A stretch of 64,000 nucleotides of DNA from Mobula hypostoma (taxonomy: Eukaryota): the NCBI RefSeq assembly GCF_963921235.1, contig NC_086097.1, positions 63,490,001 through 63,554,000 on the forward strand. The letters are read 5' to 3'. The notes beneath the pieces were generated by a model that was not told where the DNA came from, ran no database searches, and saw only the letters and a program-made list of their open reading frames with translations. How positions within the stretch are numbered: position 1 is the first letter of the stretch; each line of letters opens with the position of its first letter. Below are positions 1 through 64,000 of the stretch, piece by piece. Position numbers and translations under genes: made by a program.

Positions 1-269
1 ACTCAGCTCTGGAATTTAACCAGGCGTCTGATGCTCTAGGGAAACCAAAAGTGGATGTAAATCAAATTTCAAGTTTAAGTTCATTGTCACAGGCATACAA
101 ACCCAGGATATAAATTCCACGGAAGTTCCCTTTTAGCAGCAGCAGTACTGGTTGTTGGTGAGAAAGTGCCTCTAGACAGCACAATCGATGATTGCTTCCG
201 TCACTTAAGGACTGACTGATTGGGTAGTAAGCAGCTAAATTAAGTTTTGTCCTGCTTTCTGAGAGCAAG

Positions 270-1240
270 ATTTACCTGAGAATGTAGATGGGTGGATGTT
301 TTAAATGCACTGGATCAGCTTGATCAGAGCGGCAGATTATTCTGGAACGCAGCTGTTCAGTACAACAGCTGGGATGTTGTCTGGTCCCATAGCCTTTATT
401 GTACCAGTGCTCTCGGCTTTTCCTTGATATCAAGAGTGGTGATTTGAATTTCCTAGAGCATACCTTCTGAAATGGTGGGGAGGAAGCCAAGATCTTAATA
501 ATTATAAAAATTATTAACCATTTAATTGTCCATGACATTAATGACCAGATGTGATAGAACTTTAGAGCTTTGACCTGATCTGTAGATTGTGCCTTTGTTT
601 AGCTCTGTGCTGTTTTTGGTGTTTAGCATACATGTAGTTCAGACTTGAAGCTTCATTAGGCTGACACCTCAGCATATTTGCACGTGTGCTCCCAGCATAC
701 CCTTCTGCAGTCTTCATTGCTTGATCCCCTTACTTGATAGTAATGGAGAGTGAGAGATATTCTGCACCACAAGGTTACAGACGCTGTTAGTATACATTTC
801 TGCTGCTGTTAGTGCCCATAGTGTCTGATCAACAATGAATTTTGAGCTACCAGATCTGTTCCAAGTCCACCTCATTTAGCACAATTATAGTGTCACACAA
901 CATAATGGAGGGTGTTCTTTGGGACTGTCTCCACAAGGACGTCTTCATCAATGAATGAATCAGCCACTTGTTAATTTATGGGCAAAGGTCACATAGGGCC
1001 TATCTATAGTGTTGCTTTATTCACCACATGCCACAGACACTGTCTGCAAGCAACTGTATGTCCTTCAGGACTCGGCCTGCTTGGCCTTTGGCAGTGCTAC
1101 CGAGTGCTTCTTAGCAACCAGACAATGAAGTCCCCACCCAAGGTATGTAATGCTCTGCCAACTTTCATGGCTTCTTCCAAGTGTTGTTTAATGTGGAGGA
1201 GCACTAGTCAGGAGGAGATAGCCTTGCTGCAGGTCTGTCC
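270..1240 (-). mobile_element. Highly decayed CR1/L2-group LINE ORF2 fragment
   Basis: Frameshifted minus-strand sequence near 330-430 resembles the LINE 'KAxGPDxIPxxxLKxCAxEL' region. Boundaries approximate. Confidence 0.4.
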
Positions 1241-3449
1241 AGCTGATGGGATATAGACATGCCTAGGGATCGGAATGGAGGTGTCTTGCATAGTATCTGT
1301 AAAGTACAATTCTGTAAGATGTCAGAAGGCTAGGTACAGTACAATGACAGCCAGCCCCCGGGGTTACATATTATCCCTTTCCTGAGAATTGACCATGAGC
1401 CGATTCCTCAGGAAGTGAGAAATGCCCATTTCTAGTTTTACCCATATGATATGAAATACTATGAATCTCCAGAATACTTGCATCCAGAAATATAATGGAG
1501 CAGCCTGATGTTCTTCTGCAGTCTACAGAGATTGGATTACATTGACATGTCCAATTTTGATGTGTAAGTCAATGCTAAGAGGTCAACTGATGTTACCCTT
1601 TCTCTGTTAGAATGTCACAGTAATGCTCCAACCAAGCAGGGTGCTAAGCAATTTGATCCTTGATCCTTTAGAAGCCAAATAAGAGTCAATGGCATAGTCA
1701 ATTGTACTGGAATGGAAGCCATAATCAAATTTCTAATTCAAAATGTTTATTAGGCCCATAAATCAAAATGGTCACTGTTTCCAAGTTGGAATTGAAATTT
1801 TCCAAGTCTACTTGTGCTCTTTCTTATCCTGTCAGAGAATAGCTCCACTTTGGATGAAGTAACTATTATTGTTGAATAGCTGACAGCGTGCACGCTGTGG
1901 GAAGTGAGTATGAGGTGTAAGGCAGTACTAAAGTGTGTGAGGGGACGGTAGATTATCTGAGTGTTGAATATATCCTATGTAACAGACATAGTTAGCAGGT
2001 AAGTGATGAGGATAAGATGAATTAAACTACATCTAAGCTTGCAGTGATAGGGTATGTAACTTAAAGAGCAGCTGCAGTTATTTTTACTGGTATATCATAT
2101 TAGCATTGCACCCATGTTCACAAATTGACCAAAATTAATTCCATAGGATATTGACAGGTGACATACCGCAAATAATTTGCATTTTCTAAGGAAATCACTC
2201 ATTTGATTTTTTTAAACAGCATTTCTCTCCTTGTAAAATGCTAACTAGTACCAATAATATAATGTGCAAAGAGAATAACTCATTCATGCTTACAACTATT
2301 TGCTTTCTATTTTGTCATGAAGTAAGGCATTATCCAAAGAATACCTCTGAACTGTTCCAGAGACCTTCCACAATTATATAAATAACCCAGTTGAGTTTTC
2401 CAGTCACCTGGGAGTTAATGGTAGGAAGGAAGGAGCAAAGTTCAGAGAAGATTAGGCATATTTTAGTTGGAGATGCTAATGTTCTGATTTTTGAGAGAGA
2501 CCAAAGTTAACAACCACAATAAAATGTACCATCCGCTTTTATACTTCAATTAAAACGTTGTATTACAATATTATGCTTTCTGTCCTCTGTTCCTGTTATC
2601 TGGATAAAACTTTGTTAGAAAATATTTCTGTACTTTCTCCATTGCTGGCTTCAGACCTGACTTATAATTTAAATCACAGGTCTCTGGAGATACTTGCAGT
2701 AAGGCACCAACCATCAACATCCCATTGATCCTGGAACAAAACATTCTCATTGTCTACAGGAATGCCAATAAGGCCATGGAGACTCATGACCAGATTGAAG
2801 ACCTAGGACAAAATCAAGGGCTTCTACAGGTACTTGGAGGAAGAGGAGGTGAAATCAATATCTTCTCCTTCCTTTCTGGGCATTTATAACAGATCTTAAG
2901 GCATATGCATATGCAGTTCAGTAATCTGAGAAAATTATTGCAGGAAAATGAAAATATAAGCTAATATCTGTATTTCAGGTAACTAAATCACTACCTCGAC
3001 TACCTTGGAGAAGCCCAGCAATACTCACCAGAGATTCATTATCATCAGTAAATAATGCACACCCACACTGGCATGAGAGGCTTTACTAACTGTTAAATGG
3101 CCAACAATTCTCGAGGAAGTTCCAGAAATAGAAGGAGAAACTTGAGAAAGTAAAAGAAGAGGAGGAGGAACAGAAGAGCACATGTATATATACACCTTGA
3201 TGGACTCCATTTGAAACCAACAAACATAATCACAATATCACCCCACCAAATATCTTGGTGTAACCTGCTCTCTATTGCCAACTTTCACTGCATCTGCTTA
3301 GTGACACTGGTAATACCCAACAAAGTAGGCACAACTGAACCAACATACATCAAGCAACAGAAATTCTGTAGATGCTGGAAATTCAAGCAACACACATCAA
3401 AGTTGCTGGTGAACGCAGCAGGCCAGGCAGCATCTCTAGGAAGAGGTGC

Positions 3450-3485
3450 AGTCGACGTTTCGGGCCAAGACCCTTCGTCAGGACT
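3450..3485 (-). ncRNA. Minimal type I hammerhead ribozyme, intact core
   Basis: Minus strand reads agtc CTGACGA agggtcttggccc GAAA CGTC gact. Confidence 0.8.
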
Positions 3486-3565
3486 AACTGAAGGAAGAGT
3501 TAGTAAGAGATTTGAAAGTGGGAGGGGGAGATCCAAAGTGGTAGGAGAAGACAGGAGGGGAAGGG

Positions 3566-4108
3566 ATGGAGATCCCACCACTAAGCACGTCTTTCCCTCC
3601 CCCCCCCCAGCTTTCCGCAGGGATCGCTCCCTACGCGACTCCCTTGTCCATTCATCCCCCCCCCCCATCCCTCCCCACTGATCTCCCTCCTGGCACTTAT
3701 CCTTGTAAGCAGAACAAGTGCTACACATGCCCTTACACTTCCTCCCTTACCACCATTCAGGGCCCCAGACAGTCCTTCCAGGTGAGGCAACACTTCACCT
3801 GTGAGTCGGCTGGGGTGATATACTGCGTCCGGTGCTCCCAATCTGGCCTTCTACATATTGGCGAGACCCGGCGCAGACTGGGAAACCGCTTTGCTGAACA
3901 CCTACGCTCTGTCCGCCAGAGAAAGCAGGATCTCCCAGTGGTCACACATTTTATTTCCACATCCCATTCCCATTCTGACATGTCTATCCACAGCCTCCTC
4001 TACTGTAAAGATGAAGCCACACTCAGGTTGGAGGAACAACACCTTATATTCCGTCTGGGTAGCCTCCAACCTGATGGCATGAACGTTGACTTCTCTAACT
4101 TCCGCTGA
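3566..4108 (+). pseudogene. Penelope-like Cys linker plus GIY-YIG endonuclease domain fragment
   Basis: PCKQNKCYTC Cys motif, GVIYCVRC...HIGETRRRLGNRFAEH, LEEQHLIFRLGSLQPDGMN. Confidence 0.85.
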
Positions 4109-4395
4109 TGCCCCACCTCCCCCTTGTACCCCATCCGTTATTTGTTTTTATACACACATTCTTTCTCTCACTCTCCTTTTTCTCCCTCTGTCCCTCTCAC
4201 TATACCCCTTGCCCATCCTCTGGGTCCCCCACCCCTTGTCTTTCTCCCCGGACCTCCTGTCCCATGATCCTCTCATATCCCCTTTGCCAATCACCTGTCC
4301 AGCTCTTGGCTCCATCCCTCCCCCTCCTGTCTTCTCCTATCATTTTGGATCTCCCCCTCCCACTTTCAAATCTCTTACTAACTCTTCCTTCAGTT

Positions 4396-4431
4396 AGTCT
4401 TGACGAAGGGTCTCGGCCTGAAACGTCGACT
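4396..4431 (+). ncRNA. Hammerhead copy with mutated core (TTGACGA)
   Basis: agtc TTGACGA agggtctcggcct GAAA CGTC gact; C>T at the first core position. Confidence 0.65.
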
Positions 4432-5339
4432 GTACCTCTTCCTAGAGATGCTGCCTGGCCTGCTGCATTCACCAGCAACTTTGATGTGTGTTGCAACATA
4501 CATCAAGCCTTGCCAAATATTAACTAATCACCCTTGAGCATATCTTGAGCAGCTTCTTTCCATGTACCTTTTGTTATCCTATTTCTCTTAACCAGTGATT
4601 CGTCAGTGGGTATAACTCAGTTCATAGAAAATTGCTGACTTGTAATTGTGGAGACCACAGGTGGCCTTGTAAGACTTCCTTAGGCAGCTCTGGAGCTTGA
4701 AGACCTGTCTCAAACAGGACATATAGCCATGGTTGATAGCAGTCTGCATCGCCTGGCTGTAGGGCAACATCAAGGACACAGAAGGACTGGAAAAGATTGC
4801 TATCCTAAAAAACAAAGGTCAGGAAATTATTGCTTGACTGAGTCATTGTCTCTTTCCCATGGTAATCCTAGTAATCTGTTGCAGCAAAGATTGTTGCGAT
4901 CCAATCAGAGAGATTGGGTAATTTCTACTTTTAGAGCAATGTTGGCTGACTTATTGGCCATCAGCCACAGCATTAGCTCCTCAGTCCTGATAATGGCTTA
5001 CCTACCATTTCCAGATTGAAAACGCTGTGCAAAATCTTAGATGCTCATGGACACTGTACACAGATTTTTGGGCATGTCTGATAATTTATTAATGATTTCA
5101 ATGGATATGTTAATGTATTCTCCAGTACGTGTGTTGTAATCCCTAAGGCATTGGAGTCTGGGCTGTCTTTCCATTTGCTCTGTCTGCAGAACATTCAGAG
5201 TAATATCTATTAAGCAAGCCTGTGTCTTTGTGCCAATATTTGAATTGAAATCTGGGTGATTAATTGACAAAGTGTGTTCCAGTTCTTTCCTACTGATGCC
5301 ATCAGAAGTGTCTATTAAAAGGTGAAGAAGGGACATCCT

Positions 5340-5498
5340 AAAAAGAGTGATATCCAAAGGGATCAGCGGGTATGGAGAGAAGGCAGGTACAGGGTTCTGA
5401 GTTGGATGATCAGCCATGATCATACTGAATGACGGTGCAGGCTCGAAGGGCCGAATGGCCTACTCCTGCACCTATTTTCTATGTTTCTATGTTTCTAT
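5340..5498 (+). mobile_element. CR1 LINE 3' end
   Basis: gggccgaatggcctactcctgcacctattt followed by a (ctatgttt)n tail. Confidence 0.75.
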
Positions 5499-6299
5499 CC
5501 TCAATGGTGTCAAGCATCCCACCGGCCACACTTTAAATACAGCTACTTGATTAATAAGGGTGAGGTATCCCCTGCCAGTTTCTAATATTGTTAATGATTT
5601 TGTTGTTTGAGAGAAAGAGAAAGCTGTGTGGTGTGTTTTGTAATATGTTGTGGTAATAAATATGTCATGATTGAATGCAATGTGATCAAGCTTTGAAACA
5701 ACTTTGCCACATAAAAGATGCAGAGTAATCTAGGAAAGTTAGAGATTTATATCCATTTTACAGAATTGTATCAGAAGGTGAGTGAAGGCAGTGTAGTGCA
5801 TTAAGTAGTTCTTAAGGTTAGCTGTTCAGTTAGTGCATCATGGCGTAGGAAAATGCACTCACCAGCATCTTGGCTGAGTGTCATTTCTACACTAATTCCT
5901 ATTTGTTATTAAGCAACAGAAAGCTTCACTGTTGAGAAGTGCAGACAGACTTTAAACAGGGCAGGAGCATTCACTGATAAATGGTGCTCTCAATATTGGG
6001 CTTGTAGTAATCAATTTAAAAATGTGGTTGCCATTGCCTACATTACCATTATGTTACTAAAGCAGCAACAGAAAGTTTGCATTCTGCTGCGGCAGTCCAA
6101 AGGGCCCCAAGTCAATTATCATCATTAGGCTCTTTTTCCAGTGCTGTACAAGTTCCTTATCACAGCTTTGTGTAAAAAAAAAGTTGCTTTATTCAATTTG
6201 CTTCAACATCCTTTGATATTTCAACTTTGATAAATCGACTTAGTGATCTATAGATTTCACAATCTTATGAAGGACTCAGTGGACTTAACTCGCAAGCAA

Positions 6300-8818
6300 A
6301 CTGGTATGGCATTTTTAAGCAGATGAAGGTTTACCGCCATGACGGGACGCGAGGCAGGGGTGGGGGGGGGGGAGAGCTCTAAGCCAGGGTGAAAAGCAAA
6401 AGGATGAAACCCCCTCTACCCAGTATCTTGTTAGCAAATGTGCAGTCGCTGGAGAACAAACTTGAGGACCTGAGGGCAAGATTGCTGTATTGAAGGGAGA
6501 TGAGAGATTGTTGTGGTCTATGTTGGAGCTAGACATGGCTTACCTCCAGCACTCCAGACATGGCAATCAGACTCAAAGGCTTCTCTATTCACAGAATGGA
6601 CCAAATTGCCAATTTGGAAAAGCCATAAGGAAGAGGTGAGTGTTTCATAAGAAACTCTTATTGGTGCTCCAATGTGGTGGTTTTGTCAAACTCATGTCCC
6701 CCCAACATTGAACACCTAATGGTCAAATGCTGTCTATTCTATTTACCTAGGAAGTTCTTCTCCATAATCCTGATGGCAGTTTACATACCACCAGCAGCCA
6801 ACAATAATCAAGCATTTAGATACTGCATGATGCAGTCTCAAAACAAGAAACAGTGAATCCCAACGAATTCCAAATCATGGTTGGGGAATTCAAGCTGGCT
6901 TGTTTGAATAAAAACCTGCTCAATTACCATCAGCATATAACCTGCAGCACCACAGGTCCAAGCACACTAGACCACTCTAATATTAAGACAAGAAATGCTT
7001 ACCATTCCATGCCCAGACCGCATTACAGTAAATCTGATCACTTGGCTCTCCTTCTCCTGCCTGCATACAGCAGGGGCTAAAGAGTAAAGTTCCAGAGATT
7101 AGGACAACAAGAGGGGGTTTTGAGAGGCAAAGGAGCAGCTATGGGATTGTTTCAAAATGATAGACTGGGCCTTGTTCAAGGACTCATCTGTGGATCTGAA
7201 TGAATGCACTATGGTTGTCATGGACTTTATTAAAGCAGTTGTAGGTGCTCTGGATGAGCCATGAGATCCACAGTCTGCTGAGGGCCAGATCAGAGACATT
7301 CAAGTCCGGCAAAGACTAAGAAAGTTACAAGAGATCCAACTATGATCTCCAGAAAGCCATCTCACAAGTCAGTGGTAATACTGGACTAAACTTGAATCAA
7401 TGAAGGATGCTCAACAGTTGTGGCAGGGCTTGAATGCTATTACCTCCTAATCAAGCAACACAGGTGACAACAGGGCTTCACTTTCAGATGAACTCAATGC
7501 CTTCAGAACTTCAAAACGTGAATGAGCCTTCACGAACTCCCACAGTCCCTGATGCTCCTTTGATTTCAGTCTCTGAGGTGGACATGTGTGCAGCCTTCAG
7601 GAGGGTGAAACCACAAAAAGCATCCAACCCAGATGAGGTACATGGCCAAGTACTAACGACCTGTGCTGATCAACTGGCTGAGGTGTTCACTGAGAGCTTT
7701 AACCTCTCTCTTTGGCTGCTTCAAGTAGGCTTCAGTTATACTGGTGGCTAAGGAAAATATAGTGACCTACCTCATGACTACCCAGCAGCACTTACATTCA
7801 CAGTGATGAAGAGTTTTGAGAGGTCGGTGATGAAACACATCAACTCCTACCTGAGATGTGACTTGGATCTGTTCCAATTTACCTACTGGAGCAACAGGTC
7901 CACAGCAGATGCTATCTCATTGTCTCTTCACTCAACCCTGGAACATCTGGACTACAGCTCAGCATTCAAAACTATGATCCCCTCAAAACTAATCAATAAG
8001 CTTCAAGGCTTTGGCCTCAGTGCCTCTTTGTGCAATTGGATCCTCAATTTCCTCACTTGCAGACCCCAGCCAGTTGGGATTGGCAACAACATCTCCTAAA
8101 CAATCTCCATCAGCACAGGTGCACCACAAGGCTGTGTGCTTAGCCCTCTGCTCTACTTGCTTTGCAGTCATGATTGTGGGGCTAAGCACAGCTCCAATGC
8201 CATATTGACGTTTGCTAATAACACCACTGTTGAAGACTGAATCAAAGATTGTGATGAATCAGCAGATAGGAGGGAGATGGAAAATCTGGCTCAGCAGTGC
8301 CACAACAACAACCTCTTACTCAATATCAGCAAGACCAAGGAGTTAATTATTGTCCTCAGGAAGGGGAAATCAGAGATCCATGAGCCAGTCCTCAATGGGG
8401 GAATCAGATGTGGAGATGGCCAGCAACATTAAATTCCTCAGTGTTATTATTTTGGAGGACCTGTCCTGGGCCCAGAATGTAAGTGTAATTATGAAGAAAG
8501 CACTGCAACTTCTCTACTTCCTTAGGAGTTGGCGAAGATTTGGCATAACATCTGAAACTTTGATAAACTTCTAAAGATGTGTGGTGGAGAGTATATTGAC
8601 TGGCTGCATCACAGCCTGGTATAGAAACACCATTTCCCTCGAAAGAAAATCCTACAAAAAATGGTGGATATGACCCAGTCGATCACAGGTAAAGCCCTTC
8701 CCACCATTGAGTACGACTACACGAGGTGTTGTCGCAGGAAAGTAGCATCCATCATCAGGGACCCCCACCACCCAGACCATGCTCTTTTCCCACTGCTGCC
8801 AACAGGATGAAGGTACAG
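6300..8818 (+). mobile_element. Old Rex1/Babar-type LINE, decayed ORF2 (APE and RT); its 3' part continues at about 10215-10344 and 11784-12020
   Basis: Fragments [40 protein letters not shown] with many stops and frameshifts. Confidence 0.8.
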
Positions 8819-10209
8819 ATCTACATCCACCTGGACAAGCCAGCAAGCACTGTGAGGGTCATGTTTTTTGACTTCTGCAGTGCGTTCAACACCATCCGCC
8901 CTGCTCTGCTGGGGGAGAAGCTGACAGCGATGCAGGTGGATGCTTCCCTGGTATCATGGATTCTTGATTACCTGACTGACAGACCACAGTACGTGTGCTT
9001 GCAACACTGTGTGTCCGACAGAGTGATCAGCAGCACTGGGGCTCCACAGGGGACTGTCTTGTCTCCCTTTCTCTTCACCATTTACACCTCGGACTTCAAC
9101 TACTGCACAGAGTCTTGTCATCTTCAGAAGTTTTTGGATGACTCTGCCATAGTTGGATGCATCAGCAAGGGAGATGAGGTTGAGTACAGGGCTACTGTAG
9201 GAAACTTTGTCACATGGTGTGAGCAGAATTATCTGCAGCTTAATGTGAAAAAGACTAAGGAGCTGGTGGTAGACCTGAGGAGAGCTAAGGTACCAGTGAC
9301 CCCTATTTCCATCCAGGGGGTCAGTGTGGACATGGTGGAGGATTACAAATACCTGGGGATACGAATTGACAATAAACTGGACTGGTCAAAGAACACTGAG
9401 GCTGTCTACAAGAAGGGTCAGAGCCGTCTCTATTTCCTAAGGAGACTGAGGTCCTCTAACACTCACAACACGCTGGAGGAACTCAGCAGGTCGGGCAGAA
9501 TCCGTGGAAAAGATTGGTCGACGTTTTGGGCCGGAGCCCTTCATCAGGATCGGCCCGAAACGTCGACCGATCTTTTCCACGGATGCTGCCCGACCTGCTG
9601 AGTTCCTCCAGCGTGTTGTGAGTGTTGCTTTGACACCAGCATCTGCAGATTATTTTGTGCTTGAGGTCCTTTAACATCTGCCGGACGACGCTGAGGAGGT
9701 TCTACGAGTCTGTGGTGGCCAGTGCTATCGTGTTTGTTGTTGTGTGCTGGGACAGCAGGCTGAGGGTAGCAGACACCAACAGAATCAACAAACTCATTCG
9801 TAAGGCCAGTGATGTTGTTGGGATGAACTGGACTCTCTGACGGTGGTGTCTGAAAAGAGGATGCTGTCCAAGTTGCATGCCATCTTGGACAATGTCTCCC
9901 ATCCACTACATAATGTACTGGATGGGCACAGGAGTACATTCAGCCAGAGACTCATTCCACCGAGATGCAACACAGAGCGTCATAGGAAGTCATTCCTGCC
10001 TGTGGCCATCAAACTTTACAACTCCTCCCTTGGAGGGTCAGACACCCTGAGCCAACAGGCTGGTGCTGGACTTATTTCATAATTTACTGGCATAATTTAC
10101 ATATTATTATTTAACTATTTATGGTTTTATTACTATTTATTATTTATGGTGCAACTGTAACAAAAACCAATTTCCCCCGGGATCAATAAAGTATGACTAT
10201 GACTACGAC
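8819..10209 (+). mobile_element. Younger 5'-truncated Rex1-type LINE nested in the older one
   Basis: RT ORF (FFDFCSAFNTI, GAPQGTVLSPFLF, KFLDDSAI, KYLG), aataaa plus (tatgac)n tail, 5-bp TSD tacag at 8814-8818 and 10210-10214. Confidence 0.85.
9462..9661. mobile_element. About 200-bp fold-back insertion derived from a Penelope terminal repeat
   Basis: Inverted arms at about 9458-9533 and 9550-9626. 15-bp TSD tgaggtcct(c/t)taaca at 9447-9461 and 9662-9676. Interrupts the Rex1 ORF at RRLRS/RSFNIC. Confidence 0.85.
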
Positions 10210-10445
10210 TACAGGAGCCTCAGGACTTACACCACCAGGTTCAGGAACAGTTACTACCCCTCAACCATCAAGCTCTTGAACCAGAGGGGATAACTTCACT
10301 CAACTTCACTTGCCCATCATTAAAATATTCTCACAATCTATGGATGCAAACATGAGGAAATCTGCAGATGCTGGAAATTCAAGCAATACACATAAAAAAT
10401 GCTGGTGAACGCAGCAGGCCAAGCAGGAACTATAGGAAGAGGTAC

Positions 10446-10481
10446 AGTCAACGTTTCAGGCCGAGACCCTTCATCAGGACT
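10446..10481 (-). ncRNA. Minimal hammerhead ribozyme (GUU triplet)
   Basis: Minus strand reads agtc CTGATGA agggtctcggcct GAAA CGTT gact. Confidence 0.75.
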
Positions 10482-11674
10482 AACTGAAAGAAGAGATTTG
10501 AAAGTGGGAAGGAGAGGGGGATATCTGAAATGATAGGAGAAGACAGGAGAGGGAGGGATGGAGCCAAGAGCTGGAAAGTTGATTGGCAAAAGGGATATAA
10601 GGCTAGAGAAGGGAGAGGATCATGGGACAGGAGGCCTAGGGAGAAAGAAAGGGGGAGGGGGGGGTGAAGCCCAGAGGATGGGCAAGGAGTTATAGTGAGA
10701 GGGACAGAGGGAGAAAAAAGAGAGGGAAAAAAAGGGAAAAGAAAAAGCTTATTAATAATAAATAAATAAGGGATGTGGTACGAAGGGGAGGTGGGGCATT
10801 AACGGAAGTTAGAGAAGTCAATGTTCATGCCATCAGGTTGGAGGCTACCCAGACGGAATATAAGGAGTGTGGCTTCATCTTTACAGTAGAGGAGGCCGTG
10901 GATAGACATGTCAGAATGGGAATGGGACATGGAATTGAAATGTGTGGCCACTGGGAGATCCTGTTTTCTCTGGCAGACAGAGCGTAGGTGTTCAGCGGAA
11001 CGGTCTCCCAGCCTACGTCTGGTCTCGCTAATATATAGAAGGCCGCATCAGGAGCACCGGACGCAGTATATCACACCAGCCGACTCACAGGTGAAGTGTT
11101 GCCTCACCTGGAAGGACTGTCTGGAGCCCTGAATGATGATGAGGGAGGAAGTGTAAGGACATGTGTAGCACTTGTTCTGCTTACAAGGATAAGTGCCGGG
11201 AGGGAGATCGGTGGGAAGGGATGGGGGTGGGGGGGGGGGGAATGAATAGACAAGGGAGTCACATAGGTAGCGATCCCTGCGGAATGCAGAAAGGGGGGGA
11301 GGGAAAGATGTGCTTAGTGGTGGGATCCCATTGGAGGTGGCAAAAACTTTGACTTCTCCAACTTCCGTTAATGCCCCACCTCCCCGTCATACCCCATCCC
11401 TTATTTATTTATTATTAATTTTTTTTTCTTTCTCCTTTATTTTTCTCACTTTTTTCTCCCTCTGACCCTCTCACTATGACTCCTTGCCCATCCTCTGGGT
11501 TCCCCCCCCCCACTTTCTCCCCGTGCCTCCTGTCCCATGATCCTCTCATATCCCCTTTGCCAATCACCTGTCCAGCTCTTGGCTCCATCCCTCCCCCTCC
11601 TGTCTTCTCCTATCATTTTGGATCTCCCCCTCCCCCTCCCACTTTCAAATCTCTTACCATCTCTTCCTTCAGTT

Positions 11675-11710
11675 AGTCCTGACGAAGGGTCTCGGCCTGA
11701 AACGTCGACT
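11675..11710 (+). ncRNA. Minimal hammerhead ribozyme, intact core
   Basis: agtc CTGACGA agggtctcggcct GAAA CGTC gact. Confidence 0.82.
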
Positions 11711-12959
11711 GTACCTCTTCCTAGAGATGCTGCCTGGCCTGCTGCGTTCACCAGCAACTTTGATGTGTGTCACAGTCTATGGACTTAGTTTCAAGGACTC
11801 TTCATCTCATGTTCTCAATATTTATTGATTTTTGTTGTACTTGCTCTGTTTGTAGTCTTTTGACACTGGTTGAACACCAAAGTTGGTGCAGTCTTTCATT
11901 GATTCTATTATGATTGTTATTCTGTTATGGATTTATTGAGTATGCCCACAAGAAAATGAATCTTAGGGTTGTATATGTGACATATATGTACTTGGATAAT
12001 AAATTTGTTTTGAACTTTGAGCCTTGATATTTCTTGTCACCTGTTTTTCCTCCTTTCAGTCAGAATGCAACAGGACAGTTACGGACTTATTCCAGTTGCT
12101 GCCAATACAGTTTTGAGATTATTCAGTAATAGAAGTGTTTCTGGGTATGAAACAGATTTCACTACTGCTGTGAGGCACACAGCTCTCCAGCTTTATGACT
12201 GAATTTTTTTTAAAGCCTGCATTTAGTGTGAACTCTCTTGCCCATTTAAAATTTTATAGCTTTCTTCTTCATAAATAAATCAATATATTTATTATCTTCT
12301 CAAAGGTTCCATGTTTCTCTTTGTTTGAAATAATCTACAATAAACTGAGTCAATTTTTAAGTTCATAAAAATGATGTGTCAGTCTTAACTTGAAGTTGTT
12401 GATGCTGCTTAAACAGGGCTACTAAATAAATATGAAGATCTAATTGTTCTTTGGTGATTAGAAAAACATCTTAATTGGGTGTTCTAAGGCAAGCCAGACA
12501 AGGTATTGCATGAGGAATCTGCCACTGCAAAATTTGAGTGCACTGGAGCTCAAAGCATTGTGCATAGTAGATGAGTATTATCAGAGAAAATTCCCCATTA
12601 AGGCCTTTCCTCTGTTAGATTTGCCAAGGCAGAGCCAGTGGCAAATCTTGGGTATGTTGCTAGTCACTGATCACATCACTGCAAAGGTGATGCAATCATA
12701 GTGAAGGGAGGTTTCTGGCAGTGGGAGTTGAATAAGAATTAAGGACTGGTGGAGAACGGGGAAGTTGAGGAAATTCAAAGTCATCATCAGTTTGGAGAGC
12801 ATCAGGCTCTATATGTTACCAAGGGACAAGGGGCCGCTGATGGACCAGGTTACTTTGAGATGTAAGAGAGACCAGTGGCAAAGGACAAATTCATAAGTCC
12901 ACTGCCTGCTAGTTCTGAACATCAGACTGGAATCTACATAGGCATTGAAGTATGCATTA

Positions 12960-13748
12960 TTAATAATAAATAAATAAGGGATGGGATACGAAGGGGAGGT
13001 GGGCATTAATGGAAGTTAGAGAAGTCAATGTTCATGCCATCAGGTTGGAGGCTACCCAGATGGAATATAAGGTGTTGTTCCTCCAACCTGAGTGTGGTTT
13101 CATCTTTACAGTAGAGGAGGCCGTGGATAGACATGTCAGAATGGGAATGGGATGTGGAATTAAAATGTGTGGCCACTGGGAGATCCTGCTTTCTCTGGCG
13201 GACAGAGCGTAGATGTTCAGCAAAGCGGTCTCCCAGTCTGCGTCGGGTCTCGCCAATATATAAAAGGCCACATCGGGAGCACCGGACGCAGTATATCACC
13301 CCAGCCAACTCACAGGTGAAGTGTTGCCTCTCCTGGAAGGACTGTCTGGGGCCCTGAATGGTGTTAAGGGAGGAAGTGTAAGGGCATGTGTAGCACTTGT
13401 TCCGCTTACAAGGATAAGTTCTGGGAGGGAGATCAGTGGGAGGGGATGGGGGGAGCGGGGACAAATGGACAAGGGAGTTGCGTAGGGAGCGATCCCTGCA
13501 GAAAGCCGGGGGGGGTGAGGGAAAGATGTGCTTAGTGGTGGGATCCCATTGCAGGTGGTGGGAGAATTATATGTTGGACCCGGAGGCTGGTGGGGTGGTA
13601 GGTGAGGACAAGGGGAATCCTATTCCTAGTGGGGTGGCGGGAGGATGGGGGATGGGATCTCTTACTATCTCTTCTTCCAGTTAGTCCGAAACATTGACTG
13701 TACCTCTTCCTATAGATGCTGTATGGCCTGCTGCGTTCACCAGCATTT
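12960..13748 (-). mobile_element. Penelope-like element fragment with an intact-looking GIY-YIG frame (13006-13464) and an inverted plus-strand tail (about 13657-13748)
   Basis: GVIYCVRC...YIGETRRRLGDRFAEH. 15-bp TSD ttgaagtatgcatta at 12945-12959 and 13749-13763. Confidence 0.88.
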
Positions 13749-14380
13749 TTGAAGTATGCATTACATTCATTCTGAAGCCCTGCCTTGTTATGAGTGGTCT
13801 GTAACTAAGGGCCCAAAAAAGAGCATTGTGATTTTCTGAACATTACTTTCAGAGTAGACCTGCAAGTGATTTCACAAATTTTGATTAAAATCATGGTAAG
13901 TGTATTTTTGATAAAAATTATATTGTGAGTCATACTTAAATGCTGTGATCTGCAATGGAAATTTAGGATAAAATCATTATTTTAGCAGCAATTTTGTTTC
14001 CCTTTGTACTATGAAAACTATTGCTTATTCTGGAGTTTCAGCTATTAACACGTGGTATGATTAAAAAAGAAAGCTGCCAGTTATGCAGATCTGAAGCATT
14101 TGAAGTGTGAAACAGATTTACATTGCAAGATACCATTATTCCCTGTGGAGAGGGGAGATGGCCTTTCTGAGCAATAAGCCTAATTCATCAAAAGTTTAGT
14201 AATTATGGAGTTTTTCTTGTTCTGATGTAATGCACAAAACTGCTTTGATTTTAAAATAAAACACGCAACATTTTAATGTATGTTTATGTATTACTACCCT
14301 ATTTCCAACAAAGTTCTACCAGCTCAGCAATGTTAAATTCACTCTTTACTTTGTTATAAACCTACAGATGCCCAAGCAAT

Positions 14381-14600
14381 GGGGCAGCACGGTGGCATTG
14401 TGGTTAGAGTAATGCTATTACAGTGCCAGAGTCCTGGGTTCAATTCACTCTGCTCTGTAAGGAGTTTATATAAGTGGATTTCCTCCGGATGCTCTGGTTT
14501 CCTCCCACATTCCAAATACATGGCTTGGTAGGTTAATTAGTCACATCGGTGTAATTGGGCTCTTCGGACTGGAAGAGTCTGTTACCATGCATAAATAAAC
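14381..14600 (+). mobile_element. tRNA-derived V-type SINE (HE1-like)
   Basis: A-box-like tggcattgtgg, B-box ggttcaattc, central ggtttcctcccacattccaaa, (aata)n tail. Confidence 0.75.
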
Positions 14601-16170
14601 AATAAAAATCAAGGGTTAAAAAGTATTACAAAACAGTGAAACTCTGTTTCAGCATAAAGGAACCTACTTTGTCATTAATTAACTTCCTGATGATGATTGT
14701 CAATATATATCTCACAGGATTAATTTTAACAAATGCGTAATTTACATAGTGGGTTACTTAATACAATAAGCAAGCAGACACAACAGAAAATATCCTGAAG
14801 GGAAACACCCTGGAAGTGCACAGTGTTGGACCACTTGTGCAGACTCATTCTATGCACCTTTTGTCATCCTCGTTCTCTTAACCAGTGATTCATCAGTGGG
14901 TACAACTCAGCTCCTAGAAAACTGCTGACTTGCTATGATAGAGACTGCGTCTGGCTTTGCAGGACAACAAATCCTTGTGGTTGCCATAGGAAAACGCCAC
15001 CCTGGACAGCAGGTCTGGCTGACAACTGCAACAGCAGATGAGTGATCTGATGGTGTGTAGAAATGTGATTGATGTATGCAGCTCGATGTCAGGTAACTCC
15101 ACAAAATGATTCAACAGTGTACGTTTCGCAGCTTCCAAGGATGTCTCCCACTAAGAGTTGTCAGATCATTGCTAAAAGGGGGAAATGAAGTGATAAGGAG
15201 GAAATAAAGAAAACCTCAATGAGATAGACCTGCGAACCATGGAACTGGAACCACATCTACGGTAAGAACACATTTAATTCAAGTTAAACAAACAGTAACT
15301 AAAAATTGACTAAAATTTCTATTCCAGCATGGTAGAAGGATACAAAGCACCCATGAATGAAGTTCTAAAACAGTGTCTCTTTCCTTTTCTAAACCCCTAT
15401 AGTCTGACTGTTCACGGTGAATTAACAAACTCGATTCTATCAGGTTTTTAATTCATCCACAAAAGCCCTTCGAAAATGTTAATGGTCAAATCACTGCTAC
15501 ACTGAAACCCCATCAACATCTCATCAAGCTGCTGATAAACATAGAACTTTCTCCCAGCAAAACACCTTTACAAAATAATGATCAAAATATCAGACAGCAT
15601 TACCTTCCCTAGAGAAGATAACAGATTAATTCATTGACACAGGAGTGTAATAGTCATTTCACAGAATTGCAGCAAAAGGTAAAGATTATGATAAAGATAA
15701 TATATTCAAAGGGGATATGGATGCATCAAACAGATTGTCATGAGTGTGATATTTCGTATTAAAAATTAAGGAAGATACAGGCAAACTTTAGCAACTTGCA
15801 AGGAGACTGCAGACAACATCGATCCTCCTGTACACGTGGGAACAGATTCTACCAAGTGAAGCAGGATAACTAACGTTCAAAATCATTCAAGTGTGAAAGA
15901 GAACTGTACATGTAAGTAATATTTGAAGTTAAAGGCCATCTTGTTAGGAATAATACACTGGTTACTGTTAAGCTGTGTATGGTCCTTACAGTACAGGGGA
16001 TATATGAATTCATGGTATTTTGTAGGTTTTTTTAATCACAGAGTTCTTCAGTAGTTTCTTGCAATATGTTAATATTGTATTTATATTATTTCATTTCTGG
16101 TGTTTGCTTATTCTTAATAACATTTTAAAAGAGCCCCTGGGCTGTTCGGCTCTGTAAGCCTTGACTAGTA

Positions 16171-16470
16171 TTGGGCATCACATTGGCCTAGCGGTTAGCA
16201 CAAAGTTATTAAAGCTCAGGGTTCAGAATTCAGAGTTCAATTCTGACATCATCTGAAAGAAGTTTGTACATCCTCCCCATGAACACGTTGGTTTCCTCTG
16301 GGTGTTCCCATTCCATTCCACATTCCAAAGATCTACCTGTCCGCAGGTGAATTGAGCATTGTAAATTGTCCTGTGATTAGGTTAGGGTGAAATCCGTGGG
16401 TTGCGGACACCGTGGCTCAAAAGGCTGGAAGACCCTATTCCACATTATATCTCTAAATAATAAATAAAAA
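16171..16470 (+). mobile_element. tRNA-derived V-type SINE (HE1-like)
   Basis: tggcctagcggttagc A box, gagttcaattc B box, ggtttcctctgggtg...cacattccaaag core, (aata)n tail. Confidence 0.7.
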
Positions 16471-17068
16471 TTTACGCTAAGCCGGTGGATTGGACTGAAC
16501 ACAGAACAGGAGCAAGAGACAGCTACCGACAGAATGGCATCAACTATAGGCATCAATAGCACTCTCATTTCTATGATAGGTGTCAGGTCCCAGCCCACCA
16601 CAGAATCTTAAGCACATAAGCAAGACCAATACTTCATTGCTGTAATGAAGGAGCGCTGTATCCCTAGAAATGCTCTTTTAAATGTGACATTAAACTGTGG
16701 ACCACAAAAGTGTTAGACAAGACCGAGCATTTCCCACTGTAAGGTGCTCAAAGAAGGCACTTTACTGTCGTCGTGGGAAACTGTGAATGTGAACACATTG
16801 CGGCATCAAACCAGTGGCAGTGCACCCACAAAGCACACCAGGGGATCTCCCACTCCTTAATCCTAAATGGGTAAATTGTAACCTGGCCTTTGTGCTTCTC
16901 TTCTCTTCTGAGATCAAAGGCAGCGATGAGAGAAAGGAAAATATACTGAATAAAATTTTTTAAATAGGTCAATAGAGGTCAAATAACAAAGCAGAGAAGA
17001 AAAGTTTAGCCTAGAAATAACTTGATCTTCCTAAGGTTAGATATTTAAGGTTTAGTGAATAAAATAGC

Positions 17069-17746
17069 AACACACATCAAAGTTGCTGGTGAACGCAGCA
17101 GGCCAGGCAGCATCTCTAGGAAGAGGTACAGTCGACGTTTCGGGCCGAGACCCTTCATCAGGACTAACTGAAAGAAGAACTAGTAAGAGATTTGAAAGTG
17201 GCAGGGGGAGGGGGAGATCCAAAATGATAGGAGAAGACAGGAGGGGCAGGGATGGAGCCAAGAGCTGGACAGGTGATTGGCAAAAGGGATATGAGAGGAT
17301 CATGGGACAGGAGGCCCAGGGAGAAAGAAAAGGTGGAGGGAGGGAAAAAACCCAGAGGATGGGCAAGGGATATAGTGAGAGGGACAGAGGGAGAAAAAGG
17401 AGAGAGGGAAAAAGAATGTGTGTATATTAATAAATAAATAACAGATGAGGTGGGGGATTAGCGGAAGTTTGAGAAGTCAATGTTCATGTCATCAGGTTGG
17501 AGGCTACCCAGACGGAATATAAGGTGTTGTTCCTCCAACCTGAGTGTGGCTTCATCTTTACAGTAGAGGAGGCCGTGGATAGACATGTCAGAATGGGAAT
17601 GGGATGTGGAATTAAAATGTGTGGCCACTGGGAGATCCTGCTTTCTCTGGCGGACAGAGCATAGGTGTTCAGCGAAACAATCTCCCAGTCTGCGTCAGGT
17701 CTCACCAATATATAGAAGGCCACATCAGGAGCACCAGACGCAGTAT
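17069..17746 (-). mobile_element. Penelope-like element, 5'-truncated, no inversion
   Basis: GIY-YIG C-terminal remnant plus terminal repeat. 10-bp TSD ataaaatagc at 17059-17068 and 17747-17756. Confidence 0.85.
17130..17165 (-). ncRNA. Minimal hammerhead ribozyme, intact core
   Basis: Minus strand reads agtc CTGATGA agggtctcggccc GAAA CGTC gact. Confidence 0.8.
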
Positions 17747-20700
17747 ATAAAATAGCCTCACTTTTACTGAAGTATCATGATCTGCAGTCGGCACAGCAGT
17801 GGTGAAATCCATCTCATCCATCTCCCAAACACTTGTTCATATGTGCAGGATGTCCATTGAACCAGGTGTTCATAAACTTGGTGAGGACGAGTGCAGTCTG
17901 TTACTTCATTTAATTATAACCACTTCTCACCAAAGCACTCAAATCAGCATTTCGAGCTGTCTTCTTCGGTTACACTGCTAAATCTTGATTTCATGTCCAT
18001 TAAATGCTCAATTTAACTTGGAGAAAGGTTCTGAAATTTCATTTTGACTGATTAGAAATACTGGATGAGGTACCTAATTAATGATCTTCAGCCAGGACTG
18101 AACATACAAAATGACGTATTTTTGAAAACACTGCTGACATCATAGGTTGAGGTACTATTTAAAACTCAGCCAATATTCTTTCAATGGTGATTATCTGAAC
18201 TCACATACCACTTACAAAGCTGTTTGCAGTCTGAACAGTGGTAATTAGAATACAAAATGGAAATTTTAGCAAGAGATATGCATTTATGACACTGCTATTC
18301 ATAATGAAATTGAGCTTTGAAATTACAATGAGTAAAATTGACAACTGGCATGTTGATCTCTCATGAAGTTCCTTTGTCTCCTGTATAATCATAGACAACT
18401 CAACTATTTTACACAAACTAATAGAAACTAAATTTGGTAGCCCAGGAAAATAAGTGTGTGGATCATGATGCATGACTTATCCATGCTATTTTGACCCACT
18501 GAAGAATGCACTAAAAATTTCCAGTTACAAGCAAAATATTGTAATTTTAGCATCAGATATTATTATCTGCACTTTTGCAGGCCAACTCATTTCTCTTCTC
18601 TTCCTGTACTTGAAGAGGCTGAATTTGTATAATTGTTATGTTCAGGAGAGCAGGCAGTAACAAATTTAGAAACACACTCTGCATTATGAACATCCAAGGC
18701 AGTCCAGGTACAGTAGTTTTATACCCCAATAATTTGAACATTTGTGTTCTATATGGGAAATTAACACATTTATACAGAATTCCCTTCTGCAGGTTTTAGA
18801 CTGGAGTGCAGAAGCAAGTGTTCAACAGATTCCAACTTCCTGTGATGCCACATTTGTTCTGGCATGATGGTTCAAAATATGGCAAAACTGCCCACTGCTA
18901 AGTAAATGAATCGTAGCTCTTTCTTGGAAGCCGAGATTTTCTGATCTTTTGACGCTGTGAAGATGGTTGTGAACCAGCTGGATATTCAGAGCAATGTCGC
19001 AGCCCAGTGTGTTAATACACAAATCAAGTTACTGTTGCATCGTGATTGATGTAATCTGCCTATTCTGAACATTGGGCATGCACAGATGAGGCGCCCTAGA
19101 CCAACTTTTGAATAGGGCCAATAGCTCAGTGTAAGCTAGAAAAGTGTGCACCACATCATGGTGAAAAATTTAGCCTAGTTTTCACCTTAAACCACCCAAA
19201 CAATGACAACAATGGACTTAATTCTGCAACTAATATCACCACTTAAATAGTACAGATGAAATTTATCTGAATACACTATAACATCATAAAAAAAGGTATT
19301 GTATTTCTTCAATAGTATTACAAGGCATGGTACTTCTTCAGAATCTTTAAAAAGTGCAATATCACCTATGAATTTACAGCAATATTTTATAAATTGATCA
19401 AGGTTAAATCAGAAATCAGAATCAGGTTTAATATCACTGACATATGTTGTGAAATTTGTTGTAGGATCAAGAGTGCTGTGCTCATTGAAAGAATATTTAT
19501 AACATTTGGGTGGAGCCTGGCCCCTGACAGGAGGCACAGCCTGCTGTTTGGACAGTTTAAACATCGGCCCAGGTAAACTGGAAAGGCAGGATGTCGAGAA
19601 TCAGGCAAGGCTGGATCACTCTAAGCACCAAGCTGATTTGGAGAAGTTGAGATGGCTTCTTCGGCAGTGAAATCTCGGCCCGAAGTGAATCACTAGGCAG
19701 TGTGTTCTAGACCTGGAGCGATACGCCAAGGTGGAGCCCAGGCCCTAATGTGAGGTGCGGTCCAATGTTCGGACAATTTAAATGCCGGCCCAGATAAACT
19801 GGGGACTCCTCTCTCCACAACTTTGAGGCTGTGAGACTGCCCTTGGCTGCTGTGCTTCATGTCTGCGATTTGCTCCGCTAATACGGTGAATTGACTATCA
19901 AGTCTTTGGGCCTACTCTGGGCTGACTCATTTCGGTTTGAAATGCTATTGGTTGTTGCTCGCTTCTATTCTTTGCGTAGTTTGTGGTTTTTTTCTCTCTT
20001 TCTCTGCATGTTGGGGATTGGTCATTATTTTTTTTAATTGGGTTCTTTCCAGTTTCTTGCTTTGCAGCTGCCTGTAAGCAGACAAATCTTATGGTGGTAT
20101 CATTTATACATTCTTTGATAATAAATGTACTTTGAATCTTGAATCTTTGAAATGGCTCTTTTTCAAGATTGCAGGCACATACCTGGAAATTCACGTCTCC
20201 TAGTTCCATTAACATTTTTCTCATCTTGTAACTAGCCATTTAGCACAAATACTGTAAACTCCGCGGCAGGTTAATGAATTTTACAACATTTATACTGATT
20301 AAGTAGCTTGTTAACTCCACACAAAGCATTAAAAGATCACCATTACATTTGGGTTGTTGACTGTGCCTTTATAATCTACTGAAGAAATTCACATCACAGT
20401 CAGCACACACGGCAAAACCTCGATTTTATTAACACAGTTAAAACAACAAAGGGACTTGACACTCTTGCAAGGCATTTATAAAGGATAACAAATCCCTTAT
20501 CTCTTTGATATTCGTGAAATATTACTTCGTAGTAATTGTATATTTTAAGCAAGCATTGTTTGGTAGAAACATTTAGATAAAATAAATGTTTTACCTTCCA
20601 GTCAGGCATCATCTGGGAATTTTTTCTCCGCTACTTAGAGAATAGCACAGCTAAGCCACAAGGCATTCATCAAATGTCCACAATAACTATTTAGTGAAAG

Positions 20701-20966
20701 CAATCAATAGCAAAATTTGATCGTCAAAGAGAGTAACTATGCGACTATAGTTCACTCAGGTCTCTCAGACATGGCATGATGAACATTAGCGACCCTTTCA
20801 CTATTGTAATAACACCATCACACTACATAAGGACCAAGGAGAAACGAACAGTCCTAGGCATTATAAAAATATGAGAGACAGCTGCTGAACATTACCCCTT
20901 ATGCACTCTGCTCGTTTGGTTTGCATAATTTTACAATAGTATAGTTGGTAGATAAATAAAAAGATC

Positions 20967-21987
20967 CAAGGTTGTCAAGCCGAGGGGTGGTAGTGGGGAC
21001 AAGCTCCCACTAGCTAATGGTGCTCCTCACGGCATGCGCCTCAAATAGCCTCTGACAACCAAGTCCAAATCCTGGCCTTCTCGTGTGGCTTAGCCTCTAA
21101 GCCCGGTGGAACTGTTTCTACTGACAGGAGAAGGGGTGAAGGCGGGTCCTGGCGTTTTAAAACCAGTGCTTCGGGTAGATGGAGCTCGTCAGCCTGGGAA
21201 GGCAGTCCATCTAAGAAAGGGAAAACTCTGATTTCAAACCTCCGCTGCCTTGCGGCCATACCCACTCATGGGAAAGGCTTCGGGAGTAAACCCTGAGGAC
21301 AAATCCAGAGCTGGAGTCCCAAAGGCAGTCCGACGTTGCCTTCAACCTCGTTCTTGCAACTCCTGCGATGACACTGGTGCCAAGCTGTATCGGCCCTTGC
21401 CCTTCCCTTGGACAACATCAGTGTCGTGGAGAGCGGAGTCTTGCAGCATGGGCAACTACTGGTCTTCCATACAACCTTGTCCAGGCCTGCAGCGTTGCCT
21501 CACCGTAACGGCACAACACGGAAAGCAGCAGTCTGCCGGTTATAAGCCTGTGCTCGACTGGCGTACAGCAAGGCGCCAGGGGTTGCTCTCGACGGAGAGA
21601 GAGACCATCGTGTCTCACTGGACAGCTACCGGCCGCCTCAAACTGGGCAGCCCCCAGACAATTAGGTGCTGTCCCACCCCAGTCCGCCCGCTCCACTGGG
21701 TGTGTGGGGCTTAGGGTACAAGTAGCCCGAACTGCGGACTGTAAACGCTGCACCAAGCACAACTAGGAGACAAAGAAAGAAGCCAGCACTCAGACTAGGA
21801 TGCTGGAATATACAGACCGTTCACCGAGACAACACTGGAGGACAGTGCCTTCAAGTGCAGTCGCTGCAGCCGAGACTGTCACTCCCGTGTGGGACTCTAC
21901 AACCACAACAGACGCTGCTCTAACACAGACTGAAGCAAAACTTTCCAGGTGCAGATCCATGGTCTCGCGAGACTAACGGATGCCACC
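20967..21987 (+). mobile_element. Non-autonomous, internally deleted RTE-clade element
   Basis: Long GC-rich 5'UTR, ORF start LRLGCWNIQT joined directly to the C-terminal Zn finger FKCSRCSRDCHSRVGLYNHNRRC*, short 3'UTR, 9-bp TSD aaaaagatc at 20958-20966 and 21988-21996. Confidence 0.8.
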
Positions 21988-22841
21988 AAAAAGATCAGTA
22001 ACTGATTTGTTAAAGGGTGATTGGCTTCTTGAAGAGTGTTCTCCATCTGGCTAGGAAATAATTGTTTCTATCATTGTTCTGTATGTTTAACAGTGAGAAA
22101 AGATTTGCAAACAATACTTCATTTTCAGTTTATGGAAGCACTTTAAGATATTCTTAATTATAAACATATCTTCTGTCATAAGTGAAAACTCTAAACTAGG
22201 TATATCCCTCTTCACTGGTGGAAGAGTCAAATATCTGATGGGACATGCACAAAATACTGGACAAAGACATAAGTTTGTGTATTCCTGTTTCTGTGATTGA
22301 AGATTAGCCAATGTAGGAATAACCTGTTGTATTCATGAATACTACTGGGTTGCTTTCTTGTGCCTCATTCAACGTGAGTGCATTCCATTGCATCTCAGGG
22401 ACACCAGGCTCTGATGCAATTTCTCAATCTTATCTACTGCATCTAGTAACCTGTACCTTATTCAAAAGGGGTGGCTCCAGGGACTTTGCATGCATTAATA
22501 TTAAACCTGGAGCATACTGCCAGCAGATTAACAGGCAGCATCGGTAAAATCACTAATCAAGAAAGGAAGGGAAACAAAATAGGAATTGTGACGTTGAAGG
22601 TTTTCATTGCAAGTACATTCATAAATCGTTGAGATCCAGTCATGTCAAAAAGCTGCCAAGTGCTGTTGCAATCTAACTGAAACTGTTCTATCTTCTAGCT
22701 GAATTTGAACATAGAATTGTACAACACAGGCATGTTGGCCCACCAGGTTTGTGCCAACAATAATGTCAATTTAATTTAATCCTATTTACCCGCACATTGG
22801 CCATATCTCTCTATTCCCTGCTTGTCCATGTCCATCTAGAT

Positions 22842-22914
22842 CAGACGTTCTCCAACTGGGGTCCATGGGCCTCTCGGTTAATGATAGTGACATAAAAAAG
22901 GTTGGGAACCCCTG
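22842..22914. mobile_element. 73-bp hAT-type MITE relic
   Basis: Degenerate TIRs cagacgttctccaac / gttgggaacccctg and an 8-bp TSD-like pair atctagat / gtccagat. Confidence 0.55.
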
Positions 22915-23244
22915 GTCCAGATGCTTCTAAAGCTGTGCTTTAACATCTGCTTCTACCACCTCCTCTAGAGGCATGTTACAGATATTTTTGCACACCCTCC
23001 AATGTTTCCATATCTTAGAATGATGTGAAACACAACGCCATCACGTGGAGGGTCGTGCAGAACAAATAATGTCAAAAATCATATGTTATATACCCTGAAA
23101 CTTGGCTACTCCTTGCTTACATGCCTGATTGAATGCCAAACCTTTAAATATTCCTAATGAATATGAAATATTGTTTGCAAATCTTTTCCCACTGATATTT
23201 CTGAATGTTCCAAAAGCTATTAAAATTAGTGAAACCATTAGCAT

Positions 23245-23490
23245 GCACAGGTTCCTGGAAGAACTCAGCAAGTTAGGCAGCATCTATGCAGGGGAATAAA
23301 CAGTCAGTATTTTGGGCCAAGACCCTCAATCAAGACTGGAAAGGAAGAGGACAGAAACCAGAACATGAGGGGACGGAGTATAAGTTATGAGGTGATAGGT
23401 GAGACCAGGTGAGGGGGAAGGTGGGTGGGGGAAGGGGAGGATGAGTAAAAAGCTGTGGGGTGGGGATCAATGGAAGAGATAAAGAGAAAC
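23245..23490 (-). mobile_element. Older Penelope-derived terminal-repeat copy with decayed hammerhead
   Basis: ctggaagaactcagcaag...cagcatctatg...gggccaagaccctcaatcaagactg, similar to the family tail. Confidence 0.6.
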
Positions 23491-23819
23491 TATTAACATG
23501 CCGTCTTCTTGCTACTATCATCAGATAGGAGCCTTAGATCCCGGACCACCAGGTTCAGGAACTCTTACTACCCTACAACAACCAGCGTCCTGAACTGGCA
23601 TAGATAACTTCATTCACACTACTTTAAACTGATTCTATGGCCTCCACACTCGCTTTCAAGGGAGCTTTTGCAATTCCAGCTCTAAGTATTATTTTTATAT
23701 GCGAAATTTGTCTTCATTCTGCACATTGGTTGTTTGTCAGTCTATCAATTTATGTATAGTTTTTTTGTAAAATTCTGTTGTATTTCTCTTTTCATGTAAA
23801 TGCCTGAAAGACAATGATT

Positions 23820-24555
23820 CTCAGCGTTATCATTTCAAAGGATCTGCCTTGGGTCCAACATGTAATTGCACAGCAGCGCCTCGACTTTCTTAGAAGTTTG
23901 TGAAGACTCAGCATGTCATCTAAAGCTCTGACAAGCTTCTACGGATGCACGGTGGAGAGTCTACTGACTGGTTGCATCATGGCCTGGTATGGAAACACCA
24001 AGGCCCTTGAAAGGAAAAGCCTACCAAATGGAGTGGATACTACCCAGTCCATCACAGGGAAAACCCTCCCCACCATTGAATACATCTACAAGAAGCACTG
24101 TCACAGGAAAACAGCATCCATCAAGGACCCCCGCTATCCAGTCCATGCTCTCTTCTCATTGCTGCCATCAAGAAGGAGGTACAGGAGCCCAAGGTTCCAG
24201 CACCAGATTCAGGAGTAGTTATTACCTCTCAAACATCAGGTTCTTGAACCAGAAGGGATAACTTCAATCACCCCAATATTGAACTGATTCCACAATCTAT
24301 ATACTCACTTTCAAGGATTCTACACCTCATGTTCTCAATATTTGTTACTTATTTACTTTTTATTATTTTTTTCTTTTTGTATTTGCGCAGTTTATCTTTT
24401 GCATATTGGTTGTTTGTTCTTCTTCGTTGTGTGTAGTTTTTCACTGATTCTATTGTGTTTCTTTGTATCTATTGTGAATGTCCACAATAAAATGAATCTC
24501 AGGGTAGTATATAATGACCTATATGTGCTTTGATAATAAATTTACTCTGAACTTC
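23820..24555 (+). mobile_element. Rex1/Babar-type LINE 3' fragment
   Basis: FYGCTVESLLTGCIMAWYGN, FSLLPSRRRYRS, ataaatttactctgaactt tail. Confidence 0.8.
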
Positions 24556-26739
24556 AAACCTTATTTCAAAAGTTATTAAAACATTTTTAACTAAAGCACT
24601 TAAACAATTATAGATGTTCAAATTCATTCAAAAATAAGGAGTCTATCATCAAAGTTTAACCAACAAAATTCCAGCTAAGATATCCAACTGGATTAAGAGT
24701 TAATGCACTTGCGCAGAAGATCTACATTGCAGCAGTTACATGGACAAATACCAGTATTGGATTGATTGTGGACTTCAGGAAGGAGAAGTTGAGCGATCAG
24801 AAGTGGAAATGGTGAGTAGGTTCAAGGGTGTCATCATCGCCATCAGGGTGTCAACATCTCCGAAGGTCCTCCCTGGACCCAATATAGTGAAGCAGTTATA
24901 AAGAAGGCACAACAGCGGCTCTATTTCATTAGGAGTTTGACAAGACTTGGTATGTCACCAAAGACACTCGCATGTTTCCACAGACATGCCGTGGAAAGCA
25001 TTCTAATTGCTTGCTTCACCATCTGGTGTGTGTGTGTATTTATATATATACACACACACATACATACATATATACATATAATTGTAATTAAGTATTACAA
25101 TGTGGCTACAAAACAACAAATTTCACAACATATGCCATTGCTATTAAACCTGCTTCTGATATTTTACAGAAATCTGCAAGTTCCAATTCAGTGATACTAT
25201 TGAAAATTAAATAGAAATTGTGCGCTTTTTGTATTAAGTAGGAACATTAAAAATAATCAATATTCTGAACAGAAGCTCTATATTGACGTAATACAGTTTT
25301 ATGCCTCATGCCATAATAACTAGAACTGTCACGTAAAGAAATGTGTTTTCTCAAATGATGCCTTTATCTTCATTCACATATTGGTATTACATATAATATA
25401 TAATGTTGATCATGAAATACAGGAGGACAGTTCTGCAGTCAAGGAAGTACTTGCTCAACAAAGGTTTTATTATAGTGTGATGGTTTCATATTAAATTACC
25501 TTCAAGGTATAAATTTAATGTAATTATAGCACTTTAAAAGTGCAGCTGACTGCTGCAATGCTACTGGTAGATAGATGGCAGATCCTTCTGATTCTTCATC
25601 CAGGAAAACATTATTCTTCAGTAAAAACCTACAAGAGTTGGCAAGCAATTTGAACTTGTACAAGAGCAGATTTCCTTTTAAGATTTACGGCCAGGTACCC
25701 CAAGCGTAAAGATCAATAACCCAGGGTGGAAATTAGGTTCACCAATCTTTTGAAGGCTAGTTTCTGACTCCCTATTTCCATGGTTTACCTGGAGGGCAGA
25801 GCCCAGTTTAAGCTTGTTAAAAACTTCAGGACTATGAATGATTCACAGCCTACACTCTTTGTTACTGAGTAGCCCATTATTATCAAGTGCCAGCAGTAGC
25901 CAGAAAGTTTAAGTTTCAATTGTCCATCAGACCTGCAACAATAACTCACTTTCCACCTCCAGAAGAGTGCCCACCCAGCCCAATAAATGGATTACAACAA
26001 AAATATTTTCCACATTATTCTGCCAGTAGAGAAGCAATATGTAGAACACATTGAAATGTGGTTGGCCATGGTAATTAGCCACAAATGGCAGGATTAATTA
26101 AGCATTTAGAAACAGATAAGACATCAGAAAGCACACAGGCAGTACACACCCCATAGCTGCCTAAAACATATTACTTTCAGAAAATAACAATTGAGTACCA
26201 TCAAGAGCATGTACTGTGTCAGTTGTCATCTGTATCAAGGCACTAAATTAGATCTAAAGAAGGCAAATTGCTGATTTGGCAGCTGAAGAGAATGGAAATT
26301 GCATAATTGAGAGGGTGATTAATGAATGAGACAAAAGGCACAGAAAATTGTGATACATTTAAAATATCCATAAAGTTTAGAAAGCAAAACACATGCAGAC
26401 CATACGCCTGATTACTTGGGAACTTTTACTCACGAAACACAGTTAAGAGGAGCACAGCACAGACACTTACACTGCATTTTCCTGGAATCATCAACAAAAT
26501 GGTTCAAAATGAATACATGGACTGTGGATTCAAGTCCATGATTCCAAGAAACACAGTTATAAAGTGTGGTGAAGAACGTAAGAAGTAGGAACAGGAGGAG
26601 GAGTCAGCCAATTGGCCCGTGGAGCCTGCTTTGCCATTCAATAAGATGGTGGCCAATCTGGCCATCGGGTCAGCTCCACCTCCCTGCCTTTTCCCCATAA
26701 GCCTTAGTTCCCCTGCTATGCAAAAGAAGGCATTTGGCA

Positions 26740-27200
26740 AGCTGTCAGGGCTTCAGATATAGAAGTTGGAATGTTATGCTACGGCATTCATAAACACTGG
26801 CTGGACCACACATGGAGTATTATGTGGAATTCTGGTCAGCATGTGACGGTACTGGAGACAGTGCAGAGGAGATTCACCAAGAGGTTGCTTGGATTGGAGG
26901 ATTTCAGCTATGGGGAGAGATTAGATAGGATAGGCTTGTTTACCCTGCAGCAAATGAGGCTGAGGTGTGGCCTGAGAGAGACATATAAAAGAATGAGAGG
27001 CACAGATGAGGTAGATAAGATCAGAATCATTTCCCCATAGTAAGACCATCAAAGTCCCCTTTTTAAAGTGGATTTGAGGCACAAGTTTTTAGTACTGAGG
27101 TTAGTTGACACCTGGAACTCACTGCCAGAGAAGGTAGTGGAGTCAGACACAATCAGCACTTTTAAGAGATATTTGGACAGGCATTTAAGTAGACAAGGCC
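26740..27200 (+). mobile_element. CR1 LINE ORF2 3' fragment
   Basis: LETVQRRFTKRLLGL...YGERLDRIGLF, WNSLPEKVVE, FKRYLDRHL. Confidence 0.8.
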
Positions 27201-27239
27201 AAGATGGATTTGGATTCACTGCTTTGCAGCTCCCAGACA

Positions 27240-28310
27240 GCCACAAAACATATGTCACACTGCAGTTTATCGATTACAACTCGGTGTTTAACACCACTCT
27301 CCCTCAGTACCAATCACTGAGCTTCAAAACCTGGGACTCTGTATCTCCCTCTGCAACAGGATCCTTTTTGGGAGATCGCTGTTGGTGCAGAACAGTAATG
27401 ACACGTCTTCCTTGCTGACAATCAACACAGGCCCAGCTCAAGGATGCATGCTTAGCCCACTGATCTACTCTCTCGACACTGTCTGTGTGGCCAAGTGCAG
27501 CTCAAATGGCATTTATAAATTGGCTGATTGTTCGTTGAATTCTCAGATGATGAAGAGGTAGTGTACTGGAGTGAGTTAGATCAGCTGATTGAGGGGTGAC
27601 GCGTCAACAAGCCCACACTCAACATCAGTAAAACCAAGGAACTGATGGTGGACTTCAGGAAGGGGCGATCAGGCACACACTCCAGTCCTCATGAGGGGTA
27701 AGTGCTGGAAAAGGGCGAGCAGATTCAGACTCCTGGGTGTCAACATCTCATAGAATCTATCCTGGGCCCAACATGTTGATGCAACCACAAATAAGGCACA
27801 CCAGTGACTCAGCTTTGGTAGGAGTTTGAGGAGATTTCGTACATCACCAAAGACTCTTACAGACTTCTATGGATGTCCAGTGGAGAGCATTCTGACTGGC
27901 TGCATCACGGCCTGGTATGAAGGCTCCAAAGCACAGGATCACAAGAGGCCGCAGTCAGCCAGATCCATCATGGGCACAACATTCCTCACCATTGAGGACA
28001 TCCTCAAGAGGCAGCATCCATCACAAAGAAACCTCACCGTTCAGGACAGGCACTTTTCTTGTTACTGCCATCAGGCAGGATGTACAGGAGCCTGAAGACC
28101 CACACTCAACAGTTTAGGGACAGCTTCTTTCCCTCTGCCATCACATTTCTGAATGGCCCATAATCCCATAACTCTACCACGTTATTCCATCTTCTGCACA
28201 ATTTATTTATTATTGTAATTTACGGTAATGTTATGCTTTTAATCTGTATTGCTGCCACATAACAACAAACTTCACGTCATCTAAGTCAGCGATAATAAAT
28301 CTAAATCTGA
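27240..28310 (+). mobile_element. Rex1/Babar-type LINE RT and 3' fragment
   Basis: FIDYNSVFNT, QGCMLSPL, FYGCPVESILTGCITAWY. Confidence 0.75.
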
Positions 28311-28332
28311 ATTGGATTCCTATTGCAGACAA

Positions 28333-29519
28333 CAGGAATTCTGCAGATGCTGGAAATTCAAGCAACACACATCAAAGTTGCTGGTGAACGCAGCAGGCCA
28401 GGCAACATCTCTAGGAAGAGGTACAGTCAACGTTTCAGGCTGAGAATCTTTGTCAGGACTAACTGAAGGAAGAGTTAGTAAGAGATTTGAAAGTGGGAGG
28501 GGGAGGGGGAGGTCCAAAATGATAGGAGAAGACAGGAGGGGAAGGGATGGAGCCAAGAGTCGGGTCTCACCGTCCTCCACCATCAACTCTGCTCCCAAAC
28601 ACATCTCCCCCATTTCACGCACATGTTCTCTCACTCCATCCTCCCACCACCCCACTAAGAATACGGTTCCCCTGGTCGTCACCTACCACCCCACCAGCCT
28701 CCGGGTCCAACATATTATTCTCCGTAACTTCCGCCACCTCCAACGAGATCCAACCACTAAGCACATCTTTCCCTCCCCCCGCTCAGCATTCCGCAGGGAT
28801 CGCTCCCTATGCGACTTCCTTGTCCATTCGTGCCCCCATCCCTCCCCACTGATCTCCCTCCTGGCACTTATCCTTCTAAGCGGAACAAGTGCTACACATG
28901 CCCTTACACTTCCTCCCTTACCACCATTCAGGGCGCCAAACAGTCCTTCCAGGTGAGGCAACACTTCACCTGTGAGTCGGCTGGGGTGATATACTGCGTC
29001 TGATGCTCCCGATGTGGCCTTCTATATATTGGCGAGACCCGATACAGACTAGGAGACCGCTTTGCTGAACACATACGCTCTGTCCACCAGAGAAAGCAGG
29101 ACCTCCCAGTGGCCACACATTTTAATTCCACATCCCATTCCCATTCCCATTCTGACATGTCTATCCACGGCCTCCTCTACCGTAAAGATGAAGCCACACT
29201 CAGGTTGGAGGAACGACACCTTATATTCCGTCTGGGTAGCCTCCAACCTGGTGGCATGAACATTGACTTCTCTAATTTCCGCTGATACCCCACCTCTCCC
29301 TCGCACCCCATCCGTTATTTGTTTTTATACACACATTCTTTCTCTCACTCTCCTTTTTCTCCCTCTGTCCCTCTGACTATACCCCTTGCCCATCCTCTGG
29401 GTTCCCCCCCTCCTCCCTTGTCTTTCTCCCCAGACCTCCTGTCCCATGATCCTCTCATATCCCCTTTGCCAATCACCTGTCCAGCTCTTGGCTCTATCCC
29501 TCCCCCTCCTGTCTTCTCC
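28333..29519 (+). mobile_element. Penelope-like element: inverted tail (about 28333-28560, minus) plus plus-strand thumb/GIY-YIG fragment
   Basis: VPLVVTYHPT, NKCYTC, GVIYCV. 15-bp TSD tcctattgcagacaa at 28318-28332 and 29520-29534. Confidence 0.88.
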
Positions 29520-30639
29520 TCCTATTGCAGACAAAAAGGATGAGTGCAGACGGCAATACACTGTGGGCCAAAGCTGTCTCGCCGCGCTGTACAACTGTGC
29601 CTATATTACTCAGTTATTGAACAACATAACCAGGAATTCATTTGAATTTGATATGAGTTAATGTTGTGCAGACATCCCATAAAGGATCTTGCACATTTGG
29701 GACAAAGGAAATGAGTGAGACTAGCAGCAGCCATTCCCCCAGGTACAGAAAAAGCTTTTAACAATGTAATGAATATTTTTCTTCCACACTCTAGAGAGAG
29801 ATGCAAATCTGGCTAGCAGCTTGCTCGGTGGATTAAAGTATGATACAATTTTCTAATACGCCTTGATGAATGAATTGCATACCCCTTTGTTATAGTAATC
29901 TGATCCCAAGTCAAAGCAGTCAGAAATCCATATAGCTTGCAGTCAAAATGCATCTGATGTGCCTTACATTGATAACTCATGATATACCTGCTCAAAAATC
30001 TCCAATGAGGATTTCCTGTGCAGACAAACTCAATTACCCCAATTGTGGAGGAGAAGCAAGCTGAAATTACTATTTATTCTCAATATCATTTTTATGAATT
30101 TTTATACTTCTATAAAAATATTTTTGACTAAAAGAGAAGATGAAATGTCTCCTAATATAGCTTGCACACTGAAAATATCCAAAGGTCAGAAATTTGCTCA
30201 AAAAAAATCAAAGTAGTAATGGATATGTCAGGTGGACTGACAAATCCAGCTGAAATCTACAGTATTAGGATAATACTAATTTTTCAATCTAAGCACAAAA
30301 AATGACAGCAACATACAGCAGGTCAGGCAACCTCTCTGGAGAAAAACAAACCTAATGTTTCAGGTCATTCATGTTTCTGGAGAAATTGTAAAGTGTTGTG
30401 CATTCATTGTAATTTAAAAGTTCCATAGGGGCTCAGGCAGAACATTTGCAAGGGGCTTCAGGCATGCAACAACCTCTGCAATTCTTAATCTAGTAGGAGA
30501 CTGCAATAGCAGGAACTAAATTTTAAGAGCTCACCGTAACAACTTGTACACAAAACAAGCTCAAATGCCTAGTGGAAAGCAGACAGCATTATGACTTTGA
30601 GCAGAGCAGCCTGTTATGTTAATTATTACAATGACCAAC

Positions 30640-32185
30640 CGTAAGACCATTAAGTCCTTAAGACACAGGAGCAGAATTGGGCCATTTGGCCCATTGAGTC
30701 TGCTCCACCATTCAATCATAGCTGATCCTTCCCCCTCCCCTCACCCTCAGCCCCACTCCACTGCAAACTCCCCATAACCTTTGATGCCATGTCCAATCAA
30801 GAATTGATCAAGCTCTGCCTTAAGTACACCCACTGACCTGGCCTCCACAGCTGCCTGTGGTAATAAATTCCACAAATTCACCACCCTCTGGCTAAAGAAA
30901 TTTCTCTGCATCTCTGTTTTAAATGGACACCCCTCAATCCTGAGGTGGTACCCTGTTGTCTGAGACTCCTCTACCATGGGAAGCATCCTTTCAACATCTA
31001 CTCTTGCCTGGGTCTTTCAATTGTCACGTGATCGGCAACAATGAATATATCAATCGAGTCAGGTTTTATAAAAACAATCAAACATTTATTCAACTATGCT
31101 CAATATATAAAAAAACAAACAAAAATCTTAACTGGAAGTAAACTGCTATGCGGCCATTTAACAAACCATCACTCAGTACCACTTCTTAAAGCGATAAATG
31201 CAAAAACAGTTCTTAAACTGGTAAATTCAAACACAGTTCTTAGAATGGTAAATTCAAAAGTCCAAGAGCTTTATACAGACAATTAGGAGAGACTTTCCTG
31301 AACTAAAGAATTCCTCGAAGACACGACGTCACTGCTCATCCCAGCCAGAACCCGCCTTGTCCGCAGAACTCACGACAACAAAAATAAAACGGTTTAAAGG
31401 CACTGACCTTTCCCTCTGGATACTAGATACTACACAGCTTTTTCTGCTGCTTTTAGCAGAGTCTATCTCATGCAGATCACTCTTTCTTGAACGAATTCAA
31501 TAATGGTCGATTCTATCCAAAACCACCGAACGACTCTTTCAGGTTCCCGTCTTCACTCTCCAATACTACTAAAAAGATACATCAACAAACCTGGCAGCGA
31601 ATGGTTAAACTGCTGGCACAACACTTTTGTACCTTACAATAGAATGTAAAACTCCGTTTTAAAACAAAACTGCGTCATAAGGCAAATATGCAGCAGAGCG
31701 GAGTATCTGGCTGACGTTCTAACTGGAAAACTAACTGTGTCACCCCAGGGGTCTCCTTTTATACCCGCGGTAAACATGTCATCACGTGACCTCACTTCGG
31801 TGGGAAAATTACATCAGGTGACCTCCAAAAGACCATTACATTACCCTCATAAGATAATCACAAGTTATCCATGAAGTATGTAACACAATATTCAAAAGGT
31901 TTCAATGAGATTCTTTCTCATCTGAAATTCCCTCATATGATAATCCTTTCATTCCTGGAATCATCCTTGTGAACCTCCTCTGAAACCCTCTCCAAGGCCA
32001 GCACATCTTTTCTTAGATGAGGAGCCCAAAACTGTTCACATTACTCAAGGTGAGGCCTCACCAGTGCCTTATAATGCCTCAGCATCACATCCCTGCTCTT
32101 GTATTCTGGAATTCTTGAAATGAACGCTAACATGGCATTTGCCTTCCTCACCACCGACTCTACCTGCAAGTTAACCTTTAGGGAT
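30640..32185 (-). mobile_element. CR1 LINE 3' portion, split by a solo LTR
   Basis: RNFFSQRVVNLWNLLPQ and VRPHLE-type motifs. Sequence is collinear with the CR1 at 61500-62200 on both sides of the LTR. Confidence 0.85.
31022..31885 (-). mobile_element. Solo LTR, 864 bp, probably Gypsy-type
   Basis: TG...CA termini (tgtcac...gtaaca), 4-bp TSD caat at 31018-31021 and 31886-31889, minus-strand TATA box (plus ttttata, about 31757-31763) and AATAAA (plus tttatt, 31085-31090). Confidence 0.8.
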
Positions 32186-33079
32186 AACCAGTACTAATCG
32201 TTATGTTTTTTTTAATTTAAAAGTCTCAACAGAAGCTGATGTTGTGAGCAATGATTTGTAGTTAAAGCTAGCCCATACATTTTGTGGTTGATGCTGGGAG
32301 TAAAGCAGGCAGTGCAGGATCAGTTCCGAGCCGTGGGAGCAGATGCCTTCAAGTCAGTGGTACAACCACAAGGGCACAAACTCAATATTAGCAGCAGTTC
32401 AATAAATTTACACAGGTTCTCAGGATCAGTGAATGTCGTATCTCACCAGCTGTATGTTGCATTATACAGTGCTGTGCAGAAGTTCTACACACATTATATA
32501 GCTAGGGTGCACAGTACTGTATTTGTCAACGTGGAGTGGAGAGCGAGTTTATAAATCTGGCGGGAGCAAAGGATGCTGAGAGTGATGAGGCTAGAGCGCC
32601 ACAGGAGGGGTGTGGGGCAGGTGACAGAGAAGGAGTGCCAAGGGCTGGGGGAGACGCAGGTGCAGGCACACCTAGCCCTGAGATACCATACAAACTCCTC
32701 TCCCTCCTGCCATCTGGCAAAAGGCACCGAAGCGTTCAGGCTCTCACGACCAGACTATGTAACAGTTTCTTCCCCCAAGCCATCAGTCTCCTCAATACCC
32801 AGAGTCTGGACTGACACCAACCTACTGCCCTCTACTGTGCCTGTTGTCTTGTTTATTATTTATTGTAATGCCTGCACTGTTTTGTGCACTTTATGCAGTC
32901 CTGGGTAGGTCTGTAGTCTAGTGTCGTTTTTGTGTTGCTTTACATAGTTCAGTGTAGTTTTTGTATTGTTTCATGTAGCACCATGGTCCTGAAAAACGTT
33001 GTTTCGTTTTTACTGTTTACTGTACCAGTAGTTATGGTTGAAATGACAATAAAAAGTGACTTGATTTATATTAATTTGG

Positions 33080-33430
33080 CTGCTGCTGTTGCCTTCCTCT
33101 GAGAGGCTGCTTCCCACAAGAGTATCCAAAACAGGATGCCCATGGGAGAGGACGATATCCAAGGGAGAATATTGCACTACCTGCCTTTCTCTTCTGGTGG
33201 CCACCTGTCTATCTGACTGAACCTGAGATGTGACCACCTCCCTGAACACTCTTTCTATAACATGTTGTGCCTCTTGTAAGCTCCTCAATGAGTCTAGCTC
33301 ATGGCCCAGTGACCCATACTGCCTGAGGGGCCCTGCAGCTGGATACAACTTCCTGCAAGTGTAGATATCAGGGCCGTTGGATCTCCCACATTTCACGGGG
33401 AGGGGCATACCACCCCACTGACTGTCAGTT
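33080..33430 (-). mobile_element. CR1 ORF1 remnant
   Basis: ELDSLRSLQEAQHVIERVFREVVTSQVQ...RRERQVVQYSP resembles CR1 ORF1. Confidence 0.55.
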
Positions 33431-33689
33431 CTGACTCTGGTCAGTACTGGATTCAAAGGGAGAAAAAGGAAAGACCATACTTTGACTTACCATATCTTGT
33501 CATCGTTCAGCCTCCTTGATAAAGCCTCACTTATCAAAGAGACTGGAATCAACACGATGATATGAACATTGAGTTCTCCAATATCAGGTAACGTTTAGCT
33601 CTATGTGTTCTCTTTTTTTCTATTTCTCCGTCTCCCTTTCCCTCCCACTCTTCCCAGCCCTCCAGTAGGAGGTCTTGGCGAGGCTGCCA

Positions 33690-34100
33690 AAGTAGTTCAC
33701 CAAGACCCTGGGTTAGAGAGTATTAGCAATGAGAGGCAGGACTAATTGTGATTGTTTTCTCTGGAGCATTGGTTGCCGAGTGGAGACCTGTTAGAAGGCT
33801 GTAAAATTATGAGAAGTTTACATAGAGCCCTTTCGCCAGAGTAGAAATGCAAGTATTAGAGGCATAGCTTTAAAGTGAGAGAAGGAAGTTTAAAGGACGT
33901 ACACTGGACAAGTTTTCAACAGGGAGAGTGGTAGGTGTCTGGAATGCAATTCCAGGAGTCGGGGGAGAGGATGTACAAAGCAGATACTATTGTGGCATTA
34001 AAGAGATGCAGGGAGTGGAGAGAGATCATGAGTAGGCAGATGGGATTAGTTGAATTTGGCACAGACATCTTAAAATGAAGAGCCTGTTCTTCTGCTGTAC
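33690..34100 (+). mobile_element. Decayed CR1 3' fragment
   Basis: tctctggag...gagacctgttagaag...gagagtggtaggtgtctggaatg, CR1 C-terminal pattern. Confidence 0.6.
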
Positions 34101-34246
34101 ACAATTAAACGTATGGTTCATTGATAGCCAGCCAGAAAGATTGACTTCAATACCAAGAAGAATGGAGGATCTTGCCACCAACTTGGCTCAAGACTGTGAA
34201 CGGAGCTTGCTACCAACGTTTTTCGGCAGAGGAAGAAAGGACTCAC

Positions 34247-34369
34247 ATTTATGTAGCATCTGCCACAAGCTGAAAAGTTCCAGGCCTCTGCAGTCATGTG
34301 GGAAATATTGTCCAGGATCCTGAAGATCATTTCCTTGATCTTCATTGAAGTGGGATCCTTTGCATCCGG
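34247..34369 (-). CDS. Candidate 123-bp internal exon of an unidentified host gene
   Basis: Acceptor ttcgtttccccactcAG, donor GTgagt, length a multiple of 3, open frame PDAKDPTSMKIKEMIFRILDNISHMTAEAWNFSACGRCYIN, non-repetitive context. Confidence 0.35.
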
Positions 34370-35577
34370 CTGAGTGGGGAAACGAAGTGTGGTGCTTTAG
34401 CACTGTTGTGAAGGATAGCAAATTGTGCAGAATTCCCACAGTACGGTGCCCCCACCCCTCACCCACAGTGCTTTCTTGGAGTTTTGTGTTTGAACCTTAA
34501 ACATGCTGACTCAGAGCCAGGACTGTCATAACTGACTAATTATTCATTTTGCAAATCTACTCAGAGTTGCTCTGCAAAGAGATTTCTAATTTTGAACTGA
34601 ACAGAATAGTATTCCCATATTGATTTTACACTGAGTTGGAATTATGGTTACAATAAGAACTGCTGGAACTCTGATATATCAAGTCTTTTAGACGAGAACA
34701 TGATTAGATCCAGATTCTAAACGTATTAATGTTTCGCAATCACTCTGTACTACCAGCAATTTTTCACAGCTGAACTAAAGCACAAATTTATGTACACTAT
34801 CAGGACTTCAGGCGCAATATTGAAATAAAAACTGATTTGTTTCCCAATAACAAATATGCTAACTACTACATGAGGCTTACAATGTCTCACAATGAAGAAA
34901 CAATTCAAATGATGTTTTGAGCTTTGAAGCAACTAAATTCTGTGACTAAATTCAATAAAGATATTGTGTTCCAGCTTTTATTTTCTTCACAGCTGCAATA
35001 CTATTTTATTATGAAAATGTTCAATTTACTGGTGGTAGAACTTGCAAAAGAGCTAGTGACTATTTCTATGACATTGTTTTGTTCTTTAAGCAGTTTATGA
35101 TATTTTACTTCTAATAAAGTAATAGGAAGAAGACAGTTAAACATCCCCTTCACAGGGTTAGCTGCAAAATATATAGTTGATACAGTAATAAAGGCCATTT
35201 TGGAGTTCTGGAATGTGGCCTGACTGGACTACACTGACTGCACTACGTTGAACTGCATAATGGAATCATCCACTTATCTGGTCTAGTTTACACACAGCAA
35301 GAGAGATTTTGTATTTTTTTAAAACTGTCAAAGATAAATGTCATTGTAAGTCAGATTTTTCCTTGGGATGATAAATGAACAGTGCCAGCTGTGCATCAGT
35401 TTTACACTTGTTCACACCTCTTCCATTGTGTTTTGCACGAAAAATACTCAACTCCTCAAACATCACAAGTCTTCGACTTGTTACCCATGGTCGGGAAGTG
35501 TAAGCTAAAATAATGAATTACAGCATACATCAGGCACAGAGAATGAAATAAGCTCAGATAAAGAAGATGTCTTTTTT

Positions 35578-35712
35578 CCCATCCTGATGAAGGGTCTCAG
35601 CCCAAAACGTCGACTCCTTTCCATAGATAATGCCTGGCCTGCTGAATTCCTCCAGCATTTTTTGTGTGTTGCTTGGGTTTCCAGTATCTGTAGATTTTCT
35701 CTTGTTTGTGAT
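35578..35712 (+). mobile_element. Short Penelope-derived tail copy with decayed hammerhead
   Basis: atcCTGATGAagggtctcagcccAAAAcgtcgact (GAAA>AAAA) followed by the family tail. Confidence 0.7.
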
Positions 35713-36152
35713 TCAACTAATAATCACATTTCAATTTGAGGAATGTCAGATCCTGGAGGACTCTGGCGCCCCCTCGTGATCAGACTGAAGCATGACACCT
35801 CTTTCACAATCCTGCCAAGTCCAATACCAATGGCAGACTTGGAAATATGGCATTTTCTCTCCTCAGCCAAATCACTGATACAGATTTGTGAGTATACAAG
35901 GTCCAAGCACCACTGTCTGCAAACACCAGTAGTGATAACTTGCAGATCTGAAAAGAACATTCCCACTCTCTGTTTTCTGTCTAATAACTAATCCTATATC
36001 AATGTTCATTGCATACTACTTTGCTGATGATCTCCTTTGTAGGACATGATCAAAAGTCCAAATGCACAACTACTGGTTCCCTTTACCTTTTCCAGTATAG
36101 ATACATCCTCAGAGATTAAGGAACTAATTAACTACAAACATAAGATGCTACT

Positions 36153-36715
36153 GTCTTTCCTCTCCCTCTCTCCCTCTTTCCAGCTCCCCTCTCACTTCCC
36201 CCTTCCCTCTCCCCTTCCCCTCTCCTCTCCCCTCTCCCCCTCTCCTCTCCCCTTCCTCTCTCCTCTCCCCCTCCTCTCCCCCTCCCCTCTCCTCTCCCCT
36301 CTCCCCTTCCCCTCTCCTCTCCCCCCTCCCCCTCTCCCCCTCCCCTCTTCCCTTCTCCTCTCCTCTCCCCTCCCCCTCCCCTCCCACCTCCCCTCTCCCC
36401 CTCTGAAGGGGAAGGGGAGACAGGACAGAGGAAAGTGGAGGAGGGGAAAGGGGAGAGGAGAGAGGGAGACAAGGGCCAGGGAGGGGAAGGGGAGGGAAGA
36501 AGTGGAAGGAGGAGGTGGGAGGTGGGAGGTGGAAGGGGTGGGGAGATGGAGGTGGGAAGGGGAATGGAAGGTAGGGGAGAGGGGAAAGGGGAGAGGAGAA
36601 GGGGAGAGGGGAGGGGAGAGAGGAGAAGGGAAAGGGGTGGGAGGGAGAGGGAGTGTGGGCAGTGGGAGAGGGAGGTGAAGAGGGAAGCAGGTAGGGGAGG
36701 GGGGTGGGGAAAGGT
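36153..36715. repeat. Polypyrimidine tract followed directly by a polypurine tract (low complexity)
   Basis: About 250 bp of almost pure C/T, switching at about 36404 to about 310 bp of G/A-rich sequence. Confidence 0.9.
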
Positions 36716-36819
36716 AGATCATCTCTACAAGCATCGAAAGACAAACATCAAGCAGGAAATTCATGACATATAAAACAGGTGATGGATGGTAAAATGCAGG
36801 ACTCACAGCAACTCACTGA

Positions 36820-38290
36820 CAGAATCAGAATCAGGTTTATCATCACCGGTATGTATCGTGAAATTTGTTAACAGCAACAGCAGTTCAATGCATTACATAT
36901 TATAGAAGAAGAAAAAACAATAATAATAATAATAATGTAAATCAATTACAGTATACATATATTGAATAGATTAAAAAATCATGCAAAAAACAGAAATATT
37001 ATATATTTAAAAAGTGTCCGAGGGTTCAATGTCCATTTAGGAATCGGATGGCAGAGGGGAAGAAGCTGTTCCTGAATCGCTGTGTGTGTGCCTTCAGGCT
37101 TCTGTATCTCCTACCTGATGGTAACAGTGAGAAAAAGGCATGCCCTTATGTGCTGGAGGTCCTTAATAATGGATGCTGCCTTTCTGAGACACCGCTCCTT
37201 GAAGATGTCCTGGGCACTTTGTAGGCCAGCACCCAAGATGGAGCCAACTAAATTTATAACCCTCTGCAGCTTTTTTCAGTCCTGTGCAGTAGCCCCTCCC
37301 CCATACCAGACAGTGATGCAGCCTGTCAGAATGCTCTCCATGGTACATCTATAGAAGTTTTTGAGTGTATTTGTTGACATACCAAATCTCTTCAAACTCC
37401 TAATGAAGTATAGTCACTGTCTTGCTTTCTTTATAACTGCATTGATATGTTAGGAACAGGTTAGGTCCCCAGAGGTCTTGACACCCAGAAACTTGAAACT
37501 GCTCACTCTCTCCACTTCTGATCCCTCTATGAGGATTGGTATGTGTTCCTTTGCCTTACCCTTCCTGAAATCCACAATCAGCTCTTTCGTCTTACTGATG
37601 TTGAGTGCCAAGTTGTTACTGCAACACCACTCCACTAGTTGGCATTTCTCTGTCCTGTACACTCTGTTGTCTCCATCTGAAATTTGACCAACAATGGTTG
37701 TATCATCAGCAAATTTATAGATGATATTTGAGCTATGTCTAGCCACACAGTCATGGGTATAGAGAGAGTAGAGCAGTGGGCTAAGCACACATCCCTGAGG
37801 TGCACCAGTGTTGATCGTCAGTGAGGAGGAGATGTTATCACCAATCCACACAGATTGTGGCCTTCCCGTTAGGAAGTTGAGGATCCAGTTGCAGAGGGAG
37901 GTACAGAGGTCCAGGTTCTGTAACTTCTCAATCGGGATTGTGGGAATGATGGTGTAAAATGCTGAGCTATCGTTGATGAACAGCATCCTGACCTAGGTGC
38001 TTGTGTTGTCCGGGTAGTTTAAAATCGTGTGGAGAGCCATTAAGATTGCAACTGCCATTGACCCATTGTAGCGATAAGCAAATTGCAACGGGTCCAGGTC
38101 CTTGCTGAGGCAGAAGTTCAGTCCAGTCATGACCAACCTCTCAAAGCATTTCATCACTGTCACTGTGAGTGCTACCAGGTGATAGTCATTAAGGCATTAT
38201 TATTCTTCTTAGGCACATTATTCTTCTTAGGCACTGGTATAATTGTTGCCTTTTTGAAGCAAGTGGGAACTTCCACCTGTAGCACAGCCA
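36820..38290 (-). mobile_element. Rex1/Babar-type LINE, RT and 3' end
   Basis: ORF 37450-37986 with [33 protein letters not shown]; (ttctga)n tail at about 36820. Confidence 0.88.
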
Positions 38291-38759
38291 TGATATAAAC
38301 AGGCTCTTTAGAACTATCTTGGCCATCTGCAACCAAAACACTCCAAAGCTGATTCCCACTCAGGGCTAATACCAAGGGTGAAGCTTTCAAGGACAAAGAT
38401 GTGATCGATGCTTGGTGGAAAAAACACCAAAGCTCTCCTCAGCCATGTCTCTGCCATTGTTATAGGCAGTTATTCTACAGTAGCCTGTTCATTCCCATCT
38501 CATCACTACTCCTGCTCAACGTGAACTTTAAAAGACAGCCTCAGAAGAAGATACTACCCCCAGTGAAGCTTAAACCCTTGACAGTGAAGAATGCTAGTCT
38601 TGAATACATAATCTCATTGTCTACACCTGGTAATGGAAGGATATATCAGGGTCTTCAGAGATGTCATTTTCATGAACATCCACAAGTGAATTTAGTTTGG
38701 CTGGTAGGCTAGTACAGCTGGTGTCCTTGAGGTCATGTCCAGTGTAATGCAATCCCTCA

Positions 38760-39030
38760 ATAATGTTTGGCGGGGGGCGGAATCAGTCCACCAGGGAAGC
38801 CGCAGCTACTGGATTTGGGGCATTGAGTCTGGCTCTGTGGCCTAGAAAGGAAGTGGGGAGGAGAGGAGTGCAGTGCTCATAGGAGGTTCCATAATGAGAG
38901 GAGCACAAAGCAGATTCTGTGGATGTGAAAGAGATATCTGGATGGCATGTTGCTTCCCAGGTGCCAGGGTAAGGGGGAGGGTGAACAGACAGAAGTCATG
39001 GTACATATTGGCACCATCAGCAAAGGTAGG
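38760..39030 (+). mobile_element. CR1 ORF1 SGNH-esterase remnant
   Basis: VLIGGSIMRG...CCFPGARV, the GDS-type esterase block of CR1 ORF1. Confidence 0.6.
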
Positions 39031-39119
39031 AAAAGCAAAGATGTGGGCTTTAACAATGGTCTTTGCACCCTCCCGGGCCACAGGAGAGGTAGCAGAGGGT
39101 AGGAGAATGGCAAATGTTG

Positions 39120-39660
39120 TTCCATAACTTGAAATTCCTTGGCATTATTATTTCAGACGGTCTATCCTGGCACCAGCACTTAAATGTCATTACAAAGAAG
39201 GCACAGCAGCACTTCTACATTCTTAGGGGCTTTCAAAGATTTGGTACACCATCTAAAGCTTTCAGACAATTCTATAGATGCACAGTGGATAATATCCTGA
39301 CACGTTGCATCATGGCCTGGTATGAAACCACCAGTGCCCAAGAGGTGGAAACAGCCCAGTTCATCACAGCAAAAGCCCTTTACAACACTGAGCACATCTA
39401 CAAGGAGTACTCCCACAAGAAAACAGCATCCATCATCAACGACCCCTTCATCTCTTCTCACTGCTGCGATTGGGAAGGAGATACAGGAGCCTTGGGTCCT
39501 ATGTCATCAGGTTCAGGAACAGTTATTACTCACAACCATCGGGCTCTGAACCAGTGTGGATACAATCTACACTGGACACATTCCACAACCCGTGGATATT
39601 ATAGATCATATTCTCAGTATTATTTATTAACTTATTTATCTATTATTATACTTTTTTTTA
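39120..39660 (+). mobile_element. Rex1/Babar-type 3' fragment; its tail resumes at about 42740-42890
   Basis: LKFLGIII, FYRCTVDNILTRCIMAWY. The continuation matches the tail at 24400-24555. Confidence 0.75.
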
Positions 39661-42600
39661 AATTTTCAGCTTAAGTTAGTAAAACCTGAGGTACGGGCAT
39701 AGCCAAGCATACTCAGTTATCGATTGCTAGCAACTTTCAGACTATTCTAGTGGTGTTTTGTATTGTGGCTTTCTGGAGATTTGCATAGATATTATTGTGT
39801 CGGCCTAATTGTTTAATGCTAATGTGTGGTGCCTTTGGGATGATATTACTAGCCACACAATGTATACTTTGTTCATGTTCCGAAGCCTTTCAATTCAGCA
39901 TATTTCTGGTGTTTTTCGCCTACTGATTCCTGTGTGTTTGGAATGACCATAGCTATTAAGTAAGTTCTTCTTGCTTGTTTATCCTGTAATATTATATCCG
40001 GACAGTCAGTATGAATTGTCCTATCTGTAATAAATGATCGGTCATAATATAATTTGAAAGATTCTAATTCTAAAACTGTATCAGGCTTGTATTTATAGTA
40101 AGGTATAGTGCCTTTTATGAGTTTGTATTTTAAAGCAAGATTCTGGTGAATGTTTGCCATTTGATTGTGCCTGTGTAAGTAATCAGATTGAATTAAACTG
40201 CTGCAGGATCCTGCAATGTGTTGGATTATTTTTGGTTTCTCTTGGCATTTTCTACATGTATCATCTTGAATTTGTTGGCCTTTTATTATGCATCTTTGAT
40301 CATTTTTCGTGTTAACCACCTGGTCCTGTATTGTCACAAGGAACCTTTTGTTTCTGGGATGAGATCTACCACTCTGAGCCAGGCATTCTACACCTCCTTG
40401 TGGACATCTAGTCTGCTCAGATCATGGGGATGTCTTCCATGGTGGGTCATGCTCTTCCATTGGTTAACTTTTCCTTCAATGGTGATAATGACTTCATTTT
40501 TCAGATTTGTACTCTCATTTAAGTTTAGTGGTGTGTACTTCTTAACAGAATTGCATATGCTTGCATGGAGTACTGAGCCCTGTTTTCGTTGATGAAAATA
40601 TATCCTTAGAAGTTTTATCTGATTGCTGTGTAGATTTGTAATGTCTGTTATTCTTCCTTCTACTTCTGTCCTAAGTAGTGTTATGTCAGTACCTCCAGTT
40701 GAACTCTGTCTTTTTGTGTGTTTTCCCCTAGCTGTCAGTCTGTGGTTTTGTATTGCCATGTGCTCCTGTCCCCGCTCCTGCTCTACTCCGGCCCCTGTAT
40801 TACTGAGTACTCTGCCTCTCACCTGTTTCTCATTATTACCTGTATTGCTGCCACTTGTGTCTCATTGTGCTCCACCTATCATCTGCCTCTCTGTTTATTG
40901 CTCAGTGTATTTCAGTCCTGTGTTTTCACCTATTTGTTACCAGATTGTGCTAATGAATTTTCCTCAACCTTTGTATCTGTACTCTGACTGTTTCCCGATT
41001 CTGGATGTTTTGATCTCTGCCTGAACTTTGACACTGACTTTATTTGCACCTTGGGATTTGTTACTCAATTAATATCACTGTATGTGCAATACTGGATCTG
41101 TGATTGGATTCCTGCTCCAGTGCCCTGACACGTTAATCTAACACATTTGAATGTACATAATGTTTTCTGAAATTTGTCATTTCAGTTCTTATTTGTCCTT
41201 GTAAATTTTCCACATCAGTTTTGGACCAATATACCAGAAGAATATATTAATATATGTACAGTGAAAGTGTTTATTGCCTTTGTTATATTTTTGCTGTTGA
41301 GCTCTGTTTGTCAGATTTTCTTAAGCCTTGAAGTAACTCCTGACAAAACTTTTCCCTTTTTCACTTATTTATTTCATATTCATCCATTGGTTGTATTGCA
41401 TCCTGCTGCTCTGTTTTGTATAATATTAGCTCTGTTGTAGCTTCCTTTATGTTTAGTTTTCTGCATTTATCCAGTCCAAAGTTCATGTTGAAATCTTTTG
41501 AAAATAGTTCTACTATTTGAATTATTGCTTTAGCTTCACTGATGAAAGAGCATATAATTTCAAATCATCCCTGTATAGAAGATGCATCAAGATATAATTC
41601 ATTTCACTGTTTTTGATTTGATACTGATTTTTTTTCTGATTCAGTAAATTAGAGAGTGGGATTAAAGCTAGACAGAATCATGGTGGACTTAGTGAGTTGC
41701 CCTGGAAAATGCCTCTGTTTATGTGGTTATCGTGGGTTTTTTTCTTTTTTTGATTGTTAATAGATAGCATGATTATGTTATGCCATTGTTTTGTCAGATG
41801 TTATTGGAATTTCAGGTTTTGTGTACACTAAGAATTTCTATTAACCATGATTGTGGGACAGAGTCAAATGCTGCTTTGGTAGTCAATATAGCAACATGAA
41901 AGATTTCTGCTTTTCCACCGGATTTCATTTAGAATTACAGAATCTGTTTTCAGTTGGTCTTTACAACATTTTGTACCCTTGGGGCACCTTATCTCCTCTT
42001 CTGTAATTATATTGTGGTTACCTAAGTGAGTGGTGATTAGTTGCAAGATACATGATGTTAGAATTGTCCACATAGTTTGTAAACAAGTAATAGGACAATA
42101 TTTTGATGGATCATTTGTGATTTCCCCTTTAGGTAAGAAATATGTTTTGCCTTCTGTCAAAAATTCAGGCACTTTTTCAGGATTTTTAAGAAAATGGTTA
42201 TAATGCATTAATAGGTAAGGATGAAAGTAAGTAAATTTTTATACAAATAAGTATGAATTTTATCACTGCCAGTACTTTTCCAGTTGTGGGTATTTTTATA
42301 ATCTCTTTCAGCATATTGTGTGTGTTCGTGGATAATTCTCTACTAGGGTTGGTGATATTTTGGTGCATCAAATTTAGTTTCAATGTTCTGTACAAACTCT
42401 TTTCATTGTTTCTGAACTGATAATTCTGTTTTCTTCTGGCACGTTTCTATTAATCAGTGCCTCTATTAATCAGTGCTTTTATTTTGGAGCCATTGCATGC
42501 ACAGTCATTAATACTGCACGGTATGTTATTGTGTAGTTCTTCAAATATTTCAAGTTTTCTTAAATGTTATGGTCATATATTGAAAGTATTAACAATATTT

Positions 42601-42740
42601 GTAAATTTTGATAATGTATTTTATTTTGGTGTGTAGGGTCTTTTTGTTGGGTCAATGTCCATATTGTTGTGGTATTAAATATTGGGATAATAAGCTCAGC
42701 TTCATCGGCACTCTGAGGGATTTTCTTCTAATTAATGCTT
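39660..42740 (-). mobile_element. Decayed R4/Dong-clade non-LTR retrotransposon (RT plus restriction-like endonuclease)
   Basis: GKTYFLPK..YCPITCL, RGIFQG, HLLYRDD, CRKC...HIAGSC zinc knuckle, RHN, PDIILQD, EKHQKY. Confidence 0.8.
40684..41130. mobile_element. Solo LTR, 447 bp, nested in the R4 element
   Basis: 6-bp terminal inverted repeat tgtcag...ctgaca and 5-bp TSD tgtta/cgtta at 40679-40683 and 41131-41135. Confidence 0.7.
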
Positions 42741-42889
42741 ATTATTATTATTAGCAGTTTGTTATCTTTTGCACATTGGTTGTTTTCCAGTCTGTGTGTA
42801 GTTTTTCATTGAATGCCCACAAGAAAATGAATCTCAGGGTAGTATATGGTGAAATATATGCACATTGATAATAAATATACTTTGAACTT

Positions 42890-44860
42890 CATTCAAGAAA
42901 GGTAACAAGGATAATCCTGAGAATCATAGACCAATGTGTCTTACATCAGTGGTGGGCAAACTATTGGAGAGGGTTCTTAGAGAAACGGTTTACAAACATT
43001 TGGAGAAGCATAGTCTGCATGACATTGTGAAGGACGGGCAATGAGAGGGCTTGCAGGAGTGAGATATGCCAACTAGTGGAGTGGTGCCGCAGCAACAACC
43101 TGGCACTCAAAATTGGTAAGACGAAAGGGCTGATTGTGGACTTCCGGAAAGGTAAGACGAAGGAGCACATACCAATCCTCACAGAGGAATCAGAAGTGGA
43201 GAGAGTGAGCAGCTTCAAGTCCCTGGGTGTCAAGATCTGGGGGTCTAACCTGGTCCTAGCATATTGATGCAGTTATAAAGAAGGCAAGACAGCAACTATA
43301 CATTATTAGGAGTATGACGAGATATGGCATGTCAATAAATACACTCAAACTTCTATAGATGTACTGTAGAGAGCATTCTGACAGGCTGCATCACTATCTA
43401 GTATGGAGGGGCTACTGCACAGGACTGAAAGAAGCTACAGAAGGTTGTAAATCTAGTCAGCTCCATCTTGGGCACTAGCCTACAAAGTACCCAGGACACC
43501 TTTGGGGAGTGGTGTCTCAGAAAGGCAGAGTCCATTATTAAGGACCTCCAGCACCCAGGGAATGCCCTTTTCTCACTGTTACCATCAGGTAGGAGGTACA
43601 GAAGCCTGAAGGCGCACACCCAGCGATTCAGGAACAGCTTGTTCTCTGCCATCTGATTCCTAAATAGACATTGAATCTTTGGACACTACCTCATTTTTTT
43701 TAATATACAGTACTTCTGTTTTTGCATGTGTTTTAATCTAATCAATATACATCATTAATTTACTTATTAATATTTTTATTTATATTGTTTCTCTGCTATG
43801 TATTGCATTGAAGTGCTGCCGCTAAGTTAACAAATTTCACGTCACGTGCTGGTGATAACAAACCCGATTCTGAGCTTGTGCCAAGGAGATGACAAAACAC
43901 CTTGATGAAGGCAGTGTGGTGAATGTAGTGTATATGGACTTCAGTAAGGTTCTCCTTGGCAGGTTCATCCAGAAAGCCAGGTGGCATGGAGAACTGACTG
44001 TGTGGATTCAGAATTAGTTTGCCCACAATTCTTTGTGACTTTTTTATAAATAACTTTTAAGAGGAAATAATGACTGCATTGATAAGTTTGCAGGGTATAG
44101 ATTGTTGTCGAAGGTTACAACAGGATACAGACAGGATGCAGAATTGGACGGAGAAGTGGCTGATGGAGTTAAATCTGGAAAAGTTTAAGTGATACACTTT
44201 GGAAGATCAAACTTAAAGGCAGAGTACAAGGTTCAAGGCAGGACTCTTAGTGTGGTTGGAACAAAGGGAACAAATCACTCAAAGCTGTTGTACAATTTGA
44301 TAAATGGTTAAGAAGGCATATGGTATGCTAGTCTCTGCTATTTGGAGGACTGTGTTCAAGAGTCAGGAGCTAATGTTGCAGCTCCATAAAACACTGGTTT
44401 GACCATGCTTAGAATATTGTGTTCAGTTCAGCCATTTGCCTTATTATAGGAAGTTTTAGAGATGGTGCAGAGGACATTTACAAGGATGCTCCCCAGATTA
44501 TGAAGCAAGCCTTGGGTGTTTCTCTTTAGAGGAACAAATGATGAGAGGCAACTTAGTAGAGGTGTAGAAGATTGAGAGGCATAGATAGCAGGCAGCTAGT
44601 GCCTTTTTGGCCATTACTGTCCTGGGAATCTGTTTAAGGAGAGTGGAGGACAGCCTGGGTTGGTGGCAGAAGTTGGTACATTAAGGACATTCAAAGGACT
44701 CTTAGATAGATACATGGGTCTAAGAAAAAAAAATGGAGGATTATATGATGTGTAGAATGGAGAGGTTAATGTGATCATGGAGTAGATTTCCGAAAGTCAT
44801 TACTACATCGTGGGCTTAAGTGTCACAACTATGCTATACTGTTCTGCATTCTATGTTCTC
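42890..44860 (+). mobile_element. Decayed CR1 ORF2, interrupted by a Rex1 copy
   Basis: CR1 RT and C-terminal motifs (gtatatggacttcagtaagg, gtgcagaggacatttacaaggatg) and ttctatgttct tail. Confidence 0.7.
43020..43873 (+). mobile_element. Rex1/Babar-type 3' fragment nested in CR1
   Basis: [31 protein letters not shown]. Closely similar to 36820-37700. Confidence 0.82.
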
Positions 44861-45127
44861 AGGTCAGTTTGCGGAAATATAGAAAATGGGGTGGAATCAA
44901 ATTGAACAAGCTATGCTATGATTTACATGACCTATACCTTAGCAGGAGCAATTGAGGCATTTCCAGTAATGAAAGAAAGGCAAAGTGGATAATTAAAGCC
45001 AAAGTCAAGATTAAGCACAAGTCTCCTGATATACAAATAAGTCCTGTTTATATTCTTATTGGTGCTTACTAATAAAATTTAATTCATTGACATTTAGACA
45101 ACTGATTATTTAATGATTTAACTGATT

Positions 45128-45581
45128 TTGTGGGGGTGATCATGAATATGGAAAGTGCGGAACAGGAGTTCAACCAAAATGCTGCAATTGTGGAGGAGCT
45201 CATAATGTTGCATATAGTGGGTGTGAGGTTGTGAGACGGGAGACTAAAATTCAAGAAATAAGAGTGAAAAGAAAGATCACTTATGCAGAAGCTGTAAGAA
45301 TGTCAAGAGAACAGAATAATGCTCCTAATGAACAGGGAGCAATAGGGATACGAGAGATGCAACAAAGAACAAATGACAGGATTTATGTAGACAAAAAGGC
45401 TCTAGTAACATTCATTGTAGGAGTGATTAATAGTACTTCTGAGGTAAAGTCAAAAAGTGACAAAATTCAGCTGGTGGTAAAAGCAGCAGTAAACCATTTA
45501 GGGTTAGTAGGACTGACATGGGAGGAAGTGAGGGAGAACCTAAGTAATCAGTCAAGCCAGGAAGTGTCATGTGTTGGTTAA
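45128..45581 (+). pseudogene. LINE ORF1 C-terminal part (gag-like zinc knuckles)
   Basis: CGGDHEYGKC and CCNCGGAHNVAYSGC; stop at 45579-45581. Confidence 0.8.
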
Positions 45582-45589
45582 TACTAATT

Positions 45590-48500
45590 ATGGTGATTCT
45601 TTTACAATGGAATGCAAGGAGCTTACTGGCCAATAGCCAGGAATTCAAGCACTTTATTAAAGAAATGGTTGTAAAACCGGATGTAGTGTGTATTCAGGAA
45701 ACTTGGTTGAAACCAACTTTAGACTTTGTGGTATATGGGTATACAATGATAAGGAAAGATAGAAATCTAGGGGGAGGAGGGGGTTGTGCTATGTTAATCA
45801 AGCAAGGTATGCCATATAGAGTGCTGGAAAAAGGAGATGATCAGGAATACATAGTGGTGGAAGTGTGGGAGAGGGGGGGAAGGAGTGGTTATAATTAACT
45901 ACTACAATCCATGTAAAAGGTTGGATTTGGACAGCCTATTAAAGATACAAGGACAAAACAGACACAAAGTGTGGTGTGCAGATTCAATGCTTATAGCACA
46001 ATATGGGGGGATCAGATTACAGATCCAAATGGAAAGGTAATTGAAGATTTGATGGAAGAAAGGGATTTGGTGTGTATGAATGATGGTAGCGGCACAAGGA
46101 TAGATATAACAACAGGAACTGAGTCAGTGTTAGATATTACGTTAGTGTCTAATACCTTGGCTGGCATTAGTAACTGGGGAGTTTGGACTGCTTCAACAGT
46201 AGGCAGTGATCACTACCCAGTTTTGTGTTCAGTGGGTGAAAGAGTTGAAGTAAGACCAGGTGGCGGAACCCCAAAGTGGGTGTTTGAAAAAGCTGATTGG
46301 GGTAAGTTCCAGAAGTTGAGTGAAGAAGGGTTGACAAAGATTGATATTTCTGGAAATGTAGATGAATTAAACAGTCAGGTGACTTCAGCAATTATCATGG
46401 CAGCAGAAGGATCTATACCTAGGAGTAAAAATAGGATGAATAGAAAACTGGTACTATGGTGGACAGAGGAATGTTGTCAGGCTGTAAAAAACAGAAATAG
46501 AGCATTCAGGCTAGTTAAAAGAACCCATAATATGCAGCATTTGGTTCAATATAAGAAAGCACAGGCAGTGGTGAGAAGAACTATACGTCAAGCTAAAAGG
46601 GCAAGTTGGTGGAGTTTTTGCGACAAGGTAGGAAGAACAACACCTGTGGGAGAGATATGGGGAATGATTAAGAGGACGGGAGGAGATAGAAGGGAATGGG
46701 AATATCCAGTAATGATATCTGAGGAGGAAACTGCAGTCTCCAGTAGGGATAAGGCTGAGGTCATGGCCAAGTCATTTGTACTGATACACAGTTCAGAAAA
46801 TTTGTCTGAAGAAGGGAGAAGAAGAAGGGAAAGAATAATGAGCCAACACCCAGGTGTGTTAAGCAGGAGGGAAGGAACAGATGATATAATTGATGATCCA
46901 TTTACATTAGCAGAAATGGTGAGAGCAATAAAGAGATCGAGACCAACCTCCCCAGGGAAAGATCTGATATGCTCTGTGATGCTAAAAAATCTAGGAGAAG
47001 GAGCGCTCTTGAAGTTGCTGCATTTTTATAACAGAGTGTGGGAGGAGGGAAGATTACCAAGTGCATGGAAAGAAGCAGTAGTAATTCCAATAAGGAAGCC
47101 TGGCAAGGATCTGTCAAAACCCACTAGCTACAGACCAATTGCATTAACATCAAGTATATGTAAGATAATGGAAAGGATGATAACAGAAAGGTTATCATAT
47201 GAGCTTGAGAAAAGGGGAATGCTGGCAAGTTATCAGAGTGGTTTTAGAAAGGGAAGGAATTCCATGGACTCAGTGATTATGTTAGAGACTGAAATAAGGA
47301 AGGCCCAGGCAAATAGAGAGTCAGTAGTGGCAGTGTTCTTTGACATTGAAAAAGCCTATGATATGATGTGGAAGGAAGGATTATTAATTAAACTGCACAA
47401 GATGGGGGTTGGTGGGAGAGTTTTTAATTGGATTAAAGATTTTTTGTTTGGTAGAAAAATTCAAGTTCGGATTGGATCAGAATGATCAAAACAGTACATA
47501 GTGGAAAATGGCACACCTCAAGGTAGTGTGATTAGCCCGTTACTTTTCATGATTATGATCAATGATGTCTTCACAAAGGTACCAGTGGATATAGGTAGGT
47601 CACTGTTTGCGGATGATGGGGCCTTATGGAAAAGAGGCAGGAACACGGACCATATAATCAGGAAACTACAAGAAGCAATTGATGAAGTGGTGGAGTGGGG
47701 TTATGATTGGGGATGTAGATTTTCAGTAGACAAAACTCAGACTGTATTTTTTACCAGGAAAAGGGTTGAGGTAGGGAAGAAGTTAAGGATGTATGGGGTT
47801 GAATTAGAAAGGGTTGCATCATTTAAATTTCTGGGAGTTATACTTGATTCACGATTGACATGGGCAGACCATATCAGGAAAGTTGAGGAGAAATGTAAAA
47901 AAGTAATAAATGTGATGAGATGTTTGACTGGTAGGGAATGGGGAGCAAGTTGTTCAGCTTTGAAGAGAATGTATGTGGCTTTAGTAAGATCTGTATTGGA
48001 TTATGGAAATATAGTATATGGATCAACAGCTAGGTCTCTTATAAGGAAACTGGATGTGATTCAGGCTCAGGCCTTGAGAGTGTGCAGTGGGGCTTTTAAA
48101 ACGTCACCAGTGTCAGCCGTACAGGTAGAAATGGGAATAATGCCTTTGGAACTAAGAAGGATGCAACTGATGGCAAACTACTGGGCTAACTTGCAAGGGC
48201 ACAATGATTCTCACCCTACTAAAGGAGTGTTGCAGGAGTGCTGGGAAAATGGGAGGTTTCAGAGGGATACCTTTAGTCGGGTAGGGAATGATATCGCGAA
48301 AGAATGTGGAGTATTTGATCTGAGGATAAGTCCTTCAGTAGTTTATCCGGTTGTAGCTCCATGGAAGCTTGTATGGCCTGACATAGACTGGCATTTGTTA
48401 GAGGTAAAAAGGAAAGAAAGATATAAAACAGATTTGGTAAATGCAGTTAACTGTCATGTGATGGAAAAGTACAGTGATTATACTCACGTTTATATGGATG

Positions 48501-49336
48501 GTGCGAAGGAACCTGAAACAGGAGTGACAGGGTTTGGGGTGGTAATACCAGCAAAAGAAATTGGAATCAGCAGAAGAACACCTAATAAGTTAGGGGTGTT
48601 TACAGTGGAGATGCTGGCAGTGTTGGTTGCATTGCAATGGGTGCAGAAAGCCAGACCATCCAAAGCATTGATATGTTCAGATTCATCCTCAGTTCTAGCA
48701 AGTTTAAGGTCTTTTCACACAAACAGTCGGCAAGATGTACTTTATGAGGTCCTTCAGTTAGTTACAAGAATTGTAAATCAGGGAGGTCCGGTAAAATTTC
48801 TATGGGTTCCAGCACATGTAGGGGTGAAGGGGAATGAGAGGGTGGATGAGTTGGCAAAGAGGGCGTTAAAGAAAGAAAATGTGGAAATGCACATTAGTAT
48901 CAGTAAAGCAGAGGTTAAGTGTGTAGTCTGGGAAAAAATCAACCGAATGTGGCAAGAAAGATGGGACAGGGAGGGGAAAGGGAGGCATTTATATCAAATA
49001 CAAAAGAGTGTTGCAGTTACTAGGGTAGGTAATGGAAGCAGAAGAGAGGAAATTGTGTGGACTAGGTTAAGGCTGGGGCATTGTGCATTAAACAAAACAT
49101 TGAAAATGATAGGGAAACACCAGACAGGATTGTGTGAGGAATGTTGGGAAGAGGAGTCAGTAGAACATGTAGTTTTGTGTTGCAGGAAGTATGGGATACA
49201 GAGAGAGATGATGAGAAATAAATTAAGCGAGTTGGGGATGCAGGAATTCACATTAAAAGGGTTGCTGGGCATGGGTGAGAGAGCACAAGTCTGGGTATTT
49301 TTAGCGTTTTTAAGGGGTACAGGGGTTTTTTTATAG
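45590..49336 (+). pseudogene. LINE ORF2: AP endonuclease, reverse transcriptase, RNase H and C-terminal zinc knuckle
   Basis: QWNARSL, CIQETWL, SDHYP; YRPIALTS, FFDIEKAYD, GTPQGSVISP, LFADDG, FKFLG; YMDG...E...SDS...WVPAHVGVKGNERVD; CEEC..H..C. Disrupted by two apparent frameshifts (about 45875 and 45970) and an in-frame TGA at 47483-47485. Confidence 0.9.
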
Positions 49337-50162
49337 AATATGATGAATAAACAGGAATAGAATACTAGGATGTTCAAAGATGGGAGGGTGAAGTTTGTGT
49401 GTGTGTGTGTATTTAGAATATATCTCTAGTGCACATTCTGGAGCAGAGGGTGGCGGTAATGCACCATTAAGCTGGATGCCAACCACTGTAAAACAAGATA
49501 CAGACAGACAGACAGAATCTTCTCTGCTCGTCGGTGTGGGTGGTCATTTTCAGGTGTTTTATGATATTTTTAAAAAGTAGTTATGCTGGGTGCAGAAGGT
49601 TAAATTGATTTTCCATGATGTTTATCAGTTTATAAGACAGCAGATCAAATTATCTATTTCATTTTGCATTCTTTCTGCCTTAGTTGAAGTTTGCTTATGA
49701 TAATTTGGTTGTACTATTTATTCTTGCCACGTACTTCAACACAAGGTGGAGGCGAATTGGGAAAAGTGGTGATCAACTGAATGTGTGATTAATTCCATAT
49801 AAAATTGAAATTAATGAAACCAAGTTTTTCCATAATTTAAATTGTTAACTGCTGAAAACTTTAGTGCTACTAATCAATGCTCTTTCCATTGACACAGAAT
49901 ATTGGTCTCTTGCTGTAATTGTAGAACACATAATTCTTGTGTTACAACAAATATTACCTTTTTGCACAGGAACTATTAACAGAAGCATTAATGTGGCACT
50001 TCACACATTACCGATAACAAAGTGCAAATGTATCATCATGCAGAGTAACCATATGAAAATTTAATACATTTATGTAGAACCTAAATGTTTTAAATAATGA
50101 GATGGATCTTTCTGAAATTAAGCCACAAAATGGGAAAGATATTCTCAGAACAATTTCAAATT

Positions 50163-50780
50163 ACAATGGATTCCAGTTAATTGGACCATCAGTTAATTGC
50201 AGCAGCCACTTACCTGGGACAACTTTTAAAGAACAAAAACTAATTGAAAATAGCTGGGATTTCCTTCAGTTACTTGGGACACTCACTTTGCTGCTTATTT
50301 GGGATAGAAAACTATTGCCAAACAGTTTCTAACTAACGTTAGTCACGTGCACTTGTAAGACGTGAGAGACTACACCGGTCGATCAGTTTTCAAATATAAT
50401 CACGTGTGTGTTTGTGTTCAGAAAGCAATGATTTGTGTCACTGATAGTTGGCGAGAAATAAGCAGTAAGGCAATTCAGAACCGTTTTGTTCACTGCAGTT
50501 TCAAGCATTTAGGCTTGGAGATGTGAGAAATGGCTGGGAGTGGAAATGAAATGATTTCACTACTTCAAGTTAGGAACTACAAGCTATTGGCAACCATCTT
50601 GAATGTTAAAATGAAAATGAAGATTTGGAGGTTGTAACAGCATTGGTCGTATGCACTTGCGTGGCCCTTATACACTACACTGGTTGGAACAAACAGTTTT
50701 TAAATAGTGTCAGTTGCAAAATGTTACTCATTTGGGCTGTCCTGGTCTTGGTGTGTCCTAAATAACTGCAACCTACTGTA
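50163..50780. mobile_element. Possible Tigger/Pogo-like non-autonomous DNA transposon relic
   Basis: Degenerate TIR-like ends tacaatggattccagttaattgg and cctaaataactgcaacctactgta with flanking TA. Confidence 0.4.
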
Positions 50781-51113
50781 TTGGATTGAATCATATAAGA
50801 AATTAGGAATTTTGTGACACACCTATTTAGATTGTCACAAACCTATCATTCCAGATAGAGGGACTGGATTTCATGTTTGTAATGATGTCAAAGTTATTAG
50901 TGCTTAATGGTGGGGAGAGCTTTACCCATGATGAACTGGGCCATATCCACTAATTTTTGAACAGAAAATCCTACAAGAGCATTGGTTGGCGTTTCCATAA
51001 CAGGCAGTGATGCAGCCAGTCAACATACACTCCACTACACATCTATAGAAGCAACACACATCAAAGTTGCTGGTGAACACAGCAGGCCAGGCAGCATCTA
51101 TAGGAAGAGGCGC

Positions 51114-51149
51114 AGTCGACGTTTCAGGCCGAGACCCTTCGTCAGGACT
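51114..51149 (-). ncRNA. Minimal hammerhead ribozyme, intact core
   Basis: Minus strand reads agtc CTGACGA agggtctcggcct GAAA CGTC gact. Confidence 0.82.
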
Positions 51150-51967
51150 AACTGAAGGAAGAGTGAGTAAGGGATTTGAAAGCTGGAGGGGGAGGGGGAG
51201 ATGCAAAATGATAGGAGAAGACAGGAGGGGGAGGGATAGAGCCGAGAGCTGGACAGGTGATAGGCAAAAGGGGATACGAGAGGATCATGGGACAGGGGGT
51301 CTGGGAAGAAAGACGGGGGGGGGGAGGGGGTGACCCAGAGGATGGACAAGAGGTATATTCAGAGGGACAGAGGGAGAAAAAGGAGAGTGAGAGAAAGAAT
51401 GTGTGCATAAAAATGAGTAACAGCTGGGGTACGAGGGGGAGGTGGGGCCTAGGGGAAGTTAGAGAAGTCAATGTTCATGCCATCAGGTTGGAGGCTACCC
51501 AGACGGAATATAAGGTGTTGTTCCTCCAACCTGAGTGTGGCTTCATCTTTATCCACGGCCTCCTCTACTGTAAAGATGAAGTCACACTCAGGTTGGAGGA
51601 ACAACACCTTATATTCCGTCTGGGTAGCCTCCAACCTGATGGCATGAACATTGACTTCTCTAACTTCCGCTAAGCCCCACCTCCCCCTCGTACCCCAGCT
51701 GTTACTCATTTTTAGGCACACATTCTTTCTCTCACTCTCCTTTTTCTCCCTCTGTCCCTCTGAATATACCTCTTGCCCATCCTCTGGGTCACCCCCCCCC
51801 CCGTCTTTCTTCCCGGACCTCCTGTCCCATGATCCTCTCGTATCCCCTTTTGCCTATCACCTGTCCAGCTCTCGGCTCTATCCCTCCCCCTCCTGTCTTC
51901 TCCTATCATTTTGCATCTCCCCCTCCCCCTCCAGCTTTCAAATTCCTTACTCACTCTTCCTTCAGTT

Positions 51968-52003
51968 AGTCCTGACGAAGGGTCTCGGCCTGAAACGTCG
52001 ACT
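51968..52003 (+). ncRNA. Minimal hammerhead ribozyme, intact core
   Basis: agtc CTGACGA agggtctcggcct GAAA CGTC gact. Confidence 0.82.
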
Positions 52004-52169
52004 GCGCCTCTTCCTATAGATGCTGCCTGGCCTGCTGCGTTCACCAGCAACTTTGATGTGTGTTGCTTGAATTTCCAGCATCTGCAGAATTCCTGTTGTA
52101 CACATCTATAGAAGTCTGCCAAAGTTTTTGATGTCATGCCAAATCTCCAGAAACTCCTAAAGAAACAAG

Positions 52170-52810
52170 AGGCAAAGCCATGCTATCAGCTCATTGAGTC
52201 TGCTCCACCATTCCATTATGACTGATTTATTATTCTTCTCAAACCTATTCTCTTGCCTTCTCCAAGTAATCTTTGATGCCCTTACTAATCAAGGACTTAT
52301 CAACATCTGCTTTAAATATATCCAACAATTTAGCCTCTGACAGCTGTCTGTGGCAATGAATGCCACAGATTTGCCACCCCCTGGCTAAAAAAAAATCTCC
52401 TCATCTCTGTTCTAAAAGGACATCCTTCCATGCTGGGGCTTTGCCATCTGGTCCTAGACTTCCCCACTATAGGAAACATCCCATCCACATACACTCTAAC
52501 TAGGCCTTTCTATACTCAATATCTTTCAGTGATATTGCCCCTCAGTCTTCTAAACTCCAGTGAGAATTCAGACCCAGAGCCATCAAAAGCTCCTCATATA
52601 TTAACTCTTTCATTCCTGCAATCATTCTCTTTCACCTCCTCTGGACCCTCTCCTTTGCCAGAATATTTCTTAGATGAGGAGCCTGAAACAGCTCCCAGCA
52701 TTGCAAATGTGGTCTGACCATGCTTTATAAAGCCTCAGCATTACAACCTTGCTTTTATATTCTAGTCCTCTCGAAATGAAGGCTATCAATACATTTGCCA
52801 TCTTTACCAC
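52170..52810 (-). mobile_element. CR1 3' fragment
   Basis: AFISRGLEYKSKVVMLRLYKA; similar to 61500-62200. Confidence 0.75.
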
Positions 52811-53675
52811 CACGTTTCTGAAGTAACCCCACGAGAGCACAATGTCAGTGAATTCCTGGTGAACCACTGCCATAAAGTTCAAGACTTTTGCCAACACACA
52901 TGTGCCCAGGAATCACAAACTTCCTGCTAGTTACAATGGCCAACAGCTTGAGTGCAAAATGGATGGTATTTCCCCACAAAACCTGAACTACTATGATATA
53001 TTTCACTTTGTAAATGCTACTTCCAATGATTGATGGGATAATATGTTGGAGGCCTTAGACTTTGCTGCAGTCTAATTGCTCACAATACTACCAGCAACTG
53101 ACCAGTCAACATTGTCAGCAATGGCATCTGTCATATCTCAAAATTAGCATATGATTATTTTGTAGGCCACAATACACTGAAGAAAGCTCATCTGTCTTTT
53201 AATAAACATAAGCCCTGAAGGCCATCCAAATATCATTCATCAAGGTTTGAATTTCATTTAAATCAACCACTATGCCAACATTCAACATTCAAGGAGCTAT
53301 CTTCCCAGGATTAATTTTCTCTGCTAATGACTATTAAGGCATTTGACAGATATGAAACTAGACAAGATGTCAACATTTTAAACAAGTAACTAGCTTAAGT
53401 TATGGTGGATTTGTTGGGGGGGGGGGGTTGCAGTGGGGGGAACAGCACCTCCATATCCATTACACGCTAGGAAAAACTGTTCATTGTGAACACCACGTAT
53501 TTAGTTTGTGGACTGCCTGTGTTAACCTGCCCAAGAAAGTTGCAGCATCTAGACGTCGAGGAAAAATACGATTAATTAGGAGAAACATAACTATATATTC
53601 CCTAAAATTATACTCTTTGATATTATGTTGTGGATGTGTAGCAATGGTACTAAAGGATGCAATAAGAAACAATTG

Positions 53676-54087
53676 CCCCCCACCCTTCACCGATTCCCAT
53701 TTCCCCCTCTCACCTTATCTCCTTACCTGCCTATCACCTCCCTCTGGTGCTCCTCCCCCTTCCATTTCTTCCATAGTTTTCTACACTCTCTTCTCAGATC
53801 CCCCTTCTCCAGTCCTTTATTTCTTTCACCAATCAACTTCCCAGCTCTTTACTTCACCCCTCCCTCTCTTTCGGTTTCACCAATCACCTGCCACGTTGTA
53901 CTTCTCCCCCCCCCCCCCCAACCTTCTTGCTCTGACTTTGCATCATTTTATCCAGTCCTGATGTAGGGTCTCGGCCTGAAACATCAACTGTTTACTCTTT
54001 TCCATAGATGCTGCCCGACCTGCTGAGTTCCTCCAGCATTTTGTATGTGCTGCTTGGATTTCCAGCATCTGCAGAATTTCTTGTGTT
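53676..54087 (+). mobile_element. Older Penelope-derived terminal-repeat copy with decayed hammerhead
   Basis: agtcCTGATGTagggtctcggcctGAAAcatcaact. 13-bp TSD taagaaacaattg at 53663-53675 and 54088-54100. Confidence 0.75.
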
Positions 54088-54825
54088 TAAGAAACAATTG
54101 TCTTATTCTGACCTCCTGATCCATCCTAACAGTACTGTGAGTTGAAAGATAACCAATTTTTCTCCCCTTCGAGGCCTCACTTTATATACTAAAGTGACAT
54201 CCAAAAATAATGATAATGCAATTAATAGGAAACTTTAGAAGCAAAATCATGGACACCAGCTTGTTAATCAGGAGGTGTTATTTCTTATGTCTCAATAACT
54301 GAAATAAACAAAACCTACTCGAAGCTTGAGAATATTCCAAGCTCAAGCTTTAATGTTCAGAACATAGAAAGCATAAAATAAGTTAGTTATTTGATCAGTA
54401 AATCCCAATCCTTCTATCCTGTTCATGAACTGAACACTGAAGTAACAATGGTTTTGTCCTTGCTTCTCCTTAATCAGATATTTGAGAAATTAATATCTTC
54501 TCTTACTTCCCTTCCATGAATTCAAAGATCCTAAATGAAATAAAGACAAACAGAACCAGCTGTTCATGAAGAACTTCATCCAAGAATACTAGAGGAACTC
54601 CAAAGTAAATTCCAAAGAAAACCAACAACCCATCCCCTTCCTCATTTTGCCATTGCACCCTTCAATCATCCACAATACAAGAAAAAGCTCACAAAGTTAA
54701 CATTTCAAATCTCATTTCTAAATGAATATACAAATGTTGCCTATAAAGGACAACTAAGTACCCTTGATGTAGTGGCCCCATGTATGTTATACCAGTTCTC
54801 ATACTGACTCTGCTGGGAAATAGCT

Positions 54826-55769
54826 GATTGTTCTGGATTGCTTTGTGGATCCAGAACTGGCTTGCCCACAGAAGGCAAAGAGTGGTTGTAGATGGGTCAT
54901 ATTCTGCATGGAGGCCGGTGACCAGTGGTGTGCCTCAGGGATCTGTTCTGGGACCCCCTACTCTTTGTGATTTTTTATAAGTGACCTGGACGAGGAAGTG
55001 GAGGGATGAGTAAATAAATTTGCTGATGACACAAAGGTTGGGGGTGTTGCGGATACTGTGGAGGGCTGTCGGAGATTATAACGGACATTGATAGGATGTA
55101 AAACTGGGCTGAAAAGTGGCAGATGGAGTTCAACCCAGATAAGTGTGAGGTGGTTCATTTTGGTTGGTCAAATATGATGGCAGAATATAGCATTAATGGT
55201 AAGCCTCTTGGCAGTGTGGAGGTTCAGAGGGATCTTGGGGTCCATGACCATAGGACACTCAAAGCTGCTACGTAGGTTGACTTTCTGGTTAAGAAGACAT
55301 ATGGTCCATTTGCCTTCATCAATCGTGGGATTAAGTTTAAGAGCTAAGAGGTAACGTTGCAACTATATAGGATACTGGTCAGACCCCACTTGGAGTACTG
55401 TGCTCAGTTCTGGTCTCCTCACTACAGGAAGGATGTGGAAACCATAGAAAGGGTGCAGAGGAGATTTACAAGGACGTTCCCTGGATTGGAGAGCATGCCT
55501 TATGAAAACAGGTTGAGTGAACTTGGCCTTTTCTCCTTGGAGTGATGGAGGATGAGAGGTGACCTGATAGAGGTATACAAGATGATGAGAGGCATTGATC
55601 ATGTGGATAGTCAGAGACTTTTTCCCAGGGCTGAAATAGCTAGCATGAGAGGGCACAGTCTTAAGGAGTTAAAAAGTAGATACAGAGGAGATGTCAGGGG
55701 TCGGCAGCCCATTCCACGCACTCACCACTCTCTATGTAAAAAAAACTTACCCCTGACATCTCCTCTGTA
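54826..55769 (+). mobile_element. CR1 ORF2 3' fragment with inverted 3' tip
   Basis: [41 protein letters not shown]. Confidence 0.85.
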
Positions 55770-56913
55770 ATAGGTTATGACAAAAGAAATAAGTGGCTGG
55801 AGCTACTTAGCACTTTAGCACAAGGGTGTGTCAAAAATCAAACCTACAAAAGTTAGTAAAAATTGCAAAAATAAAACTGCCAGTATTTACAAAAAGATAC
55901 CCACCAGAAAACACAACAATAGCTCTATAATATTTTTCGTCCAGTGTAAACTCCTGGCAGCCCCTTTTCGTCTCTCCTACTGAGAGCAAAGATCCCCGTT
56001 TATTGGGCACTAGGACATACCATGTTTAATTACCAACAAAGTTAACTTAAGACTACACATGAATTAGATTATGATTCTCCCCACAATGTTGTTACAATCA
56101 TATTACAAAATAAACAGAAGGATCTACCTTAAATACAATATACAAACAACATGAACACATTTACACATCCCCATTCCTTAAGGAATTGAATACCCCACAA
56201 TGTGTGGCGGGAAAGGCAGCAGAAAGCCAAACCGAGCGCATCCAATATCAGTTTAGGAGAATATACCGGGGAAGACATCGAGAAGCGTACACTCAGCGTA
56301 ATGAGAGCAGATTGACAAGGCAATGTTTGTGTGTGTTTTGTGAGTAAATGCACGTGTGGAAGGAGTACGTTTACCGAGTGCTCTCCATCACCAAGACTAC
56401 TCCAAGTAAGCTACACCTGGGGTTCTGGTGGCCCCCCTAAAGGAAGACAAGAGAAAACTGAAATGCACTGACTGAATGGGTGGTAGAGGCAGAGACTCTC
56501 ACAACGTTTAAGGATTATCTCTTCAGGCACGTGAATTACCAAAGCAACGAAGGCTATGCATCAGAGTGATGGCAAATAGAATTAGTATAGACATCATGGC
56601 CAGCATGATCATGGTGGGTCAAAGGGATGTGTGAACCAATGACTCTCCTCTTACCAATGAAAATACTGCAGCTGTGAGAATAAAAGGACAACAATATGGA
56701 ATGCCATTTTTTTATTCTGTTTGTAATAATTTGTAAAGATTATTTTTTATAAAATTCTGTTCAGCTTCAAATTCAGTACTTTGTTTAATTTTTAATAGAC
56801 TTTGAATACTCCTGAATGTCAGCCTTCAAAACCATTCCAATATTTTGACAGCTTTGACAAATGCAAAGCTGGGGGCAACACTTTCTGTTCTTCAAAGTGT
56901 TTCCCAGCAAATT

Positions 56914-57040
56914 CTGACGAAGGGTCTCGGCCTGAAACGTCGACTGCGCCTCTTCCTATAGATGCTGCCTGGCCTGCTGCGTTCACCAGCAACTTTGATG
57001 TATGTTGCTTGAATTTCCAGCATCTGCAGAATTCCTGTTG
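56914..57040 (+). mobile_element. About 125-bp Penelope tail insertion that begins at the hammerhead core
   Basis: CTGACGA agggtctcggcct GAAA CGTC gact plus family tail. 15-bp TSD ttcccagcaaattct at 56901-56915 and 57041-57055. Confidence 0.85.
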
Positions 57041-57723
57041 TTCCCAGCAAATTCTTCTGACTTGCTCCCAAGACCTAATTATTTGCACTGGTAATTTACA
57101 GGTCCTCACCAACTGGCTTTGGGACACTCTGCCAGCAGTTGAGACCTAATGTACAGGCTAATGGAGAACCTAAATGTGGGCAGTGAACTTCACTTGGGAA
57201 AATCTAAATTAAGGTTAACAATCTATAAAATATGCAGAGAGCAAAAAAGGTTCATCTAAAACTACACATGCTAGTTATATCAATCATATTCACGAACGTT
57301 AGAGTTATTCTGTCAGCAGTTTCAACAGTGGCTGAGTGGGTATGAACCTTTTCTCAGAATCAGACTTATAGACTCAAGATCCACTCCAGAGACACATCTA
57401 CAAAAGTCCAGGCTGACGTTCCAGTCTAGCAGACTAACTGAAATGCTGCCTTTTGGATGAGATATTAAACTGTGCACATCTGCTATCTCCCATGGTCATT
57501 GTAGATCTATGTGAAAGGCTGCAGTGTGCAAGTCCTGATCACATTTCTGGTATGTAGCTATAATCATACTCCCAAATAATGTTTAATTGCCTGTTAGGTG
57601 TTTTTGGCCAACTTGAGGCAAAGAATGTACCTTGCGACACTTTAACTGATGGTATCCCATCCAAGATACTACTGGGAAAATACTGAAACCAGTTCTTGAA
57701 ACTGTCTGTTCCATTAGAGCCAT

Positions 57724-57830
57724 CAGTCCTGAGGGAGGGTCTCGGCCCAAAACGTCGACTACTTACTCTTTTCCATAGGTGCTGCCTGGCCTGCTGAGCT
57801 CCTCCAGCATTTTGTGCCTGTTGCTTTGTA
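57724..57830 (+). mobile_element. Older Penelope tail copy with decayed hammerhead
   Basis: agtcCTGAGGGagggtctcggcccAAAAcgtcgact. Confidence 0.65.
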
Positions 57831-58444
57831 CCATTAGAATACTCAGAAACAGATGTCCGTTGTGTAATACGGAGTCCCCGAAATTCTCAGTAATTCTGAG
57901 GCTCCTGGGCGTGAACTTGGACAAAAGCAGCAGTAACAGTAATAAGCGAGTCCTTTCCCCTGAATGTGATATGATGATATGGACACGGTATTCTGAACTA
58001 GCTCAGCTCCTTTCCAACCATGCACTCCAGGCACAGAAGCTCAAGTGCTCCACATACACCTGGGTCCTTCATGAAGGATCCCAGCTCACATCATCCACCC
58101 TGCTCATGGACTGTTTGTCCCACTCCCATCAGGGACGAGGCTACACAGCATCCACGCCAGAACCACTAGACTCAAAAACAGTTACTTCCCCCCAGCCGTC
58201 AGGCTGATCAACTCCTCCACCCATGAACCCTCCTCAACAGCTCTACTGAACCTGCCTGCAAGGACATTGATATCCCCCCCCCCCCGTTCAGGTGTAACCA
58301 TTTTTCTGTTCAAAAAGTTGTATCACTACCACCTTCCCTAGAACAACTGGTATAGCTAATTAACACTGGTCTCCTTAGTGATGCCCGAATGCTAAGAATG
58401 TGTAAAAAAATAAGTTTATTTTCTAAAAATAATTGTTTAAAAGA

Positions 58445-58700
58445 ACAGTGGTTAGCACTCTTTTACAGTACCAGAGACCCAAATTCAACTCCCACCGCTA
58501 TTTGTAGGACTTTATACGCTCTCACCGTGACCATGTGGGTTTCCTCCAGCTCCCACAGTCCAAAGGCATGCCAGTTGCTAGGTCAATTGTTCACTGTAAA
58601 TTGCCCCAGGATTAGGCGAGGGTTAAATCAGGGAGACTGCCAGGTGACATGGTTCGAAGGGCCAGAAGGGCATATTCCACACTGTATAAATAAATAAATA
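58445..58700 (+). mobile_element. Decayed V-type SINE
   Basis: gtggttagcac...aattcaactccc...gtgggtttcctcc...cccacagtccaaag...(aata)n. Confidence 0.65.
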
Positions 58701-60811
58701 TTTCTGACAGCATAATCCAACTAAATCTAATATGGAAAAGACGTCAAGGGAAATTTAATGGGAACATTCAGAAGGCTGAATTATGCTATGAGTATCTCTC
58801 CTGGATCAAATGAACAAATACGTGACTTGGAAATAATGGTTCAACGAATAAAAAGAGAGGGATTTAAATCCAGCTTTTTCAGACATCTTGCTGTTTCGAT
58901 ACATAAAGGGCAAAGAAGCATTAACCTCCTTTGCCTCCAGTTCATTTTATGTGCCTGTAGGGAACATAGTAGGCATCAGTCAGGCATCAATTTATTAATT
59001 TACGCTTACAGCCAGAGATCAGAGGTTGGAGTACACCTGTCAGTTACCCCTGGCCAGCAGTACTAGTTTAAATTAAATTTGTATTCCGTATCTGTCTCTA
59101 GATGAAGTCAAGCTACCTCTGGGGTTAACTTCATACTTGGATTTTTATTCAAAGTGAAACCAAATCAAATCAAATCACTGGGCAAATTTATTTCTGAATC
59201 TATTCTATTTCATGCACCTCATCTGTCCTACTCCACCTACCAGACCAGCCTGTGGTCCTTTTTCTCATCATAGGTGATTAAATGTACAGAGCCATTTCAA
59301 AATGCATGCATACTTAAATAGCAACATACATTGGACTAATTTTAATCTTTCTGCAAACATCAAGGCATTTTAGCTCCTTTTAACTATAAAAACAGGTTCA
59401 GGCAGAATATTTACAATGTAACCTACCACACGGGTAAAGGAACTGGGAAAGAAAACTTATTATATATTTTATTCTCCATATCATCATAAGAGCTGAAATG
59501 AAACAAAACAATGCTGCAGAAGAAGAAACTGATAATAAAGTTTTCAACATCAGAGACAACTATCAAAAAGTGACCCACTATAAAAGTTTTAACTTAACAT
59601 TGCCAAAACAATAACATGGGCAATTCAGGTGGTCTAAATGAGGGTGATTCATGCCACAGAAAGTACCCAAGTTTAAATTCTGGAGGTGAAGGATGTTGTG
59701 CACAATGAGAGGTTTAAGAGCTGTCAGGTCCTGATCAATGAGCAATCAGATAATAAGCTTTAAGGTCCTAAAAGTGTAATTACTTTCACAACATCAGATG
59801 CTTATGAATGCTGTGCAAAAGCTCCCCATGGATTTATGGGAAACAGTGACTGAGCTCCATCTCATCTATCTCCAAAGTGTAGAGAACCCCAAGAGCGAGG
59901 AATTTTCTATGAAAGCTCTGCAGATAAATAGAGTTTCTATGTTCTCCAGTTTATTAGTGCAATGAAGTACAATTCACCTTGAATGTTTTAACAAAATCCA
60001 TCCTCTGTTGCTTGGTAACTCCTGCTTTATAGTTGCACAAGTCTTAGGGCCAAAATTATAAAATTTAGCATCACTTGTCTCAAAATTAGATTGCATATTA
60101 TTTTCTTCTGTGCCATGAAATCCAATTTCTATGATAATAAACTGTAATCAAAAACTAGGAACTTACTGCAGGCTTGAGAAGTCTAAAATTTTCATTCTGG
60201 ATTCCTTCATGTTCCAAACAAAAATGTGCTTTACATTTGAACACTTTACTCTGATTTTCATTCACATTGGAATGTCTCATATCATCTGTAAGTCATATCT
60301 GCAGAAACAGTTTATCACAGCACCCGATTGGCCTATTTCTACACAACCTAAGAGGGAGTTCTTCATGGTCTCAGACCAGAGCTGGATATCTTACTCAAGT
60401 GGTTTCCCTTTCAGTTTGTTACTTGTCAGTTTCCCTTCTGGATTTCCATAGCGTCACACAATCTCTCCTTCTTGCCCAACTAAACAATTAACCTGACCTC
60501 TCCCCTTACCAACCAGCAGCCATCAACTCTGACATCATCACCCAATATAAATAATGATCATAGAATCAACTATATCAAAACCACCCAAAGCCAATCCTCA
60601 TCCCAGTACCTTCTTCATATTCATGAACCACTGCCATCTCTCCAAAGGCTTCTCCCACCCATGATCCATGGAGTTATCTCATTTCCCATCATGGCAAAGC
60701 GTGCAAAGCAAAGCCCTTCCCTCATGTACAATTGCACCCAATGGCTCAGAATTTCCAGATGACTAGCACACAACCAAAACAGTTACTTACAAGCCAAATG
60801 CTGGGGAAATG

Positions 60812-61035
60812 AGTTATTAACTTCAAACTTTCTGCATAATCACTCAAAGAGTTGACCTGCATGTGCATGTAACGAGAGCTGTATAACTCATATCCTTCTA
60901 CCTTAGGCCATGAACTTATCAATCACCCATCTGTGGACACTTTCTGGAGGTCCAAGATCTGTATGCTCCACGACCGCTGGGCTAAATGTGTAAATGTAAG
61001 AGGGGACTATGTTGAAAAATAAATGTGCTCGGTTT
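60812..61035 (+). mobile_element. Mariner-derived non-autonomous fragment
   Basis: Encodes the mariner transposase C-terminus HDRWAKCVNVRGDYVEK* at 60969-61022. Confidence 0.65.
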
Positions 61036-61499
61036 TTTTTTTAATTTTTGGTGGGAGCTGTGGAGGGGGACAAAAGGGAAGATGCCGCTGAATGCCATCG
61101 TAAGGACAGTGCCCGTTGCACGGTGATTTGTGCATATGAATGGCTCCAAGGAGGAAGGGACAATACTCCAGAGAGAGAGGCAGCTTGCTCGAGAGGGACT
61201 TCGAGGGAAGTTTGGACTGTGGCGGATGTTATCACGCCGTCCAAGGGGTACGGTACCGTGAGTAACAGTTATACCCAGCTTTGGAAGAGATGAGTTCCAA
61301 AGGTCATGTGCACGTTTAGACTGATCTAACTGCAATGGGCCTGTTTATTTTTTCCCTTTTCTTTTCTTTTAATAACTGTTTCATAAAGCTGAAATTAGTA
61401 AATATATTTTCTTTATAATTGCATGCAGTGTGCAGTCTGATATTTCCTGCCAATGGGTAATTCTGTATGGGCAGTATTTACACAGCATTCCATGTCCAA

Positions 61500-63060
61500 A
61501 AGAAATAGGAAAAAAATTAGGCCATCTGGCCCATTGAGTCTGCTCCACCATTCAATCATGGCCGATCCTTTTTTCTTCTCCTTCTCAACCCCAGTTCCCC
61601 TCCCTGTCCTCGTAACCTTTGATGCCATGTCCACTCAAGAATCTATCAATCTTTGCCTTAAATACACCCAACAACCTGGCCTCCACAGCTGTGTGTGGCA
61701 ACAATTTCCACAAGTTCACCACCCTTTGGCTAAAGAAATTTCTCCGCATCTCTGTTTTGAAAGGGCGCCCCTCTATCCTGAGGCTATGCCCTCTTGTCCT
61801 AGGCTTTCCACCATGGAAAACATCCTTTCCACATCTACTCTGTATAGGCCTTTCAACATTCAAAAGGTTTCAATGAGATCCCCCCCTCATCCTTCTGAAT
61901 TCCAGTGAGTACGGACCCAGAGCCATCAAAGGTTCCTCATATGATAACCCTTCATTCCTGGAATCATCCTTGTGAACCTCCTCTGAACCCTCTCCAATGC
62001 CAGCATATCTTTTCTAAGATGAGGGGTCCAAAACTGTTCACAATACTCAAGGTGAGGCCTCACCAGTGCCTTATAAAGCCTCAGCATCACATCCTTGCTC
62101 TTGTATTCTAGATCTCTTGAAATGAATGCTAACATGGCATTTGCATTCCTCACCACCAACTCAACCTGCAAGTTAACATTCAGGGTGTTCTGCATAAAGA
62201 CACCCTTCGCATTTCAGATTTTTTTCCCCATTTGGATTTTCTCCCCATTTGGAAAATAGTCTGCACATTTATTTCTACAACCAAAGTGTATACCCATGCA
62301 TTTTCCTACATTGTATTTCATTTGCCACTCTCTTGCCCATTCTCCTAATCTGTATCCTACTGTATCCTACCTGCTTCCTCAACACTACCTGCTCCTCCAT
62401 CAACCTTCGTATCATCTGCAACTTGACAACAAAGCCATCTATTCCAGAATCTAAATCATTTATATACAGCATACAAAGAAATGGTCCCTACACTGACCCT
62501 TGCAGAACACCACTAGTCACTGGCTGCCAACCAGAAGAGGATCCTTTTATTCCCGCTCACCGCCTCCTACCAATCAGCCAATGCTCTAACCACGTTAGTA
62601 ACTTTCCTGTAATACCATGAGCTCTTAAGTTGGTAAGCAGCCTCATGTGTGGCACGTTGTCAAAGGGCTTCTGAAAGTCCAAATTTACAACATCCACTGC
62701 ATCCCCTTTATCTATCCTGCTTGTAATCTCCTCAAAGAATTCCAACAGGTTCCTCAGGCAGTATTTTCCCTGAAGGAAACCATGCTGACTTTGTACTATC
62801 TTTTCCTGTGTCACCAAGTACTCCATCACGTCATCCTTAACAATTGACTCCAGCATCTTCCCAACCACTGAGGTTAGGCTTACTGGTCTACAATTTACTT
62901 TTGCTGCCTTTCTTAAAAAGTGGAGTGACATTTGCAATTTTCCAGTCCTCTGGCACCATGCCGGAGTCCAGTGATTTTTGAAAGATCATTTCTCATGCCA
63001 TCACAATCTCTAATGCTACCTCTTTCAGAACCCTATGGTGCAGTTCATCTGGTCCAAGTT
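61500..63060 (-). mobile_element. CR1 ORF2 (RT to 3' end), decayed
   Basis: [55 protein letters not shown]. Confidence 0.88.
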
Positions 63061-63286
63061 CATTCGTTCAAATTGAGGTTTCTTTAATCAGAACATCACA
63101 ACATTCCTGTTTGGTTGAATCCCAAAGCATACCGTCCCTGGATGTATATTGTTTCTCACCATTGAGTCACGTGGCTGTTAGCAGAGGTAGTTAACGAGTC
63201 ATGTTTTCATATGAGCCCAGTGAGAGGGTTACTACTTTGTGGGTGTTTAAACTAGTGTCAGGGAAAGTGATTAAAGTATTTTATTA

Positions 63287-64000
63287 TGGATGCTGCAGGG
63301 ATTAAGTTTGGTGTGATTCAAAGAGATGCTCCACAAATAATGCTCGTGTTCTGAGCATGGAGGATATCTGAAGCCTTCGTGCCCTGCTAATTAGAGTGCT
63401 GAGCTCTGCAAAAGTGTTTGAAGAAATTACACCGATTAAACATGACTGAAGTCATACTGTCCAATACGTTAGGAGACCCTGGAAGGGTGGGGCCGTGGGC
63501 AGTCCATACTTTTAGAGAAGAGGGGAAGGTAGCTGAGGGTGAAGACTTTAAAGACAAGTCGTTCTTATTTCTGCAAAGTGCCAGAAAAGAGTTGTCTGAT
63601 GTGGAAGGTCCAATGGGTCCTTCAGCAGTTGATTTAAAATCTGAGCTGGTTTCGTGTGTACCTGAAGAAAGCCAAAGTTGTCGTAGGCTGGGAATGTTCC
63701 CCAGAGTCAAGCCCTGGCCCAATGGGGAAGAAGAATTTGAGGCTTGGGCTGAGCAGACATCTCAGGTACTCGATAAATAGTAGTGCTCAGATACTATGAA
63801 GAAAGCAGAGACAAGCAGAGTTTAAAGGGTCCAATGGCTCATATAAGGCAGAAAACCCATTAGCCATGTCAGCTTATTACCAGCAAGCTCTGGAGGATGC
63901 TCTTGGCACTGCTGAAAGAGTAGCCGATCTTAGGATGAAGTTTAGGCACACATTCCAGGAGGAAGGAAAGAAGCTGTCTGCCTACCTTTTCAGGTTGGAG
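63287..64000 (+). pseudogene. PNMA-like Gypsy gag (capsid) remnant, running off the window end
   Basis: RRLGMF...GEEEFEAWAEQTSQVL, LKGP, YQQALEDALG, KFRHTFQEEGKKLSAYLFRLE; contains stops and frameshifts. Confidence 0.7.

Follow-up and report, generated by a model that had tools for sequence, protein, structure and literature searches.

The 64,000-nucleotide stretch of the Mobula hypostoma genome analysed here (hereafter the window) contains many short copies of a sequence resembling a self-cleaving RNA, raising the question of what these copies are, whether they cut and how their ends were made. A preliminary description based on the DNA letters had proposed about 15 copies of a probably dimer-acting hammerhead ribozyme carried by the Penelope family. 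The ribozyme class is already known: the motif is the minimal type-I hammerhead (min-HHR) of Penelope-like elements and is, in itself, no discovery. Comparisons with published systems below draw on excerpts of the papers cited.

Identity and conservation of the motif

A motif descriptor, the anatomy of full elements, the domains of their ORF and covariation all bear out the assignment to Penelope-borne minimal type-I hammerheads with a palindromic stem III. The descriptor recovered the CUGANGA and GAAA boxes together with a UH cut triplet in seven window copies, with none in controls. Counting C3 of CUGA as +1, which places the predicted cut after +28, C3 lies at 3481(-), 10477(-), 11679(+), 17161(-), 51145(-), 51972(+) and 56914(+). 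These are the six copies previously called intact and the one without the 5′ strand of stem I, all of them where they had been placed, as are the predicted cuts after 51999 and 11706. Stem III is the palindrome ACGU in the window copies, and the copy with C3 at 10477 has the site GUU instead of GUC. The proposed stem II (AGG/CCU) requires correction: the best reading has an unpaired A and then GGGU/GCCC(U). The A that marks membership of the min-HHR class is present in 47 of 48 older-subfamily copies and in all 129 family-A copies. A G10.1–C11.1 pair is found at 3481 and 17161 and in the older subfamilies; G–U replaces it in five of the seven window cores and, by eye, in 81 of 100 genome matches listed, making U11.1 rather than C11.1 the most numerous version. 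A subfamily with A6 changed to C has also been amplified (2,840 exact matches in the genome, control 0). Both the commonest U11.1 version and the A6C subfamily differ from the metazoan Penelope min-HHRs of PMC4209133, and the 4-bp stem II of the ray copies is shorter than the 7–8 bp seen in Schistosoma (PMC4209133). The expectation that annotation would overlook the family holds for Rfam, whose 29 matches at E≤5 included no hammerhead family.

The core is also conserved among family consensus sequences, as had been anticipated: subfamilies keep AGTC...GACTG whilst their flanks diverge, and distant families covary. The extension of stem I is C–G in older subfamilies and U–G in family A, and a second family in the genome retains the core with stem II GAUGGCA/UGUCAUC (1,774 matches, control 0). 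We scanned 80 related loci with a descriptor that required stem pairing but not the palindrome, G10.1–C11.1 or the unpaired nucleotide. Stem III was palindromic in 25 of 29 sense-strand matches, with seven different palindromes, and the reversed and complemented controls gave no palindromic match. Inspection by eye of 23 distinct palindromic motifs found 20 with G10.1–C11.1 and 22 with the unpaired nucleotide. That very distant elements retain the core, the cut triplet and the palindrome despite altered stems fits selection on the catalytic fold.

The same variants bear on the suggestion that in this lineage the motif is almost silent enzymatically and persists because it acts as a promoter, binds protein or pairs with RNA. 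Amplification of the A6C subfamily and the predominance of U11.1 fit this suggestion, as do the lack of a pile-up of ends at the cut site (see below), the in vitro insertion of catalytic mutants and the anole reads without ends at the cut (PMC11167929), and the spread of Naiad elements without the motif (PMC8557442). Against it, distant elements preserve the catalytic parts of the motif through changes in the stems, and A6C has been discussed as an active natural variant (PMC7151607); we regard near-silence as unlikely.

The carrier element

The carrier appears to be a Neptune-type Penelope-like element of ~3.5 kb, an assignment made from motifs rather than from a tree with named references, using the clade criteria for EN+ elements in PMC8557442. 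Each end of the 3.5-kb unit bears a motif, both on the same strand; a short uORF of 16 codons lies at +48, and the main ATG follows at +167. Sense-strand motifs in both terminal repeats were found in three of 17 long loci (L124, L125 and L140), and two same-strand motifs occur only in full-length elements. A single ORF encodes reverse transcriptase followed by a GIY-YIG endonuclease with CCHH, seen as a 645-amino-acid open frame in L049 whose two Pfam matches fall below the cut-off (RVT_1, E 6.4e-6; GIY-YIG, E 0.058). The CX2-5CxxC linker between the two domains is present as CKRNKCYTC in L049 and in the window ORFs. Neptune-clade EN+ elements share this domain order, C-terminal GIY-YIG, linker and CCHH and also resemble the ray element in 5′ truncation, partial tandems, an inverted 5′ copy and a 30–40-bp tail at one end (PMC8557442), although Nematis has the linker motif in common with Neptune (PMC8557442).

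Copies in the window and in the genome

A profile search found 17 copies in the window, six of them intact; as some insertions hold opposite-strand twins, the number of insertions is only 13. The abundance noted earlier stands, with the count of about 15 corrected, and the density of one copy per 3.8 kb agrees with the earlier figure of roughly one per 4 kb. All of the decayed copies listed earlier are present. The profile also caught both halves of the motif at 9458-9628 and an old remnant of the terminal segment at 30313..30366 (-) that had been missed; the reversed-sequence control gave 0.

The first insertion, at 3351-4494, is head-to-head. Its minus arm holds the intact minimal hammerhead at 3450..3485 (-), with AGUC/GACU, CUGACGA, the unpaired A, G10.1–C11.1, GAAA, ACGU and GUC, and its plus arm a decayed motif (C3 to U) at 4396..4431 (+). 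The C-terminal end of a Penelope-like ORF at 3545..4108 (+), with a Cx4CxxC linker and a GIY-YIG endonuclease with CCHH (E 4.7e-4, below the Pfam cut-off), reaches its stop codon ~290 nt upstream of the 4396 motif. An older-subfamily palindromic insertion at 9458..9665 consists of two arms joined within the ribozyme, the minus arm with G12 to A and the plus arm comprising the 3′ half only, and has an imperfect target duplication of ~15 bp. The head-to-head insertion 10346-11770 carries an intact core with the GUU site in its minus arm (10446..10481, -) and an intact motif in its plus arm (11675..11710, +). At 13657..13758 (+) most of the core between the 5′ strand of stem I and GAAA is deleted. 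The intact motif at 17130..17165 (-), with CUGAUGA and G10.1–C11.1, belongs to a single 5′-truncated copy (17066-17748); alone among the intact window copies, it lacks an antisense twin.

Decayed copies follow at 23242..23340 (-), of an older subfamily, and at 28425..28460 (-), with G8 to A and changes in stem II; the latter occupies the minus arm of an insertion at 28325-29520 in which the plus arm holds the stretch of ORF running from RT thumb to endonuclease. An older-subfamily stub at 35582..35716 (+) runs from the ribozyme edge, without the 5′ strand of stem I and with G12 to A. The insertion at 51049..52099 is a single palindromic, head-to-head event with an intact G10.1–U11.1 motif in the minus arm (51114..51149, -) and an intact motif in the plus arm (51968..52003, +); its arms end at two 3′ sites, +97 and +128, and it is flanked by a target-site duplication with a 16-nt match. 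The remaining copies are a decayed older-subfamily copy at 53954..54088 (+), with A9 to U and CpG decay in stem III, a 129-bp stub at 56914..57042 (+) that starts at CUGA without the 5′ strand of stem I and has a 15-bp target duplication (56901-56915 and 57041-57055), and a decayed older-subfamily stub from CAGTC at 57725..57826 (+), with A9 to G and G12 to A.

Across 96 sampled 10-kb stretches the profile found 184 copies in 960 kb (one per 5.2 kb), which extrapolates to ~670,000 copies in the genome. In the same 960 kb a strict descriptor found 16 intact motifs (reversed and complemented controls 0, five shuffles 0). Across the whole genome there are 57,460 exact matches to the pattern; chance is excluded, because the reversed pattern returned 0. 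This figure lies well above the 4,000 of coelacanth and the 9,000 of Xenopus, which were obtained by another counting method (PMC4209133), and cartilaginous fishes are not named among min-HHR hosts in the excerpts of that paper. A genome-wide tally of intact motifs should not be taken for a tally of active ribozymes.

Do the copies cleave?

The idea that the copies act as dimers is not supported. The window has no same-strand tandems, and none of the 16 intact motifs in the sampled 10-kb stretches has an intact same-strand partner. For five of the six intact window copies, the insertion also contains an antisense twin, and the pair in 51049-52099 is predicted by folding to be fully double-stranded in read-through RNA. 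A lone motif is predicted to form an inactive rod, with the core GACG paired with CGUC. The predicted double-hammerhead folds (-10.9 and -16.1 kcal/mol) are less stable than two rods (-21.4 and -25.2) or an alternative duplex (-29.7 and -35.3), energies that ignore magnesium and tertiary contacts. A non-LTR retrozyme array was also considered. Non-LTR retrozymes contain type-I hammerheads from Penelope terminal repeats and are reported in one chondrichthyan, but form head-to-tail arrays (bioRxiv 10.64898/2026.07.22.740005), whereas the window copies are solo or head-to-head; with no head-to-tail array in the window and no same-strand partner in the 10-kb samples, this candidate was rejected.

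Of the very large self-cleaving family proposed earlier, the abundance of the motif is therefore upheld, whilst the lack of same-strand tandems, the antisense twins and the copy ends argue against its being active or dimer-acting. Were the dispersed copies nonetheless such a family, cutting host transcripts by mutual pairing, the ~58,000 copies that keep the full descriptor would supply it, and one long pre-mRNA could hold the minus-strand motifs at 3481, 10477 and 17161, which lie ~7 kb apart. Yet all 16 sampled motifs lack a partner within their 10-kb stretch, five of six intact window copies would probably be masked by their twins and the double hammerhead is predicted to be far less stable than its competitors. 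Published relatives cleave weakly or depend on protein (PMC4209133; PMC11167929), and eight of nine frog dimers did not cleave (bioRxiv 10.64898/2026.07.22.740005). We consider such a family very improbable; the window copies are likely to be inert, 5′-truncated fragments.

Where copies begin and end

Breaks at the 5′ side occur at about +1 to -5 in 4,742 of 45,363 cases (10.5%), compared with 1,096 of 47,818 (2.3%) in a control window just upstream, which probably takes in some indels and the peak's tail, and 1,222 of 99,546 (1.2%) at the predicted cut site. The 5′ ends are concentrated at -2 to -4, and by eye 71 of 100 matches listed keep three to five upstream bases. None of 207 3′ ends falls at the predicted cut site. 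Within the cut-site window ~28 of 100 matches listed break exactly at +29, with ~7 at each of two neighbouring positions; by eye the +29 breaks are mostly inversions, deletions or CpG changes, and there may be a small cleavage footprint at this position. Overall, the ends of the genomic copies do not clearly point to cutting.

The 3′ ends of copies cluster instead at two sites, about +95 and +130. In 24 of 30 mirrored pairs, some of which came from loci chosen for their truncation, one arm ends at each site, and in no pair do both arms end at the same one; 24 of 29 pairs have target duplications, mostly of 13–15 bp, against 11 of 812 in the control. Where four upstream bases are kept the next base is G in 13 of 26 ends, although inversions and duplications confound a reading of this G as cap-derived. 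Fold-back through stem I was rejected as the source of the 5′ pile-up, accounting for only ~1 of 100 matches listed.

Promoter and splice readings of the upstream sequence

The sequence ahead of the motif may hold a promoter of the TATA and initiator kind. Family A and the older subfamilies have an A/T peak at -35 to -28, and in family A a non-canonical TATA-like block (TTCAAA) lies near -33. The second family has CCAAT and TATAAA upstream, and six of its 31 copies break at 0 to -8 (by eye). The 5′ breaks at the start of stem I, ~30 nt behind the TATA-like block, suggest that transcription starts there. The same upstream sequence also allows a splicing interpretation (branch point, pyrimidine tract, AG), and in D. 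virilis helix I marks the end of an intron, the start lying 46 nt ahead of that intron (PMC4209133; PMC2377424). In the ray, no strong splice donor was found within 340 nt upstream, better donors lying inside the ORF, and capture of a spliced exon was rejected, none being seen in duplication-flanked copies. Eight runs of contigs of uncertain kind, which carry no information on starts, ends or strand, gave no GT–AG joint with its end at stem I among the joints listed (15 per comparison, with 36 and 4 further ones beyond the listing), a result that speaks neither for nor against splicing there.

In a cut-and-religate scheme, proposed in PMC4209133, both motifs would cleave and the circularised unit would template more-than-unit copies; the ends gathered at stem I would, on this view, mark a splice acceptor or a copying stall. 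Two same-strand motifs do flank the 3.5-kb unit, copies extend across the cut site, as expected if the template were a ligated circle, and ahead of the motif come TACTAAC/TACTCAC, a pyrimidine tract and YAG. A seamless circle, however, gives no cause for ends at stem I, and fold-back there explains so few of them. In six non-inverted copies of 30 loci (10–15-nt or 7-nt duplication) the duplication adjoins the element with no captured exon, and no exon sequence is common to the 100 flanks listed. This scheme strikes us as improbable.

A model for copying of the element

We think it probable that the RNA starts at the motif and is copied mostly uncut, that the window copies are inert fragments, and that the two same-strand motifs of full-length elements cut only weakly, when paired or helped by protein. 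An internal promoter, with the TATA-like block near -33 and a pyrimidine–A start, would start transcription at the A of AGUC. The element protein would then nick both target strands, with copying starting at the two sites and mostly running off the 5′ end of the RNA to leave stubs or head-to-head palindromes; rare copies would continue on longer or jumped templates to give full elements. Cutting, if it occurs, would be rare or late and would chiefly trim the 3′ end.

The PAc (Poseidon) element of Anolis carolinensis provides a precedent for protein-assisted cutting, two internal start sites and the use of uncut RNA (PMC11167929). As proposed for the ray, its two copying starts lie downstream of the ribozyme with the tail between them, and both target strands are cut (PMC11167929). 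The ray element differs in its Neptune-type linker and in a main ATG 167 nt from C3 behind a uORF, that of PAc lying inside the ribozyme; neither the 5′-end pile-up at stem I nor the strict use of one of each site is described for PAc in the excerpts of PMC11167929. A mostly open-access literature search found no paper on elasmobranch Penelope-like hammerheads, a transcription start at the ribozyme edge or twin priming by Penelope-like elements.

A bolder version, which we think rather less likely than not, has the RNA starting at ribozyme base 1 and paired cutting trimming the 3′ copy only. If true, both RNA ends would carry the identical 31-nt hammerhead sequence, like a retroviral R region; short cDNAs from the two internal sites would jump from the 5′ to the 3′ end, rebuilding the terminal repeat; and hundreds of thousands of stubs and palindromes would be fossil 'strong-stop' products, left where both target strands underwent twin priming.

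The role of the hammerhead in Penelope elements and the regeneration of their terminal repeats are stated to be open questions (PMC8557442; PMC2377424). The value of the ray family lies in scale and mechanism rather than in the class of its motif. Its copy ends, in their tens of thousands, shun the cut site and gather at the start of stem I, its two start sites are used one of each, and such counts make a specific model of how these elements copy themselves testable.

Hammerhead motifs in the window

A strict descriptor accepts seven hammerhead cores in the window and no others. Motif positions are numbered from C3 of CUGA as +1, with 0 for the preceding base and -3 for the A of AGUC; the cut is predicted after +28. 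Six cores have a 5-bp stem I, with C3 at 3481(-), 10477(-), 11679(+), 17161(-), 51145(-) and 51972(+), and the seventh, at 56914(+), lacks stem I. A profile of the terminal segment detects 17 copies, against none in the reversed sequence. The hammerhead copies of the preliminary description are real, non-random and rightly recognised; ORF-based annotation had been expected to miss the family, and an Rfam search of the window reports none of them. When mapped to the full element, the window copies resolve into 13 insertions, four of which (3351-4494, 9458-9665, 10346-11770 and 51049-52099) contain opposite-strand motif pairs. The copies in the window are likely to be inert. The motif class is already known and the ray copies add one further member.

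The window also holds a near-complete LINE at 45126-49336(+), in which an ORF1 fragment with a CCHC-like knuckle is followed by endonuclease, reverse transcriptase and RNase H (Pfam), this latter part being split by one stop. Fragments at 39873-42238(-) have no Pfam match of note but resemble a restriction-like-endonuclease non-LTR element, and an open frame at 63403-63780(+), without a Pfam match, looks gag/PNMA-like. A low-complexity inverted pair at 36150-36700, a CT-rich tract followed by a GA-rich one, accounts for most of the weak miRNA matches.

The carrier element and its hammerhead

A GIY-YIG frame is located upstream of the motif, and walking through the genome led to a locus (L049) with a 645-aa open frame encoding reverse transcriptase and endonuclease. 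Three of 17 long loci carry the motif on the same strand at both ends, 3,462-3,522 nt apart. The full element has a 16-codon uORF from +48 and its main ATG at +167. Its protein, whose closest named relatives are from Mobula hypostoma itself (92%) and then sharks (69-76%), carries a Cx4CxxC linker and a CCHH motif, which fit the Neptune/Nematis definition of PMC8557442.

Among subfamilies the stretch from AGTC to GACTG is kept, whereas the flanks, N7 and the loop vary. One subfamily, with 2,840 exact genome matches, has an A6C departure in the catalytic core. A second hammerhead family in the same genome (at least 1,774 matches, control 0) shares the core but has a different stem II sequence, 7 bp long; its loci (L235 and L264-L293, around 1500) show a short interrupted stem I, and the endonuclease motif matches weakly in one of them (probability 21%). 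Metagenome contigs supplied 80 related loci, in which stem III is palindromic in 25 of 29 sense-strand matches, reversed and complemented controls giving none. Inspection by eye of the 23 distinct palindromic motifs found G10.1-C11.1 in 20 and an unpaired nucleotide in 22; these and the palindrome are marks given for such hammerheads in PMC4209133. A U11.1 departure occurs in 81 of 100 among the matches listed (by eye). Related elements at L306, L339, L360 and L371 show U3-A8 core covariation and 6-nt stem III palindromes. Subfamily conservation, the stem II of the second family and the palindromes of the relatives together uphold the identification of a minimal, Penelope-borne hammerhead with a palindromic stem III.

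Abundance

The very large copy number that had been anticipated is borne out. In the 3.48-Gb genome a 31-nt pattern has 57,460 matches, against 0 for its reversed control. Sampling large contigs at round coordinates gave 96 stretches of 10 kb, two of which flank the window. In these the profile finds 184 copies, extrapolating to ~670,000 genome-wide, and the strict descriptor 16 motifs, or ~58,000, with no matches in controls.

Proposed dimer action

The proposal that the window copies act as dimers is not supported. Of the six intact copies in the window, five have an antisense twin in the same insertion, and the one twin pair that was folded is predicted to be fully paired; none of the 16 intact sampled motifs has a same-strand partner within its own 10-kb stretch. 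Folding predictions turn the motif on its own into a rod, the core GACG being paired with CGUC, with a modelled probability of 0.94-0.99 for five isolated 37-mers and ~0.5 for the copy with a GUU site (10477(-)); with downstream context the values become 0.53-0.96 and 0, respectively. The double-hammerhead fold is predicted to be far less stable than the alternatives. In the literature, dimer cleavage is reported to be weak (PMC4209133), one of nine frog dimers to be active (bioRxiv 10.64898/2026.07.22.740005), and cleavage to occur with protein only and to be dispensable for insertion (PMC11167929).

Where copies begin and end

Among 207 family-A copies (a version of the window element's terminal segment) that reach the motif, no 3' end coincides with the cut site, and most lie close to +95 or +130. 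In 30 head-to-head pairs, drawn partly from loci selected for truncation, one arm ends at each site in 24, one arm ends elsewhere in six and no pair uses the same site twice. Flanking duplications, mostly of 13-15 bp, accompany 24 of 29 pairs; among mismatched flanks the figure is 11 of 812. PMC3846280 and PMC8557442 report both inverted terminal repeats and one-sided tails. Downstream of the cut site, window 52017-52099 and its equivalents are kept across subfamilies and contain the uORF start, predicted hairpins and a GU-rich stretch at each of the two 3' end sites; this segment is a candidate protein-binding signal.

At the other end, 5' breaks (copies whose upstream sequence departs from the consensus at three positions) fall just before CUGA in 4,742 of 45,363 copies (10.5%), against 1,096 of 47,818 (2.3%) in the adjacent upstream interval. 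The upstream bases kept are the 5' strand of stem I: among the matches listed, 100 scored by eye kept 0 to 6 bases in 5, 10, 11, 26, 26, 19 and 3 cases, respectively. Family A and older subfamilies alike have an A/T-rich block at -35 to -28; the second family, where breaks at 0 to -8 occur in 6 of 31 loci (by eye), has a clear CCAAT and TATAAA upstream at a similar distance. The same upstream sequence can also be taken for a splice acceptor, and one is reported there in D. virilis (PMC4209133; PMC2377424). In six non-inverted copies among 30 loci, however, the duplications adjoin the element with no exon between. Because of this, and because the spacing of the block and the pyrimidine-A start agree with Pol II promoter rules, transcription starting at the edge of stem I is the likeliest reading of the sequence. 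Immediately ahead of the core, window 51940-51971 and its equivalents carry either TACTCAC or TACTAAC, together with a pyrimidine tract and CAG/TAG; judged by sequence, this textbook-looking splice acceptor might trap host transcripts.

Breaks at the cut site are found in 1,222 of 99,546 copies (1.2%). About 28 of 100 among the matches listed for the cut-site interval break exactly at +29, mostly through inversions, deletions or CpG changes, and these breaks may include a minor cleavage footprint. The statistics of the ends provide a testable handle on the role of the motif.
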